64,000 nt of DNA from Candidatus Methanoperedenaceae archaeon. Lineage in GTDB: Archaea > Halobacteriota > Methanosarcinia > Methanosarcinales > Methanoperedenaceae. Below are positions 1 through 64,000 of this stretch, piece by piece. Where the stretch lies: the NCBI GenBank assembly GCA_963753595.1, contig CAVWCX010000001.1:128001-192000 (forward strand), in the 5' to 3' direction. Position numbers and translations under genes: made by a program. The notes under the pieces were generated by a model. That model worked only from the letters and a program-made list of their open reading frames with translations. It did not search any database and was not told the origin of the DNA. Each line of letters opens with the position of its first letter. Within the stretch, counting starts at the first letter, position 1.

Positions 1-140
1 GAACTCTATAAGAATCTAACAGTATAAAAACATTTTTTGAAGTAAAGTTATAATTAAACCCGATTTATTGAAAATAAGTTCAATACTCAAATTTAATTGA
101 ATATTTTTTCAAATAAAGCCCTAATAATTGAAATATTGTC

Positions 141-158
141 CAAAAAACCATTATATAA
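141..158 (+). promoter_or_regulatory. Putative archaeal BRE/TATA promoter of the first cytochrome gene
   Basis: CAAAAAACCA-TTATATAA about 120 nt upstream of the ORF. Confidence 0.5.
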
Positions 159-213
159 TCTGAAAATCATTTTAGAAATACCCATTATGGGCTTGGATAG
201 GTTCGTTTGAAGA

Positions 214-248
214 ATTTCGTATAGGACGAATATTTCGTATAGGACGAA
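214..248 (+). repeat. Two tandem copies (18-nt period) of ATTTCGTATAGGACGAA, each a TTCGT/ACGAA hairpin with an ATAGG loop
   Basis: Read directly in the 5' leader of ORF 271. Confidence 0.85.
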
Positions 249-270
249 CTAGTCTTAAAAAAAATAGGAA

Positions 271-1572
271 GTGAATCAAAATATGAACGCAAAATTTACT
301 TTAGCAATAATTGCGTTAGTTGGAATAGGCGTTTTCGCCCTGCCATCAACCATGTCGTTGTTCGCAGGCCAGCACTCGTTCTATAACATTGACGCAACAG
401 GCAACCAGGTCCCGTGTCAGAAATGTCACGGTGATGTAAAAGCAGAATTAGGATCAAACGCAAATACAAATCCATTAGTTGGACCAATTACAGCAGGACC
501 GCATGCAGCATTCAAGTGCGAGTACTGCCACAGGATAGAGCAGGGTTCAGCAAGCGGTGATAATGCATTCGGGCGCCTTTTTTACTATAATGGGCCTGAT
601 GGGACTGGTGTAAGAGTTAGATCTGCAATATTAACAGTCGCTGATTTTGAAGCAGGTAATTATCCTATAGTTATCAACGGCACAGACATCTTTGATAGCA
701 AAGGTTTAACTCTTGCAGGTGTCACCTTGCAGCATGGAGCCGGCAATATTAGTGCAGTAGATGCTGCGGCTTCAACACCTGAAAATGCAACCCTTTATAT
801 CGGGCCGAAGTCGAGTTTCAGATTAATGAAAACCTATAGTGAGACCACTGGTTTACCATTGGACGGAAATTCATTGACAGCCCAAGGCGGATTAAATCTA
901 ATAAACGCTACTGTTTCTCCGTCTGGCACTGTCGGTTTATTCGGTGCTGGTTCCAAATCAGTCAACCCTGGCAGCAATTACCATGCGGCATCACTTGTTT
1001 CCTGTATGGAATGCCATGGTGGAGAAGAACCCATGTCACACTGGAGACGTGTCGATGCTGGACCAACACCATGTAATAACTGTCACTATGGTGGTGGTGA
1101 TGCTCCCTTGGCATTCGCAAACAAGATGACTACATTGGAGGCAGGAGGCTTCAACCTTACTGGCAAAGCAGATGACACTGGCGAAAATGAAGCCCATAAT
1201 GCATGGGTGAAGGCCGATGATGGATTAAACAGATTCGGTGGACCGAATGGTAAAGCAAATAACGGTGCATGTATTGGATGTCATACACACGTGGCAGTGG
1301 ACATTTCATTCAATAAGGGCTACAAGCTCGCATTCACTGCAACCGAGAGCGCAACCGGTACTTATAGCGTTTCCGATACAAAAGTTGAGGGAACAGTCCA
1401 CGTTGACATATACGGTAACGGCTCTGGCGCGACCTTCGGTGTAGGCGACATGTCCTATACCTGGACACCAACACAAACTATGTATATTAGTGATGGTACC
1501 AGCAATACAACGGTTGTTCCAGCTCTAACTGGAGAATCAAGCGATTCCTACGCTGCATTGACAACCCCGTAA
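271..1572 (+). CDS. Secreted pentaheme c-type cytochrome; probable extracellular cytochrome nanowire (ECN)-like major subunit
   Basis: Signal peptide then LPSTMSLFAGQHSFY; 5 CxxCH (CQKCH, CEYCH, CMECH, CNNCH, CIGCH); own promoter and terminator. Start may be ATG 283. Confidence 0.8.
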   Translation: MNQNMNAKFTLAIIALVGIGVFALPSTMSLFAGQHSFYNIDATGNQVPCQKCHGDVKAELGSNANTNPLVGPITAGPHAAFKCEYCHRIEQGSASGDNAFGRLFYYNGPDGTGVRVRSAILTVADFEAGNYPIVINGTDIFDSKGLTLAGVTLQHGAGNISAVDAAASTPENATLYIGPKSSFRLMKTYSETTGLPLDGNSLTAQGGLNLINATVSPSGTVGLFGAGSKSVNPGSNYHAASLVSCMECHGGEEPMSHWRRVDAGPTPCNNCHYGGGDAPLAFANKMTTLEAGGFNLTGKADDTGENEAHNAWVKADDGLNRFGGPNGKANNGACIGCHTHVAVDISFNKGYKLAFTATESATGTYSVSDTKVEGTVHVDIYGNGSGATFGVGDMSYTWTPTQTMYISDGTSNTTVVPALTGESSDSYAALTTP

Positions 1573-1574
1573 AT

Positions 1575-1612
1575 GAAATGGGAAATCCCCATTTCTCTTT
1601 TTTTTCTTTTTT
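1575..1612 (+). terminator. Hairpin plus long T-tract terminator
   Basis: GAAATGGG-AAATC-CCCATTTC followed by TCTTTTTTTTCTTTTTT directly after the stop codon. Confidence 0.75.
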
Positions 1613-1729
1613 AATGTTTTCTTGTTCAATGAAAAGTTTTTTGGATTATAATAATTATTGATTAAAGATGTTTTCATTGCGTGTAAACAACTTTATATAC
1701 TTTAGTTACATAAGTAATTTTGTGATGGG

Positions 1730-1966
1730 ATGAAAGTCATAAGGATAGACGATCTTGATAAGATCAGGTTTGATAATATCAAAGCAGAATTTAAAACATG
1801 CTTATCAAAAGAAGCTCAATGTAATGTAGCAGAGATAAGTACGCTAAAGGATTCATCATTCTTGAATCTGTTACTGGAAGTCTGGAAAAATACTGCTCAT
1901 GAAGAAATAGTTGAAAAACTTTCAGACTCAAAAATGTTCAACAATTATAGAAATGGAAAAAAATGA
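1730..1966 (+). CDS. Small hypothetical protein
   Basis: 78 aa; TTTATATA box upstream (~1692); stop overlaps the next start. Confidence 0.55.
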   Translation: MKVIRIDDLDKIRFDNIKAEFKTCLSKEAQCNVAEISTLKDSSFLNLLLEVWKNTAHEEIVEKLSDSKMFNNYRNGKK

Positions 1967-2535
1967 ATAAAAACATTAAATTCTTATTTATTATCTTTTT
2001 AATTTTATTCAGTATCGAGCTTGCGAAGGCAGGAGAAATGGATTGGCATAAACCTACCCCATGTTTTGGGTGTCATTTAGAAACCATAAAAGCGGATTAT
2101 GGTAGTCAGGAATGTGGTAATTGCCATGATTATAAGTATAATGTTCCTCTTCTGGAATCTGATCATAATCCAAAGATTTGTACAGCTTGCCATTTTGGGA
2201 ATACCATGGTCAATGCAAGTATGAAAGAGATCTTCCATAATGGGCACAATAATATAGAATGCACAAGATGCCATACAGAGGATAACTTTACAGTAATAAA
2301 GATCAAAAACAATGGATTTGTTTGTGTGTCCTGTCACAGCAATAAAGTACATTCCATCCATGTCAATAAAATCGATAAAATATGCAAAATATGTCATGGT
2401 TCGTGGGCAAATGGAAAAGTATATAATACCAATTCTCCATCATCAAATACGTCTAAAGAATCCGCTCAGTTAGAAAAATTCACAATATTCTATTTCATAA
2501 AATCTTTATTTAATACTATATTTGGAGTGAAATAA
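1963..2535 (+). CDS. Small hexaheme c-type cytochrome
   Basis: Signal peptide; 6 CxxCH in ~115 aa; hydrophobic/amphipathic C-terminus FTIFYFIKSLFNTIF. Confidence 0.9.
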   Translation: MNKNIKFLFIIFLILFSIELAKAGEMDWHKPTPCFGCHLETIKADYGSQECGNCHDYKYNVPLLESDHNPKICTACHFGNTMVNASMKEIFHNGHNNIECTRCHTEDNFTVIKIKNNGFVCVSCHSNKVHSIHVNKIDKICKICHGSWANGKVYNTNSPSSNTSKESAQLEKFTIFYFIKSLFNTIFGVK

Positions 2536-2985
2536 ATGGATAAAAAAAACATAACATATGTAATTATTGCATTGCTGGTTTTATCAATCGCTGGTTACTA
2601 TCTTTATCAGCATGCAACAGATATGGGTCTGGCAAAACCCGCGCTAGTATTGAAAATTTCAACAAATCTGTCCGAAAAAGGAGCTCTACAAATTAATAAT
2701 GTCACATTTGTGCAGTCAAGTGTTCCCGTTTTTTATAAGCGGGCAGACACGATACCCTCTTTTCCGGAAATAGAAGTTAACGCTCGTTTGAATGCGTTAG
2801 ATTCTGCCCCTGCGAGTTTTTGGGCATCAACACCTTATAAAGATGAAGGGCTTTATGATGTAAAGATATATTTCAGGGATGGCAAAGAACCAAAGAAAGG
2901 AGATATCCTTATTTTGCCGATAAGGATCATTGGCAGTACAGCTGTTGTAATGTATAAAACCACAGCTTTTTATGAGTGGGAGTGA
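2536..2985 (+). CDS. N-terminally membrane-anchored hypothetical protein
   Basis: N-terminal TM helix, beta-rich domain, translationally coupled to its neighbours. Confidence 0.75.
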   Translation: MDKKNITYVIIALLVLSIAGYYLYQHATDMGLAKPALVLKISTNLSEKGALQINNVTFVQSSVPVFYKRADTIPSFPEIEVNARLNALDSAPASFWASTPYKDEGLYDVKIYFRDGKEPKKGDILILPIRIIGSTAVVMYKTTAFYEWE

Positions 2986-3946
2986 TATGAAATTGGTGTG
3001 GGTATTTCTGGTATTAGCAGGGATTTCAATATGGCTTATCCCCAATACCCTATCCCTTTTTAGCGGCGGGCATAGCTTCTATAATATTGACCCTGTCGGC
3101 TCCCAGGTTCCATGCAGTAAATGCCATGGTGATATAGACATGCAAATACATACTGGTTTTATACATAACAACTTCACGTGTTCCGATTGCCATCGTGTCC
3201 AAAAAGGTGTTCAATTCGCAAGCGGCGACAATGCTTATGAAAGGTTGATTTATATAAATGTAACAGGACCATCGAGTGTAAGGAACAGGGTTCTTGCGAC
3301 CACGATCCAGAACTACCAGAGAGGAAATTTTCCAAAATCAATCTCAGGCGAGATCACGATCGACCAATGGGCAGCCTCTGGCAACGATGAAGCGCAATTC
3401 CGTGATGAAAACGGACTATATATGGGAAATATGACCCCAGGGGAAGCTGGCATAATATATAATTATGAAAAAGAGAATGAGATTTCAACATATATCAACG
3501 GTGTCTCAAAAGACACAGACCCAACCACCTCGAATTCGGCTCTTGCTACCAGAAAAATCAATGTGAATCCATATCCATCCGGTTCTGATAATCTCACAGG
3601 CGCAGGATCAAAAGTAATAACTTCAGGTACACTGGCCCACGCATCTTCCACTGTCCTGTGTGCAGAATGCCATTCAGAGTACATTAACAATACGCCGGAT
3701 ACCATACATGAAGCTTTCATCAGGTACGGTATGGAACATAATACCAATGACAATTGTATCGCATGCCATACTTCAACCGCAGTGTCGATAAACTGGACGC
3801 GTCCGAGCACCATAGCTTTTGAAACCAGTTCTGATGGCAACAATATTACAATTAATAAAAACTTCCAGGCGAATCCAGTAAAAATAGAGACCTTTGGAAC
3901 CCAATCCGGTGATGTTTTTGCAATCTCCAATGTTACGATAGATTGA
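2972..3946 (+). CDS. Tetraheme cytochrome, paralog of ORF 271 (ECN-like minor subunit candidate)
   Basis: IPNTLSLFSGGHSFYNID..QVPCSKCHGD, ASGDNA and GAGSK motifs shared with ORF 271; 4 CxxCH. Start likely ATG 2987. Confidence 0.85.
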   Translation: MSGSDMKLVWVFLVLAGISIWLIPNTLSLFSGGHSFYNIDPVGSQVPCSKCHGDIDMQIHTGFIHNNFTCSDCHRVQKGVQFASGDNAYERLIYINVTGPSSVRNRVLATTIQNYQRGNFPKSISGEITIDQWAASGNDEAQFRDENGLYMGNMTPGEAGIIYNYEKENEISTYINGVSKDTDPTTSNSALATRKINVNPYPSGSDNLTGAGSKVITSGTLAHASSTVLCAECHSEYINNTPDTIHEAFIRYGMEHNTNDNCIACHTSTAVSINWTRPSTIAFETSSDGNNITINKNFQANPVKIETFGTQSGDVFAISNVTID

Positions 3947-4044
3947 GATAATTTATCATTATAATCATTATAAACATTATTATATACATGGAAACAAATA
4001 TAAACTATTTAAACATAACAGACCAATTATCAATCTGAGACTAT

Positions 4045-5520
4045 ATGAGACGTGTAATTATTCCCGTTTTGATTCTACTGCTTTTTTCACCGTTAGTATC
4101 AGCCCAGGGTGAATTCCTTTTTGATCTTGCAACCAAAGGCCAAAGTGACGGCACTTATGTAAAGCACTGGTCTGCTGCATACCCTCCTGACCCGAAGGCA
4201 GATATAATCGTTTATTCAGAAGCTAAGAACATGGCATATAAACGATTGTCTGCCCTGGGTTTTGTTTATGCGGTCTATGATCCTATGGAAAATATCGTGG
4301 CGGTAGAAAAAATAAGTTCCTTCAAAAGAAGTTATGATCCTAATATCGTTTATTATACCCTGCATCCTAAAACCGATTGGATAGAAGGGAACTACAAGAT
4401 CAAGATCGTTGTATTCGATATGGTTGATCGTGAGGCATATGATGAAAATGTTTCAAGTGACCCATTTGCCATCGGCATTAATCCGGAGATGTATAAGATA
4501 TTTTACGATACTGGTGCAAATGCAAAAGATCTGGGTGTCCTTCGTGATCTTGGCGACCCGGTGGCACGGGCGGTATTGAATTTTAAGATAGACAAACAAG
4601 TTTCTATATATCCTCCTGACCGGCTTCTCCTTCATGATGTCAGGTTCGTTGATGATAGCACTGACCGCATATTAGGAGAGAAACTCCTGATCGAAGTCAA
4701 GATGGATAATAATTATAAAGATGATGGTCAGATCAAGCTTGCTATGCTGGTGGATAATAGTCTTGTATCTACAAAAGACGTTATGGTAAAAGGGCTAAGT
4801 AATTCCACAGTCATCTTTGAAGCTAAAGCAGGAAAACTGGGAACTTTCAAATTACATTTCGGAGCTGACACAAATGATGTGAAATACAGGAATGCGGAAT
4901 TGACGTTCACCATTAAGAATGAGACCGAATCCACCAGGCTTGAACTTCCAAAAATAACAATAACAGGAATGAATGTTAATAAAGAGTTTGCCGGAGTAGG
5001 TGAGAATGTGATCGTATCGGTGAACCTGATAAATAATGGTAAGACCGGGAACAAGACCATAACTGTTTATTCTAACAGGGAACCGATCGGTTCGTCTGAA
5101 GTCCAGTTGCCATATCTTGAAGAAAAGTCTATTGAAATACCCGTAACTTTGAAAAATACAGGGATTAACAAAATAACAGTATCTGACGCCCCTGCACTTT
5201 TCAGGAACGTATTTGTAGGGGATGCCGAAGCTTCGGCAACAGGACAAAGTACTATCCTTACTAAAGTGAAGGAAAACAGTTTAAAAGTATCTATGGTGTT
5301 TGTGTTCATTGTGTTTGCTGGAATGCTGTTCTATGTGAGAAATAAGTTAAAAGAAGAAAATCCTGTTAATGCCACATCAATGGGAATTCCAGATAAGCCC
5401 GAAGAAAATAAGATATCTGATCTTAAAATCAAACTTGCCAATAATGTTGATAAATTCAGAAGTAAGATAAAATTCAGCAGTAAGATAAAAGAAATCTTTA
5501 AGAAAAAACCACGCGGCTGA
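4045..5520 (+). CDS. Secreted protein with Ig/CARDB-like domains and a C-terminal TM anchor
   Basis: Signal peptide, two beta-sandwich-like segments (e.g. VIVSVNLINNGKTG), TM helix and Lys-rich tail. Confidence 0.7.
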   Translation: MRRVIIPVLILLLFSPLVSAQGEFLFDLATKGQSDGTYVKHWSAAYPPDPKADIIVYSEAKNMAYKRLSALGFVYAVYDPMENIVAVEKISSFKRSYDPNIVYYTLHPKTDWIEGNYKIKIVVFDMVDREAYDENVSSDPFAIGINPEMYKIFYDTGANAKDLGVLRDLGDPVARAVLNFKIDKQVSIYPPDRLLLHDVRFVDDSTDRILGEKLLIEVKMDNNYKDDGQIKLAMLVDNSLVSTKDVMVKGLSNSTVIFEAKAGKLGTFKLHFGADTNDVKYRNAELTFTIKNETESTRLELPKITITGMNVNKEFAGVGENVIVSVNLINNGKTGNKTITVYSNREPIGSSEVQLPYLEEKSIEIPVTLKNTGINKITVSDAPALFRNVFVGDAEASATGQSTILTKVKENSLKVSMVFVFIVFAGMLFYVRNKLKEENPVNATSMGIPDKPEENKISDLKIKLANNVDKFRSKIKFSSKIKEIFKKKPRG

Positions 5521-5525
5521 TTTAA

Positions 5526-6212
5526 ATGAAAGAAGTAGAATACACAGTACCGTTGCTTGTTTCGGGGATTCTTACATTGGTACTTTTAGGCTTTTACCTT
5601 TATAAATCTGAAAATTCTGTTTTTATGCGTCTTATTTCTTCATATTATATGAAAAACAGATACAGCAAAGCTATAATTCAAAAAGATACACGGGGAGAAG
5701 ATATTGTATTGTTAATTATCTTAATAATTCTTATATCTGGATTTGGTTTTAAACTTATTGGATTTGTAGCGGTCATATCGGATTCTATGAAGCCTGAATT
5801 CCAAAGAGGTGATCTTGTAATGATACAATCGATATCTAAAGATCCTCAAATTGGAGATATAATAACATTTAAGGCAGCCAATGTTCCAACCCCTGTGACT
5901 CACAGGGTCACCGGTGTTCAAAGTAATATTGTGGCTACCAAAGGGGATAATAATCCTCTTCCTGATGATTATGGAACAACAAAAAATGATGTTATTTCAA
6001 AAACTGTTGTTATAGGAGGCCATCCTGTCGTACTAAAAGGTCTTGGATCTCTTTTCATTCTGGATTTTTCTAAAGAAGGTAAACTAAGCAGATTCGGCGA
6101 CCAGTATGAATTCTTCCAGAATCTCTTCATGACTATAAGAACATGGGGCTATGTCATAACAATAATTGCTTTTTGTGCTTTAATATTGTCTATGTTTGGG
6201 AATAAAAGATGA
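5526..6212 (+). CDS. Signal peptidase I, S26B (archaeal SEC11/SipW-type)
   Basis: VISDSMKP (catalytic Ser), GDLV, GDIITF, VTHRV (His), TKGDNN..PD; TM helices at both ends. Confidence 0.9.
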   Translation: MKEVEYTVPLLVSGILTLVLLGFYLYKSENSVFMRLISSYYMKNRYSKAIIQKDTRGEDIVLLIILIILISGFGFKLIGFVAVISDSMKPEFQRGDLVMIQSISKDPQIGDIITFKAANVPTPVTHRVTGVQSNIVATKGDNNPLPDDYGTTKNDVISKTVVIGGHPVVLKGLGSLFILDFSKEGKLSRFGDQYEFFQNLFMTIRTWGYVITIIAFCALILSMFGNKR

Positions 6213-7093
6213 ATAAAAACATATATATAATAATTATTTTTGTAGTCATTGTGACCACTTTGATTCAAACTTTTTCTTTTGTCAGCAGCGATCATCAGAT
6301 CAATCCTCCAGTACAGGACAAATGCATACAATGCCATGGAGATGTAAATACGCAATTATCCAAATCAACCCAACATTCTTCGTTCTCCTGTATAAGCTGC
6401 CATCCCAAATCAGTAATAAACCATACTAATAAGCAACCGGAATGTGAATACTGTCATGATACGCTTCAAATGAGCGATACATTTGAAGCACATTCTGATT
6501 TTGTATCTTTAAGGTCAGAAGGGTGTATAGCCTGTCATACGAACTATAATGTCATTATAAATTATTCCAGACCTGAATTCATATCATATACAATTACAAA
6601 TAATTCAGGAAATTGGGTCATCTCCAATTTCGCAACCAGTGGCATGTTGAACTTATCTTACAACGCTCTTAAGCAAGGGGGGAACCATAATATAAAAAAT
6701 GTATCCTGCAAAGACTGCCATAAAGATATTTTCGATGCAGTTTCTATGAGAGGTCATGCAGTAATTTCCGGAAAAGAAGAAAACCAGGCGCCTTATCATA
6801 ATACCAGCAACTCGACAAGCAACGAAGAATGGTGTCTTACCTGCCATAGCCCGAAAGATAATAAATTCCCAAATCAGCAGCATTCAGCACGCAGAACGAC
6901 TTGCGAAGAATGCCATGAAGCATATAATTTATCCGCCCATCCAGGAAATATCTATACCAATATCAAAACTGTTCCTCGTTTATACCGAAGCCTGGTGTGC
7001 ATATCATGTAAATCTGTAGGGTGGCAGGTACCTAACACTACATTGAAGTTCAAAGTACATCAAGAGCCATATTTCGATGTAACGATGTCGTGA
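6209..7093 (+). CDS. Secreted octaheme cytochrome (7 CxxCH + 1 CxxCK)
   Basis: CIQCH, CISCH, CEYCH, CIACH, CKDCH, CLTCH, CEECH, CISCK; N-terminus related to ORF 271. Confidence 0.9.
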   Translation: MNKNIYIIIIFVVIVTTLIQTFSFVSSDHQINPPVQDKCIQCHGDVNTQLSKSTQHSSFSCISCHPKSVINHTNKQPECEYCHDTLQMSDTFEAHSDFVSLRSEGCIACHTNYNVIINYSRPEFISYTITNNSGNWVISNFATSGMLNLSYNALKQGGNHNIKNVSCKDCHKDIFDAVSMRGHAVISGKEENQAPYHNTSNSTSNEEWCLTCHSPKDNKFPNQQHSARRTTCEECHEAYNLSAHPGNIYTNIKTVPRLYRSLVCISCKSVGWQVPNTTLKFKVHQEPYFDVTMS

Positions 7094-7146
7094 TCAAATG
7101 TTCAACTTCATACCCCCTCGATAATATCCTTAGTATTTAAGAAAAA

Positions 7147-10100
7147 ATGAATAAGAATTTATATCTGATAGCAGTTTTGGTTTTAGCAATAACCACTATT
7201 AGTCAGACTGTTTCTTTCATTGTTGGCGACCATCAATTTTATCAGTCAGTCCAGGATAAATGCATAAAATGTCATGGAGATATCAAGGCACAGCTCTCAA
7301 CATCAGATCAGCATTCAAATTTCTCCTGTGTTAGCTGCCATGTCAGATCTGCAACTAACCATACTAATAAACAACCAGACTGTAGTTACTGCCATGCTAC
7401 ATCGCGTATGAACGATACCTTAGAAGCCCACCCGGATTTTTCACCTATGGGTTCCGAGGGATGCGTAGCCTGCCATTCAACTTATAACGCTATTTTAAAC
7501 TATTCCCGGCCAGAGTATATCGACTATACAATTAAAAATAATAATGGAAACTGGATAGTCTCTGATTTCAAAACTGTAGGAACATTAAATCTATCATATA
7601 ATGCTATGAGACGGGGGGGAGGCATAATATAAAAAATGTTTCATGTAAAGATTGCCATAAAGATATTTTTGATGCTGTTTCATTAGGAGGTCATGCCGTA
7701 GTTCTTGCCAAAAATGGAACTCAAGTGGCCTACCACAATAATTCAAACTCCACCCCTGAAGAATGGTGCAGGACATGTCATAACAATAACGATGCCAAGT
7801 TCCAGACCCAACAACATTCAGTACGAAAAACAACTTGCGACCAATGCCATGAAGTCTATAATAATTCAACAACACATCCGGGTGATTTTTTTTCGAATAT
7901 AAAGACTGTGCCTCGTTTGTACCAAAGCCTTGTGTGCATATCATGTAAATCCGCGGGCTGGCCAGCACCTGGTGGCGCAATAATATTCAATGTTCGTGAA
8001 GAACCTTATTATGACGTTTCATTCCAGATAATTTCACCTTTGAATATAACCGATTCTTCACCTGCAAGCGACCCAACCACACCCGCAGGTGTATCTCAAA
8101 TGTTTTCTGCAACACTCAACAGGTTTGCAGATATCACCTGGTATAATGAGGGGTCTGAGGTTTTCATGGTTTTGGATGTGATCTCGGCAAGTTATACAGA
8201 TTCTAAAAGAATTCCCGGGGTTTATAATATAACAGCAGTTGCCAGTGACAGTTATAATTCAGCAACCAGATCATGGACCTGGAATGTCACTAACGGCACT
8301 GGAGGCGGAATTGGAGGCGGCGGTGGAAGCAGCGGCAGTGGTGGCAGCGGAGGAGGTATAGGAAGTGGTACTTCTAACAATATAAGTGGATATGTATTCG
8401 ATAATTTTGGTTCACCACTATCAGGCGTACTTGTTCAAAATGGGAGCTATCAGAATATTACCCTGGAGTCAGGCTTTTATTCGATAACAAATATTTCCAA
8501 TGGAGAATACAACTTCACATATTCTAAAGCCGGATTTGAACCTGATTATTTTATATTTACACTTGGCGGCATTACTATGGTAAATATGAATAAGACTCTT
8601 TATGACATAACACCCCCGAATTCAGTTTCCGATCCGAATTCAACAACCGGCAACTTCTTCATAAACAATACATGGATCAATCCATCAGATATTGATTTCA
8701 AGAGCACGTCGTTCAGATATACTAATGGAAGTACACTGCAGAGCTTAAACAACTCCACTAATTATCTAAATCTCACTTTTTCACCACATTATGTCCAGAA
8801 TATTTCGGCTCAGACGGTAGATAATTTCGGGAACACGAACGAGACACTGGTATGGTTCAATGTTACTATACCAAATAACGTTCCAATACAGTCACAGATT
8901 GGAAATATAACCGGTAATGAAGGGCAATTTCTGGATCTCGCAGTATTAGCAACGGATGCTGATAATGATACCATAACTTATGGAACCAGCGCATCAAAAG
9001 GAACTTTAAATACAACTACCGGGCAATTCTTCTGGACACCGGATTATGGGGATGCAGGAACTTATGCCTGGAATTTCAATTCCGCTGATGGTTATGGTGG
9101 TGTGGTAAGTGAAAATATTACTGTGGCCATTAACAATATCCCGCTCACAATCACAAATTCATCTCCAGTTGGTGATCCCAGCACAACAGCAGGAACACCA
9201 CAAATGTTTGAAGTAACTCTCAATCGAACTGCAGATATAATCTGGTATAATAATGGGTCAGAGGTATTCAGAGCCTCAGGAGTATTATCTGCAAATTATA
9301 TTAAATCAACAGCAGGTATTGGGGTATATGATATAACTGTTAATACGAATGACGGACACGATTCAGTTTCACGGAATTGGAGCTGGAATGTTACGAATGG
9401 AAGCGTGGGAAGTGGCGGTGTAGATGGCGGGGGGGGCAGCGGTGGAAGCAGCAATAGCATAAGTGGATATGTATTCGATAATTTTGGTTCACCATTATCT
9501 GGCGTGCTGGTTGCGAATGGCAGTTATCAGAGTATTACATCTCCTTCTGGTTACTATTCAATAACTAATTTATCTAATGGAACCTATAATTTCAGCTATT
9601 ATAAAGCAGGATTTATTACCGATTATTTTGAATTTTCATTTAACGGCGCAGTTATCATAAATGCGAACAAAACACTATATGATGATACGCCGCCTGGCCA
9701 GATATCTAATCTGAATATAACAACAGGTAACTTCTATATCAATAATTCATGGATTAATCCACAAGATGCTGATTTCAGCTACACCTTGTTCAGTTATATC
9801 AATGAAACCACACTTCAAAATGTAAGTAAACCTGTTAACTACCTGAACCTCACCTGGTCGCCACACTACACTCAGAATATAAGCTCACAGACTGTGGACA
9901 TATATAGTAATATCAATCAGGCAAAGGTGTGGTTCAACGCTACCATACCCAATAATGTTCCGGTACAATCGCAGATTGGAGATAAGGTAGTTTATGAAAA
10001 TGAATCTTTGCAGTTAAATGTCACAGCTACGGATTCAGATTCTGATTTAATCACTTATGGAACAAATGCAACAAAAGGAAGCTTTAATACTTCAACTGGT

Positions 10101-13100
10101 AATTTCTCATGGACTCCCGGCTTTGGAGATGCAGGAACTTATGCCTGGTTCTTTAACTCAAGTGATGGTTACGGTGGAGTTGCAGTCGAGAACATAACAA
10201 TATCTGTTAACGATACGCCATTATCGATTATCTCCTTCTCCCCGTTGACAGACCCGGCAACAGAGCAGGGTTTGACACAAAACTTCAGCATGAATATGAA
10301 CAGAACAGCCAACGTGACATGGTACATGGATGGTACCCCGGTTCAGACAGATATTAGTGTCATTTTGGCGAACTACACCAATTCCACGGCTGGCATAGGT
10401 ACATACAATATTACTGCAACAGCCAGCGATATTTATGATACTGCTACAACATCCTGGAACTGGACCGTAACTGCCCAATCCATGTATAATGTCAGCGGTT
10501 ATGTGTTTGACAACTATGGCTCAGGATTGGAAGGAGTTCTTGTGCAGAATGGAAGCAACCAGAATACAACGATAGCCTCCGGGTACTACTTGATAAGTAG
10601 TCTGGTAAACAGCACCTACAACTTCAGCTACTCTAAGGACGGATTCAACACTGGCTATCTGGAAGTTACGATCAATGGTTCGTATAATACAAGTGCCAAC
10701 AATACAATATATGACACGATACCGCCCTCTTCGATATCCAGCACAATTATAACAACCGGCAATTTCTACCTGAATAACACATGGATTAATCCAGCAGAAC
10801 CTGATTTCAATTATTCCTGGTTCAGGTACAGCAACAATACCACACTGACCAATGTCAGTAAGAATGCCAGTTATCTGAATCTCACCTGGCCGCCGCACTA
10901 CTCCCAGAACCTCAGCGTCCAGACAGTTGATGTTTATGGTAACACTAACCAAACGAAAGTCTGGTTCAATGCCACTATTCCCAATAATGCACCTGTTCAG
11001 TCACAGATCGGAAATAAGACCTTCGATGAAGGGCAATGGTTGAACTTCACAGTTAACGCCACCGACCTGGATAATGATGTATTGGTTTATGGCACCAACG
11101 CAACGAACGGTACGTTCAATACCACGACAGGTAACTTCTCATGGCAGACAACCTTTGCAGATTCAGGAATCTATGTGTGGAACTTCAACTCAAGCGACGA
11201 TTACGGTGGAGTTGCCGTCGAGACTATAACAATAACTGTGAACAATACCCCGCTTTCCTTCACTTCATTCTCCCCACTGACCGATCCGACAACGGAACTG
11301 GGCTTGTCACAAAACTTCAACGTAACACTGAACAGAACAGCCAACGTGACATGGTACATGGATGGTATCCCTATCCAGACCAATACAAGTATCACCTTTG
11401 CCAACTACACCAATTCCACAGCTGGCATAGGAACATACAATGTTACTGCGACGGCCAGCGATATTTATGATACTGCTACAACATCCTGGAACTGGACCGT
11501 AACCGCCCAATCCATGTATAATGTCGATGGCTATGTGTTTGACAACTATGGCTCAGGATTGGGAGGAGTTCTGGTACAGAACGGGAGCAATCAGAATACA
11601 ACGATAGCCTCAGGGTACTACCTGATAAGTAGTCTGGCAAACGGTACTTACAACTTCAGCTACTCCAGGACCGGATTCAACACAGACTACCTGGAAGTTA
11701 CAATAAACGGTGCAGATAATACAAGCTCGAATAAGACATTATATGATACCACTCTACCAGCCTCTGTATCTGATTCTATTATGTTGACCGGCAACTTCTA
11801 TGTAAACAATACATGGATTAATCCACAGGATGCAGACTTCAATCATACATGGTTCAGGTACAGCAACGATAACACACTTACGAATGTCAGTAATACATCC
11901 AGCGACCTCAACATCACCTGGCCGCCGCACTACACCCAGAACCTCAGTGCCCAGACTATTGATGTTTATGGTAACACAAACCAGACGAAAGTCTGGTTCA
12001 ACACCACTATACCCAATAACGCTCCAGTCCAGGCAGCGATTGGTAACAAAACACTAACATCAGGCCAGCTTTTAACCTTCATTGTTTCAGCTACCGATGC
12101 GGATAATGACACAATTACCTTCGGCATGAATGCAACGAATGGCAGCCTGAACACCACAACCGGAAATTATTTCTGGCAGACCAATAGCACTGACGTTGGA
12201 ACTTATGTCTGGAACTTCAATAGCAGCGATAATTATGGCGGAGTTGCGAATGAAACCATCACCATTACCGTAACTGAAATCCCGACATATCTACCTCCAT
12301 CTCCTGTTAACCTCATCGCGACCCAGGGCAACTTCTGGATAAACCATAGCTGGGAAGCAGGATTGGGTAATGACACGAACAGCTACAACGTAAGCGTGAA
12401 CGATATCTGGACGAACGGAACGACAGCTACTTTCAACAACACCACAGTTCCAGCCCATGGGTGGAGTAACATTTCAGTCTATGCCTACAATTCCTCAGGC
12501 ACAGGAACACTGAACACGACCCCTGTATCCAATAACACCCAGCTTTCCAATAATTTAGTGACTATCGGGAATATCTCTTCCAGTTATACAGTCACATCCG
12601 GTGACACGATTTCGATTTATCCGACCTCAAGCGACCTGGACGGTGACGTTCCAACATTTGCCCGGAACTTCAGTAACGGAACATTCTCCCCCAATAATGG
12701 AACTCTGGTCTGGACGACAGCAAGCATCGATATCGGCCTCCATTCCCTGCAAATCAACGTCACCGACGGTTATGGTTCCGTATCCTCCTCGAATTTCACA
12801 ATAACCGTGACCGCCCCAATACCCTTTAATTACACTCCTCCATCCCCTGTCAACCTCATCGTGACCCAGGGCAACTTCTGGATAAACCACAGCTGGGAAG
12901 CAGGATTGGGCAATGACACGAACAGCTACAACGTAAGCGTTAACGACCTCTGGACAAACGGAAGTACGAACACTTACAATAACAGTACAGTTCCAGCCCA
13001 TGGCTGGAGCAACATTTCAGTCTATGCCTACAATTCCTCAGGCACAGGAACCCTGAACACTACCCCGATCACCAATAACACCCAGCTTTCCAATAATTTA

Positions 13101-16100
13101 GTGACTATCGGCAATATCTCTTCCAGTTATACAGTCACAGCTGGAGACATAATCTCGATATATCCGACCTCAAGCGATCTGGACAATGACGTTCCAACAT
13201 TTGCCCGGAACTTCAGTAATGGTACATTCTACCCTGATAATGGAACCCTGATCTGGACGACAGCGAGCATCGATACAGGCCTCCATTCCCTTCAAATCAA
13301 CGTCACCGACGGTTATGGTTCCGTATCCTCCTCGAATTTCACAATAACCGTGACCACCCCAATACCCTTTAATTACACTCCTCCATCCCCTGTTAACCTC
13401 ATCGCGACCCAGGGCAACTTCTGGATAAACCACAGCTGGGAAGCAGGATTGGGCAATGACACGAACAGTTACAACGTAAGCGTTAATGACCTCTGGACAA
13501 ACGGAAGTACGAACACTTACAACAACACCACAGTTCCAGCCCATGGGTGGAGCAACATTTCAGTCTATGCCTACAATTCCTCCGGTTCAGGAACACTGAA
13601 CACGACCCCTGTATCCAATAACACCCAGCTTTCCAATAATTTAGTGACTATCGGGAATATCTCTTCCAGCTATACAGTCACAGCCGGTGACACGATCTCG
13701 ATCTATCCGACATCTCTCGACCTGGACGGAGACATTCCAACATTTGCCCGGAACTTCAGTAACGGAACATTCTCCCCCAATAATGGAACTCTGGTCTGGA
13801 CGACAGCAAGCATCGATATCGGCCTCCATTCCCTGCAAATCAACGTCACCGACGGGTTTGGTTCCGAATCCTCAACGAATTTCACAATAACCGTGACCGC
13901 CCCAATACCCTTTAATTACACTCCTCCATCTCCTGTTAACCTCATCTCGACCCAGGGCAACTTCTGGATAAACCATAGCTGGGAAGCAGGATTGGGTAAT
14001 GACACGAACAGCTACAACGTAAGCGTTAACGACCTCTGGACAAACGGAAGTACGAACACTTACAATAACAGTACAGTTCCAGCCCATGGCTGGAGCAACA
14101 TTTCAGTCTATGCCTACAATTCCTCAGGCACAGGAACCCTGAACACTACCCCGATCACCAATAACACCCAGCTTTCCAATAATTTAGTGACTATCGGCAA
14201 TATCTCTTCCAGTTATACAGTCACAGCTGGAGACATAATCTCGATATATCCGACCTCAAGCGACCTGGACGGTGACGTTCCAACATTTGCCCGGAACTTC
14301 AGTAACGGTACATTCTCCCCCAATAATGGAACCCTCTTCTGGACAACTGAAAGCATCGATACAGGCCTCCATTCCCTTCAAATCAACGTCACCGACGGGT
14401 TTGGTTCCGTATCCTCCTCGAATTTCACAATAACCGTGACCACCCCAATACCCTTTAATTACACTCCTCCATCTCCTGTTAGCCTTTCAACCACGCAGGG
14501 CAACTTCTGGATAAACCACAGCTGGGAAGTAGGATTGGGCAATGACACGAACAGCTACAACGTAAGCGTTAATGACCTCTGGACAAACGGAAGTACGAAC
14601 ACTTACAATAACAGTACAGTTCCAGCCCATGGCTGGAGCAACATTTCAGTCTATGCCTACAATTCCTCAGGCACAGGAACCCTGAACACTACCCCTGTAT
14701 CCAATAACACCCAGCTTTCCAATAATTTAGTAACGATCGGCAATATCTCTTCCAGCTATACAGTCACAGCAGGTGACACTATCTCCATCTATCCGACCTC
14801 AAGCGACCTGGACAATGACCTTCCAACCTTTGCCCGGAACTACAGTAATGGTACATTCTACCCCGATAATGGAACCCTTGTCTGGACAACAGAAAGCATC
14901 GATACAGGCCTCCATTCCCTTCAAATCAACGTCACCGACGGGTTTGGTTCCGTATCCTCCTCGAATTTCACAATAACCGTAACCGCCTCATTACCCCTTA
15001 ATTACACGCCTCCATCTCCTGTTAGCCTTTCAACCACGCAGGGCAACTTCTGGATAAACCACAGCTGGGAAGCAGGATTGGGCAATGACACGAACAGCTA
15101 CAACGTAAGCGTTAACGGCAGCTGGACGAATGGAACGACAGCCACTTACAACAACACCACAGTTCCAGCCCATGGCTGGAGTAACATTTCGGTATATTCA
15201 TACAACAGTTCAGGTACAGGAACCCTGAACACGACCCCGATCACCAATAACACCCAGCTTTCCAATAATTTAGTAACGATCGGCAATATCTCTTCCAGTT
15301 ATACAGTCACAGCCGGCGACACGATCTCCATCTATCCGACATCCCTCGACCTGGACAATGACGTTCCAACCTTTGCCCGGAACTTCAGTAATGGTACATT
15401 CTACCCCGATAACGGAACCTTCATCTGGACAACAGACAGCATCGATACAGGCCTCCATTCCCTGCAAATCAACGTCACCGATGGCTATGGTTCCGTATCC
15501 TCCTCGAATTTCACAATAACCGTGACCACCACAATACCCCTGAATTACACTCCTCCATCCCCCGTTAACCTCATCGCGACCCAGGGCAACTTCTGGATAA
15601 ACCACAGCTGGGAAGCAGGATTGGGCAATGACACGAACAGCTACAACGTAAGCGTTAATGACCTCTGGACAAACGGAAGTACGAACACTTACAACAACAG
15701 TACAGTTCCAGCCCATGGCTGGAGCAACATTTCAGTCTATGCCTACAATTCCTCAGGCACAGGAACCCTGAACACGACCCCTGTATCCAATAACACCCAG
15801 CTTTCCAATAATTTAGTGACTATCGGCAATATCTCTTCCAGTTATACAGTCACAGCTGGAGACATAATCTCCATCTATCCGACCTCAAGCGACCTGGACG
15901 GTGACGTTCCAACCTTTGCCCGGAACTTCAGTAATGGTACATTCTACCCTGATAATGGAACCCTGATCTGGACGACAGCGAGCATCGATACAGGCCTCCA
16001 TTCCCTGCAAATCAACGTCACCGATGGCTATGGTTCCGTATCCTCCTCGAATTTCACAATAACCGTATCCGCCGCATTACCCCTGAATTACACGCCTCCA

Positions 16101-18656
16101 TCCCCTGTTAACCTCATCGCGACCCAGGGCAACTTCTGGATAAACCACAGCTGGGAAGCAGGATTGGGCAATGACACGAACAGCTACAACGTAAGCGTTA
16201 ATGACCTCTGGACAAACGGAAGTACGAACACTTACAATAACAGTACAGTTCCAGCCCATGGCTGGAGCAACATTTCAGTCTATGCCTACAATTCCTCAGG
16301 TACAGGAACACTGAACACGACCCCGGTTACCAATAACACCCAGCTTTCCAATAATTTAGTGACTATCGGGAATATCTCTTCCAGTTATACAGTCACAGCT
16401 GGAGACATAATCTCGATATATCCGACCTCAAGCGATCTGGACAATGACGTTCCAACATTTGCCCGGAACTTCAGTAATGGTACATTCTACCCTGATAATG
16501 GAACCCTGATCTGGACGACAGCGAGCATCGATACAGGCCTCCATTCCCTTCAAATCAACGTCATTGACGGATTTGGTTCCGTATCCTCCTCGAATTTCAC
16601 AATAACCGTGACCGCCCCAATACCCTTTAATTACACGCCTCCATCCCCTGTTAACCTCATCGCGACCCAGGGCAACTTCTGGATAAACCACAGCTGGGAA
16701 GCAGGATTGGGCAATGACACGAACAGCTACAACGTAAGCGTTAATGACCTCTGGACAAACGGAAGTACGAACACTTACAATAACAGTACAGTTCCAGCCC
16801 ATGGCTGGAGCAACATTTCAGTCTATGCCTACAATTCCTCAGGCACAGGAACCCTGAACACGACCCCTGTATCCAATAACACCCAGCTTTCCAATAATTT
16901 AGTGACTATCGGGAATATCTCTTCCAGTTATACAGTCACAGCAGGTGACACTATCTCCATCTATCCGACCTCAAGCGACCTGGACAATGACCTTCCAACC
17001 TTTGCCCGGAACTACAGTAATGGTACATTCTACCCTGATAATGGAACCCTTGTCTGGACGACAGCAAGCATCGATACAGGCCTCCATTCCCTGCAAATCA
17101 ACGTCATTGACGGATTTGGTTCCGTATCCTCCTCGAATTTCACAATAACCGTGACCGCCCCAATACCCCTTAATTACACGCCTCCATCCCCTGTTAACCT
17201 CATCGCGACCCAGGGCAACTTCTGGATAAACCACAGCTGGGAAGCAGGATTGGGTAATGACACGAACAGCTACAACGTAAGCGTTAACGACCTCTGGACG
17301 AACGGAAGTACAAACACTTACAATAACAGTACAGTTCCAGCCCATGGCTGGAGTAACATTTCGGTATATTCATACAACAGTTCAGGTACAGGAACCCTGA
17401 ACACGACCCCGATCACCAATAACACCCAGCTTTCCAATAATTTAGTAACGATCGGCAATATCTCTTCCAGTTATACAGTCACAGCCGGCGACACGATCTC
17501 CATCTATCCGACATCCCTCGACCTGGACAATGACGTTCCAACCTTTGCCCGGAACTTCAGTAATGGTACATTCTACCCTGATAATGGAACCCTTGTCTGG
17601 ACGACAGCAAGCATCGATATCGGCCTCCATTCCCTGCAAATCAACGTCACCGACGGCTATGGTTCAGTATCCTCATCAAATTTCACAATAACAGTCAAAT
17701 CATTGCCATCTTATAATGCAAGCGGCTATGTGTTCGATAATTTCGGCGCAGGATTGGAAGGTGTCCTGGTCCAGAATGGCAGCAACCAGAGTATAACATC
17801 AGCATCAGGATATTATTCCATAACAAATCTGCCAAATGGTACTTACAACTTCAGCTATTCAAAAGCTGGATTTAATACGGACTATTTAGATATCACAATC
17901 AGCGGTGCTAATAATACCACGGCGAATAAGACACTCTATGATACAACACCGCCAGCCAGTGTTTTCAATATTGCCAACACTTCAAATCCAATGTATATCA
18001 ACTGGACATGGTCAGATCCGTCAGACCCTGATCTTGATCATGTAGAAGTGTATATTGACGGCGCGTTCATGATCAATGTGTCCAGAGAAGTGCAATTCTA
18101 CAATGCAAGTTACTTTGCTCCTAATTCAACCCACATAATATCAACACGAACTTCTGATAATTTCAGTAATGTGAATACTACCTGGGTCAATAATACAGCA
18201 ACTACTCACTCCGAATATACCTATGTATCCAGTTTCATGAATGAAACGGGCATAGTATCAGGCTTTGACGATGCCCGGAATGCAAGTGATGGACTGGTTG
18301 CAATCTTTGCAGAGGTTAATGTGGGTGGATTGTACCAGCTCAATGTTACCACAAATACCACTGGAATACCTGACGCCAGCATCCACACATTGGAGCTGAG
18401 ATACAATGTTTCCGGAGACAACTTCACAATGCAGATATGGAACGGGTCATCATGGAACAACAGGTCAATTTTGAACGATACTTCAATGTCTTACATCAAC
18501 ATTACTATACTCCCCGAAGAATTGATTTCCGACGGAACACTGCCGGGTAATGCAGGAACTATTAATAAGTACTATTCACTTGTTCGTTATCTGGATTTGA
18601 ATGCAAGCGCGCAGAGCATGCTGTATCTTGACTATCAGAGGATTTACAATGTATAA
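7147..18656 (+). CDS. Giant (~3,836 aa) octaheme cytochrome-Ig/FN3/cadherin-repeat surface protein, split by a 1-nt frameshift at G7 (7613-7619)
   Basis: ORF 7147-7632 and ORF 7725-18656 are colinear with paralog 6209-7093; adding one G gives MRRGGRHNIKNVSCKDCH versus paralog LKQGGNHNIKNVSCKDCH. Confidence 0.85.
8030..12290 (+). repeat. Four ~344-400 aa super-repeats (Ig-like + carboxypeptidase-regulatory-like + FN3-like + cadherin-like)
   Basis: Recurring SGYVFDN(F/Y)GS, TGNFYxNNxWINP, IPNNxPxQ; units 3 and 4 are near-identical at a 1032-bp period; Gly/Ser linkers in units 1-2. Confidence 0.8.
12294..17695 (+). repeat. Ten near-identical 543-bp (181-aa) intragenic tandem repeats
   Basis: PPSPV..TQGNFWINHSWE starts at ~12294, 12837, 13380, 13923, 14466, 15009, 15552, 16095, 16638, 17181. 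Confidence 0.95.
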
Positions 18657-18811
18657 AATGAGGAATTCAGTTATCATTGAGCAATTTATTTATAATATGA
18701 GAAGCAAATATTTATATACTAATGATTCAGCCTTAAAAGGATCTCTTGTGCAAAATGGCAGTAAACCGAACACCTCAATAGCATTTAAAAAACCATATGA
18801 GGTGATAAAAA

Positions 18812-19693
18812 ATGAAAGATAAAATCGCAGTATTCAGTGCTATACTTCTGGGCGTAGTGGTGGGATTATTTGCAACGTTATCACTGATAATAGATGTTTT
18901 CTTTCTCGATAATATCTTAGGAACATTAATAGATCTTATCATAATGGTATTCTCTTACATGACGGCATGGATAGGGGTAAGGCACGTCCTGATGCAGAAA
19001 CTCGCGAATGATAAAATGGATAAGGAATGGGATTATAAAATTCAGCCACTCATGAATATGCTCACTGATACGGTTGGCAGGATCAATGCTATGGAAACCC
19101 AGGTAATGCAGACCAATCGCAGGGTGGACACCACTCTTGATTATGTAACTAAGATGCAGGATATGGATGCTTCAAAAGTATATATTTTCCCGGGCGCGTC
19201 TTTTAAATTCATAGCAAAAGTTCTTGTAGTGACAGTCTTTACATTCTCTTCATTAGTTTATGTGGCCGAATATCCGCTGGGTATTGTTCATTATTTCATT
19301 TTGATCATTTACCTGATATGGTGGGCATTATTCACTTCAGAATATAAACTTTTCAATAACAAGATGGCTTGGTTATGGGCGCTTGCTCCAATAATGACCG
19401 TTCCAGTCGGGGGAATTATCCTTGACGCAGCATGGGGACCAAATATCATGATGGGTATTTTGTTCGGTTTATTATTCTTCTATGTCTATTTTTATTATTC
19501 CTGGGCTGCCTATGTTACTGTAGGGTTCAAATTGTTAGACTTGAAAGGATTAAGGGATTATCTTATCAAGAATATGGACACGTATGTTGAAAAGGAGAAA
19601 ACTGAGCGCAAGATTAACAGGAAATGGATCGATGTGGCAATTCTTGCCAGTATAGTAATTGCGGGAGCAATTGCGGTATGGGTTTTTATTTAA
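18812..19693 (+). CDS. Multi-pass membrane protein with a coiled-coil loop, function unknown
   Basis: GAGGTGA SD; ~7 hydrophobic segments. Confidence 0.8.
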   Translation: MKDKIAVFSAILLGVVVGLFATLSLIIDVFFLDNILGTLIDLIIMVFSYMTAWIGVRHVLMQKLANDKMDKEWDYKIQPLMNMLTDTVGRINAMETQVMQTNRRVDTTLDYVTKMQDMDASKVYIFPGASFKFIAKVLVVTVFTFSSLVYVAEYPLGIVHYFILIIYLIWWALFTSEYKLFNNKMAWLWALAPIMTVPVGGIILDAAWGPNIMMGILFGLLFFYVYFYYSWAAYVTVGFKLLDLKGLRDYLIKNMDTYVEKEKTERKINRKWIDVAILASIVIAGAIAVWVFI

Positions 19694-19720
19694 ACACAAA
19701 AATTGATACGAACATATAAA

Positions 19721-20369
19721 ATGAACCTGAAAAAAATTATTGATGGCCGGGTGATATTTTATATAGCTATAATAGTTATTTTAATTGCATTGAATATCCC
19801 TGTTACGACTTCGGAAACTCATACAGAAAAAGAATTTTACACGGAACAAGAACCGTTCAATCTGACTGAAACATATTATGAGAAGGAATCGTATATAGAT
19901 AATGTACCTTTGAAAATTAATACGAGCCTTGACTGGCATATTACTGACCATCGATATAAAGATGAGTTTGACTTAATTGCAACATTAAAAAACATTGATA
20001 ATTCAAACGGAGAATTTTGGGTTACTTTTCATGTGGAAAGCACAAATGGGTCTTTCGATTACACAACAGACAGGGTATTTTTGAAACCTGCAGAAAGTTT
20101 TCAAATAGAACATGGATTTACAGGTCTTTTCTCATATGTTACCTATAAGGTAAAACAGCCAACCAAAGAAGTAGAAAAAATTCCGGGACATACCTAAAGA
20201 AAGAACGATTACGAGCTATCGCGAGATTGAAAAATCCCGCGAAGTGGTCAGGGTGAAGAAAAATACATTGACCTTCCTTCAACGAATATTGGAGTATCCA
20301 CCGAACTATGAGCCTGAGCCGCCTGTGCAAATACCAACTGAAAATGTAGAAGATAACTGGGAAGAGTAG
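19721..20369 (+). CDS. Membrane-anchored hypothetical protein with an apparent frameshift at A6 (20175-20180)
   Basis: Removing one A extends the ORF as VEKFRDIPKERTITSYREIEKSREVVRV...DNWEE to TAG 20367-20369, complementing the N-terminal ETHTEKEFYTEQEP strand pattern. Confidence 0.65.
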
Positions 20370-20460
20370 CATGACAATGATTCTAATCCACGGGTCGCAA
20401 TACGGGGGGGAAGTTAATTCCGTTAATCTTATAATTACACAACCCTCAGAGAAGGCTTAT

Positions 20461-21672
20461 ATGAAATTAAGATTTATGAAACTATTTATCTTTTTGTTCG
20501 CAGTAAGTTCAATAATTGGAATGGCATCCGCAAAATGGAATGAACCATATTTCATTTTACCGGATTCTGACCGTCCTTCGATGATACAGGATATGGATGG
20601 GATATACTGGATAGCTTTTAATTCATATACAAACCCTCAAAATATCTGGATAATGAATTCTAATGATAGCATTAATTGGACTAATTTCTATCAGGTTACA
20701 GCCTCAAATCTTACAGATTATGAACCGAATTTGATCCAAGATAATAAAGGCAGGTTCTGGATACTTTTTTCATCTCTTATAGAGATCAGGGGAACATTGA
20801 GTTTCAATTATGATCTGAAACTTACTCATTCTGATAATGGTATTAACTGGTCAGAACCTGTTAATATCACAAATAGCCCATTAATTGAATCATACCCTTA
20901 TATAATGCAGGATAGAACAGGGCGATATTTTATTACATATTCGACTTATAGCAATGAATCAATAAATAATCTGGATATTTATTTGAAATATTCTGATGAT
21001 GGGTTAAAATGGTCACAACCAATAAGGATAACAGATTCCTCTGAAAGTGATATTTTTCCAATCATGATCCAGGATAACAGCGGAAAATACTGGATGCTTT
21101 TTTCCATGAATACTCATGAAAGACATAAGCCTTTATTAAATAAATATGATTTATTTTTAATATATTCAGGAGACGGGATACGCTGGTCAGATGCAGCTGA
21201 GATAACAAATCTGAGCTACAATATCAATTATCCTTATTTCATGCAGGATAAAGAAGGAGTATTCTGGATCCCCCACATGACCGGCATCACAGGGTCTGAA
21301 GAACTCGGGATCATGGGATCATTGAACGGGACTGAATGGACTGACTCTGTTGTATTGTCAAATTATAGTACTGAAGGATATTTCAAGACCGATTATAAGT
21401 CCATGATCCAGGACCGGAATGGAAGCTATATATATGCTTTTACTTCTGCAAAAATCGGGAGGGGAATATGGCTGATGAATGGAACGCCTGACCTGGATTT
21501 CTCAAAGCCCAGAAAGGTGGAATTCAATAATAGCAGGATAACTGCAGAAAACGATACGAAAAACATCATAAGAACCATCCCTGAAAGGAAAAACAATGAG
21601 CTTGGAATAGAATTAGGATCTTTGACCATATTGATTTTCTTTGTAATTGTTATTCTGAAAAGATCATCATGA
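20461..21672 (+). CDS. BNR/Asp-box repeat (sialidase-like beta-propeller) surface protein with a C-terminal membrane anchor
   Basis: SDNGINWS, SDDGLKWS, SGDGIRWS, SLNGTEWT repeats; signal peptide from ATG 20461; TM helix plus KR tail. Confidence 0.8.
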   Translation: MKLRFMKLFIFLFAVSSIIGMASAKWNEPYFILPDSDRPSMIQDMDGIYWIAFNSYTNPQNIWIMNSNDSINWTNFYQVTASNLTDYEPNLIQDNKGRFWILFSSLIEIRGTLSFNYDLKLTHSDNGINWSEPVNITNSPLIESYPYIMQDRTGRYFITYSTYSNESINNLDIYLKYSDDGLKWSQPIRITDSSESDIFPIMIQDNSGKYWMLFSMNTHERHKPLLNKYDLFLIYSGDGIRWSDAAEITNLSYNINYPYFMQDKEGVFWIPHMTGITGSEELGIMGSLNGTEWTDSVVLSNYSTEGYFKTDYKSMIQDRNGSYIYAFTSAKIGRGIWLMNGTPDLDFSKPRKVEFNNSRITAENDTKNIIRTIPERKNNELGIELGSLTILIFFVIVILKRSS

Positions 21673-21864
21673 TGCACGTTACATGATGATAATGCTACTA
21701 ATCATTTTAATTTTCACGACATATAATAATAGAAAAATTTATAAGGGATAAGGTCTAATTATTTTTTAATATTTCATATGGATAGGATAGAAGATTTCAT
21801 TTCTCACTGGATAGAAGTTTTCTTAAAAACATAATGATAAAAATGAAACCAGGGAAAGAATTAT

Positions 21865-24800
21865 ATGGATATGGAAAAAGGGAAGAATAACAAAAGTTTG
21901 AACAGCATTTTTAATATAATTTTAATTTTAATCGTAATTTCAATATATTTTATACCGGCAGCTATGGCGGCAAATCCGCAGATAAAACTTACAACGAACA
22001 GGTATATAATTCTTGACGATCCAAATAAAAATTATTTAAGTGTAACAGCAAATGCAGAAACTGGTTTTGGTTTACCGGGAAGCTGGAGTACGGATGCGTG
22101 GAAAGGTGAATCCACCACAATCCGAGGTGTCGCTCTTGTCCTCAATGCCGATGGCACTCCCGCCAGCGGAGTGACAGTAACCTTCTCTGCCCTTGACTGG
22201 AATGATGCAGCACCAAGAGATCCTCTTAAGAGTGATACGAACAGCAAGACAAATGTAACAAATGACTACGGTCTTGCAACAGTTCCTTTTGATCTTAATA
22301 ATGAGCAGCAATACGGGAGATGGAAAATAACAGCTACAGCAACAGTAGCAGGGACTCCAGTAAGTTCAAGCTCCAATTTCGTTTATAACTGGTGGGGATG
22401 CCAGAACTGCCACGGAAGTCCTTATTCTGGCCAAGGGAGCTCTAAGAGTTATACATCGAGAATAGGAACTGGCAATAGATACGACCCATATTCACCATAT
22501 ATTACAGGAAGAGATTTCCATGCCACGATGTATCGCAGCGACCATGTTGCAGGTTCTTCCGGGGGGTTGAATGAGGGAGAATGCTGGGCATGTCACAATT
22601 CTTATGATAAAGACTTGAACCTGGGACAGGCAAAAGATGTTGATGGTTCTTCGTATTCAGGAAGAGATGCACCTTCAACGTATGGTGTACATACAAATTT
22701 AGCATGTGCTGAGTGTCATAGCATAATAGGAACAAGTTCAGCCGGAATTGACCAGACCGTGAAATCATGCGATGCAACAGGATGTCACATAGGCGCAACA
22801 GATTTTAATTCTCATATAGGGTCTGAAACAGTTACAGCAACCTCTCCCAATAAATATGTAAATTATTCTGGTCTTGATGCCGCACTGGGGTTAAGGTCAT
22901 TCCTCAGTTCTCCATCTTATATTCCAACACCAGCAACCTTCAATTCAAATCCCCTGACAGGAGCAAGAGCCCATACATCAGCCACAGTCCAGAACATCCC
23001 CTGTACGGTATGCCATGGGCCAATGCACAATGTTACAAAACCCAATATCAACACGGTACCAAAGAACACAATTACTGAAGATACACAGTGTACCACATGT
23101 CACCAATCCCTGAAACACTCAAATAATAATCCTGTTTATTGTACGGCATGCCATTCTCAGGATGCTCATAACATTACAGTACTCAGCAAAACAGCAACTT
23201 CCCAGCCTTCTTATGAGTTCCTGGGTTCTACGAATGCGATGACAAATTTGACAACAGATTGCGAGCAGTGCCATGCATCAGGGCCTGAAGCCACATTCTT
23301 TGGCTCATTGACCACGGCTGACAGTGCAGCGTATTCTACAAATTTCGCGCCAGCCACACCAGTGCATAACAGGCATAACGGCACTGTTGCATGTACAGTT
23401 TGTCATGACAATACTAATTTCCACGACATCAAGTTCTTGCAGCCAAATGGCGCATATTCGACTTCCAAGACGACAGCAGTGAAATGCATTGACTGCCATG
23501 ATGGAACAAACTCTGCAGTACGCAGCGTTGTGCAGACCAGGTTCGGTTCATTACCGCCAACAGTAAATGCCAATATGAACCACAGTTCAGATAACGGCGG
23601 TCAGAAATGGGGCTCCTACTGGACAACTCCAAATGAAGCATGTCTCTACTGCCATGGTGAAACGCAGCATAATACATCTGCCATAGGTGCGGCAGGAAGT
23701 GCACTTGGTACTGATAAAGTCGGTGACCCGATTGGTTCAGGCACGGTATGCTCAAGCTGCCATAATCAGGATGACAGCAACTATAATGTCGTGAATTCAC
23801 TTTCCCCTAAACCACCTGCGAATAAAGCAGGATCGAACTATCCATCCAGCGGAGCAGTGGATCACTCAAGCTTTGGTATAACTGATAATGATTGCAAGAA
23901 CTGCCATGGCAGTAACCTTGCTGGCGGTGAGAACATGGTTGGATTCACTCATAATGTAGCCCCGTCTGGTGGAAGTGGCTCATGCGATTCCTGCCACGCA
24001 CAACCGCCCAATGGCGCTTCAAGATATAATACACAAGGCGCTCATACACTACACTCAGCAGCAGGATATGGCAATGTAGCAATCACCGGCTGCAATTACT
24101 GTCATTCGACAGAAGGCGCAAATGAAGCCGGCCATCCCGGAACATTCAATGATGCCACTGTAGTCACTAATTCCTCAGCAACAATCGCGTTATATACTCC
24201 GAACAACCTGAACGGCAAAGACGATACATGCAGTGGTGTCTCCTGCCATACAACCGGTCTTAGCAATGGAGCCAAAGTCGGCACAGCCACCTGGGACTCC
24301 ACAACCGGAGCCTGCAGCAACTGCCACTCCACAGTCCCAAGCGGTCTTCCGCCTACAGGCAACCATACCAAACACTACACCACAGAGAACTACCAGTGCG
24401 CCACCTGTCACGGCACTAATGCCGATGCAGGGACACAGACCGGTCACAAGACCAATGGAGCAATCGACATATCCTTCACAGGTACACTTGCAACCGGCGG
24501 CAGTATCACATCAGGCACATGCGACGTCTATTGTCATTCACCAAACCCCAACGATGTCAAACCCAAACCTGCCTGGAACACATCAACCGTGGTCTGTGGG
24601 GATTGTCACAGCCTTCCGCCCACCACAACACGAAATGGTGTTTCACATACGACCAATACTAACTGCGACATCTGCCATGGAACAGGTGCTTCAACAGGCA
24701 CTCAACTCGGTCACATAGATCGTTCGATCACCACATTGGGAGGCGGCAGTACATGTACAATATGTCATGCCCAGCCACCCAATGATGCAATTGTAACAGA

Positions 24801-27414
24801 TCAGCGCAACAATACCGACGGAGCCCATATCCTGCATAAGAACAAAGGCTATGGTGCAGTTGCCGAAACAAGCTGCAACTATTGTCATAACAATGGTGGA
24901 AGCAACGAAGGTGGAGCCCATCCAAACGGTTTGTACAATGTGGTTACTAATTCCTCAGCAACAATCGCGTTATATACTCCGAACAACCTGAACGGCAAAG
25001 ACGATACATGCGCGGGTGTCTCCTGTCATACAACCGGTCTTAGCAATGGAGCCAAAGTCGGCACATCCACCTGGGACTCCACAACCGGAGCCTGCAGCAA
25101 CTGCCACTCTACAGTCCCAAGCGGTCTTCCGCCTACAGGCAACCATACCAAACACTACACCACAGAAAACTACCAGTGCGCCACCTGTCACGGCACTAAT
25201 GCCGATGCAGGGACACAGACCGGTCACAAGACCAATGGAGCAATCGACATATCCTTCACAGGTACACTTGCAACCGGCGGCAGTATCACATCAGGCACAT
25301 GCGACGTCTATTGTCATTCACCAAACCCCAACGATGTCAAACCCAAACCTGCCTGGAGCACATCAACCGTGGTCTGTGGGGATTGTCACAGCCTTCCGCC
25401 CACCACAACACGAAATGGTGTTTCACATACGACCAATACTAACTGCGACATCTGCCATGGAACAGGTGCTTCAACAGGCACTCAACTCGGTCACATAGAT
25501 CGTTCGATCACCACATTGGGAGGCGGCAGTACATGTACAATATGTCATGCCCAGCCACCCAATGATGCAATTGTAACAGATCAGCGCAACAATACCGACG
25601 GAGCCCATATCCTGCATAAGAACAAAGGCTATGGTGCAGTTGCCGAAACAAGCTGCAACTATTGTCATAACAATGGTGGAAGCAACGAAGGTGGAGCCCA
25701 TCCAAACGGTTTGTACAATGTGGTTACTAATTCCTCAGCAACAATCGCGTTATATACTCCGAACAACCTGAACGGCAAAGACGATACATGCGCGGGTGTC
25801 TCCTGTCATACAACCGGTCTTAGCAATGGAGCCAAAGTCGGCACATCCACCTGGGACTCCACAACCGGAGCCTGCAGCAACTGCCACTCTACAGTCCCAA
25901 GCGGTCTTCCGCCTACAGGCAACCATACCAAACACTACACCACAGAAAACTACCAGTGCGCCACCTGTCACGGCACTAATGCCGATGCAGGGACACAGAC
26001 CGGTCACAAGACCAATGGAGCAATCGACATATCCTTCACAGGTACACTTGCAACCGGCGGCAGTATCACATCAGGCACATGCGACGTCTATTGTCATTCA
26101 CCAAACCCCAACGATGTCAAACCCAAACCTGCCTGGAACACATCAACCGTGGTCTGTGGGGATTGTCACAGCCTTCCGCCCACCACAACACGAAATGGTG
26201 CAACACCACATGCAGGTGTTACGGATTGTGATGTCTGTCACGGTACGGGTGCTAATACAGGAACCCAGAACGGCCATATTAACAGAATTATAGACGTATC
26301 AGGCGGTGGCTGCACAGGATGTCACAGCAATGTTGGTACCGCAAGTCTTGGCCTTCACTCCAATTTAAACGGAACGTCCGCAGTCGATGACGGAGATTGC
26401 CAGACCTGTCATTTTGCTTCATTCCCAATGGTAACCGGTGCGGCAAATAGTTCCAATACGCATTATTGTCAGGATTGTCATACCAGTGCAGGAACAGGAT
26501 CTCCTAAACCGGGTAGTTTAGTATCGGTAAGCCATGGAAAAATCGACTGTAAATGGTGCCATGCGGCAGGCGATCAACCAGCCTCTAAGTATCATTCGAA
26601 TAATCTTGGATCACAGCAAGGACCAAAAGGTACAGCAACAGGAGCGAATTGTGCTACCTGCCACGGTGCTAATCTTCAAGATGTATTTAGAGCTCCGGGA
26701 ATAACACATTTAGGAGATATTACTACTTGTGGTGAATGCCATAGCGGTGCTAACAATCACTTAGTATCAGCGTTAAGCGATTTTTCCTCTCCAACACTTT
26801 CAGGAATACCACTGACAACATCGGTAACGGTCGGAGCACCTGCTCATATCCAGGCTACAGTATCAGACAATATTGTGATGATAGCAGCTGCCCAGTATCA
26901 GGTAACAAATACCTCAGGAACGGTCATTCCATGGACAAATATGACATCCTTGGATGGATTTAATTCAGCAACTGAAACTGTTATTGCATCAATACCTACA
27001 TCAAATCTAATTGGTCCTTATACAGTTAGCATTAAAGGCATGTCTTCAGCATACAAGACTGATCCTTCAAAGCCATATTATCCACTCAATGGTATGTGGA
27101 GCAGCGTTAGTACTGTTCAACTTATTGTTAATCAACCAAAAGGATATGTTAACGGAACAGTTAAAAATGGGACTAATACAATAGCAGGGGCGATAATAAC
27201 CACCAATACAGGTGTTTCCGCGATAACTGACTCGAATGGTAATTATTCCTTGAATCTTGCGTATGGCCCTTATCAATTAATTGCCACCAAGGAGCCGGAA
27301 TATTATTTCAACAACAGTGTAAGTGTAGAGGTTTCAGAAATTCCGGTAGATCAGAATATCATCCTGAATAAGAAACCCACTGGAACTATAAGCGGTACGG
27401 TTAAGAACAAATAA
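21865..27414 (+). CDS. Very large multiheme cytochrome c (36 CxxCH + 4 Cx4CH + 3 Cx3CH, counted by eye)
   Basis: Signal peptide, N-terminal Ig-like domain, Geobacter-type CxxxxCH...CxxCH repeats, C-terminal Ig and carboxypeptidase-regulatory-like domain. Confidence 0.92.
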   Translation: MDMEKGKNNKSLNSIFNIILILIVISIYFIPAAMAANPQIKLTTNRYIILDDPNKNYLSVTANAETGFGLPGSWSTDAWKGESTTIRGVALVLNADGTPASGVTVTFSALDWNDAAPRDPLKSDTNSKTNVTNDYGLATVPFDLNNEQQYGRWKITATATVAGTPVSSSSNFVYNWWGCQNCHGSPYSGQGSSKSYTSRIGTGNRYDPYSPYITGRDFHATMYRSDHVAGSSGGLNEGECWACHNSYDKDLNLGQAKDVDGSSYSGRDAPSTYGVHTNLACAECHSIIGTSSAGIDQTVKSCDATGCHIGATDFNSHIGSETVTATSPNKYVNYSGLDAALGLRSFLSSPSYIPTPATFNSNPLTGARAHTSATVQNIPCTVCHGPMHNVTKPNINTVPKNTITEDTQCTTCHQSLKHSNNNPVYCTACHSQDAHNITVLSKTATSQPSYEFLGSTNAMTNLTTDCEQCHASGPEATFFGSLTTADSAAYSTNFAPATPVHNRHNGTVACTVCHDNTNFHDIKFLQPNGAYSTSKTTAVKCIDCHDGTNSAVRSVVQTRFGSLPPTVNANMNHSSDNGGQKWGSYWTTPNEACLYCHGETQHNTSAIGAAGSALGTDKVGDPIGSGTVCSSCHNQDDSNYNVVNSLSPKPPANKAGSNYPSSGAVDHSSFGITDNDCKNCHGSNLAGGENMVGFTHNVAPSGGSGSCDSCHAQPPNGASRYNTQGAHTLHSAAGYGNVAITGCNYCHSTEGANEAGHPGTFNDATVVTNSSATIALYTPNNLNGKDDTCSGVSCHTTGLSNGAKVGTATWDSTTGACSNCHSTVPSGLPPTGNHTKHYTTENYQCATCHGTNADAGTQTGHKTNGAIDISFTGTLATGGSITSGTCDVYCHSPNPNDVKPKPAWNTSTVVCGDCHSLPPTTTRNGVSHTTNTNCDICHGTGASTGTQLGHIDRSITTLGGGSTCTICHAQPPNDAIVTDQRNNTDGAHILHKNKGYGAVAETSCNYCHNNGGSNEGGAHPNGLYNVVTNSSATIALYTPNNLNGKDDTCAGVSCHTTGLSNGAKVGTSTWDSTTGACSNCHSTVPSGLPPTGNHTKHYTTENYQCATCHGTNADAGTQTGHKTNGAIDISFTGTLATGGSITSGTCDVYCHSPNPNDVKPKPAWSTSTVVCGDCHSLPPTTTRNGVSHTTNTNCDICHGTGASTGTQLGHIDRSITTLGGGSTCTICHAQPPNDAIVTDQRNNTDGAHILHKNKGYGAVAETSCNYCHNNGGSNEGGAHPNGLYNVVTNSSATIALYTPNNLNGKDDTCAGVSCHTTGLSNGAKVGTSTWDSTTGACSNCHSTVPSGLPPTGNHTKHYTTENYQCATCHGTNADAGTQTGHKTNGAIDISFTGTLATGGSITSGTCDVYCHSPNPNDVKPKPAWNTSTVVCGDCHSLPPTTTRNGATPHAGVTDCDVCHGTGANTGTQNGHINRIIDVSGGGCTGCHSNVGTASLGLHSNLNGTSAVDDGDCQTCHFASFPMVTGAANSSNTHYCQDCHTSAGTGSPKPGSLVSVSHGKIDCKWCHAAGDQPASKYHSNNLGSQQGPKGTATGANCATCHGANLQDVFRAPGITHLGDITTCGECHSGANNHLVSALSDFSSPTLSGIPLTTSVTVGAPAHIQATVSDNIVMIAAAQYQVTNTSGTVIPWTNMTSLDGFNSATETVIASIPTSNLIGPYTVSIKGMSSAYKTDPSKPYYPLNGMWSSVSTVQLIVNQPKGYVNGTVKNGTNTIAGAIITTNTGVSAITDSNGNYSLNLAYGPYQLIATKEPEYYFNNSVSVEVSEIPVDQNIILNKKPTGTISGTVKNK
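24165..26199 (+). repeat. 780-bp (260-aa, 8 heme motifs) tandem repeat, ~2.6 near-identical copies
   Basis: ACAATCGCGTTATATACTCCG at 24181, 24961 and 25741. Confidence 0.95.
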
Positions 27415-27531
27415 TATTGAATGATAGGAATATATTGGAGCGAAATATTCTTTCGCTCTTTTTTTTTAATGTATTTTTATAAAAAAAATAATGAGATAGT
27501 TTTATCTATTAAAACGTTCATTTTATTTTTG

Positions 27532-30297
27532 ATGGATAGGATAGTGAAGATTTTGAAGCTTAACATATTTTCTGGAATTAAGGATAAAATGGGATTGTTG
27601 CTGATATTGATTGTATTTATTTCTTTTATTCCGATTGTTTTTGGTGCATCTCCGAACGATGCCTGTTTTAGCGGTATATGCCATAGTTCTTCAGGTCCTA
27701 CGATCGACCGCGCCCTGTACGACTCCAATCCACATAAAATAATCAAATGTATCGAATGCCATAATAGCTCAACAAATAACTTAGACCCTAGTCATGGTGT
27801 GTTCATAAGACAATTGAACGGCAGCAAGATCACAGGGCCCTTGACAACAAAATATTATTCCCAAAATTTCTCTCTATGTTATTACTGTCATGCAGAAAAG
27901 AATGTCGTAGGATTTTTACCAGGCTGGATACCCTCAGCTAACCACAGAAATACTACCCCGATTATAGTCTCAAACATAGGTACTAATTTTATCAATATTG
28001 ATCCATTAGGTTATCATAATGGCAGCGAAGGCGGAATTGATTCTGATATACCAACAAATATTCATTGGAATCATCTGGATGCCTTCGGGAGCGAAAATTA
28101 TGGTATTGGAGGCAAATTTGATACTGACATGGATGGAGTAAAAGACTCTTTTCAATCCTGCCCTGCCTGCCATAATGTCCATGGGACAAACTATCCTAAG
28201 ATGACAAGAAATGACTTAGCTATTGCTTATTCTTCTGATGGAAATGGAACATTTGGATATATCGGAAGCGAACAATACAACTTTAAAGGTGGCGATGTCT
28301 TTTGCGGAGGTGGTTGCCACACCTCTGGTATGGGTTATAAATATTATAGAACTGAGATAAAAATATTTCAAGACTGTATCTCATGCCATGTGGATGGTTC
28401 ACCCGGAGATGTAAACAGAACTGCTTTCAGCCTGGGTGAGCATCTTAATATTAATACCACTGGTGGTATTAACTCAGTTAATAACACAGACTGCTGGTCA
28501 TGTCACTTTAACAGGGATATGAATAGAAGCAACATCCGGCAATGTAATTACTGCCATACTGGAAGCGCCAAACCCGAAGCTCCAAGTGCGCCAATTATAA
28601 GAACACATGTCTCGGGAGTAAAGATCACTAATTATTCATGCGCGGATTGCCACAGCAAAGTGATCGTTGATCCTGGAACTGGAATTCCTAATGTAACATC
28701 CCATTATCTAAAGAGACCCAATGTATTAAGTGAAAAGTATTGCGATTATTGCCATGGACCAAATCCAAGCTCTCCATTCAATGCAACAAACAAGACTATT
28801 CCAGCGTTGAACCATGACAATTCGGACTGGAACGGAAATGCCACATGCCGAACATGCCATTCAAATTCCAGTGTTACGGCCGACCCTCTGGCTAATGATT
28901 ATACATCATTCCATGATCTTACTACTGAATTAGGCGATGTATATAATGGAACGGCAAGGGCAGACTGTTTCATATGCCATGTCCAGAACTCCCCACAGTT
29001 TGTCGTGGCTCCATATCCCTCGCATGATATTATTGGCTATAACGCAGAGGATTGCCGTAACTGTCATACATCAGGAACGGGCACGGAACCGCAAAAACTA
29101 CACAGCGTAACTGCATCTGCGACTGGCGGGTGCATACCCTGCCATTCAAATAATGCAACCAGGTATTATGCAAACACAAGCCTCTTTGGAAGACATGCAA
29201 ATGTAAATGCAACAGGTGGTCCGAATAACGTAACAGATGATGATTGTAAGACCTGCCACTTTGGTACTGCAGATGGGACGATGAAGATGAAGCTGGGTGC
29301 AGCGAACTCAAGTAACACGTATTTCTGTGAAGCATGCCATACATCAGCAGGTTCAGGACCAATCCATCCAATAGACAACAACCTTATTAAAGATGGTTTG
29401 CAGCATGGTTCAACAAATTGCCAGTGGTGTCATATTGCAGGTGCTCTTCTTCCAAGGCCATTAGATACTACTTTAAGATATCATCCCAGCGGGCCTCGAG
29501 GAACTGCTGCCGGAAAGAACTGCCTGACATGCCATGGTTCCAATCTCCCGGATTTACCTTTCCATGCACCTGGAATAGTACATTCTTCTGATTTAGATGG
29601 TTGTGGTTATTGTCATTCACAAACAGATAATCATGCTGTTAGCCCATTGAACTCTAACACTCCACCATCGATTTCAGGTTTGTCCGTTACTACAGTAGTT
29701 ACTGCAGGCAATGTAGTGCAAGTTCAAACTACGGTAGCGGATGATATGACTCAGATAGCAGCAGCCCAGTATCAGGTCAAGAAAGGTACAACCACAGTTA
29801 TTGATTGGACAAATATGACTCCAAAGGATGGAAGATTTGATTCGTCAAGTGAAATAGTGAACACCAGTATTGATACATCAGCCCTCCTGGGTACCTACAC
29901 AGTCAACATCAAGGGCATGGCTTCAGCATACAAGACCATTTTAACATTACCTTATTATCCATTGAACGGTCAATGGAGCGGTATCATCAGCGCACAATTT
30001 AGTGTTAACCAACCCACCGGGTATAATAATGGAACTGTGAGTGGAAGATTGGATAATGGTTTAGCAGGTGCGGTAGTATCTACCAATACAAGCGTATCCA
30101 CTACCACTAACGAAACCGGATTTTATTCTTTAAGTTTGACAAATGGCACATATCGGTTGACAGCAAGCAAGGATCCGGAATATTATTCAAATAGCAGTGT
30201 AATAGTGACTGTGATAGCACGCACTAATATAACTACAAATATTATTCTTGATTTGAAACCAACAGGCAATATAACTGGTAAAGTTACGAACAAGTAA
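27532..30297 (+). CDS. Large multiheme cytochrome c (17 CxxCH + 2 variant motifs)
   Basis: Heme motifs counted. True start is probably 27532-27589 (signal peptide), not 27421. C-terminal module shared with ORF 21865. Confidence 0.88.
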   Translation: MDRIVKILKLNIFSGIKDKMGLLLILIVFISFIPIVFGASPNDACFSGICHSSSGPTIDRALYDSNPHKIIKCIECHNSSTNNLDPSHGVFIRQLNGSKITGPLTTKYYSQNFSLCYYCHAEKNVVGFLPGWIPSANHRNTTPIIVSNIGTNFINIDPLGYHNGSEGGIDSDIPTNIHWNHLDAFGSENYGIGGKFDTDMDGVKDSFQSCPACHNVHGTNYPKMTRNDLAIAYSSDGNGTFGYIGSEQYNFKGGDVFCGGGCHTSGMGYKYYRTEIKIFQDCISCHVDGSPGDVNRTAFSLGEHLNINTTGGINSVNNTDCWSCHFNRDMNRSNIRQCNYCHTGSAKPEAPSAPIIRTHVSGVKITNYSCADCHSKVIVDPGTGIPNVTSHYLKRPNVLSEKYCDYCHGPNPSSPFNATNKTIPALNHDNSDWNGNATCRTCHSNSSVTADPLANDYTSFHDLTTELGDVYNGTARADCFICHVQNSPQFVVAPYPSHDIIGYNAEDCRNCHTSGTGTEPQKLHSVTASATGGCIPCHSNNATRYYANTSLFGRHANVNATGGPNNVTDDDCKTCHFGTADGTMKMKLGAANSSNTYFCEACHTSAGSGPIHPIDNNLIKDGLQHGSTNCQWCHIAGALLPRPLDTTLRYHPSGPRGTAAGKNCLTCHGSNLPDLPFHAPGIVHSSDLDGCGYCHSQTDNHAVSPLNSNTPPSISGLSVTTVVTAGNVVQVQTTVADDMTQIAAAQYQVKKGTTTVIDWTNMTPKDGRFDSSSEIVNTSIDTSALLGTYTVNIKGMASAYKTILTLPYYPLNGQWSGIISAQFSVNQPTGYNNGTVSGRLDNGLAGAVVSTNTSVSTTTNETGFYSLSLTNGTYRLTASKDPEYYSNSSVIVTVIARTNITTNIILDLKPTGNITGKVTNK

Positions 30298-32750
30298 GAT
30301 GGTTGATCAAAAGAACATTGTAGATTGAAATAATCCGACATGATGTCACAATGCTATTTTGTGGCTTATTTTTGCTTATAGTAATTATAAAAGGTACAGA
30401 TGGTCCTGGATAGGCTTTTATAATGACTATTTTTTTGTCTCTCAGACTCAGAACTAAAACGATACAAATATATGCAAAGACATTTTAATTAATTAAAAAC
30501 ATTATAAAACGGGATAGGGTTATTTGTATCAAAGATACATTTAAAAATAATTTAATATAAAATCGATAGGAGAAGTAATATGAGTTGGATAGGAGATAGT
30601 CAATCGCATAGCAAAGCAAATTATATGATCACCGCATTTTTGATTTTGACATTGTTATTATCGTTTTCATTTATAACCATAAATCCAATCCAGGCAAAAT
30701 CGAATATTAAAAATCATAATAATATTAATGGAAATATAACGGATACGGAATGCATAATCTGTCATCCAACACAAGGAACACTATTCCAATCAGAATTGAA
30801 TCAATTGGATAAGCCTTTAATCGAAAATGCATCCAATATTAATTCATTGCTTCAAGTCGGGGAAAATTATACTGCGATCCTTACTTCCGGACAAACACCT
30901 TACCAGCTCGGTCCATTTTTCCGCAGTGGAGCTAATGGTTGGAGCTGGCTGGATACTGGTGCCTGGGGAACAGATAGGCAGAAAAATCTTATCCTGCTTT
31001 CAATATTTGATAATTCTACCGGAAGCATAAAACCTGTCCAAGGATTGACTTCATGGTTATCCTGGCCGCAGGCCAGTTTTAGAAATCATAGCGGGACATA
31101 TAGCTACAAAGCAGATAATGGTCCATCTCCTATAACTATACAGGGAAATTATCCGGATGCCAGTGAATTCTGGATGATTAAAGAGATCAACTTAAGCGGA
31201 CTTAGCACTGCAACTCTTAATTTCTGGACATGGTATTCGATGGAAACAGATTGGGATTATGGATATGTTGCGATATCTTCTGATGGAAATATCTGGATAA
31301 ATCTCCCGGGAAACAATACTACAAATACAAATCCTAATGGCAATAATCTGGGAAATGGAATAACCGGTAACAGTGGTGGAATATGGGTATATGAAACGAT
31401 GGACTTGACATCATATGTCGGAAAAAAGATGTTGATCGGATTCAGATTTGTGTCAGATGCAGCTGTAAATGAAGAGGGAATGTATATAGATGATATTACT
31501 GCAACCGGAGGATTTAGTGATTATGCAGAAACTCTTATTGAAATAAAAACCCTGAGTGTCAATGTTACGTATCCTCGCCTGGCAATACTGAATCCAACAG
31601 ATCCGATGACGAGCGCAAGCACGTTACAGTATAATCCATACGTTCAAAAAGTGGAATTGCATGAAGATATAAGTCATCCTGGCACATACGCTGGATATTT
31701 CCAATACGAACCATTTGGAGGCCAATATTCAGGAAAATATACCGTTTATTTTGATACTGCAATAAACGGCGAACGGGTTATCGGCAATACAACATTCGAT
31801 ACTACTATTTTTGGTTGCCAGGATTGCCACAATAAGAATTATAATGGTGCTGAAACGAGTTTTGTTCATGCGGATGGCGGAGGAATGCAGTCATGTGAAT
31901 ATGTATGTCACAGCGGATCAAGAGGTTTATATGACAATGCATTTATGGGGCCGCCTCTTCCGGCAAATCCAATACATGTGCATGAAATGAAATTCGGACA
32001 CCAGGGAGGATATCTGGATGGTGCATATTATTCTCAGCCGCCGTATAATGTTCCTTCGCATGTAACTGAAGTAAGTTGTGTACAATGTCATACATCGTTC
32101 ATTCATGATAATACAGGAAGCGATACTGCAAAAATTGGAAATTACACATTATACGGTACAAATATAACTTTTTCTTCTGGTACACACAGCAGTTTGACAT
32201 GTGGGCAATGTCATGGGACTTTAGATTATCCTGCGATACCTCAGGATCAATATAGTATAACAAATAAACTCGGAAATAATAGTCGTTCTTTTTCGTCCTC
32301 TGAATCATTTACAGATACTTATGAAGTAGATGTGAATGGAATTGATAATCTTACGATAGATGTGCATGCTAACGATGGTTCTACGAAACCTGTTGCCATA
32401 TATGTTATTGGGCCGGTAGATAATACAACAACTGCTATACAGGGGCCAAATGAGTATGGAAATCCATACTATATAACCCAAAGCCTTTCCACACCCATCA
32501 ATGTGAATGTAGTTGGCCCATTTACTGGAACATGGTTAGTCAAGTTATATTCGACACAAGAAGGAGTTGTGGATTATACAATAACCAGCAGTTATCCTAT
32601 TGAGAGAAAACCAATAATAAAAATACCGGAATGTAATGAATGTCATAATTCTGGTTCTTCAGACAAAACATATGCAAAAGATCCTATACCAAATTGGAAT
32701 CCCGGATTTGCCCACGTAGATACAAACAACGATGGTACCCCGGATGTTCA

Positions 32751-34480
32751 GAGGCTGTCCGATAATTAACTGAAAAACTCTCCGATTTTTCCATAATTCC
32801 AAATTATAATCAAGCCCATTGCTTGCGAAATAATTTCAAAACATTTATATCATACAAATACAGTTTTTAAATAAATATGACTTTCTATAAAGACCTCAAA
32901 GACCAGGAACTGCTCTTACCTCCAAACATTCGTGATATGATACCAAAAAATCACATCTGCCATCTGGTTGATAAAATAATCCAGAATATGGATCTATCTG
33001 ATATCGAAAAGGAATACGAAGGAGCAGGACACCCCGCATATCATCCAAAACTCATCCTCAAGCTTCTGATATTGGGTCAAATAGATGGAGTACGTTCATC
33101 AAGGATAATAGCAAAAAATGCTAGAGAGAACGTGGTATACATTTACCTTGCAGGTCTTCTCCAACCTGATTTCAGGACGATAAGCGACTTTCGGAAAAAC
33201 AATCTTGAAATGGTCAAATCATCATTTCATGAAGTTGTAAAATTCGCAAAAGATCTTGGCATGGTATCTCTTGGTCACATATGCATTGATGGAACAAAAA
33301 TAAAAGCCAATGCATCAAATCACAGTGCAGTAACAAAAGATGATTTTTTAAAATTGAAGGAACTCGTTGAAAGAGAACTGGAAGAAGGCATCAGAATAGA
33401 CGAGGAAGAGGACAGGATCCATGGTGATAAGAATATCGATGAGCTGCCAGATAACATCTTTGACAAAACGATAGCGGAAAAATTGAAAGAGAAATATCAG
33501 TCAGGGAGCAAAGAACAAAAAGAAAAAATCAAGAAACAGGTTGATAAGATCGAAAAAGAAATCGAAAAATCAGAGAGTGCCATCAGTGCTACTGATCCTG
33601 AAAGCAGGTTCATGCCAAATAACAAGAAGGTCACTGAATATTCCTATAATCCTCAGATAACAGCGGATTCTTCTTTTGGGATAATCATTTCCAACGATGT
33701 CACGTCAGAGGTAAGGGATGCAAATCAGCTTAAGCCTCAGATAATACAGGCAGAAGAGAATGTTGGAACCCTTCCGGAAGGTACGAAGGTGAGTGCTGAT
33801 AATGGATATTCAAGCAGCAAGAATCTCAAATTCATGAAGAAAAAAAAGCTGGATGGCTATATCCCGGATGAAAAAACGGCATCAAACCTGAACAAAAATG
33901 AAGGAAAACCAGAAAACCCATTCGGTAAAGAGAATTTCGATTATGACCCGATAGAAGATTGTTTCATTTGCCCCAATAATCAGAAACTGACGTTCCGTTT
34001 TGAGTATGTGGATATTGCCAAAAACAGAAATGTGCGGATTTATAAAGGCACTCAGTGTAAGCAATGTCCTGATCGTAAAAAATGTTCAAAGAACTCTCGG
34101 GATGGAAAAGTGATCAAGAATTATGAGGGGATGGAAGAGGAAAGAAGGAAGATGGCTTCTAAATTGATGTCAAAAGAGGGAGCATTGACATATCAGACGA
34201 GGAAAAAGGTCGTGGAGTGCATCTTTGGTCATATCAAGAGGAATCTTGGGTTCAGGGAATTTCTGTTGAGAGGGATTAATGGGGCGAAAATTGAGTTCAA
34301 TCTTACCTGCATTGCTTCAAACCTGAGAAGAATGTGGAACTTTTTGAATGGATTTATTGAAGTAAGATGTTAAATTGGAGAAGAAGTATCGTTTTTTTTT
34401 GTTTGTCTGAAAAATTAGGCAATTATTGCTGAAACATTGCTTGAATAAACTGTATTTGATATCAAATGTCGGTCAACCTC
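32751..34480 (+). mobile_element. IS1182-family insertion sequence, 1,730 bp
   Basis: Imperfect terminal inverted repeats GAGGCTGTCCGATAATT / reverse complement GAGGTTGACCGACATTT; 5-bp direct repeat GTTCA at 32746-32750 and 34481-34485. Confidence 0.92.
32877..34373 (+). CDS. IS1182-family DDE transposase
   Basis: GHPAYHP, RSSR, PDFRTISDFR, IDGTKIKANAS, YNPQ, ADNGY, VECIFGHIKRNLGFREFLLRG. Confidence 0.92.
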   Translation: MTFYKDLKDQELLLPPNIRDMIPKNHICHLVDKIIQNMDLSDIEKEYEGAGHPAYHPKLILKLLILGQIDGVRSSRIIAKNARENVVYIYLAGLLQPDFRTISDFRKNNLEMVKSSFHEVVKFAKDLGMVSLGHICIDGTKIKANASNHSAVTKDDFLKLKELVERELEEGIRIDEEEDRIHGDKNIDELPDNIFDKTIAEKLKEKYQSGSKEQKEKIKKQVDKIEKEIEKSESAISATDPESRFMPNNKKVTEYSYNPQITADSSFGIIISNDVTSEVRDANQLKPQIIQAEENVGTLPEGTKVSADNGYSSSKNLKFMKKKKLDGYIPDEKTASNLNKNEGKPENPFGKENFDYDPIEDCFICPNNQKLTFRFEYVDIAKNRNVRIYKGTQCKQCPDRKKCSKNSRDGKVIKNYEGMEEERRKMASKLMSKEGALTYQTRKKVVECIFGHIKRNLGFREFLLRGINGAKIEFNLTCIASNLRRMWNFLNGFIEVRC

Positions 34481-36058
34481 GTTCAATGCAGGATGTGCCA
34501 CGATGCGATGCACAACATAACGATCAAGGATTGTCAAACATGCCATACCAGAGCACCAATCACCCACCCAATTCCAGACCCCTCTTTTTCCCTATATACG
34601 CAAAGCCAATGCCTCGCTTGCCATGGTGATCCGCACAAAGTGACAGCTGCTGGTGGAGGCTGTGTAGGATGCCACTCCAGTCCAGGCACCAGATACTATG
34701 TCAATACAAGCCTGTTTGCAGGACATGCAAATTTGAATACATCTGACGGTGCAAATAACGTCACAGATGCAGATTGCATGACCTGTCATTTTGGATCATC
34801 TGACATCATAATGAGCCCGGATGCGGGTCTTGGTGGTGCAAATCACAATAACACCTGGTTCTGTGATGATTGCCACACTGAAGGTGGATCAGGACCTCTC
34901 AAATCAACAATTCTAAAATCTGTTAGCCATGGTTCAACAGATTGTAAATGGTGTCATATTGCGGGGGACCCTCTACAAAGACCATTAATTAATGAAAATG
35001 AAACATTGAGATATCATCCCAATGGACCTAAGGGAACTTCGGCTGGACAGAATTGCTTAACCTGTCATGTATCTGGCAATCTTCCTGACCTGCCATTCCA
35101 TGCACCTGGAGAAAGCCATTCAACCACGACTACAGATGATTGTAGTGAATTTTGCCACCAAAATTCTGATCCTCACTGGGTCACTCCTTTAAATGCAGGG
35201 ACTCTTCCAACTATTTCAGGTTTAACAGTAACCACGCCAGTCACATCAGGAACACCCGCTATAGTTCAAGCTACAATAAAGGATGATTATATGCAGATAG
35301 CAGCAGCACAATATCGAGTTACTGATGCTTCAGGGGAAATAATTCCATGGACAAACATGACTCCAGCCGGAGGAAGATTTAGTTTATCGACACAGGGTGT
35401 TTCTTCGAATATAATCACCTCGAACCTGAAAGGCACATACACGGTATATGTCAAAGGGATGGCTTCAGCTTATAAGACGAATCCATCAATCCCTTATTAT
35501 CCGATGAATGGGCAATGGAGTAGTGGTGTTTATAGTGCTCAATTTAAAGTGGAAGAACCAGAAGGATATGGTAATGGAACGGTTTATGGTATCCTTGACC
35601 AAAAAATTGCAGGAGCTATAGTATCCACAAATACCAGCGTTTCTACAATAACAGACCAGAATGGGGCTTATTCATTGAGCCTTCCAAATGGAACGTATCG
35701 GTTGACAGCAAGCAAGGAGCCTGAATATTATTCAAACAGCAGCATAATAGTGGCGGTGACGGCGTTTACCACGGTAACTCAGGATATTATTCTCACTCCT
35801 AAACCAACGGGAAATATAAGCGGGACTGTCAGAGTTAAATGAGCACTCGTGAGGTTGAATTATTACATGTAAAATATAATGTAACAAAAATTCATGCAAT
35901 GACTTTGAATAAAAAAAGATAATTTGAAAATAAATGGCAAAAAAAGGCAATTTTAACCTCGCCCAAATTTTTTTGCTCAAGTGGTAATATTCGCTATACT
36001 CCCAATAACTGTAAGGTAAAATAAGAAATCTTAAATATCCGGACGTGGATTACGATTT

Positions 36059-36424
36059 ATGTTTTCGAATAATTTAACCAGAATAATTGTATCTCTACTG
36101 TTGGTGTTTTTTGTTTTTAGCGCAGCAACAGATGCAGCAACTACAACTACCTATAGTGGAGTGACAACAACTTATGTTGGCAACATCAGAGGCGGTGTAA
36201 CGGCAGCCTACAGTGGCATAAACTCAAGCGGAAGTGCGCAACCTGGTGAAAATGTCACTGATACAGTCAAAACACCTATCCCTGTTGCTACAGTAACTGA
36301 AAAAGCAAGTCAAACAGAAACAGGTAAAATACCCACAACTCCATCAGAAAAGGCTTCCGGATTTGAAGTTGTTTTCGGAATGTTGGCCATAAGTATTCTA
36401 TGGTTTAAACTGAAGAGAAGATAA
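36059..36424 (+). CDS. Small Thr-rich secreted protein with a PGF-CTERM-like (archaeosortase) tail
   Basis: Signal peptide; T/P-rich linker; ASGFEVVFGMLAISILWFKLKRR. Confidence 0.75.
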   Translation: MFSNNLTRIIVSLLLVFFVFSAATDAATTTTYSGVTTTYVGNIRGGVTAAYSGINSSGSAQPGENVTDTVKTPIPVATVTEKASQTETGKIPTTPSEKASGFEVVFGMLAISILWFKLKRR

Positions 36425-36735
36425 TTCCTGGCGATTTCCAGAAAAGTAATAGTTTGAGATAATACTATACTAATTCAGCCATATGTGGCCTGAGCAATCA
36501 TATTTTACTATTTGACAACATCAGTGTATATGGACAAATCAGAAGCTGAGAGTTTCACCTTGGGGGTGCGCCGGATGGCGGTGGATATGAGATTTTTCCA
36601 AACGTCTTATAATGATTATAACAATTATTATTTATCCCATTCAATAAATTTAAGTAGAAAGAAAGGGTACGTAAAAACAATCGTCGTTTTCAATAATCGT
36701 AATTTGAAAATGTTTTACAATGGATAGGATAGGAT

Positions 36736-39528
36736 ATGGATCATAAAAGTTACGTGGTATTTAAAATGAAAAATACGATCGAAACTGGAATTTTATTAAT
36801 TTTGTCAATACTGCTTTTAACCAATGTGGCAAGCGCTGCGTACACGGGCTGGGTGGCCCCGAGCGCAAATTCAGGCGGATCAGGGGTTTCAAATCCAACT
36901 TATGCTTACGTTGATACTACTACATATGCATCTTTCTCCAATGCTGGTTATTGGAACTGGTATGGTTATGCATTATCCTCAATTCCTTCGGGAAGTACTA
37001 TAGATGGTATTGAAGTAAACGCAAAAGGACGTGAATCTTCGTCTGGTTGTAGTAGTTGTTATATGCGGTTGCGGTTAAGCTATGATGGCGGTACGACCTG
37101 GACAAGTTATATCAATACGGCATCTTCATCATGGACAACTACCATCTCGGATCATATTGCTGGAGGCCCGGCTAATAAATGGGGGCGCGAGTGGACAAGA
37201 GACGAGATAGTGAATAATCTTAGAGTTCAGGCGTATTGGGTTGGCAGTAGTACTTCAGGACGTCTTACCTATCTTCCTGTGAAAATTTATTATACTGAAC
37301 CAGTCGATATAACTCCCCCTGTAATTACATTATCAGGTTCAAGTTCGGTGACCGTCGAAGCAGGTTCCGTATATACCGATGCGGGAGCAACTGCACAGGA
37401 CAATATTGATGGCAACATTACTTTATCCATTGTAACAGGCGGTCTCCCGATCAATACGAACATCCTCGGAACTCACACAGTCACTTACGATGTGAATGAC
37501 TCTAATGGCAATGTGGCGATCCAGGTTTCAAGAACTGTTAACGTTGTTGATTCAACTCTCCCTGTAATTACGTTATCAGGTTCCAGTCCTGTTACCGTCG
37601 AAGCAGGTTCTGCATATACCGATGCGGGTGCAACAGCCCTTGATAACTATGATGGTGATCTTACTTCTTCCATCGTAACAGGAGGTCTCCCGATCAATAC
37701 GAACATCCTCGGAGCTCACACAGTAACTTACGATGTTACTGACTCTAATGGCAATGCAGCGATCCAGGTGACAAGAACTGTTAACGTTGTTGATTCAACT
37801 CTCCCTGTAATTACGTTATCAGGTTCCAGTCCTGTGACCATCGAGATCGGTTCTTTATATACCGATTCAGGGGCAACAGCATTGGATAATATTGACGGTG
37901 ATATTACCTCTTTTATAGTAACGGTCAATCCTGTAAACACAGCAATTATTGGAACATATACTGTCACCTATAATGTAAAAGACTCAAGCAACAATAATGC
38001 AGATCAGAAAACAAGAACGGTCAATGTAGTGGATCTAACTCCACCAGAGATCACCTTAAACGGGAATAATCCAGAAATTGTAGAGGTAGGTTCAACCTAT
38101 ACTGATGCCGGAGTCACAGTTACAGATAACTACGATACTGGTCTCTTGGCAACAATGACTGGAAGTGTCAATACAGCAGTTTTGGGAGAATATATACTGA
38201 CTTACAATGCAGTGGACTCTTCAGGAAATGCAGCCATTATGAAAACAAGAACAGTAAATGTAGTGGATACAACCGGGCCTGAGATCACCTTAAACGGCAA
38301 TAATCCTGAGACTGTTGAGGCAGGTTCAACTTATACTGATGCCGGAGCCACAGTTACGGATAACTACGATACTGGTCTCATACCAACAATGACTGGAGCG
38401 GTAAATACAGCAGTTGTAGGGATATATACACTGACTTATAATGCAGTTGATACTTCAGGAAATGCAGCCATTATGAAAACAAGAACTGTTAACGTTGTTG
38501 ATACAAATACACCAATAATTACGTTATCAGGTTTCACTCCTGTGACCGTCGAAGCAGGTTCAGTATATACCGATGCGGGAGCAACTGCACAGGACAATAT
38601 TGATGGTGACCTTACTTCATCCATTGTAACAGGAGGACTTCCTATCAATACAAGCGAACTCGGAGCTCACACAGTTACTTACGATGTGACTGACTCTAAT
38701 GGCAATGCAGCGATCCAGGCGACAAGAACGGTTAATGTTGTTGATACAACTTCCCCTGTAATTACTTTATCAGGTTCCAATCCTGTGATCGTCGAGGCAG
38801 GTTCCGTATATACCGATTCCGGGGCAACTGCACAGGACAATATTGATGGCGACATTACTTCATCCATTGTAACAGGAGGTCTCCCGGTCAATACAAAAGT
38901 CCTTGGAGCTCACACAGTTACTTACAATGTGACCGACAACAGTAGCAATTCAGCCGTCCAGGTGACGAGGACTGTTAACGTCGTTGATACGACTTCCCCT
39001 GTAATTACTTTATCAGGTTCCAATCCTGTGACCGTCGAGGCTGGTTTTTTCGTATATACGGATGCGGGGGCAACAGCTCTTGATAACTATGATGGTTACC
39101 TTAATTCATCCATCGTAACGGGAGGTCTCCCGATCAACACGAACATACTCGGACCTCACACAGTTACTTATGATGTGGCCGATTCTAATGGCAATGCAGC
39201 GATCAGGGTGACAAGAACTGTTTTTGTTACCTCAACACTTCCGAGTGTAAGGCAAATTAACGGCACTGTCATCGATAGCGCGCACACACCCCTTGCAGGA
39301 GTAACAGTTTCAACAACAAACGGAATTTCATCAATGACAGATGGATCCGGAAAATATTCACTTATTGTCGGCCAGGGATCATATCCATTGACTGCATCGT
39401 ATGATATCAGATATTATACGAATAGGTCTGTGACCGTATCCACAACTGGATTCACAAGTGTGACGCAGGATATTGAACTTGTATTGAAACCAACAGGAAA
39501 TATAACCGGTATTGTAAAAAGTAATTAA
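36736..39528 (+). CDS. Adhesin-like surface protein with 8 DUF5011-type Ig repeats
   Basis: Eight D..P.ITL.G...V..G..YTD.G.T..DN.D repeats; N-terminal beta domain; C-terminal carboxypeptidase-regulatory-like domain. Confidence 0.85.
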   Translation: MDHKSYVVFKMKNTIETGILLILSILLLTNVASAAYTGWVAPSANSGGSGVSNPTYAYVDTTTYASFSNAGYWNWYGYALSSIPSGSTIDGIEVNAKGRESSSGCSSCYMRLRLSYDGGTTWTSYINTASSSWTTTISDHIAGGPANKWGREWTRDEIVNNLRVQAYWVGSSTSGRLTYLPVKIYYTEPVDITPPVITLSGSSSVTVEAGSVYTDAGATAQDNIDGNITLSIVTGGLPINTNILGTHTVTYDVNDSNGNVAIQVSRTVNVVDSTLPVITLSGSSPVTVEAGSAYTDAGATALDNYDGDLTSSIVTGGLPINTNILGAHTVTYDVTDSNGNAAIQVTRTVNVVDSTLPVITLSGSSPVTIEIGSLYTDSGATALDNIDGDITSFIVTVNPVNTAIIGTYTVTYNVKDSSNNNADQKTRTVNVVDLTPPEITLNGNNPEIVEVGSTYTDAGVTVTDNYDTGLLATMTGSVNTAVLGEYILTYNAVDSSGNAAIMKTRTVNVVDTTGPEITLNGNNPETVEAGSTYTDAGATVTDNYDTGLIPTMTGAVNTAVVGIYTLTYNAVDTSGNAAIMKTRTVNVVDTNTPIITLSGFTPVTVEAGSVYTDAGATAQDNIDGDLTSSIVTGGLPINTSELGAHTVTYDVTDSNGNAAIQATRTVNVVDTTSPVITLSGSNPVIVEAGSVYTDSGATAQDNIDGDITSSIVTGGLPVNTKVLGAHTVTYNVTDNSSNSAVQVTRTVNVVDTTSPVITLSGSNPVTVEAGFFVYTDAGATALDNYDGYLNSSIVTGGLPINTNILGPHTVTYDVADSNGNAAIRVTRTVFVTSTLPSVRQINGTVIDSAHTPLAGVTVSTTNGISSMTDGSGKYSLIVGQGSYPLTASYDIRYYTNRSVTVSTTGFTSVTQDIELVLKPTGNITGIVKSN

Positions 39529-39716
39529 CGAAAACATCCTGCAGGATCGTATTAAATTAATGTTCCTGCAGGACCATTTGTATTTTTGAGCCCAGATATT
39601 GAAGAGGAAATTGAACTCTTTTGAAAACTATCTTTTGAAAACCGAAAAGACTAATAACAGGAAGTTTTAAACATATCCGAAATAGCCAAAAAATAACGGA
39701 TAGGTGTGGTTAATAA

Positions 39717-41504
39717 ATGATACAATGTAAAACATATAGAAGATATCAGATCTTCAAGAAGGTTATCGAACTAAGTATTGTGTTATTTGTCCTGTTGTCT
39801 GGCGGGGCACTTGGTGCAACAATAAACCAATGCGGCAATATTGATTCACCAGGCGACTACGTACTTGGCCAGGATATCTGGAGCACAGGGAACACGGCAG
39901 TAACGTCCTGCATTAATATAACGTCAAGCAATGTGGTTTTTGACGGTGGTAGCCATTATATTATTGGCAATTCAGCAGAAGTCGGATCGATCGGGGTTTA
40001 CGTGAATAATCCAGCAAGCACTATTACAAATGTAACTGTAAATAATGTGAACGTTACCCGGTGGGACTCCGGAATTTATCTGCGGAATTCTTCTAATAAT
40101 AATGTCACAGGCAACAATGCCTCAAATAACTCAAATGGGATCAACCTGTCTAATTCAAACAATAATTATATTTATAATAATTATTTTAACAATTCAAATA
40201 ATGTTATCATTGACTCAAGTGTAAATTATTGGAATACAACAAGACGATCGGAAAAAAACATCATCAATGGCTCTTTTATAGGGGGCAATTTCTGGGCAGA
40301 CCCTGATGGTAATGGCTGGAGCCAGACATGCACGGTCAATAATTTCTATGGGATGTGTGATTCACCATACGTTATCGATCCTGCCAACAAAGATTTCCTG
40401 CCGCTTACGAAATTACTGCCAACGGCAAGGTACATTACCGGTAAAGTACTTGATAATGTTACTAAACTGGGTATTGCTGGCGTGAATGTATCTCTTAATA
40501 ACAGCAACTCGACTATCACTGATGATGATGGGTTGTATTTCTTCGTGGTAGGGCCAGATACATTTGAAATTACGGCGACTTTTGATATGACGTATTATAC
40601 GAATAATTCGGTAGTCATTTCGACAGTATCAAATCCTGTTGTGGAGCAGGATATTTTACTTGTTAAGAAGCCAACAGGAACGATAACAGGTAAGGTGTCC
40701 GGATACACAATGATAACAATATCTTCACCAGTGAATATCTTTTACCACACGACTGAAATTCCATTGATCGTCTCTTGCGACAAGCCAGCCAATTCCTGGC
40801 AATATAGCCTGAATGGGGCAGCTAATGTCACATTCACACCACCTGCTACTATAACTGTTTCACAGGGACAGAATAACCTGATAGTATATGCACTGGATTC
40901 AACAGGTAAATGGGATTCAAATTCAGTTTCATTTTCTGTGGATTCGATACCTCCGGCATCTGTGGATAACCTTCACAATGTAAGCTATGCCTTTGATTAT
41001 ATCAACTGGACATGGGCTGATCCGGCAGATGAGGATTTCCAAAAAGTGCTGGTGTATCTTGATGGCGTTCTTAAGGGCGAAGTTCCAAAAGGAGTAATGT
41101 ATTTCAATGCTACTGGCCTGGAACAGGCAACTTACACAATTGGTATAAGAACAGTGGATATCAATGGCACTGAAAATGCGACCCTGAGGACGCACACAGC
41201 AGCCACAATTCTTCCGGAAGGAAGGTACATTAACGGTACAGTAATGGAAAAGGGCACAACAAACGGAATAAAGGGCGTTAATGTGACCACCAATACATTA
41301 GTTTCAACATTGACGAATGAAACAGGGTTCTATTCACTGTCCCTTCCTTCGGGCTCATTTGACCTTACGGCAAGGCTTGAGCCAGGATACTATACCAATA
41401 GTTCGGTAACGGTATCAACAGAATTGAGAGCTGTTACGATACAGAATATTGAACTTGAAATTAAACCAACAGGAAATATTACAGGAAGTGTTAAACATGC
41501 TTAA
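39717..41504 (+). CDS. NosD/parallel beta-helix surface protein with Ig/FN3 and two carboxypeptidase-regulatory-like domains
   Basis: Asn-rich GIYL..S.NN repeats, GGNFW..P.G.G.S motif typical of Methanosarcinales surface proteins, YINWTWADP FN3-like domain. Confidence 0.82.
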   Translation: MIQCKTYRRYQIFKKVIELSIVLFVLLSGGALGATINQCGNIDSPGDYVLGQDIWSTGNTAVTSCINITSSNVVFDGGSHYIIGNSAEVGSIGVYVNNPASTITNVTVNNVNVTRWDSGIYLRNSSNNNVTGNNASNNSNGINLSNSNNNYIYNNYFNNSNNVIIDSSVNYWNTTRRSEKNIINGSFIGGNFWADPDGNGWSQTCTVNNFYGMCDSPYVIDPANKDFLPLTKLLPTARYITGKVLDNVTKLGIAGVNVSLNNSNSTITDDDGLYFFVVGPDTFEITATFDMTYYTNNSVVISTVSNPVVEQDILLVKKPTGTITGKVSGYTMITISSPVNIFYHTTEIPLIVSCDKPANSWQYSLNGAANVTFTPPATITVSQGQNNLIVYALDSTGKWDSNSVSFSVDSIPPASVDNLHNVSYAFDYINWTWADPADEDFQKVLVYLDGVLKGEVPKGVMYFNATGLEQATYTIGIRTVDINGTENATLRTHTAATILPEGRYINGTVMEKGTTNGIKGVNVTTNTLVSTLTNETGFYSLSLPSGSFDLTARLEPGYYTNSSVTVSTELRAVTIQNIELEIKPTGNITGSVKHA

Positions 41505-41614
41505 ATATGTGCAAATGCAGAATAAAATGATGATGAGGAACGAAAAAGTCGAAAGTTATATAAACTTTCGTTTCATAAGATTGTTATATAATAATATAGG
41601 ATAGGAGAGTAGAA

Positions 41615-43255
41615 ATGAATCAAATGAAAGGTTTTTCTCGAGTGAATAGATTTATTGCGTTGTTGTTAGCTATATCGTTTTTGGTATTGGGGACTGTGAG
41701 TTCAGTATCAGCGGCTGTTACAACTGCAAGCGGTGACAATATAAGCGGTGCATTTGTCAAGCTTGTGGATTATCCCCAGTATAATGCTACGACTGATGGT
41801 TTTGGGAATTATGCTATCCTTAATGTACCATATGATGGGCTGGCGGGGGGGTCGACATATTCAATAAGAACTCGTGCGGCTGGATTCGCTCTAAATACCA
41901 GCACTGTTTTTATTAATGGAGCGAGTGCAACAAAGAATATTGCTTTATTACCGGGATATAAATACACTGCAGCTGGTCAGATATATGGTGGCCAGTGGAG
42001 AACTAATTTCATAATCGGTAATCTGGGGCCCCAAGCTACAACCTTAGATGTTAACTTCATAGATTTGTCAGGTATCACCAGAAATAATTCCGAGGATGTA
42101 ATTTCAAATATGGCCTCGAAAGATTACACCTGGTTTGATAGAGTAGGCGCTATTGAAGGATCAGGAACAATAACTTCAGAACAGTTAATTGACACAGTAA
42201 CCTTACAAAGAAGCAGTTCAGCAGGTAAAATAGGATTCTTTGAAGGAACACCATTGAATACAGAAAAAACACAATGGTTTGTGCCAGGTATGATTTTCTC
42301 TGGTCAGTGGAGATCAGGGTTTAAAGTTCTGAATCTTGGAACTGTTGATGCGGATGTGACTATGTATTGGTATAATTCAAATGGTGTTTTGATAAACACA
42401 ATAACCAGAACAATACCTCCAAATGCAGCGCCATATTATGATTGGAATACCTATGGGTTAATTGCAAGCGGGAACTCACCACAAGCAACTGAAGGTACGG
42501 TTACTATCGTCTCTAACAATGCCCAACCCATCAGTGTAACAGCATCACAGGCAAGTGAAAGCGCAGGAAAATTCGGGTTCTGGAACGGTATTTATTTGAA
42601 TGACCAGAAAACAGATGTATTTGTTACAGGTCAATTATGGAATAATCCAGCATGGAGATCAGGCTTTAAAGTAGCGAACATTGGTTCAGTTGATGCTGAT
42701 GTAACTATGTATTTCTATAATTCTGCAGGCACTTTGATAAATACTGTGAACAGAATTGTATCTCCAAAAGCATCACCATATTTTGATTGGTATACATATG
42801 GATTTGTTCCAAGCGGAAATGTTGCAGGCGACGGCACTGTCAGAGTAGTATCAAATAATGGTACACCTATATATGTGGTAGAAAGCCAGGCCAGTGAAGT
42901 TCCAGGGTTTATTGATTTCTATCAGGGTGTAGAAATTAATGGAAATAATACTGCAGGCCTTATAAACTTGAAATTTGGAGGCGGTGAGCGAAGTGGATTC
43001 AAGATTGCAAATCCTGGGAATTCGCCAATAACTGCTACTATCAAATTCTATAACGCTACTGGAGGACTTCTAAGAACTGAAACCGGTTTTAGTGTTCCTG
43101 CGAAAGGATCGCCATACTTGGCCTGGAATACATATACTTCAGAACCTTCAGGTTCAGTGACTGTGGAAGCAACAAACAGGATAAGTGTTACAGTAAGCTT
43201 CGCAAGTGATACAGAAAGCAAAATGGGTATGTTTAAAGGAATAGCAGTACAATAA
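41615..43255 (+). CDS. Secreted protein: N-terminally incomplete carboxypeptidase-regulatory-like domain plus four ~100-aa beta repeats
   Basis: Repeats WRTNFIIGNLG, WRSGFKVLNLG, WRSGFKVANIG, ERSGFKIANPG. Confidence 0.8.
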   Translation: MNQMKGFSRVNRFIALLLAISFLVLGTVSSVSAAVTTASGDNISGAFVKLVDYPQYNATTDGFGNYAILNVPYDGLAGGSTYSIRTRAAGFALNTSTVFINGASATKNIALLPGYKYTAAGQIYGGQWRTNFIIGNLGPQATTLDVNFIDLSGITRNNSEDVISNMASKDYTWFDRVGAIEGSGTITSEQLIDTVTLQRSSSAGKIGFFEGTPLNTEKTQWFVPGMIFSGQWRSGFKVLNLGTVDADVTMYWYNSNGVLINTITRTIPPNAAPYYDWNTYGLIASGNSPQATEGTVTIVSNNAQPISVTASQASESAGKFGFWNGIYLNDQKTDVFVTGQLWNNPAWRSGFKVANIGSVDADVTMYFYNSAGTLINTVNRIVSPKASPYFDWYTYGFVPSGNVAGDGTVRVVSNNGTPIYVVESQASEVPGFIDFYQGVEINGNNTAGLINLKFGGGERSGFKIANPGNSPITATIKFYNATGGLLRTETGFSVPAKGSPYLAWNTYTSEPSGSVTVEATNRISVTVSFASDTESKMGMFKGIAVQ

Positions 43256-43268
43256 AGTGAATAAAAAT

Positions 43269-44615
43269 TCACTTTATTTTCATTTTTTTTGCAGTTAAAA
43301 CAATAACTGATCCAAAGTTTGTATTATATTCTTTTTGTAGCCTAATTATTTTGTGAATTAGATTTCCAACGATTGATCTTCTTTTTTCCCTATGATAAAA
43401 GGCTCCGCCCCCTGACGCAAAAAAATGGAGGAATAATTGATAAAAATCATCGATCAACGGTGGTATTACAAAAAATCTCTCCTGACTAACAGAAGAAAAG
43501 TCAGCCTGTTTTAGACTGGAAATTATATCTGAGGGCTTAAGAGGGCTATATGGCCCAAAAAAGGAATATATCCCGGATTTTCTAATATCGTCATCAAATT
43601 TTATTTTAATTAATCTATGAATCAACCCATAAAGAGAATTCTTGGACCTGAAAACAATTATGAATCTACCATCATCATCGAGAACACGTTTGATCTCTGA
43701 AAATAGTTTATCGTAAGCCTGGGGCGGGATTCGTTCAAGTTTGAAAATACAAATCGCATTAGATATACTTTTGTCTTTTAATGGAATAAAATCATCATAA
43801 ATGAGCGGTTCGATTTTTCTATTAACAGCATATGATGTGAACAGTGATGTCTCACTTCCGAGGTTCAAACTAAAAATCTTAGTATCAGGATAATTATTAA
43901 GTAATGAGCCGTCATACGAAAATATATCCAGGATATTATCACCTTTTTCTCTTGAAAGTACATTTTGGATTAATTTTATTTCCATTTCATTGATAATGTC
44001 CATTCTTGTTCCAGGATCGGTTTTTCTACAATAACGTTCCTGGAAATCTCTCACTGAACTAAGCGTCCATTTATTGGCATCATGGGAGAATATTTCTTTG
44101 CTATGTTTGGAAAAATAATTTTGATGTACAATATCTTCAAGTGCTCTTCTTTTTGGAGGAGGTAGCTGTTTTTCAGGATATCCCAGCAATATGAAGGCCA
44201 CTATGAAAAGCTCATCTGGAATATTCAGTATTTGTTTGGCTTTTACCTCTTTTCCGAAGCTATTAAGGTACAGTGAACCAATCCCCAATGAAGTCGCCAT
44301 CAGGAGCATATTTTCAATAGCAACAGAAGCACTTTGTATCCCTTCTTTGACATTCCCTGAATGATAACACACAGCAATTGCAACAGGTGCTTTCAAAATA
44401 AGCTTTGAAGCACCAGCTTCCATGGTCAATCTTATTTTCAGATCATTATCCTTTATAATGATAAATTGCCATAACTGTTGATTGCAGGCAGAAGGTGCCC
44501 ATTGAGCACTTTCTAAAATCAAATTCAAACAATCATCAGGTATCTTTATGGGTAAAAAAGATCTTACACTTCTTCTGGTTTTAATTATATCGAATATTGG
44601 ATTTTCTACTGTAAT
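43269..44615 (-). CDS. Nitroreductase-family domain fused to a degenerate SAM-methyltransferase-like domain
   Basis: IKTRRSVRSF (upstream of the called TTG), WAPSACNQQLW, ENMLLMATSLGIGS, LGYP; ILDIFSYDG and EIKRVLDDDGRF. Confidence 0.8.
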   Translation of the reverse strand: MTVENPIFDIIKTRRSVRSFLPIKIPDDCLNLILESAQWAPSACNQQLWQFIIIKDNDLKIRLTMEAGASKLILKAPVAIAVCYHSGNVKEGIQSASVAIENMLLMATSLGIGSLYLNSFGKEVKAKQILNIPDELFIVAFILLGYPEKQLPPPKRRALEDIVHQNYFSKHSKEIFSHDANKWTLSSVRDFQERYCRKTDPGTRMDIINEMEIKLIQNVLSREKGDNILDIFSYDGSLLNNYPDTKIFSLNLGSETSLFTSYAVNRKIEPLIYDDFIPLKDKSISNAICIFKLERIPPQAYDKLFSEIKRVLDDDGRFIIVFRSKNSLYGLIHRLIKIKFDDDIRKSGIYSFFGPYSPLKPSDIISSLKQADFSSVSQERFFVIPPLIDDFYQLFLHFFASGGGAFYHREKRRSIVGNLIHKIIRLQKEYNTNFGSVIVLTAKKMKIK

Positions 44616-44696
44616 ATAAATACCTCAATAAATCTAAATTTATAATTGCTACAAATCTATCTATTGATAATCATAAGTATTAAATAGTTATTACTT

Positions 44697-46313
44697 ATGT
44701 TCAGAATTATGGTTTATGAGACTTATAGATTATTTATTCTTGAAAATACCCCTCGAATGTTAACTCAACTTGACCGGGATAATGATTCACCAACTTATGG
44801 CTCTTTTGACAGGGACTTCTGGCATTACAAGATAAGAGATTTTTCTTCAATAGTGCTGCAGCAGGGATGTCTTTCTTTAGCAAGGTTATACTTAAATAAT
44901 TTCCAAGATAATATTTATTTTAAGAATGAAAAAATATACAATTGGGCATCTGCTGCGGTAGGTTTTTGGGAACGTGCTCAGCTAAACGATGGTTCTTTTA
45001 ATGAATATTATCCTTTTGAGCATGGTTACCCGCCAACAGTATTTTCCCTCTATAGTGTAGCTGAGACCTGCAGGTTGCTCAATATTGTTAATCCTGATGT
45101 TACAGAGGCAATATTAAGATCGTGTAAATTCATTTCTAAGCCGAGAAGTCATGGCGCCTTGAATCAAGATATCGCGGCTATTGCCGCAATGTATAGCGCA
45201 TATCTCTTGACCCGGGAAAAATGGATACTCGATCAACTAAATGAGAATATCAAGAATGTATTATCCCTTCAAACCGTTGAGGGTTATTTTCCAGAATATG
45301 GGGGAGCTGATATTGGATATCTAAGTGTTTCTCTTGCGTGCCTGGCGCAATATTATTCATTAAGCGGCAATGAGAATGTGATCCCTCCATTGGAAAAGAT
45401 CCTTGATTTTATTCAGTATTTCGTCCATCCTGATGGAAGCATTGGGGGAGAATATGGCAGCAGGAATACTGAATATTTCATGCCAGATGGGCCTGAAATT
45501 CTCGCATCCAGAATTCCCCTTGCTGGTGCAATTGCAGATAAAATATTTAAACACCCACCAATATTTCATCATTCTATTGATGACCGTTATTTAAATCATT
45601 TTATATTACCATCTTATATCAATGCATTGATATTTTATAAAAAAAGAAATAACAATATTGGTCTGCCATATGAATCAAAATTCCACAAATATTTTAAAAA
45701 TGCCGATCTATTTATAAAAAGTTCTGAAAAGTATTATTCTATCCTTTGCGTATCGAAAGGTGGATTATTGAAAGTTTTTAAGAAGGATGAAAAAGGTAAA
45801 GAAGTTGCTTGTGATTGCGGTTATAGAATAAAAGGTGATGATAATATTTACGTGACAAACTGGGTCGATAGCAGCCAGGCTCTTAATATAGAAGATAATC
45901 GCATCAAGATAAATGGTCACTTTTACCAGGCCAGATTTTTTGAATCTACGCCTTTCAAGCATATCGGATTACGAATTGCATCTTTTTCAATGGGACATCG
46001 ATTAATACCGATGTTGAAAGATCAATTAATTAAGGGAAATAAGAAAACTGACATCCTTTTTAACAGGGAAGTTATATTTAAAGACGATTCCATAGAAATC
46101 AATGATTCTATAGCTTCACAAAAGCAAATAAAAGAATTATCCTTTGCAGATCGTTATTCTCTAAGATACGTTCCTTCATCCAGATTTTTTAATCAAAATG
46201 AATTGAAACCTCATTTGTCAAAAACATTTAAGAATTTTAATGAAATTGAAATAAATAAAATTATCGATCTAAACACTGAAAATGTAAATTTTTCATTTAA
46301 ACTAAAAAAATAA
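44697..46313 (+). CDS. Hypothetical alpha/alpha-toroid (heparinase II/III-like) protein of glycan loci
   Basis: QLNDGSFNEY, EGYFPEYGGADIGY, HPDGSIGGEYGSRNT repeats. Confidence 0.6.
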   Translation: MFRIMVYETYRLFILENTPRMLTQLDRDNDSPTYGSFDRDFWHYKIRDFSSIVLQQGCLSLARLYLNNFQDNIYFKNEKIYNWASAAVGFWERAQLNDGSFNEYYPFEHGYPPTVFSLYSVAETCRLLNIVNPDVTEAILRSCKFISKPRSHGALNQDIAAIAAMYSAYLLTREKWILDQLNENIKNVLSLQTVEGYFPEYGGADIGYLSVSLACLAQYYSLSGNENVIPPLEKILDFIQYFVHPDGSIGGEYGSRNTEYFMPDGPEILASRIPLAGAIADKIFKHPPIFHHSIDDRYLNHFILPSYINALIFYKKRNNNIGLPYESKFHKYFKNADLFIKSSEKYYSILCVSKGGLLKVFKKDEKGKEVACDCGYRIKGDDNIYVTNWVDSSQALNIEDNRIKINGHFYQARFFESTPFKHIGLRIASFSMGHRLIPMLKDQLIKGNKKTDILFNREVIFKDDSIEINDSIASQKQIKELSFADRYSLRYVPSSRFFNQNELKPHLSKTFKNFNEIEINKIIDLNTENVNFSFKLKK

Positions 46314-46340
46314 TCCAAGAATAATAACTTAAAAATTCTT

Positions 46341-47255
46341 TTAGGATTCTGTGTTTTTCTTTTCTTTTCCTGATCTTAAGATGAATAAATATCCAATTAA
46401 GCCGGGAAATAAAGTGATCATTAAAAAAAGTAATGTTGAAAAAGAAAATCCAATCTCTGCATTTTCACCCAATGCCTTGAAACTCATAATGGCAATATAT
46501 TCCCTTAATCCAAGCCCGGATATAGTGATCGGAATATTCCCAATGAGCACAATTATTAGCCATGTGAATGCGATGTATGGATTTGCTCCATTGCTCAAAG
46601 CTTTTAGTATTATTACTGCTAGAATTATGTTTATTAAATAATAGCATATCGATAAGATAATAAGTTTAGATAAAAGTCGAATATCGCTCTTAATAATATG
46701 AATAGTGTCTATAAATTGTTTTGAAGAACTGATTTTCAAATTCATTAAACTTAGCAAAAAAGATATTATTTTTTTATTTAAAAAAATAGCACTTAAAACA
46801 ATAAAAATAAATAATGAAAAAACGGCTGCTAAATACAACTTATTATCTTTAAAAAGAAATAATATGGATAATATACTTAATATGATCAACACAAAAATAT
46901 CAATAACTTTATCCCAGATAATTGTTGGAATAGTTTTTGATTTTTCAGAGTCCAAATAATACGCCCTTGCCACTTCACCCGCTTTTCCAGGTGTAATCAT
47001 TCCATAAAAATTGCCTATCAATAAAATCCTAAACAGTTTAAAAAAATCATGCTGAATCCCTACCGAACGCAGTAAAGTATCCCATTTTATTACTCTGATC
47101 GAATATAATAGTGGAACAAAGAGTAAACTGAGGAGTATTAAAAATATGTTACTGTTAATCATTACTTCATACACTTTGGAAAAGTCCAGCTTAAGGAGCA
47201 CAAAAGAAAACAGCAATATAGTTGCTAAAACTTTCAAAATAAATTTTTTATTCAT
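46341..47255 (-). CDS. Lysylphosphatidylglycerol-synthase TM / flippase-like membrane protein (UPF0104)
   Basis: R..KW..LL, TPGKAGEVARAY, PITISGLGLRE. Confidence 0.85.
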   Translation of the reverse strand: MNKKFILKVLATILLFSFVLLKLDFSKVYEVMINSNIFLILLSLLFVPLLYSIRVIKWDTLLRSVGIQHDFFKLFRILLIGNFYGMITPGKAGEVARAYYLDSEKSKTIPTIIWDKVIDIFVLIILSILSILFLFKDNKLYLAAVFSLFIFIVLSAIFLNKKIISFLLSLMNLKISSSKQFIDTIHIIKSDIRLLSKLIILSICYYLINIILAVIILKALSNGANPYIAFTWLIIVLIGNIPITISGLGLREYIAIMSFKALGENAEIGFSFSTLLFLMITLFPGLIGYLFILRSGKEKKNTES

Positions 47256-47274
47256 TGATACGTAATTTATGTTT

Positions 47275-48153
47275 TCATTTCTTCATCATATCAGCCATTA
47301 ATGCCATAAAGATCATCTGTACGCCTACGATAATTAACAAAGAAGTCAATATAACCGCGGGAGTATGACCAATAAATCCAACTAAAGCGTATTTATAAAC
47401 GAATGCAGATCCAAATATAATGCCTGTTATGATAAAAATTAGGCCGGGGATACCGAAAAAACTCAAAGGATCATAATCCCTGATTGTCCTGAGGATTATT
47501 ATCCATGCACGCCAGGCATACGAAAGCGGGCCAGACATCAGGCGTGAATCTCCAGCGCTTCTTTGATAAAAATTTATAGGAACATTTGCTATTCTCCATC
47601 CTTCCCTTGATGCTTTTACGATCATCTCCTGAGTATAAGTAAAATCTCCATGTATCTTGAGTGTCTCAAAAACTTCTTTCCGGGTTGCCCGGAAACCTGT
47701 CTGACCGTCTCTTATATCAGCGCCAGTCAGCCTGCGAAGCAGCCATGTGAAAGCTTTATTTCCCTGTTTTTTCATCCAGGGCATCTCATATTTCAGGTTC
47801 TCAAGCCTTGAACCAAGGACAAGGTCGGCTTTGTTCTCAAGAATTGGTTGAATGAGTTTTGGTATTTCTTTCGGGTCGTACTGCCCGTCTGCGTCTATCT
47901 GGACTATGACATCGGCGCCGCGCTTGATGGCTTCATCGTAGCCTCGCTGGATGGTCCTGCCCAGACCGCGGTTCACGATGTTGTCTATGACGGTTGCGCC
48001 GGCGTTTTTAGAATTTTCAGCTGTCTTGTCTGTACTTCCATCATTTATTACCAGTACCTCATCTACAAACCGACGGGTATTCTTAATAACGCTTTCAATT
48101 GTCGATTCTTCATTATATGATGGTATTATTGCTATACTTTTCATAATTTTCAT
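47275..48153 (-). CDS. GT2 polyprenol-phosphate glycosyltransferase (DPM-synthase-like)
   Basis: IPSYNEE, NDGSTD, IDADGQY, GSR, DGQTGFR; two C-terminal TM helices. Confidence 0.9.
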   Translation of the reverse strand: MKIMKSIAIIPSYNEESTIESVIKNTRRFVDEVLVINDGSTDKTAENSKNAGATVIDNIVNRGLGRTIQRGYDEAIKRGADVIVQIDADGQYDPKEIPKLIQPILENKADLVLGSRLENLKYEMPWMKKQGNKAFTWLLRRLTGADIRDGQTGFRATRKEVFETLKIHGDFTYTQEMIVKASREGWRIANVPINFYQRSAGDSRLMSGPLSYAWRAWIIILRTIRDYDPLSFFGIPGLIFIITGIIFGSAFVYKYALVGFIGHTPAVILTSLLIIVGVQMIFMALMADMMKK

Positions 48154-49526
48154 TCGTTCTGCTGGATTTCCCAGCGACCTCCTTTACTTGATCCCTTCCA
48201 TGAAATTATGCCTTCATTGGTCAGTTTTCTTATATGATACTTTACCCCGTCTAACGTTATATTCAATTGCCCTGCAATTTCTTCCTTTGTAATACTTGTA
48301 TCTTGCCTTATGAGAAGCAAAATCTTATCCCGGGTTTTGGGGGTAGTTTTGGGGGTAGTTTTGGGGGTAGTTTTGGGGGTAGTTTTGGGGGTAGTGCCTT
48401 CCTCTGTTCTATAAAATACCACTAAAAATCCCGTCTTAAGGTCTTTGAATTCAACCTTCACGTTACCAGCTTTGCACTCTTCATAAATCCTTTTCAGCCC
48501 GGAACCCCATCGCTCAATTTCTTTTGATTTATATAAGATTTCAGCGACTAAAGGATTTCTCAGGACAGATTGCTCGTCGCCAGAAATGAAATCATCGGGA
48601 GTGAGGCCTTCTGGAAATGTTCCAGGATTCCATATTTCCACGCGGTTCTTGAATATTGAAATTTTGTTGCTCTCAGGAGCATAATAATCCCTGTGGCAGA
48701 AAGAATTAACCAGTGCTTCCCTGATTGCCTTTACAGGGATTTCGGGTATCTCTTCCCTTTTGATCCTCCCAATTTCCGCCCTCCAGTTAATGCGCTCGCT
48801 TATATATTCCTCCGATTTTTCCAGCAGGGAAAATATTGTCCCTCTGAATTCCCTTATGTCAAGAAAAGTGACCCTGTCCGTGCCTGCAAACACAGCAGCC
48901 TGGACTTCGATGGTATTTTCATTGCAGAATAACACTTCTGCGGCTTTCAGAAGTCTGCCCTCTTTTACAAGGTTCAGTTTTTTCAGTATATTGTCGGCAT
49001 TATCAAAAACAAAGTCTATCCTACCTGCAGTATTAGCCCGCTTAACATAATCCCTGACTGCACTCTCATCGATTTTGTCGAATCCAAATTCCGAATACTC
49101 TGACTCCCATTTTATCCTGTCAATATTCTTTTTTAGTATAAGTCTCTCGATTTCTTTAGCGCTCAGTTGCCTGTCTTCATCACTTACCCTGATATATGCT
49201 CTTCCAAATGCAAAATAAGGGATGTTGCTTCCTTGAAATTGCACTTCCACACAGGACTTTTCTTCTATATTGACCTTATTTATTTCAGGATATATTTTTG
49301 GTTCAATGCTCTCGGATATTGATTTTGAGATGTCTCTCAATGTTTTTTCACTTATTTCCTGGCCTGTTACCGTTCCATCATTTTTTATTCCGAAATATAG
49401 AGTTCCTTTCTGGTGCTTGTTCAGGATCGCCGCTATCGAGATGATTCCCTCTTTTAATTCCGAGGTTGATTTTTTAAATTCCAGGGTCTCTGATTCTTCA
49501 TCAGAAGTTAATTTTTTAATGAACAT
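48150..49526 (-). CDS. AlbA_2 (Schlafen-like) + HATPase_c_4 + HTH protein
   Basis: ESETLEFKKS, GTLYFGIKNDG, REALVNSFCHRDY, LRNPLVA, IERWGSG, C-terminal HTH GSSKGGRW. Confidence 0.85.
   Translation of the reverse strand: MFIKKLTSDEESETLEFKKSTSELKEGIISIAAILNKHQKGTLYFGIKNDGTVTGQEISEKTLRDISKSISESIEPKIYPEINKVNIEEKSCVEVQFQGSNIPYFAFGRAYIRVSDEDRQLSAKEIERLILKKNIDRIKWESEYSEFGFDKIDESAVRDYVKRANTAGRIDFVFDNADNILKKLNLVKEGRLLKAAEVLFCNENTIEVQAAVFAGTDRVTFLDIREFRGTIFSLLEKSEEYISERINWRAEIGRIKREEIPEIPVKAIREALVNSFCHRDYYAPESNKISIFKNRVEIWNPGTFPEGLTPDDFISGDEQSVLRNPLVAEILYKSKEIERWGSGLKRIYEECKAGNVKVEFKDLKTGFLVVFYRTEEGTTPKTTPKTTPKTTPKTTPKTRDKILLLIRQDTSITKEEIAGQLNITLDGVKYHIRKLTNEGIISWKGSSKGGRWEIQQNE
48336..48395 (-). repeat. 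Five perfect 12-bp repeats (ACTACCCCCAAA; TTPK x5) in the linker before the HTH
   Basis: Read directly. Confidence 0.95.
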
Positions 49527-49529
49527 ATG

Positions 49530-49764
49530 TCTGAATCCCTGAGCCTTATGGCTTCCTTGTAACCGCGCTGGATAGTCCTACTAAGACACGGTTGACGATG
49601 TTGTCTATAACGGTTGCGCCGACTTTTTTGGCGACATCAGATGTGTCATCTGTGCTGCCGTCGCTGATCACGAGGATCTCATCTACGAAGCGGGCTGTGG
49701 CTTTGATCACATCTCCGATGGTTGATTCTTCGTTATAGGCTGGGATTATGGCTATGGTTTTCAT
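49530..49764 (-). pseudogene. Truncated, frameshifted duplicate of the GT2 5' end
   Basis: MKTIAIIPAYNEESTI...VIDNIVNR then, in a shifted frame, LSRTIQRGYKEAI, matching ORF 47275-48153. Confidence 0.85.
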
Positions 49765-50015
49765 TTTTATCTTTATTGAGTCAGGATATTATATAATACT
49801 TCATATGAACTTTTTGTGGTCTTGTTGTTAATCTCGCAGGAGGGTCTTGCCAAGAACCGACGTTGACGGTGTTGTTGATGGGAATTGAGTCAACATTCCT
49901 TGTTTCTTAGTGCTTTCTGTACTTCCAAAAATGCCGATATTTTTGGCAATGCAAAGAATGTTTCTTGATAAAGATATATAAGAAATAACGTACGTAAACA
50001 TTGCTTGTTCAATAT

Positions 50016-51908
50016 ATGGATACCATATTAACCTTAAAACTTGTTATTAGCACTATTTTAGTACTCTTTTTGCCGGGTTATTTTCTATATAGTATGTTTT
50101 TAAGAAAATTGAATCTGGATTTTTTCCAGCGTTTGATCATATCACCTGGTCTGAGCTTAGCGTTCATACCTCTTCTTACATATTATTTTACCCTGATCGG
50201 AATAAAATTGAATACTTTTTTAATATTATTAATATTTTTAATTTTTGCAGCCATAATTTTATTGAAATACATTCCGGAACATAAGAAAAATAATGGGACT
50301 TTTTTTGATTTTAAAAAATTCAAAAATTCTTTCGAAAAATTTGAATTGTTATCCTATCTCATATTGTTTGCTATATTGTTAATCTCTTTATTTGTCCGGT
50401 TGATCCCGGTTATAGGTGTGCTTGTAGGGCCGGGAAGCGACAGCAATCATCATACATTGATAGTACAGTTAATCATTGAAAATGGAGGAATCCCGCAATC
50501 TTATGAACCGTATGCTCAACTTAGCTCTTTTACTTATCATTTTGGATTCCACAGTATAGTTGCATTCATTTACTGGGTATCGGGATTTGACGTTGCAAAG
50601 CTCGTTCTGTACACAGGACAGATCTTAAATGCCTTTGCAATACTTCCGGTTTTCATATTTGTGGACAGGCTATTTAAAAACCGGAAAATGGCATTAATAA
50701 GTTCTTTTATAGTGGGATTGATATCGGTATTTCCTGCCTATTTGATAAACTGGGGAAGATTTACTTCATTAACAGGAATGATTATTCTTCCGATAGCTTT
50801 TCTTCTGGTGATAGAATCTATCAAACTGGAAAAGAGGGATATTAAGATATTGATCTTATCTGGCCTGGTCTTATCAGGGCTTTTTGTAACTCACTACCGT
50901 ATCATTATCGCTGCTCTATGTTTCTTGATGGTTTATATTTTATATGAACTATATTCAAATAGAACGGATTTAAAAATACAAAAAGAGATAATATTTAGAT
51001 GTGCAGTTATTGGTATTACATCGGTCATCCTGCTGCTTCCATGGTTTATTCATCTTTTGAATAATAGCCGGATATTATCTGAATGGGTCAATACAGCCAA
51101 TTACTATTCTCTGGGAAGGATCGGAAGTGCCGGAAGTTACTACTCTAATACCCTTTTACTGGTTCTTTCTTTAAGCGGGGCATTCGTGGGAATTTTAAAG
51201 AGAAATAAATATATTATCATAATTTCTTTATGGGTTTCAATATTAATTGCCTTTTCGAATCCTTATTGGATAAAATTACCAGGTTCAGGCCGCCTTGATC
51301 TTGTGACCGTAGTGACGATGTTGTTTTTTCCTGTATCTGTGACCTGCAGCTATTGTATAATATATATATCAGATAAAATTAAACTAACAAAATCAAGGTG
51401 TTTGATCGTTTTATCTATAACCCTCCTGGTTTTAATTCCATTTTCTGCTATTAAAATGGCTGGATTATTTGAACCGGAAAGCGTTTTTGTAAAAAATGGC
51501 GATATTGTAGCAATGACCTGGATCAAGTCCAATACTTCGGAGGATGCAGTTTTCTTAATAGATTCGATTGACTTTGACTGGAACCGCGATTTTATAATGG
51601 GGATAGACGGCGGATCATGGATCCCTCTATTCACAGGCAGGAAAGTGATCATACCACCAATGGTTTTTGCTACAGAAACAGCATATGAAAATAATTATAC
51701 TGAAAAAGTAAAAGCAATATCCAAAGCATCGGAATTAATAAATACAGAATCTGCGGTAAAATTCTTAGTGGAAAATAATGTCACTTATGTTTATTTCGGG
51801 GGAAAAAATTGGGGGAAATTGCAATTACAGAATTTGCAGGATAATCAGTATCTTGAGCCTGTTTATAGCAAAGATGGGGTATGGATTTTCAAGATCGGCC
51901 ACAGATGA
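50016..51908 (+). CDS. Polytopic membrane protein, possible GT-C-fold glycosyltransferase
   Basis: >12 TM helices; DSNHH and YHFGFH loop; C-terminal AMTWIKSNT...NVTYVYFG domain. Confidence 0.65.
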   Translation: MDTILTLKLVISTILVLFLPGYFLYSMFLRKLNLDFFQRLIISPGLSLAFIPLLTYYFTLIGIKLNTFLILLIFLIFAAIILLKYIPEHKKNNGTFFDFKKFKNSFEKFELLSYLILFAILLISLFVRLIPVIGVLVGPGSDSNHHTLIVQLIIENGGIPQSYEPYAQLSSFTYHFGFHSIVAFIYWVSGFDVAKLVLYTGQILNAFAILPVFIFVDRLFKNRKMALISSFIVGLISVFPAYLINWGRFTSLTGMIILPIAFLLVIESIKLEKRDIKILILSGLVLSGLFVTHYRIIIAALCFLMVYILYELYSNRTDLKIQKEIIFRCAVIGITSVILLLPWFIHLLNNSRILSEWVNTANYYSLGRIGSAGSYYSNTLLLVLSLSGAFVGILKRNKYIIIISLWVSILIAFSNPYWIKLPGSGRLDLVTVVTMLFFPVSVTCSYCIIYISDKIKLTKSRCLIVLSITLLVLIPFSAIKMAGLFEPESVFVKNGDIVAMTWIKSNTSEDAVFLIDSIDFDWNRDFIMGIDGGSWIPLFTGRKVIIPPMVFATETAYENNYTEKVKAISKASELINTESAVKFLVENNVTYVYFGGKNWGKLQLQNLQDNQYLEPVYSKDGVWIFKIGHR

Positions 51909-52033
51909 ACTTCAGACTGAAATACAGATTAAATAAAAATATTTAATATAATAATTTTAAAAGTCATATTATTCAGAAATACAAAAACAATATTCAAGGT
52001 ATAAGCAAATAAATCCCATAACAACCGGCGGCT

Positions 52034-52157
52034 CAGTACCGATGTAATTAAAAAATTGTTTTCTGACAGGATGAACAGGATCGACAGGATACGATTGTAA
52101 TGAAAGATTCCTGTAAATCCTGTCGATCCGGTTAAAAAAAAGTAATGTCTCTTTGAA
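52034..52157. repeat. Palindromic interspersed repeat, copy 1 (ACAGGAT x3 at 9-nt period, then inverted ATCCTGT-like x3)
   Basis: Homologous to 54060-54161 and 62210-62330. Confidence 0.85.
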
Positions 52158-52252
52158 TATGTTAGTCAGTTTTATTTATCAACAAAATCTATATTAACCT
52201 ATGATTATACATGATTTAATGTTAATCTATTCCTATATTGGAAGGTAAGAAA

Positions 52253-52462
52253 ATGGAAGTATCAAAGAAATATCAAAAAGAAATTATTAACGAAATTAAA
52301 GATCTTTCTGAAGAACAAATGGTATATGTCATGAAAATCATCAAATTAATTAAAGAATCAATTAATCGTCAGAAAGAATATGATTTTGAAATCAAATCAG
52401 AACTTAAGGAGTGGGATTCTTTAAGTGATGAAGCATTGATTAATTTCGAGAGTAATTTATAA
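52253..52462 (+). CDS. Putative antitoxin
   Basis: Small acidic-tail protein translationally coupled to a PemK/MazF-like gene. Confidence 0.6.
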   Translation: MEVSKKYQKEIINEIKDLSEEQMVYVMKIIKLIKESINRQKEYDFEIKSELKEWDSLSDEALINFESNL

Positions 52463-52686
52463 TGCAAGAAGGAGATATTTATTTTGTTGAAATCCCTGCT
52501 TCGAATGGGCATGAACAAGCCGGTCCAAGACCTGCAATTATTATTCAATCAAGTGGAATAGAAAAGCTTCCGACTGTTTTAGTTATCCCTCTTACTTCGA
52601 AGATCAAAGCAATTGAATTCGGAAAGATATCTTTGAATAAATTAAAACTTATCAAGAATAAAATATGCGATCTTATGGGGATGTAA
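52462..52686 (+). pseudogene. mazF: PemK/MazF-family toxin, internally deleted
   Basis: GDIYFV...GHEQAGPRPAIII...VIPLTS; only 74 aa, central segment missing. Confidence 0.75.
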
Positions 52687-52819
52687 CTTCTGAATAGACT
52701 GCCATTGTGACGCAATGATATTAAACAAAAAAAATAGCTCTGGTTTTTTGAATTCACAGATTTGCAGGATACAAAACCACATTCTGGCGCATATATCTTT
52801 CATAAAAAACAACCCCTGC

Positions 52820-52968
52820 GCTCTAATTGGCATGCATGAAATGTCTGATTACTGGCGGCTCAGGTTAAAATATGTTCAAAACCACCATTGAGTTCACAAA
52901 AATCTTTGGGCTACCGCTTTCAATGGGCATCTCGCTGGTAGATTCTTTTAGGATGGCTTCAGTAACTC
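52820..52968. repeat. ~150-bp direct repeat, copy 1 (copy 2 at 54199-54346)
   Basis: GCTCTAATTGGCATG...TTCAAAACCACCATTGAGTTCA.AAAAATCTTTGGGCTAC shared. Confidence 0.85.
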
Positions 52969-53087
52969 TTATATTAGTTGGAATATATATTAAAGAATAA
53001 ACCAAATACAAAGGTAATCTATATATGGGAAAGTTCATAGATATGATTATCTTATAAGATACAACAATATAAAATGGAGTATAATTA

Positions 53088-53345
53088 ATGGAAACAAAGT
53101 CTAAACAGGAGGAAGCAGTTTTAAGAGAAATTAGGGATCTACCTGAAATAATACAGGAAAAGATATTGAAGATAATCCATTTTTTCAGATCTGAAATTAT
53201 CGAAAGTAGATCTTCCGAGGAAAAAGCAACTGCTGAATTTTTATCTGTTTGTGGCACATGGGAAGACAATAGATCAGTTGAAAAGCAAATAGAAGATATT
53301 TATTCCAGCAGAAAGTCTACCAGCAGAACGGAGAAAATGTTTTGA
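53088..53345 (+). CDS. Antitoxin (DUF2281/VapB-like)
   Basis: EIRDLPE, CGTWEDNRS; overlaps the PIN gene. Confidence 0.75.
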   Translation: METKSKQEEAVLREIRDLPEIIQEKILKIIHFFRSEIIESRSSEEKATAEFLSVCGTWEDNRSVEKQIEDIYSSRKSTSRTEKMF

Positions 53346-53752
53346 AATTCTTATTGGATACTAATATTTGCATATATCTTTTAAATGGAAATGAAATATT
53401 GAAAAAGAAAATAGGCGAAATTGGTATTTATTCTCTTTCTATATCAAATGCAACTCTTGCAGAACTATATTTTGGAGCATATAATTCCCGGAATGTAAGT
53501 GCCAATATAAGAAGAATTGAAACTTTCAAAAAGAATTTGATAATCTATTCAGACAGTGATGCTTCTGCAGAAGCATTTGGACGATTTAAATCAAAATTAA
53601 AGGCGCAGGGGGAGATCATTGAAGATTTTGATATTTTGATTGCCAGTATTGCATATGCAAATGAATGCATTCTTGTCACTAACAATCCGATTCATTTTGA
53701 AAGAATAGATGAAATAAAGATTGAAAACTGGATGGAAAAGGATAGAAGTTGA
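53342..53752 (+). CDS. vapC: VapC PIN-domain toxin
   Basis: LLDTNICI, AELYFG, DILIASIA, LVTNN..HFERI. Confidence 0.9.
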   Translation: MKFLLDTNICIYLLNGNEILKKKIGEIGIYSLSISNATLAELYFGAYNSRNVSANIRRIETFKKNLIIYSDSDASAEAFGRFKSKLKAQGEIIEDFDILIASIAYANECILVTNNPIHFERIDEIKIENWMEKDRS

Positions 53753-54059
53753 AAAAAAAGTTCCATCGGTCTTCTGCTCAGAGAAAAATCATGACATAGA
53801 AAACGGATGGGGCGGATACGGACGGATCAACCAACCGGCGCCTTGCTGAGATAACAGATTAAAGATCATATCACAGTGAACGCAGATACTAAATCACATT
53901 CCGGCGCAAATACATCTCGTAAAAAGCATCCCTGCTTTTCGTTCTTTACAGTGAAAAGCGTGAAATATTTATCAACATTTTAATATAATTATTCCGGGCG
54001 CGCAGACATGTTCCCGAAGCAGCCGACATGGATCAAATCCAGAGCAAAAGTCTACCTGG

Positions 54060-54161
54060 GCAGGATGAACAGGATCTACAGGATACGATTTTATTGAAAA
54101 ATCCTGTCGATCCGGTCAAAAAAAAAGTAATGTCTCTTTGAAAACCATTTGTTTTCAGAGC
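54060..54161. repeat. Palindromic interspersed repeat, copy 2
   Basis: CAGGATGAACAGGATCTACAGGAT...ATCCTGTCGATCCGGT...GTAATGTCTCTTTGAA. Confidence 0.85.
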
Positions 54162-54198
54162 TTTTCCAATGCATTTTTGACAAGGTTTAATTAAATCC

Positions 54199-54346
54199 GC
54201 TCTAATTGGCATGTGAAATGTCTGATGACCGGCGGCGCAGGTTAAAATTCAAAACCACCATTGAGTTCAAAAAAATCTTTGGGCTACAGTTTTCAAGGGG
54301 CATCCCGTCGGTCGATCATTTTATCGGGGCTTCTGTTACCCGTATT
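54199..54346. repeat. ~150-bp direct repeat, copy 2
   Basis: Matches 52820-52968. Confidence 0.85.
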
Positions 54347-54544
54347 TTCGGGATAATAATTTACAGAATAATTCTTATTTTGAACAGGATAATCCGTATC
54401 CTGAGCTGGTTTACAGCAAAGACAGGGTATGGATTTTCAGGGTAAATTCTAGAATTAATTAAATTTAACAAAAATCAATAAGAATCTCTATTTTAAAAAA
54501 AACTAACAATTGAAATAATACCGGAATGATCGGCTTTTTGTGCT

Positions 54545-55855
54545 TCAACGCAAGAGCGACGCAATACTCCTAGCAACATCATTTTCTGATGAACCCGACA
54601 TATCAAGAGAGCCAGTCGATTCTGCTGGGGCACCTTCTCTTTCCCAAACGCGATTGCACGCTTCAGTCAGGGCGGAAGCGATTGACTCCGGTGTAAGGTT
54701 TTGAATGGAAATAATAGAAGATGAACCTTCAGAGAGGTTCTTATTAGCAAAGCTATTTGTAACAACCTCCAGGCCGAACGCGGCCATTTCCAGAGGTGGA
54801 TAACTGGGGTGGGGGGAAATCATTATAGACAGACCCACCGAAGATCGGATTAATTCACTTGCGTATTCTTCGAGGGTCAGCTTACCTACAGAAACGAGTT
54901 TAATTCCTTTACCCAGAGGTATCTCTGGGTGTTTTTCACCGGCAGATACAATATTCCAGTTTATTGCATGGGGATACGAATTCGCCCAAATGTGCAATCC
55001 CTGGATGATAATCTCAAATGCGTTTCTGGGAACAGAAGGGCGCCCATAAACAAATAATTGATAGGGTGAAGATCGTTTCGTCTTCTGAGCAATCTTCGCT
55101 TTTTCTAAAAGCATTGGGTTTATTGTCGGATTAAAGTGAAATTTTTGAAAAAAAGTATAACCCAGGCGCTCAAAAAATTCCTGGAGAATACTTGTATTGA
55201 AAATTGCAACAGTGGGGACATCAGCTTTATAAGTGGATTCAGCCAGCATGTAACGTGATGACCATGGATAGAATCCGGGTTCATAATCCTGTATTATGTA
55301 AAAAAGTGGTTTTGGTTCCAGCTTGTAATATTCCCGCTGCCAATGTATTAATGGTCGGGCTATATATGCAGTCCACCATGCTGAAGCCAGAAAAATATCT
55401 CCCGCAGATACATCTATTGTTATATTGTTCCTGTCATACAATTCTACAATTGAATCTTCTGTGGAATCTAAAAGAGGGGCGCTCAGGGTGTAATCCCTGA
55501 ATTTTGTCTTGTCGTAATCCTTAACCAGGGCATCTATTACTAGGATGCGGGCATGTGGCACACTTACTTTGAGTTTTTCAAAAATTCGTAGTGCTGTAGA
55601 AACTCCCCCATAAGTATCCTTGAACTCTATACTCGGAATAAGAAGATTCAATCTAGTAACCTGTAATTTTGAAGGTCTTGGTACAATTGGTGTAATCTCA
55701 GGGATATTAAAAGCCTCTACTCCACACGGTTCTGGAATTAAATATTTTCCAAAATAACGCCTTGTTAATTCAAATAGAGTCATTGATATTAACGCTTTAA
55801 TACCATAATGCTTCCAGTAAGAAAAGACTTTATGCAAGAAATAACTATAATTCAT
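54545..55855 (-). CDS. WsaF-like GT4 (rhamnosyl)transferase
   Basis: YGGVSTA, ASAWWTAY, IQDYEPGFYPWS, YGRPSVPRNAF, SPHPSYPPLEMA. Confidence 0.8.
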   Translation of the reverse strand: MNYSYFLHKVFSYWKHYGIKALISMTLFELTRRYFGKYLIPEPCGVEAFNIPEITPIVPRPSKLQVTRLNLLIPSIEFKDTYGGVSTALRIFEKLKVSVPHARILVIDALVKDYDKTKFRDYTLSAPLLDSTEDSIVELYDRNNITIDVSAGDIFLASAWWTAYIARPLIHWQREYYKLEPKPLFYIIQDYEPGFYPWSSRYMLAESTYKADVPTVAIFNTSILQEFFERLGYTFFQKFHFNPTINPMLLEKAKIAQKTKRSSPYQLFVYGRPSVPRNAFEIIIQGLHIWANSYPHAINWNIVSAGEKHPEIPLGKGIKLVSVGKLTLEEYASELIRSSVGLSIMISPHPSYPPLEMAAFGLEVVTNSFANKNLSEGSSSIISIQNLTPESIASALTEACNRVWEREGAPAESTGSLDMSGSSENDVARSIASLLR

Positions 55856-55869
55856 TATATATCAAACCC

Positions 55870-58800
55870 TTATGTTTTTTTAGATACACTTTTTAGAATC
55901 TCCTGGGCAAATTCAATTGTTTCTTTCTCCCCAAGCATCCTTATACTTGGTATTGTATTCCAGAGTGAAAGGTTTATATTATAATATGGATCTCTTTTTT
56001 TAAGAAAATGTTCATAGTATTCATAAGATAGTATAAAATCTTGAGGAGGAATATATTTATTTCTGGTTGATGCCTCGTGGTGTACCAACTTCGCAAATGG
56101 TGTACAAACTGTACGGTATCCTTTTTTCCCAATGCGAAGACATAATTCCACATCACTACCCATGAGTATAAATGATTCGCTAAAACCTCCAGCCTCTTCA
56201 AATACCTTTTTCCTAATCATCATACAAGCCCCGGTGACCGCAAGGTAATCTCGATACCATTCTGTAGATCCAAATGGGCCATTAAAGTTATCCTTTGCTC
56301 CTGCGAATGGATGCCCGGCAAAACCCTGCATACCAAGTATTACTCCAGCGTGTTGAATAGTATTATCCGGCTTCAATAATTTAGCCCCCACAACACCGAT
56401 TTCATCCTGCTGTATCCAGCCAGCCATTTCCTCAAGCCAGTCTGATGTAATGACTTCAGTATCATCATTTAAAAATAGCAGTATTTCACCGGTAGCATAC
56501 TTTTCTCCAAGATTATTTACTGCAGAATAATTGAATTGTTTATTATAATTTATTATTTTTATTTTAGTATTTATAGAGATTTTATTATTATATGCAAGAC
56601 TTTCCGGTTCTTTGCTTCCTGTATCAATAATAATTATTTCAAAATTTTGATATGATGATTTGTTTAAAATTGACTCCACACATGGTTTCAGCTTATTGAT
56701 ATTATCTTTAGTGGGGATAATAATTGAGATTTTGTCTTTATCCTTAATGGCCCATTTTATTCTCCAGATACCCGGCGGAATCAATATTAACTCAGCTGAC
56801 TTACCAAGACGCTTTAAATGATTATGTAATACGTTTCGCTGAGCGTCAAAGATATACGGTTTTGCAGTCGATCCCGCCAATGCACAGGATGTTTCTGATT
56901 CCCTCCAATGATATAATATCTTAGAAATGTGATGTATTTTATTAGTATTTTCCATCACCCTCATGAATAATTCCCAATCTTGAGCGCCGTCGGTGTCTGA
57001 TAAAAACCCTCCCATTTTATCAACAAGACTCTTCCTTATAACGCACAGGTGAGTCAGGTAGTTAGTTGAGAGCATGATTTCGGGCGACCAATCAGGTTTG
57101 AAAAGGGGTTGAAGTCGCTGCTTTCCGTCTTCTGAAATAATATCTTTATCCGAATAAATAAAATCCAATTCTGGTTCTTGATTGAGTGTTGTTACCATTT
57201 CAAATAAAGCAAAAGGTGCGAGTAAATCATCATGATCTAATAACGAAACAAATTCTCCCTTCGCAATTTGAAGCGCCTTATTTGAATTACCTGAAATTCC
57301 CAGGTTTTGATCCAGGAAATTAACGTGAATTCGTTTATCTATTTGTGAAAAATCTGTGAGAATATTTTTTAATTCTTCACCTTTGGAATTCCCATCGACA
57401 ATACATAGTTCCCAATTATCATATGTCTGTTTCAAAACTGATTGTATAGTTTCTTTAAGTATATTTGGCGTTGTATTATATACTGGAGTTATTATACTTA
57501 TAAGAGGCCTATAATTAAATTTCTTTGCATCGACCCTTTGTTGCTTAAGTTCATCCTCATTGGGTTCATTACAAGATATCCAAATTTCATAAAGGTTTTT
57601 ATTTTTGATAGATGATATTGCTTGAAAATTAATAGTACCCTGAAGTTTTTTGTCATTATGATAAAGATCAATTTTTGTGGATATTTGATCTGGATCATAC
57701 CATACTGCTGCACTTGGTTTTCCAGTAGATTTTATTTCGAAATAAAAAATCTTTCCTTTACTATCATTTATTGGTTTAAATTTAAAAGATGTATAAGCAT
57801 TATCCAGAATGTTCTGTCCCGGAATCTTAACTCTTCTTAGAACATCTCCATTTTCAGAACTTAGACGTAATATGAACGATATATCAGCATTTTTACGCTG
57901 ATAAGTGGTTGTTATTATCCTTATCTCAGTAAGTTGGTCAATACTTGACTGAAATATACCGTAAATTTTTTTTTCCAATGAGAGGGGTGAAACAAAGGCT
58001 CCTTTAATTTCAAGAATTGGAACATAACTCGTTTTTGTGTCATTGTTTTTGTTATGTAAGAATCGAAGGCTTTTATTCAAAAAGGCTGACAACCCTTCAT
58101 TAACAATTGTTCTAAGTGACATTAATCCAAAATCATAGCAACGCCTGCGTCTGGTTTTTCCTGGAAAAAAGATTTCGACTAGATTTTGAAATTTCATTAC
58201 AGTTCGCCATGTAATACTTCTATAAATATAATTTATTGTAGAGTCAAGAGATCGTATTTGAAGGTTTAATTGGTCTATTTGAGTGTTAAATTGTTTTTCT
58301 CGTTCTTTGACAGTTTCTCCAATGCCCATAAACGTCAAAGAAAGAAGCTTTTCATATTTCAAAATATTTATATTATTATTAGCTTTTTCATACGAACTTA
58401 TTCTTGGTATTATTCCACCTTTACTAATAAAATATACTTTTCTGTAAGTTGGTGGTATTGAGTCTCCCAATTCAAGGAAATTTTCATTATAAAATCTAAA
58501 AACTTCTCCTATTTGTATGCCTAGCGCAGGATTAGTGTGCGTATAAAATATAAAAGATTGCATTAAGAGCCAGTTTAGAATATTGTTGTTCTCTATGAAA
58601 TAAAAATTATAACCTTTATCTTGTAGAAATTTTTCCAGTTCATTTCTTTTTGGCAAACCATTTGCTATATGCTCAGCTAACCACATATGTTCAATATCAG
58701 TAAGTTTGCGATAAAATTCATTCGCCTTTATCTCAGCATCATATACTTCTTCCGAGTAAAAGGGCGCCGCCAATATAATAAAATTCTTAGTGAGTCTTAG

Positions 58801-59127
58801 CATTTCGGATAATGCTGTTAACCGTGAATTCGGAGACAAATGTTCGTACAAATCAGAAGAAACAACAAAATCGAATAAACCATCTTTGAATGGAGCGTTT
58901 GTAATACTTCCCATGAAATAATTTTTTTCTTTAAGGTCGCTATCTCTAATATCTAATATGAACAACTCATCTTCTGCTTTAATGAACTCCCTGAGGTATC
59001 CACTCCTTCCGCCAACATCAAGAATCTTAAAACATTTATTTTTTTCCCTAATAGATTCTATTAAATCACTTATAATCTTATTCCGGGTGTATAAATCAAA
59101 AGGCAGATTGAGTTTTTCATTTATCAT
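55870..59127 (-). CDS. Methyltransferase + double GT2 glycan polymerase/terminator (WsaE-like architecture)
   Basis: ILDVGGRSG; short coiled coil; SIITPVYNT...LDHDD; IIIPTKD...LNDDTEV, AVTGAC. Confidence 0.85.
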   Translation of the reverse strand: MINEKLNLPFDLYTRNKIISDLIESIREKNKCFKILDVGGRSGYLREFIKAEDELFILDIRDSDLKEKNYFMGSITNAPFKDGLFDFVVSSDLYEHLSPNSRLTALSEMLRLTKNFIILAAPFYSEEVYDAEIKANEFYRKLTDIEHMWLAEHIANGLPKRNELEKFLQDKGYNFYFIENNNILNWLLMQSFIFYTHTNPALGIQIGEVFRFYNENFLELGDSIPPTYRKVYFISKGGIIPRISSYEKANNNINILKYEKLLSLTFMGIGETVKEREKQFNTQIDQLNLQIRSLDSTINYIYRSITWRTVMKFQNLVEIFFPGKTRRRRCYDFGLMSLRTIVNEGLSAFLNKSLRFLHNKNNDTKTSYVPILEIKGAFVSPLSLEKKIYGIFQSSIDQLTEIRIITTTYQRKNADISFILRLSSENGDVLRRVKIPGQNILDNAYTSFKFKPINDSKGKIFYFEIKSTGKPSAAVWYDPDQISTKIDLYHNDKKLQGTINFQAISSIKNKNLYEIWISCNEPNEDELKQQRVDAKKFNYRPLISIITPVYNTTPNILKETIQSVLKQTYDNWELCIVDGNSKGEELKNILTDFSQIDKRIHVNFLDQNLGISGNSNKALQIAKGEFVSLLDHDDLLAPFALFEMVTTLNQEPELDFIYSDKDIISEDGKQRLQPLFKPDWSPEIMLSTNYLTHLCVIRKSLVDKMGGFLSDTDGAQDWELFMRVMENTNKIHHISKILYHWRESETSCALAGSTAKPYIFDAQRNVLHNHLKRLGKSAELILIPPGIWRIKWAIKDKDKISIIIPTKDNINKLKPCVESILNKSSYQNFEIIIIDTGSKEPESLAYNNKISINTKIKIINYNKQFNYSAVNNLGEKYATGEILLFLNDDTEVITSDWLEEMAGWIQQDEIGVVGAKLLKPDNTIQHAGVILGMQGFAGHPFAGAKDNFNGPFGSTEWYRDYLAVTGACMMIRKKVFEEAGGFSESFILMGSDVELCLRIGKKGYRTVCTPFAKLVHHEASTRNKYIPPQDFILSYEYYEHFLKKRDPYYNINLSLWNTIPSIRMLGEKETIEFAQEILKSVSKKT

Positions 59128-59245
59128 GATTCATTCTAATTTTAATCCATTTAATAAATTTATTTAAGCTTAATTCCTTTTTTATCTTATAAAGTCATTT
59201 TTATTTTATTTTGATATAAATTTCAACAAACATTAAGGAATATAG

Positions 59246-60496
59246 TCAAAGTAGTTTCCATTTTGATTTAGTATATATTAATCCATACTCTTCAATTGAA
59301 TTATCAAACACCTCAAAATAAAATCTTCTATCCTGATAGTCAATTGCTATATAATTTCCATCTAAAAATTCAAAAATTCCAGCCGATACGACATATAATC
59401 CTTTCAACAGAGGTAAACTATCGATTGAGTATTCAATTATTCCTTCTCCTTCTATGGAGGGTATCGGAAATTTATGAACACGTGTATTTGGACCAATGAT
59501 CAATAGTCCATCATTTCTGTGGATCGCAAAACCAAATATGGGATCCTTAATTTTCTTGTGAGAAAAATATTTGATTTTTGCAGTAAATTTTTTATTAGTC
59601 AAGAATTTCTTAGTTTCATTACCATCTTCATCATACATTTTAACGTCGGTTATTCTTGCAACAGATGAAATATGCCTTTCTTCTTTGGACTTATCCCCGA
59701 ACCTCTCTTCCAGCTTCTTCTCTTCAATTGCACGCAATTTCGTATTATAATGATCCATCACATCTTTAGAAAACCCACTCTTTTCCATGGAACCACTTGA
59801 TAACAATAATGCAGTCTTACACATATCAGTAATTGACTGCGATGCATGAGAAACAAGAATGATGGTCTTATTATTTGAAATAAATTCATCCATTTTATCC
59901 TTGCATTTCCTCTGGAAAGCCGCATCCCCTACCGACAAAACCTCATCGATCAGCAAAATATCCGGGTCTGTCGCCACTGCAGTCGCAAACGCCAGCCGCG
60001 CGTACATCCCGCTTGAAAAATTCTTAAGCTTCATGTTCCTGAATCTGGGAAGCTCGGCGAACTCGAATATCTCCTCGAATTTATCTTCCATCTCCTTTTT
60101 CGACATCCCCATGATCGCGCCGTAGAGCCGGACATTGTCCTCTGCTGTTAGTTCAGGGTTGAAGCCAACGCCAAGTTCCAGGAAGGGAGCAATTTTCCCA
60201 TTCACTTTGACAGAACCTGAGTCGGGGGTGAGTACACCTGCAATGATCTTTAATAAAGTGCTTTTTCCGCTTCCGTTCTCGCCAATTATGCCTAAGGTCT
60301 CGCCTTTTTTTACTGTGAAGCTTACGTCTTTTACTGCCCAGAATTCCTCGTATGTTGAGGTTGTACCTTTGAGAGCGCCGGTGATGTGTTCGAAAAGCTT
60401 TGTTTTCTTCTCGTGGGGGATGCGAAAGTGCTTGGAGACGTTGCTGACTATGATCGCGTCTTCGGAAGGTTGTTTGGGGGTCTGGAGGTCGAACAT
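59246..60496 (-). CDS. wzt: Polysaccharide ABC exporter ATPase with a C-terminal Wzt_C domain
   Basis: GENGSGKST, FSSGMYARLAF, LLIDEVLSVGD. Confidence 0.92.
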   Translation of the reverse strand: MFDLQTPKQPSEDAIIVSNVSKHFRIPHEKKTKLFEHITGALKGTTSTYEEFWAVKDVSFTVKKGETLGIIGENGSGKSTLLKIIAGVLTPDSGSVKVNGKIAPFLELGVGFNPELTAEDNVRLYGAIMGMSKKEMEDKFEEIFEFAELPRFRNMKLKNFSSGMYARLAFATAVATDPDILLIDEVLSVGDAAFQRKCKDKMDEFISNNKTIILVSHASQSITDMCKTALLLSSGSMEKSGFSKDVMDHYNTKLRAIEEKKLEERFGDKSKEERHISSVARITDVKMYDEDGNETKKFLTNKKFTAKIKYFSHKKIKDPIFGFAIHRNDGLLIIGPNTRVHKFPIPSIEGEGIIEYSIDSLPLLKGLYVVSAGIFEFLDGNYIAIDYQDRRFYFEVFDNSIEEYGLIYTKSKWKLL

Positions 60497-60510
60497 ATTT
60501 CCTTAATGAA

Positions 60511-60576
60511 AACAACGAACTGGTACGAACTGAAACGAACTCACGGAGTTCGTCGGGTTCGTTTTAGTTCGTTGTT
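60511..60576. repeat. Short-period palindrome: ACGAAC x3 (10-nt period) followed by GTTCGT x3
   Basis: Outer arms AACAACGAAC / GTTCGTTGTT are perfectly complementary. Confidence 0.9.
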
Positions 60577-60849
60577 AATTTCTAATTTATAGCTCATGCT
60601 TATTTTAACTGTTATTCCTATCCTTTAGCATTTATTCATTTTTTATAATTGGCCATGGACGCTAATAAATATCGATGCAATAAATCTGCGGTTTGGTTTT
60701 TTCTGATTTTATTAACCATAATTTGATATCATCAGTATAAAGCTTATCTTTAATTTTCATGATAATCCTTGGAGATTTGCCTGAAAACTCAAAAGAAAAA
60801 GCCGACAACAAACCATTTTTAATAGTTCATCATATCAAGGTATTGATTT

Positions 60850-61101
60850 ATGGTCAATTGGAAAAAAATAGATCTGGAATTTGACGAGCATGCCTTTAAA
60901 CATGGGATCAAAGATTATGAAATAGAGCAAATTTTTAAAGGCAAGATCTATAAAAGAAAAATTTATTTCAACAAAGAATTACGCTATCAGATAATTGGCA
61001 GTGCATTTGGCAGACTCATAATGGTTATAGCAGCATCGTTAGGCGGAAACAAACTTAAAGTCTTTAGTGCAAGGATAGCTTCTGAATACAAAGAGATATA
61101 A
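60850..61101 (+). CDS. BrnT-like toxin (possibly slightly truncated by a nonsense codon)
   Basis: KHGI...EIEQIF, RYQIIG, VFSARIAS. Confidence 0.7.
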   Translation: MVNWKKIDLEFDEHAFKHGIKDYEIEQIFKGKIYKRKIYFNKELRYQIIGSAFGRLIMVIAASLGGNKLKVFSARIASEYKEI

Positions 61102-61115
61102 GATTACAAGGCGAA

Positions 61116-61295
61116 ATGAATATTATGAAAGCTAAGAGATATGAAGGAAAAGATGAGGACGATCTCCTTAAGCTTATTGATGAGGATCCGGATAAATTCC
61201 AGAGATGGGAAGGCCCTATCGAAGCAAATTTGAGCTCAGTACGTTATCCACCAAAGAAAAAAATTATAAGAAAAATTCGTCCAACGAATAAATAA
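61116..61295 (+). CDS. Putative antitoxin partner (59 aa, not in the ORF track)
   Basis: MNIMKAKRYEGKDEDDLLKLIDEDPDKFQRW...; directly follows the BrnT-like gene. Confidence 0.55.
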   Translation: MNIMKAKRYEGKDEDDLLKLIDEDPDKFQRWEGPIEANLSSVRYPPKKKIIRKIRPTNK

Positions 61296-61399
61296 ACCAA
61301 TTCTGCCTGTATTCACAGTTTTTTTAGAAGGGATTGTCCCAAGAACCCATCCCCCTTACTTCGAACTTATCCCACAGCACCCATTGTCAGCGGAACAAC

Positions 61400-61460
61400 C
61401 CGCCACCTCATTTGTAAGCCTTGCGTACATCTCGCTCGAGAAGTTCTTGAGCTTCATGTT
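61400..61460 (-). pseudogene. Small wzt remnant
   Basis: Reverse strand reads NMKLKNFSSEMYARL versus wzt NMKLKNFSSGMYARL. Confidence 0.75.
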
Positions 61461-61553
61461 AAGGTCGTTGTAACTATTTGTATAAATTTATAGTAGGTGA
61501 GCAAAAACATAATACAAATTAAAACATATATACCACTTAAAGAGGTATAAAAG

Positions 61554-61859
61554 ATGTATATCAAGAAAACAATTACATTGCCCCAGGAACTTGAAAAAGA
61601 TGTGGAAAAGTACCTCATCGGAAGGCACTATTCGAATCTATCTGAAGTCATCAGGGACGGCTTGAGGAAAGTGCTCAAAGAGTACATGAAAAAAGAATCT
61701 ATAGAAGAGGCCGCAAAGCTGTACAAAAAAGAAAAAATTTCTGCGCGGCAGGCTGCAGAACTTACGGGTCTCACCTTGCGGGAGACGCTTGATGAGTTTG
61801 GCAAAAGAGGGGTATATATCCATTATGGCAAAAAGGAACTAAATGAGGACACTGCATGA
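61554..61859 (+). CDS. Ribbon-helix-helix + UPF0175-like antitoxin
   Basis: TITLP...YSNLSEVIRDGLR; ISARQAAELTGL. Confidence 0.8.
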   Translation: MYIKKTITLPQELEKDVEKYLIGRHYSNLSEVIRDGLRKVLKEYMKKESIEEAAKLYKKEKISARQAAELTGLTLRETLDEFGKRGVYIHYGKKELNEDTA

Positions 61860-62227
61860 TCGTGGTGAGCGATTCAACACCTTTAATTCACATTGCAAAA
61901 GTAGGACGCCTGGATATACTGTTCTCCCTCTATCAGGAAATTATAATCACTAAAGAAGTTTATAGAGAGGTGGTGGAAGAGGGACTGATTCTTGAACAAA
62001 AGGATGCGGTGGTTATTAAAGAATATATTGGCAAAAGGATTCATGTAAAAAATGCCAGCTCTTCTTCCAGTTATTTAGTCGAAAAGTATTCCATCCATAA
62101 AGGGGAGGCGGATTCCATTCAACTGGCTTTGGAGATCAATGCTCTGATTCTCATGAACGAAAGAGATGGCAGAAATGCTGCCAAAAGCGAAGGACGAAAA
62201 GTCGCTCCACAGTACCGATTCAATTAA
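61856..62227 (+). pseudogene. DUF3368-type PIN protein, 3'-truncated
   Basis: VVSDSTPLI, EVYREVV, GEADSIQLA, ERDGRNAA; similarity ends where the repeat at 62210 begins. Confidence 0.75.
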
Positions 62228-62330
62228 AAAATTGATTTCACACAGTATGAACAGGATATATTTATTGACAAATCCTGTCGATTCTGTCAAAAAAATTAAT
62301 AACTCTTTGAAAACTATTTGTTTTCAGAGC
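62210..62330. repeat. Palindromic interspersed repeat, copy 3
   Basis: CAGTACCGAT..AATTAAAAAATTG shared with 52034; ...CTCTTTGAAAAC.ATTTGTTTTCAGAGC shared with copy 2. Confidence 0.8.
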
Positions 62331-62585
62331 TCTTCTTCACGGTTTATGAATTGTTGAACCATGATAATATTATCGTATTGCAACTATATATGGGCTTCCA
62401 GACAAGTCCTGCTGCACACTCTTATTTCTTCTTCCAATGCAGGGATGGATTGCGTCCCATTCAAGAAATGATTTAATGCTAAATCCCGCCAGAGGCGGCG
62501 CTTCCATTGGGGTCTGGGGTCGCAACCCCGGCGCCCGTTATTGCAATTGAAAGTATCCTGTTTATTCTTTGAGTATCCGGAACAA

Positions 62586-63347
62586 CTACACCTCTTCTGC
62601 AAATCTGGGGGACAGCTTTCGAAACAACCACGAACCGAAGAAGAACATAATGATCCCGAACAGCAACACCAGGCCGAAATCACTAAATCCCGGCAGTCTT
62701 CCATATAAGAGAGTATCCCTGTACATTTCGATCAGCCTTGTGATGGGGTTCAGCATGTAATAAACCTTGTACTTCTCAGGGATCAATGAAATCGGGTAAA
62801 CGATTGGAGACAAAAAGAACCCTATCTGCAGAAGAACTTCCCATATCTGGTTGATGTCCCTGTAATAGACGTAAAGCGAAGCGAGCGAAAGTGCGATACC
62901 ATACACTATCAGGAAATACAGGACATGGAGAGCAGGGAACAGGAGGATCGTGGCCGACAGACCCACGCCGAATATGATCAAAAGGGGTATCAGAACCAGG
63001 AATTCAAGGAGAGAGCTGACCAATGCAGACAGCACAACGCTGATGGTGAGTATCTCGCGGGGTATGTAGATCTTTGTAACAAGACTTGATCTTCCCACGA
63101 TAGAGGACATGGCCATTGACGTACCAAGGGCAAAAAATCTCCAGCCTGTCAGGCCTATGAGAATATACAGCGCAAAATGCTCCTGGTTATTGTGGAAGAC
63201 GTTGTTGAAAACCAGATAAAGAACGAGCATCATCAAAAGAGGATTCAGCATAGACCAGACAAAACCAAGGGCTGAATTTGAATATTTTGTCTTAAGGTCG
63301 CTTATGACGAGATTTTTTATTAATTCTTTATATTCAAATATATACAT
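62586..63347 (-). CDS. wzm: Polysaccharide ABC exporter permease
   Basis: DLKTKYSNSALGFVWSMLNPL, YRDINQIW, SPIVYP, LNPIT. Confidence 0.92.
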   Translation of the reverse strand: MYIFEYKELIKNLVISDLKTKYSNSALGFVWSMLNPLLMMLVLYLVFNNVFHNNQEHFALYILIGLTGWRFFALGTSMAMSSIVGRSSLVTKIYIPREILTISVVLSALVSSLLEFLVLIPLLIIFGVGLSATILLFPALHVLYFLIVYGIALSLASLYVYYRDINQIWEVLLQIGFFLSPIVYPISLIPEKYKVYYMLNPITRLIEMYRDTLLYGRLPGFSDFGLVLLFGIIMFFFGSWLFRKLSPRFAEEV

Positions 63348-63398
63348 GTTGATCCAGGATGTTAATTCAGTTCTGCTAATAATTCATAAATAATTATT

Positions 63399-64000
63399 TT
63401 ATTCCTGTTTCATATTTCGTACAAGTTCACTCGCCCTGAACAGCGATTCGAACGTCCCTGCATCGCTCCAGTATCCATGCAGCATGGAAAAATCCATCTT
63501 ACCAAGGCGTATGAACTCATTGTTCACATCCGTTATCTCAAGTTCTCCCCTTCCCGAAGGCTTCAGGGTGCGAATGATCTCAAATACACTTTGATCATAG
63601 ATATATAATCCAGTAACAGCAAGATTTGATTTTGGCTGTGCCGGCTTTTCCTCGATAGAAATGATCTTATTTCCTTTGATCTCGGCCACGCCAAACCTTT
63701 TCGCATCCGGGACTTCTTTAAGGAAAATCCTTGCCCCGGACTTGAAAGACCCTGCTGCTTCAGAGACATTATCCTGATATATATTATCACCCAGGATAAC
63801 GGCCACATCTTCTTTATCCGCGAAATCCTCAGCAAGTCCCAGAGCCTGCGCAATACCGCCTGCCTGCTCCTGTATCTCAAAAGTAAAATGCACGCCAAAA
63901 TCGGCGCCTGAACCCAGAAGTTCAAGAAAATGCCCTGCATGGCCTCGCCCTGAAACTATCATAATATCCTTGATACCCGCATCCATCAATGTCTGGAGGG
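63399..64000 (-). CDS. rmlA: Glucose-1-phosphate thymidylyltransferase-like (5' end outside the window)
   Basis: GIAQAL, LGDNI, RFGVA, EEKP..PKSNLAVTGLY, PSGRGELEITD, WSDAGT. Confidence 0.85.
   Translation of the reverse strand, partial: LQTLMDAGIKDIMIVSGRGHAGHFLELLGSGADFGVHFTFEIQEQAGGIAQALGLAEDFADKEDVAVILGDNIYQDNVSEAAGSFKSGARIFLKEVPDAKRFGVAEIKGNKIISIEEKPAQPKSNLAVTGLYIYDQSVFEIIRTLKPSGRGELEITDVNNEFIRLGKMDFSMLHGYWSDAGTFESLFRASELVRNMKQE

What the first reader, a model, noticed from the sequence alone, without database searches (positions are those of the whole stretch)
7147..18656. Octaheme head fused to a ~3,500-aa heme-free Ig stalk with no C-terminal anchor
Seen: all 8 heme motifs lie in the first ~290 aa. 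They are followed by four super-repeats, ten 181-aa repeats and a unique C-terminal beta domain ending YLDYQRIYNV, with no TM or PGF tail. The gene looks like a duplicate of 6209-7093 that captured an adhesin. Inference: attachment is through the cytochrome head, and the non-conductive stalk (roughly 35-40 beta-sandwich domains, possibly over 100 nm) presents a distal adhesion domain or acts as a spacer or sheath.
Basis: partly seen in the sequence, partly recalled or inferred. Interest (0 to 1): 0.7.

Follow-up and report, generated by a model that had tools for sequence, protein, structure and literature searches.

The report
Octaheme-headed giant archaeal surface protein
A methane-oxidising archaeon carries, inside its cytochrome-nanowire gene cluster, a gene for a very long sugar-coated surface fibre with an eight-heme cytochrome at one end and a pilus-type end domain at the other; in this assembly one missing base breaks the gene.

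Summary
It is 11,510 nt, and a 1-base deficit in a G7 run (7613-7619) splits the cytochrome head between hemes 4 and 5. Contigs of close relatives from two runs carry one more base and read through. All 8 other genus genomes with the fused gene have an unbroken head.

The genome is a Candidatus Methanoperedens. The gene family is conserved: 7 full-length homologues of 2,744-3,805 aa. Each has a Sec-type N-terminus, an octaheme head (7 CXXCH plus one CXXC[K/H]), about 39 heme-free beta-sandwich domains and no C-terminal membrane anchor.

New points:
- The head is an internal duplication of a tetraheme module distantly related to the solved archaeal nanowire subunit AvECN.
- The gene sits in a conserved cluster with two clear AvECN homologues and a dedicated archaeal signal peptidase I, with which it shares a locus-specific N-terminal motif.
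- The "unique" C-terminal domain is a recurrent module found at the far end of archaeal pilin-like surface proteins.

Best reading: a cytochrome-anchored tether or adhesin of the nanowire apparatus. This function is inferred, not shown. It is a new variant of a known kind, of moderate to high interest.

The parts
271..1572 (+). ECN1: 433-aa, 5-CXXCH homologue of the solved archaeal cytochrome nanowire subunit AvECN (PDB 8e5g)
   Evidence: phmmer against PDB gives E=9.5e-25 to 8e5g_A. The identity of 8E5G as AvECN comes from PMC12954529. Carries the locus-specific N-terminal motif.
1963..2535 (+). 190-aa cytochrome with 6 CXXCH and a signal peptide
   Evidence: Pfam Cytochrom_c3_2 and C7. Motif count. 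Syntenic in 3 of 3 relatives examined.
2536..2985 (+). 149-aa protein with an N-terminal hydrophobic segment, no known family
   Evidence: No Pfam or NCBIfam hit. Conserved in synteny.
2972..3946 (+). ECN2: 324-aa tetraheme AvECN homologue
   Evidence: E=6.1e-15 to 8e5g_A. hhalign of the head profile against its N-terminus gives 96.8% probability.
4045..5520 (+). 491-aa protein with a signal peptide and one C-terminal TM helix followed by a Lys-rich tail; candidate membrane-anchored partner
   Evidence: Hydropathy segments at 4-22 and 413-431. No family hit. Conserved in synteny at 59-89% identity.
5526..6212 (+). Dedicated archaeal-type signal peptidase I
   Evidence: TIGR02228 sigpep_I_arch scores 88.5 bits against a cut-off of 51.85. 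Pfam Peptidase_S26. Lies directly upstream of the octaheme genes in 3 of 3 relatives examined.
6209..7093 (+). Head-only octaheme paralogue (294 aa; 7 CXXCH + CXXCK)
   Evidence: 55 homologues at E<=0.001; every organism named by a source is Methanoperedens or 'uncultured archaeon'.
7147..7632 (+). Head, first piece (frame 1): signal-type N-terminus, hemes 1-4, then a premature stop
   Evidence: 62% identical to residues 1-158 of the paralogue.
7613..7619 (+). G7 run where the frame is lost (1 base short of in-frame)
   Evidence: Related contigs in X1 (depth 28.9) and X2 (depth 3.6) have one extra base here. The orthologue in G011 has an in-frame G8 at the same Gly-Gly codons.
7602..8024 (+). 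Head, second piece (frame 3): hemes 5-8 (CKDCH, CRTCH, CDQCH, CISCK) up to ...EEPYYDVSF
   Evidence: 64% identical to residues 155-293 of the paralogue.
8034..12266 (+). Four super-repeats, each Ig-like + CarboxypepD_reg + FN3-like + Big_9
   Evidence: Self-comparison, Pfam and motif positions.
12267..17696 (+). Ten tandem 181-aa (543-nt) repeats, each FN3-like + Big_9
   Evidence: Exact period of 181 aa. DNA identity 85.5-96.5%, longest exact in-register match 266 nt.
17697..18149 (+). Fifth CarboxypepD_reg domain and a last FN3-like domain
   Evidence: Pfam best stretch at residues 3374-3445. Motifs at 3374 and 3466.
18150..18656 (+). C-terminal module (conserved core is the last ~110 aa, ending LYLDYQRIYNV) plus the stop codon
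   Evidence: 75 representative clusters. At the extreme C-terminus in 29 of 32 best hits. No Pfam or NCBIfam family. Two more copies in this genome.
18812..19693 (+). 293-aa protein with about 7 TM segments, conserved directly downstream
   Evidence: Hydropathy. 71-90% identical and syntenic in G026, G030 and G015.

Best explanation
This is a member of a conserved Candidatus Methanoperedens gene family encoding a giant secreted surface protein that is potentially heavily N-glycosylated.

Shown by sequence:
- A Sec-type signal sequence is followed by a ~270-aa octaheme c-type cytochrome.
- The cytochrome is an internal duplication of a tetraheme module distantly related to archaeal ECN nanowire subunits.
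- About 39 heme-free, Cys-free beta-sandwich domains follow, then a C-terminal module that elsewhere caps archaeal pilin-like proteins.
- The gene belongs to the conserved ECN cytochrome-nanowire cluster, which includes a dedicated signal peptidase I.

Inferred:
- After cleavage by that peptidase, the head is the end that docks into the cytochrome assembly at the cell surface or on the filament.
- The acidic stalk, rich in N-glycosylation sequons, is a non-conducting spacer of the order of 100 nm or more.
- The C-terminal module is the free, binding end.
- On this reading the protein is a cytochrome-anchored tether or adhesin that ties the electron-export apparatus to a mineral, a partner cell or the matrix.

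In this assembly the gene is interrupted by a 1-base deficit in a G7 run. That is most likely an assembly or very recent strain-level slip, because the 3,684 codons downstream are still open.
For: ORGANISM AND FAMILY
- mcrA is present in the genome. Every organism named for a head-only homologue is Methanoperedens or 'uncultured archaeon'.
- Seven full-length head-stalk homologues of 2,744-3,805 aa are 54-74% identical over the first 700 residues searched.
- The fused form is found in 8 of 40 other genus genomes. In all 8 the head is unbroken.

HEAD
- 8 heme motifs.
- 15 invariant His in 34 head-only sequences: 7 proximal and 8 distal. K268 is Lys in 33 of 34.
- The two halves align heme for heme (hhalign 90%, E=1.8e-6).
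- The profile's best PDB hit is AvECN 8e5g (E=1.5e-4).

CLUSTER
- Two strong AvECN homologues lie upstream (E=9.5e-25 and 6.1e-15).
- An archaeal signal peptidase I scores above the curated cut-off.
- Gene order is conserved in 3 of 3 relatives examined.
- The N-terminal motif T.S[LF]..G.H.FY occurs in only 5 proteins of the 2.9-Mb genome, all at this locus. It aligns with ECN2 and ECN1 at 97% probability.

POLARITY
- There is no TM or PGF beyond the N-terminus in the window protein or in 7 of 7 homologues.
- The C-terminal module lies at the extreme C-terminus in 29 of 32 hits at E<=1.4e-9.
- 10 of 22 such hits of at least 400 aa start with a class III, pilin-like signal. One has Pfam Pilin_N.

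SURFACE CHARACTER
- 314 N-X-S/T sequons, 243 D+E against 65 K+R, and no Cys in the stalk.

FRAME
- X1 and X2 contigs carry +1 base at the run and bridge it.
- X1 and X3 contigs bridge the head/stalk junction.
- An in-frame G8 occurs at the same site in G011.
Against: - No experiment or structure shows what the head or the C-terminal module binds.
- AlphaFold2 models of both were poor (mean pLDDT 53.6 and 54.2), so fold-level inference is missing.
- The similarity of the head to AvECN is weak (24 bits).
- The conserved His of the N-terminal motif is present in only 24 of 34 head-only proteins.
- Only 12 of 40 other genus genomes hold the head at all, so the system is accessory.
- One homologue (P0057, ANME2D_02833) lacks the C-terminal module.
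- In this genome the gene as assembled cannot make the full protein without a frame slip.
- The signal peptide could stay uncleaved and act as a membrane anchor. That would change the docking step but not the polarity.
Confidence: 0.5

Rival explanations
1. OmcZ-style pro-protein. The stalk is a C-terminal extension that a protease removes, so that the octaheme head can polymerise into a nanowire. The stalk itself has no lasting function.
For: In Geobacter OmcZ and in Methanoperedens OmcZ2 an octaheme N-terminal part is freed from a non-heme C-terminal part before polymerisation (PMC13748539, sections 8 and 11). Here too eight hemes sit in a ~290-aa N-terminal part followed by beta-sandwich domains.
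Against: - No subtilisin-type or other serine protease except signal peptidase I was found among the 30 window ORFs scanned with Pfam.
- A head-only paralogue is already encoded next door.
- A ~3,500-aa pro-domain with a conserved terminal module shared with pilin-like proteins is hard to explain as waste.
- No OmcZ chain appears among the 25 PDB sequences the head profile reached at E<=10.
Confidence: 0.12
2. Secreted matrix or sheath scaffold. The protein is released, is not held by its head, and forms a glycoprotein mesh around cells or filaments. The heads act at most as scattered redox relays.
For: There is no anchor of any kind apart from a cleavable-looking signal. The protein is very large, acidic and sequon-rich. 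Repeat content differs among homologues. Glycosyltransferase and Wzt-type export genes lie in the same window.
Against: The locus-specific N-terminal motif shared with ECN subunits, the conserved position in the ECN cluster and the conserved terminal module argue for defined ends rather than a bulk matrix polymer.
Confidence: 0.18
3. Inverted polarity. The C-terminal module binds the cell envelope and the octaheme head is held out at the far end, as a contact that touches nanowires, minerals or partner cells.
For: The C-terminal module is always terminal and well conserved, as sorting or wall-binding domains are. The head has all 16 axial ligands within itself, so it could work as a free-standing redox unit.
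Against: In the pilin-like proteins that share the module, the anchor or assembly element is at the other (N-terminal) end. A heme-free, Cys-free stalk gives no electron path back to the cell. The head shares the ECN N-terminal motif.
Confidence: 0.1
4. State of the gene in this strain (independent of function). The frameshift is real, so the gene is a fresh pseudogene. Alternatively it is an 'off' state of a slip-prone poly-G switch, perhaps with leaky read-through by -1 slippage on G GGG GGA.
For: - The window sequence itself.
- Homopolymer sites in this assembly are not enriched for frame-break signatures (18 of 5,190 against 287 of 115,562 random sites), so the assembly is not generally indel-ridden.
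- The same Gly-Gly site carries G8 in G011, an interrupted 8-base form in X1 and X2, and G6 in the paralogue.
- A -1 slip at this run would give the same residues as the X1 form (read from the sequence).
Against: - 3,684 codons downstream have not a single stop.
- Relatives at about 97% identity are in frame.
- In X5, whose other contigs match the window with 0 differences, the contig over the run differs at 7613 and ends there with 3 unaligned letters. That fits an 8-base form, but I could not see the letters.
- The run is interrupted in most orthologues, so a conserved switch is unlikely.
Confidence: 0.3

Closest known systems
AvECN / PcECN archaeal extracellular cytochrome nanowire subunits (PDB 8E5G, 8E5F)
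   Same: AvECN is the best PDB hit of the head profile (E=1.5e-4). The same N-terminal signal-plus-motif region is shared. The gene lies beside two clear AvECN homologues.
   Different: ECN subunits are free-standing tetrahemes of about 260 aa. Here two tetraheme modules are fused into an octaheme and carry a ~3,540-aa heme-free extension. Polymerisation is not shown.
OmcZ (Geobacter OmcZ; Methanoperedens OmcZ2, PMC13748539)
   Same: An octaheme N-terminal part of ~260-330 aa is followed by a non-heme C-terminal part. Archaeal forms are rich in N-glycosylation motifs.
   Different: No sequence match to OmcZ was reached. There is no adjacent serine protease. The C-terminal part is ~3,540 aa rather than ~30 kDa, and it ends in a conserved module. 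The eighth motif is CXXCK in the window protein, in 33 of 34 head-only proteins and in 4 of the 7 fused homologues.
Large ANME multiheme cytochromes with non-heme domains (MHC-A/B/C of Chadwick et al., PMC9012536)
   Same: Archaeal extracellular cytochromes fused to large non-heme surface domains.
   Different: Those carry 20-80 hemes, an S-layer (DUF1608) domain and a C-terminal TM helix (types A and B), or a pectin-lyase domain (type C). This one has 8 hemes confined to the N-terminus, no S-layer domain and no C-terminal TM.
Archaeal type IV pilin-like surface proteins carrying the same C-terminal module
   Same: Same C-terminal module, Ig-like spacers, and an N-terminal assembly or anchor element at the opposite end.
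   Different: Their N-terminus is a class III pilin signal and helix. Here it is a Sec-type signal and a cytochrome.
tapA-sipW-tasA type fibre operons with a dedicated signal peptidase (recalled from memory, not from a call)
   Same: A dedicated archaeal/ER-type signal peptidase I is encoded among genes for secreted fibre subunits that share a conserved N-terminus. The window peptidase also hits the SipW model weakly (42.6 bits, below its cut-off of 190).
   Different: Different fibre proteins, no cytochromes. The analogy is functional only.

Membership tests
ECN-type archaeal cytochrome nanowire subunit (AvECN/PcECN) | Significant sequence similarity to a solved ECN subunit | tested here: inconclusive
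   Head profile against PDB: 8e5g_A is the top hit, but only at E=1.5e-4 and 24.2 bits, in two short stretches. The single sequence gave no such hit. Neighbours ECN1 and ECN2 pass clearly.
ECN-type archaeal cytochrome nanowire subunit (AvECN/PcECN) | Free-standing tetraheme subunit | tested here: not met
   Eight motifs. The halves align heme for heme as a tandem duplication. The protein is fused to a ~3,540-aa stalk.
ECN-type archaeal cytochrome nanowire subunit (AvECN/PcECN) | Polymerises into a heme-stacked filament | not testable with these tools
   Needs purification and cryo-EM, or a heme-aware complex prediction.
ECN-type archaeal cytochrome nanowire subunit (AvECN/PcECN) | Shared N-terminal signal/motif and cluster context | tested here: met
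   hhalign gives 96.8% and 96.7% probability against ECN2 and ECN1. The motif is found only in 5 proteins, all at this locus. Synteny holds in 3 of 3 relatives examined.
OmcZ family | Sequence similarity to OmcZ | tested here: not met
   None of the 25 PDB sequences reached at E<=10 is named OmcZ. I did not verify separately that OmcZ entries are in the copy.
OmcZ family | Adjacent OzpA-like serine protease for removal of the C-terminal part | tested here: not met
   0 of 30 window ORFs scanned has a subtilisin-type domain. The only peptidase is signal peptidase I.
ANME S-layer-fused large multiheme cytochromes (MHC-A/B) | S-layer (DUF1608) domain and C-terminal TM helix | tested here: not met
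   No such Pfam hit in the 3,684-aa part at E<=1. Maximum KD19 is 1.19.
PGF-CTERM / archaeosortase substrates | C-terminal PGF motif followed by a TM helix | tested here: not met
   No PGF in the last 60 aa and no hydrophobic tail, in the window protein and in 7 of 7 homologues.
Archaeal type IV pilin-like proteins | Class III signal peptide / Pilin_N domain | tested here: not met
   The N-terminus is MNKN + h-region + SQTVSF, with no pilin motif. Only the C-terminal module is shared.
Phase-variable contingency gene | Length variation of a coding homopolymer within one population | tested here: inconclusive
   G7 here, an 8-base interrupted form in related strains (X1, X2), G8 in another species. 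No raw reads of one strain were available.

The most novel reading that the evidence does not exclude
The octaheme head is a covalent 'double ECN subunit' that is processed by the cluster's own signal peptidase. It then co-assembles with, nucleates or caps ECN-type cytochrome nanowires. The protein would then be the first minor-subunit or tip adhesin of a cytochrome nanowire, the cytochrome counterpart of a pilus tip adhesin. It would mechanically tie a conductive filament to a mineral, electrode or partner through a ~100-nm glycosylated leash ending in a pilus-type binding module.
Probability: 0.2. Interest if true: 0.85.

Novelty: new variant of a known kind. Interest (0 to 1): 0.6.

Why it matters
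How cytochrome nanowires are anchored, nucleated and attached to their targets is an open question in both bacteria and archaea. The 2026 structure paper on Methanoperedens OmcZ2 filaments leaves a second, thicker filament unidentified, one that coincided with the organism's ECN homologue (passages read).

This gene is conserved in the ECN cluster and joins an ECN-like double module to a very long non-conducting stalk and a pilus-type end domain. That makes it a concrete, testable candidate for a link between the conductive apparatus and the outside world. It also defines three things not previously described in the papers I could search:
- a locus-specific N-terminal motif with its own signal peptidase;
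- a tandem-tetraheme octaheme family with a CXXCK/CXXCH switch at heme 8;
- an uncharacterised C-terminal module shared with archaeal pilin-like proteins.

Tried and rejected
- **AlphaFold2, head-only paralogue:** with 34 sequences, mean pLDDT was 53.6. The model was too poor to search with.
- **AlphaFold2, C-terminal 168 aa:** with 23 sequences, mean pLDDT was 54.2. Foldseek against PDB gave no match at E<=0.001 (best 1.3), so no fold assignment.
- **Complex prediction, two copies of the head-only protein:** no verdict. This is not evidence either way.
- **ESM Atlas, C-terminal module:** only unnamed clusters at scores of 0.90-0.92, with recognition below the mark. No use.
- **Tandem Repeats Finder:** found nothing, because its longest period is 500 and the repeat is 543 nt. 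Two self-BLAST attempts returned only the self-hit. A chunked self-comparison worked.
- **The look-up of sequencing runs:** no RNA holder listed, so nothing on expression.
- **Names:** the searches with the C-terminal module returned no informative name, only 'hypothetical' or 'Uncharacterised protein' labels.
- **The search of earlier findings:** nothing returned.
- **Baquero et al. 2023 (Cell):** not held. What I say about ECN beyond the PDB hits and the passages in PMC12954529 and PMC13748539 is recollection.
- **Literature on this fusion:** searches for the locus tag ANME2D_02833, for Methanoperedens with 'carboxypeptidase regulatory', with 'adhesin' and 'multiheme', with 'octaheme', and with 'ECN' and 'gene cluster' found no description of it. 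Supplementary tables of PMC13748539 (proteomics) were not requested and may bear on whether the protein is made.
- **Programmed frameshifting as a conserved mechanism:** considered and set aside, because the 8 other genus genomes with the fused gene need no shift.

Full report
**1. What is in the sequence**

The stretch 7147-18656 is 11,510 nt, which is not a multiple of three. ORF listing and three-frame translation show two pieces:
- A 161-aa ORF, 7147-7632, in frame 1. It has a hydrophobic N-terminus and four CXXCH motifs.
- A 3,684-codon open frame starting at 7602 in another frame. Its first listed start codon is the GTG at 7725, giving 3,643 aa. It has three CXXCH motifs and one CXXCK, all within its first 115 residues.

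The neighbouring 294-aa gene 6209-7093 aligns with the first piece over residues 1-158 (62% identity). It aligns with the second piece over residues 155-293 (64% identity). The frame is therefore lost inside the Gly-Gly codons that form the G7 run 7613-7619. One more base there would give a single 3,836-codon gene.

- Four super-repeats with periods of 368, 358 and 344 aa.
- Ten repeats at an exact 181-aa period, window 12267-17696, with 85.5-96.5% DNA identity.
- A terminal region ending YLDYQRIYNV.
- No hydrophobic segment after the N-terminus (maximum KD19 of 1.19) and no Cys after the head.
- 314 N-X-S/T sequons, and 243 acidic against 65 basic residues.

Pfam and motif counts give about 39 beta-sandwich domains: 4 Ig-like, 5 CarboxypepD_reg, 15 FN3-like, 14 Big_9 and the end module. 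A length above 100 nm is an inference from this domain number.

**2. Is the break real?**

Logan contigs from four runs of one study were laid on 6100-9000.
- Contigs of a strain about 97% identical, in X1 (depth 28.9) and X2 (depth 3.6), bridge the run. They carry one inserted base plus a G>A change, which restores the frame.
- X1 and X3 contigs also bridge the head/stalk junction, so head and stalk are contiguous in independent data.
- In X5, other contigs match the window with 0 differences. The contig over the run differs at 7613 and stops with three unaligned letters. That fits an 8-base form, but I could not see the letters.

Other evidence:
- All 8 other genus genomes that hold the fused form have a head match without stops.
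- One orthologue (G011) has an in-frame G8 at exactly this site.
- The assembly is not generally prone to homopolymer frame breaks: 18 of 5,190 homopolymer sites against 287 of 115,562 random sites.
- The 3,684 downstream codons have no stop.

I conclude that the intact fusion is the natural state of the gene. Whether this strain has an assembly error, a very recent slip or a phase-off state remains open.

**3. Organism and family**

The genome (2.89 Mb, 37 contigs) encodes mcrA. Every organism named by a source for a homologue of the head is Candidatus Methanoperedens or 'uncultured archaeon'.

A search restricted to long proteins found 19 hits. Seven are full-length head-stalk proteins of 2,744-3,805 aa. 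They include ANME2D_02833 of Ca. M. nitroreducens, annotated as hypothetical.
- All seven have only the N-terminal hydrophobic segment, no PGF motif and no Cys after residue 320.
- Six of the seven end in the same C-terminal module.
- The mix of super-repeats and 181-type repeats differs between them.
- The eighth heme motif is CXXCH in three of them and CXXCK in four, as in the window. In head-only proteins it is CXXCK in 33 of 34.

A maximum-likelihood tree puts the seven fused heads in one clade (99/97 support). Under midpoint rooting that clade is nested among 34 head-only proteins. This fits a single capture of a stalk by a duplicate.

**4. What the head is**

- Thirty-four head-only sequences share 15 invariant His, which is 7 proximal and 8 distal. 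With K268 this is enough for eight six-coordinate hemes within one chain.
- The two halves align heme for heme (h1-h5, h2-h6, h3-h7, h4-h8; hhalign 90%, E=1.8e-6). The head is therefore a tandem duplication of a tetraheme module.
- A profile of the family finds, as its best solved relative, chain 8e5g_A (E=1.5e-4). According to PMC12954529 this is AvECN, the Archaeoglobus veneficus extracellular cytochrome nanowire (passages read).
- No chain named OmcZ was reached.

**5. The surroundings change the picture**

The two cytochromes upstream are clear AvECN homologues:
- 271-1572: E=9.5e-25.
- 2972-3946: E=6.1e-15.

5526-6212 is an archaeal signal peptidase I (TIGR02228, 88.5 bits against a cut-off of 51.85).

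The gene order is: ECN1, hexaheme, 149-aa protein, ECN2, 491-aa membrane-anchored protein, signal peptidase, (octaheme), octaheme-stalk, 7-TM protein. This order is kept in the 3 of 3 other species examined (G026, G030, G015). G026 lacks the head-only gene.

ECN1, ECN2, the octaheme and the giant protein share a signal sequence followed by the motif T.S[LF]..G.H.FY, which is also visible in AvECN. In the whole genome this motif occurs in five proteins only, all at this locus.

Known context, from passages read in PMC12246660 and PMC13748539:
- Methanoperedens has ECN homologues.
- An unidentified thicker filament coincided with ECN in electrode cultures.

I found no description of the octaheme-stalk protein.

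**6. The far end**

The last ~110 aa form a module with no Pfam or NCBIfam family. A full HMMER scan of 1.84 billion representatives found 75 clusters.
- In 29 of the 32 best hits the module ends within 6 residues of the protein's end.
- Of the 22 best hits of at least 400 aa, 10 begin with an archaeal class III (pilin-like) signal and 4 with an ordinary signal. The other 8 have no N-terminal hydrophobic segment and are probably truncated calls.
- One has Pfam Pilin_N.

This genome has two more such genes. One (C6) has a pilin-type N-terminus.

In its other contexts, then, the module sits at the end opposite to the element that anchors or assembles the protein.

**7. How it most likely works**

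Shown:
- A secreted, sequon-rich protein (potentially N-glycosylated) with a redox head, an insulating stalk and a pilus-type end module.
- It is encoded in the ECN nanowire cluster together with its own signal peptidase.

Inferred:
- The head, after signal cleavage, docks into the cytochrome assembly.
- The C-terminal module is the free binding end.
- The protein tethers the electron-export apparatus to a surface or to the matrix.

I put this at about 0.5. The rivals are:
- an OmcZ-like pro-protein, 0.12;
- a released matrix scaffold, 0.18;
- inverted polarity, 0.1.

The boldest reading not excluded is that the head is a double ECN subunit that co-assembles with, or caps, ECN filaments. That would make this a nanowire tip adhesin; I give it 0.2.

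**8. Verdict**

The architecture is right, but the interval is not a single ORF, and the C-terminal domain is not unique.
- The system is a new variant of a known kind, namely archaeal extracellular cytochromes fused to surface domains. The nanowire context and the polarity were not previously noted, and both can be tested directly.

Noticed in passing
window 271-1572 and 2972-3946: Two clear homologues of the solved archaeal nanowire subunit AvECN (E=9.5e-25 and 6.1e-15 to 8e5g). One more ECN1 paralogue lies just upstream of the window, at G000:C1:~123883-125181 (L023:13883-15181).
   Followed up: partly
window 5526-6212; L023:3581-4306: A dedicated archaeal signal peptidase I sits inside the cytochrome cluster. 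A second S26 peptidase lies in a paralogous module upstream: 530-aa DUF11-like protein, two small cytochromes, a 143-aa protein, the peptidase, a 521-aa cytochrome with 38% identity to the second half of the head, and a 336-aa protein.
   Followed up: partly
window 6998-7012 (residues 264-268 of the 294-aa paralogue) and 7935-7949 (giant gene): The eighth heme motif is CXXCK in 33 of 34 head-only proteins, but CXXCH in 3 of 7 fused homologues. This may be a Lys-ligated heme that switches with His.
   Followed up: partly
G000:C12:3124-6035 and G000:C6:~59553-61358 (L014-L016): Two further genes end in the same C-terminal module. The C6 gene has a pilin-type N-terminus. The C12 gene appears split into two frames (3124-3909 and 4023-6035).
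   Followed up: partly
window 21865-27414, 27421-30297, 30580-32769, 34466-35842: Further multiheme cytochromes with 36, 17, 5 and 8 CXXCH motifs. Three end in a CarboxypepD_reg domain and one carries an InhA-like MAM domain. A DDE transposase (32877-34373) sits among them.
   Followed up: no
window 46341-60496 (minus strand): A glycan-synthesis and export block: GT2 glycosyltransferases, a WsaF-like transferase, a Wzt-type ABC ATPase and an LPG-synthase-like membrane protein. It could supply the glycans for the sequon-rich surface proteins nearby.
   Followed up: no
G000:C8:5580-5960 and G000:C34:1930-2310: Two mcrA matches with identical scores on different contigs, one of them a 9.3-kb contig. 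This is either a duplicated assembly piece or two copies.
   Followed up: no
L023:15429-17790 (G000:C1:125429-127790, minus strand): A PAS/HAMP histidine kinase and a response regulator with a DNA-binding domain lie between the two cytochrome modules. They are candidate regulators of the island.
   Followed up: no
window 36736-39528: A 930-aa protein with 8 Bact_surface_Ig-like and 3 HYR domains. It is another large surface protein in the same island.
   Followed up: no

Follow-up and report, generated by a model that had tools for sequence, protein, structure and literature searches.

In chaperone-usher pili, a beta-sandwich that is short of a strand borrows it from another polypeptide. In Type V pili of Bacteroidota (FimA/Mfa1), C-terminal strands donate and an N-terminal segment is proteolysed, which opens the groove; these pili are homopolymeric, lipoprotein-anchored, and gingipain-cleaved. 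Archaeal and bacterial filaments of the TasA superfamily (AbpA, AbpX, CanA, Sulfolobus threads, and Tafi) are portrayed in a preprint (10.64898/2026.01.04.697558) as built from beta-sandwiches that lack a strand until another polypeptide supplies it, with an extracellular and chaperone-free assembly that follows removal of the signal peptide and the resulting exposure of a competent end.

The locus considered here lies in a window of 64,000 nucleotides from a Candidatus Methanoperedenaceae archaeon (the whole stretch of DNA analyzed, to which all positions below refer; all features are on the forward strand), and the reading proposed for it would be a variant of donor-strand complementation, which is known in filaments. 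Similar to donor-strand filaments, an incomplete beta-sandwich is proposed to be completed by a strand in trans. Those filaments use an N-terminal donor strand and polymerize from homologous jelly-roll pilins. Here, the putative donor strand sits at the C-terminus of unrelated cargo proteins, as a tail behind a complete transthyretin-like domain, and a hub that is not a pilin would provide the acceptor in the form of one domain. These proteins gave no match to a TasA or pilin family. A likeness of the hub to AbpX appeared with the full-length profile (E 0.002–0.003) but was not reproduced with the four-repeat profile, and it was therefore dropped as evidence. Different from the homopolymeric Type V pili, the docking proposed here would be heterotypic and one-to-one, involving enzymes and cytochromes, and the groove would be opened by the position of the signal peptidase cut alone.

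A functional analogy can be drawn with the cohesin–dockerin system, in that varied secreted proteins carry one small C-terminal tag for a scaffold module and that both split and fused versions occur. However, a dockerin, which consists of a duplicated Ca-binding helix module, attaches to the face of a cohesin whose fold is already complete. Here, a strand would complete the fold, and no Pfam match to dockerin or cohesin was found on the window proteins or the hub. With tandem CarboxypepD_reg/prealbumin-like arrays (PF13620) the locus shares both fold and sequence family, and tail plus acceptor correspond to an ordinary domain junction; unlike in these arrays, the junction is broken immediately behind strand A and shared by two genes, of which the second has gained its own signal peptide. 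A search of the openly accessible literature found no description of this tail; the papers listed on strand complementation concern cannulae and bacterial surfaces.

Results

Across the whole genome, the motif KPTGxIxGxV follows nine copies of one CarboxypepD_reg-like domain subfamily, which are spread over eight secreted proteins. Eight of these nine copies are terminal, with the protein ending three residues past the motif, that is, 13 residues past the domain. When all six frames of the 2.89-Mb genome were scanned for KPTG.[IVL][ST]G.[IVL], eight matches appeared, every one located behind such a domain, and the ninth copy (KPTSNISGRVKQV) was recovered by an HMM of the domain. The alignment of the nine copies contains 18 invariant columns, six of them in the 13-residue tail (K88, P89, T90, I93, G95, and V97). 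The tail pattern is not due to chance. An N-glycosylation sequon (N-I-T/S) is present in seven of the nine tails and absent from some copies.

Six of the nine domain-plus-tail copies are located in the region highlighted by the first-pass annotation, which had placed the tail at five C-termini and one internal site; all six positions proved exact, and each tail is preceded by a CarboxypepD_reg-like domain (Pfam). The first donor module (27133–27411; domain 27133–27372, 13-aa tail 27373–27411, KPTGTISGTVKNK) forms the C-terminus of a multiheme cytochrome (MHC) of 1849 aa (ORF 21865–27414), and the second (30010–30294; domain 30010–30255, tail 30256–30294, KPTGNITGKVTNK) that of a 958-aa MHC (ORF 27421–30297). 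The third (35555–35839, with its tail at 35801–35839, KPTGNISGTVRVK) belongs to ORF 34466–35842. Alignment to the orthologue in genome G006 identified an N-terminal MHC part (30580–32769) and an inserted IS transposase gene (32877–34373), together covering 30580–34373; the segments 30580–32769 and 34466–35842 align end to end with this one 1196-aa orthologue. The transposase gene thus splits one MHC gene, of which ORF 34466–35842 is the C-terminal fragment. While the tails on three supposed MHCs and two heme-free adhesin-like proteins are all real, the third "MHC" is consequently a C-terminal piece only.

The fourth module (39238–39525, tail 39487–39525, KPTGNITGIVKSN) is carried by a 930-aa HYR/Ig-like surface protein (ORF 36736–39528). 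A NosD/beta-helix protein (ORF 39717–41504), encoded directly upstream of the acceptor gene, contains an internal domain with a tail-like strand (40416–40706, strand 40668–40706, KPTGTITGKVSGY) followed by more Ig-like domains, and ends in the fifth module (41211–41501, tail 41463–41501, KPTGNITGSVKHA), which was paired with the acceptor domain for complex modelling. When the PF13620 profile was searched against the whole genome, the donor domains at the C-termini of the window proteins scored 32.8–39.1 bits and the acceptor domain 32.3 bits, which places them in the family at its curated cut-off of 32.3 bits; in whole-protein Pfam scans, some of these CarboxypepD_reg domains fall slightly under the cut-off (27.6–29.9 bits). 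The internal copy (about 40416–40667) is absent from the whole-genome PF13620 matches at E ≤ 0.01.

The motif is recognizable in 49 members of a set of 55 homologues, and 47 of these 49 end 1–6 residues after it (mode 3), indicating that the exact length belongs to this genome and not to the family. The passengers of the tail vary among the 55 homologues; the donors range from multiheme cytochromes, a beta-helix protein, and an Ig/HYR adhesin to two kinds of enzyme (a subtilase and a glycosidase) and a cohesin protein. A tail-bearing protein on C17 carries cohesin domains. The tail also occurs, strongly conserved, on proteins encoded away from the hub gene (C17, C28, and C34). The internal motif is found in 17 of 18 full-length NosD-type homologues (P0151–P0162, P0164, P0165, P0167, P0020, both copies; one copy each in P0160 and P0165), and the motif therefore serves as an ordinary interdomain segment too. 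In tandem arrays of other organisms, the tail positions correspond to a linker plus strand A of the following repeat, and the first strand of the donors themselves looks similar to the tail (YINGTV versus NITGSV).

The candidate acceptor is encoded by ORF 41615–43255. Its signal peptide (41615–41713), with a predicted cleavage between VSA and A, was read directly from the sequence; Ala occupies position −1 of the predicted site in all ten split-type acceptor homologues aligned. The CarboxypepD_reg-like acceptor domain (41714–41962) begins at the xV half of strand A, without the KPxGxIxG half, and the same start is seen in all ten. The mature N-terminus had been thought to lack the entire first strand; its first half is indeed missing, but the xV half is retained as AVTT, which overlaps the final five tail residues. 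Four hub beta-sandwich repeats of about 100–114 aa each follow (41957–43252), with a weak Pfam match to DUF5719 (E 2e-4 to 3e-4, under the cut-off). A search of the Protein Atlas with these repeats yielded only unnamed bacterial clusters and DUF5719 leads, and the full hub model gave only generic multi-sandwich matches in a PDB fold search (TM about 0.1). The hub has no recognizable anchor of its own. A search of G000 turned up no second CarboxypepD_reg domain that is both N-terminal and strand-poor; the other CarboxypepD_reg proteins of this genome (C37, C34, C4, C7, C3, and C20) were rejected as acceptors, none having a strand-poor domain after the signal peptide.

Structure models were generated for both partners. 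In the AF2 monomer model of the donor, the domain is complete at residues 8–85, with a full strand A of its own (E8-16, high confidence), and the tail (residues 88–100) is coil, with a pLDDT of 74 over the last ten residues. The tail is not modelled as folding back into its own domain, suggesting that the donor strand is an extension outside the donor's own fold. The acceptor monomer has a pLDDT of about 90, yet its residues 27–46 (strand D) take part in no beta ladder. Alignment and prediction together thus portray an N-domain that is incomplete alone, and the acceptor fold appears to miss a strand and to leave an open slot.

For the acceptor domain modelled with the domain and tail of the fifth donor module, ipSAE reached 0.91, 0.92, and 0.91, and the best of three controls 0.00. 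This mark is attained by 58 of 80 solved complexes and two of 110 mismatched pairs, counts that are only a rough calibration because the alignments were author-built and included fused-form rows. The complex score is itself a prediction, and a pair of halves from one split domain is prone to score well through its likeness to the solved intact fold. Contacts agree among runs to at least 97%, with a partner pLDDT of at least 93. Tail residues 88–100 are modelled antiparallel to acceptor residues 33–40 (strand D), and V97 contacts I76 (strand G) and A13 (strand B) of the acceptor. The tail would thereby lie between strands D and G in the strand-A slot, a placement that may reflect memory of the intact fold. 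The donor family motif (E/D)PxYY (residues 60–62 and 64) is likewise located at the modelled interface, while acceptor residues 1–6 fall outside its confident part.

A tail-bearing gene lies directly upstream of, and on the same strand as, the ORF 41615-like gene in nine of 11 assessable genomes (G000, G006, G007, G008, G009, G020, G027, G040, and G047), which represent one genus and are not independent samples. The exceptions are G010, with a 77-aa remnant upstream, and G046, with no tail gene upstream; in G016 the contig ends within the upstream gene. The upstream passengers differ among genomes (MHC, beta-helix, Ig/ASH, or unknown), and G006 carries the syntenic cluster. Tail-bearing genes cluster together in any case. 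RNA-library contigs of a relative, from two studies, cover both genes, which hints at expression, the contig depths being unfit to rank the two genes. No RNA-library contigs bridging 41487–41722 were found, which is uninformative either way. Sequencing runs share only small fractions (at most 0.17 of sampled words), so that no habitat or strain claim is made.

Fused versions were also identified. Four ORFs of G044 contain a tail-type domain that continues straight into an acceptor domain and repeats, and this genome has only fused forms, with neither a free tail nor a split acceptor found. There is one MHC–Ig–acceptor fusion (G044, C9) and one Ig–acceptor fusion (G037, C238), and two proteins of 1902 and 1782 aa have hub repeats joined directly to an MHC. 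Where a fusion includes the acceptor domain, the residues at the tail position form strand A of that first hub domain. Of 53 family genomes, 21 have the tail domain, 15 have the acceptor family (plus a fragment at a contig end), and 14 have both. The expected co-occurrence of tail and acceptor is therefore strong but imperfect: an acceptor was found in 14 of the 21 tail-bearing genomes and none in the other seven, among them G015 and G026 (95% complete, five tails each), where the acceptor-domain profile matched internal domains only.

The window also encodes a 121-aa Thr-rich protein with a hydrophobic C-terminus (36059–36424), which had been described as PGF-CTERM-like and as a lipid-anchored tether. 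The peptide VGNIRGGVT is present at 36176 and represents a diverged copy of the TTTYSGV repeat that is not conserved. One clear orthologue, itself without the motif, was identified in 52 other genomes; the query gave no match in G006, where the gene cluster is syntenic, and no PGF-CTERM match against NCBIfam at E ≤ 0.01. ORF 36059 was consequently rejected as a tether and ruled out as a conserved part of the system.

Discussion

We favour, with moderate confidence, a split beta-sandwich docking in which the C-terminal tails complete the first domain of the ORF 41615 protein and thereby mount cargo on the hub. The 13-residue strand probably plugs into the incomplete N-terminal domain of the neighbouring hub, clipping varied cargo to one scaffold. 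This proposal builds on the observed anatomy, conservation, gene linkage, and fusions, and on a strand insertion that is predicted only. About eight secreted proteins per genome end in a complete transthyretin-like CarboxypepD_reg domain followed by KPTGNITGxVxxx, a tail that represents the linker and strand A of an absent next domain. Their putative partner, one ORF 41615-family protein per genome, presents a homologous domain without the first half of strand A right after the predicted signal-peptide cleavage site. Following secretion, the tail is predicted to enter between strands D and G of the acceptor domain, which would be donor-strand or fold complementation in trans, and the insertion would tether the cargo to the four hub beta-sandwich repeats that may localise or scaffold it. 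Eight donors per single acceptor socket pose a stoichiometry problem. Also weighing against this reading are the seven tail-bearing genomes in which no acceptor was found, the hub without a recognizable anchor, the overlap of AVTT with the tail, the interdomain use of the motif in NosD-type proteins, and the G046 acceptor without an upstream tail gene. From the plug-and-socket assembly put forward in the first-pass annotation, we retain the hub docking, which adjacency, fusions, and the complex and monomer models favour, but not the tether.

The same stoichiometry would suit an explanation that we regard as unlikely, in which the tail would tag proteins for docking to, or sorting by, some other partner (an S-layer protein, an envelope glycan, or a processing enzyme, for example), and the ORF 41615 family would be one client or accessory. 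The lack of a detectable acceptor in seven of 21 tail-bearing genomes, including the 95%-complete G015 and G026, a hub without an anchor, and the strong conservation of the tail on proteins far from the hub gene would also be consistent with this explanation. Nevertheless, no alternative partner emerged, the search of G000 gave no other N-terminal strand-poor CarboxypepD_reg domain, and adjacency, fusions, and the complex model all favour the ORF 41615 family. It is quite unlikely that the tail is a structural cap or the vestige of a lost tandem domain, engaged in no trans interaction, with the adjacency reflecting a shared exoprotein gene island. Six of 18 invariant columns fall in 13 of about 100 residues across nine paralogues, the extreme C-terminal place is kept in 47 of 49 motif-bearing homologues, and the tail is not packed as a strand in the monomer model; moreover, precisely the tail segment is missing from the acceptor family, and in the fusions it forms the acceptor domain's strand A. 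These observations outweigh, in our judgement, the identity of the motif with the linker-plus-strand-A segment in tandem arrays, the interdomain role of the NosD-type internal copy, and the general clustering of tail-bearing genes.

The likeness of the tail to the donors' first strand (YINGTV versus NITGSV) raises the question of whether the tail-bearing proteins might instead polymerise, each tail adding to the next domain by pilus-type donor-strand exchange, with the hub as terminator or base. Archaeal donor-strand complementation filaments are known, as the preprint cited above indicates (10.64898/2026.01.04.697558), but the high-confidence model gives the donor domains a full strand A (E8-16) and hence no open slot for another tail, and we regard polymerisation as very unlikely.

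If docking on the hub is extended to a general plug-in system, a 13-residue "strand tag" and a strand-deficient socket would attach adhesins and hydrolases as well as cytochromes to one shared beta-sandwich scaffold, with interchangeable split and fused states. Such a fold-complementation counterpart of the cellulosome, organising extracellular electron transfer, is suggested tentatively, at somewhat short of an even chance. A tag/socket pair on a small, stable beta-sandwich could also serve as a protein-coupling tool.

The very large extracellular MHCs of methane-oxidising archaea are without a membrane or lipid anchor. If the docking proposed here is correct, a strand tag with its dedicated socket would provide a concrete, testable answer to how these cytochromes are held at the surface, and donor-strand complementation would reach beyond filament building to the docking of varied cargo. 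The hub family would then be a component of the extracellular electron-transfer apparatus.

Tail-Bearing Proteins of the Genome

The secreted-protein genes at window positions 21865-43255 lie in one same-strand run, and homologues of the region's proteins carry the names Candidatus Methanoperedens or Methanosarcinales archaeon. The six positions at which the first-pass annotation had placed an extra strand (the tail, 13 residues of the KPTGxIxGxV type) were all exact on rechecking, and by Pfam each tail directly follows a CarboxypepD_reg-like (transthyretin-like) domain. Scanning all six frames of the 2.89-Mb assembly for KPTG.[IVL][ST]G.[IVL] gave eight matches, every one behind such a domain. 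An HMM built from these recovered a ninth domain copy, with KPTSNISGRVKQV, and matched no further ORF in the genome at domain E<0.01; the genome therefore holds nine copies in eight proteins. Eight of the nine have exactly 13 residues from domain to protein end, and the tail holds six of the 18 invariant columns of the nine-copy alignment (K88, P89, T90, I93, G95, and V97). Outside the window, the tail is borne by three proteins: a cohesin-domain protein (contig C17), an apiosidase-like glycosidase (C28), and a subtilase (C34).

The tails of the three multiheme cytochromes (MHCs) reported to end in this strand were confirmed, but ORF 34466-35842 is not a separate MHC. It is the C-terminal part of a gene for which ORF 30580-32769 supplies the N-terminal part, the two being separated by an IS transposase gene (32877-34373) and aligning end to end with residues 744-1196 and 20-751, respectively, of an intact 1196-aa orthologue in the related genome G006.

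An N-x-S/T sequon (N-I-T or N-I-S) occurs in seven of the nine tails (window, C17, C28, and C34), on the side predicted to face away from the core, and the donor domain contains several additional conserved sequons. Two cohesin domains lie in the C17 protein (locus L001, 189-1637), and dockerins occur in two proteins of this genome (C6:26081-26233 and C24:148509-148658), so a second, cohesin-dockerin docking layer could hang on the tail-based one.

Within ORF 21865-27414, three near-identical out-of-frame ORFs spaced by about 780 nt (24233-26293) indicate that a heme-rich unit of the 1849-aa MHC is triplicated, with local GC up to 0.51. A giant 3643-aa ORF at 7725-18656 (GC 0.44-0.48 vs. 0.35-0.40 in its surroundings) contains at least five CarboxypepD_reg-like domains and no tail at its end. 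Three cluster-flanking ORFs of 293, 164, and 538 aa (18812-20197 and 44697-46313) had no Pfam or NCBIfam match.

Origin of the Tail

A profile search against 1.84 billion representatives returned 14,435 matches. Most of the best 150 are tandem arrays, with the tail columns falling on the beginning of the repeat that follows, and direct reading of four examples gave '...L.P.PG.V.G.VT' followed by 'DA...P' at the junctions. Judged by this correspondence, the tail is an interdomain linker plus strand A of a following domain. The motif is recognisable in 49 of 55 close homologues and lies one to six residues from the C-terminus in 47 of them (mode, three); in the remaining two the terminal copy is degenerate and the search pattern matched an internal copy only. 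Passengers among these homologues include beta-helix proteins, subtilases, PF01663 and PF00149 enzymes, PKD and LamG proteins, and MHCs.

The Candidate Acceptor Family and Its Natural Fusions

In ORF 41615-43255, the candidate acceptor or hub, a signal peptide is followed by one CarboxypepD_reg-like domain and then by four beta-sandwich repeats, each about 100-114 aa long; this design is shared by 13 database proteins and by the homologues in nine other genomes. This small family has 18 near-length matches, all of Methanoperedens type. Position 2 of the Pfam domain profile aligns with residue 31, within the signal peptide. The hydrophobic leader of the homologues ends in a small-x-Ala site; position -1 of the putative cleavage site, as read from sequence, is Ala in all 10 aligned genes of the split type (acceptor as its own gene). 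Directly after this site stands (S)FVTAVSGDPIIGAF..., and thus the domain begins at the xV half of strand A. The first-pass annotation, which had this domain lacking its first strand, was therefore right about the absent KPxGxIxG half, but the xV half is kept. A full-length hub profile weakly matched PDB chains named AbpX or archaeal bundling protein X (E 0.002-0.003; 41957-43252), a match not reproduced with a four-repeat profile.

Genome G044, in which neither a free tail nor a split acceptor was found, encodes four ORFs of 932-1160 aa comprising a passenger, a tail-type domain, 'K(P/S/L)xYxLxGxV', and then, uninterrupted, the acceptor domain and repeats. By its position in these four fusions, the tail supplies strand A to the acceptor domain in cis. 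In a fifth G044 ORF, an MHC carrying the Ig-like domain of the window MHCs is fused to a full-strand acceptor module, and a G037 ORF likewise joins an Ig-like domain to such a module. Two database MHCs, P0210 and P0211 (1902 and 1782 aa, with 33 and 29 CxxCH motifs), have the window-MHC-type Ig-like domain directly joined to four hub repeats, without either CarboxypepD_reg domain. Together with the split genes, one cargo type is therefore known in three arrangements relative to the hub repeats: covalently joined to them, linked via a two-domain connector that is intact, or split into two genes by a cut that falls within this connector just after strand A.

Co-occurrence and Gene Neighbourhood

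Tail-type domains were identified in 21 of 53 family genomes and the acceptor family (profile matches spanning the repeats, E<1e-30) in 15; G003 adds a contig-end fragment and gave no match to the acceptor-domain profile. Given only as counts across the 53 genomes because kin are not independent, the two co-occur in 14 genomes, and seven tail-bearing genomes show no acceptor (G014, G015, G026, G028, G034, G041, and G042). G015 and G026 are each 95% complete with five tails; in these two, G041, and G042 the acceptor-domain profile matches only internal domains of large proteins.

In nine of 11 assessable genomes (G000, the genome under study, G006, G007, G008, G009, G020, G027, G040, and G047), a tail ends the gene immediately upstream of the acceptor on the same strand. 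Upstream of the acceptor, G010 has only a 77-aa remnant and G046 an unrelated gene; G016, where the contig ends within the upstream gene, was left out. The upstream tail genes are not one orthologue, encoding MHCs (G007 and G009), beta-helix proteins (G000, G006, and G040), an Ig/ASH protein (G027), and proteins of undefined type (G008, G020, and G047). RNA-library contigs of a relative (~90% identity, two studies) cover the beta-helix tail gene (39800-41484) and the acceptor (41741-43245) and hint at expression of both, these being separate contigs with depths that are not comparable and possible DNA carry-over.

The 121-aa ORF 36059 had been proposed as a lipid-anchored tether, a proposal that did not hold. 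Among 52 other genomes it has one clear orthologue, in G027, adjoining tail genes, and this query gave no match in G006, which has the syntenic cluster; TTTYSGV repeats replace VGNIRGGVT in the G027 copy, and no PGF-CTERM model matched at E<=0.01. Its rarity and the motif missing from its orthologue led us to reject it as a conserved part of the docking system.

Structure Predictions

The AF2 monomer of the donor domain plus tail (32-row alignment; mean pLDDT 88.6) has strands A to G at residues 8-85 and no strand assignment for tail residues 88-100, the last ten having pLDDT 74. As the first-pass annotation supposed of an orphan strand, the model does not fold the tail back as a strand. In the AF2 model of the mature hub (25 alignment rows; mean pLDDT 76.7, pTM 0.72, first domain about 90), residues 27-46, with strand D (GNYAILNV), lie outside any beta ladder despite high pLDDT; their donor-model equivalent is a regular strand.

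We modelled the 83-aa acceptor domain (27 rows) with the 100-aa donor domain plus tail of the adjacent gene (32 rows), using self-made alignments with rows from fused forms. The complex scored ipSAE 0.91, 0.92, and 0.91 vs. 0.00 in the best of three controls, a score that is the model's own confidence and that split-domain halves can pass through resemblance to the intact fold. Among solved complexes 58 of 80 meet the ipSAE mark, and among mismatched pairs 2 of 110. Contact agreement between runs was at least 97%, with partner pLDDT at least 93. The confident interface comprises donor residues 88-100 plus 60-62 and 64 (the last four being the subfamily's conserved (E/D)PxYY motif) against acceptor residues 30-43, 69-80, and a few of strand B. 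Donor-acceptor pairs 93-35, 95-33, and 90-38 place the tail antiparallel to strand D, and V97 contacts I76 (strand G) and A13 (strand B). The modelled tail lies in what we take to be the place of strand A in a prealbumin-type sheet. The last five tail residues overlap acceptor residues 1-6 (AVTTAS), a stretch that lies outside the confident interface.

Comparison With Known Systems and Implications

Donor-strand complementation is established in bacterial chaperone-usher and type V pili. Archaeal TasA-superfamily filaments such as AbpA, AbpX, cannulae, threads, and Tafi are a further established case (preprint 10.64898/2026.01.04.697558). Those pili and filaments are homotypic polymers with an N-terminal donor strand (both termini in type V pili), whereas the case described here differs in its donor, a C-terminal tag on a complete domain, in its transthyretin-like fold, in its varied cargo, MHCs among it, and in its acceptor, one socket carried by a non-pilin hub. 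Cohesin-dockerin scaffolding is functionally alike but differs in structural principle. Searches of the openly available literature turned up no description of this tail-docking arrangement.

Against a hub stand the seven tail-bearing genomes that show no acceptor, the lack of an evident anchor in the hub or of an assigned function for its repeats, the single acceptor slot facing eight donors, and the internal copy in NosD-type proteins, which is an ordinary interdomain segment. Independent comparative evidence and structure prediction favour the strand complementation proposed in the first-pass annotation, the docking itself being predicted, and with moderate confidence we suggest that the tails would dock into the strand-poor domain of the hub by this mechanism. 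The domain with its tail tags the C-termini of secreted Methanoperedens proteins in general and is not a feature of cytochromes as such.
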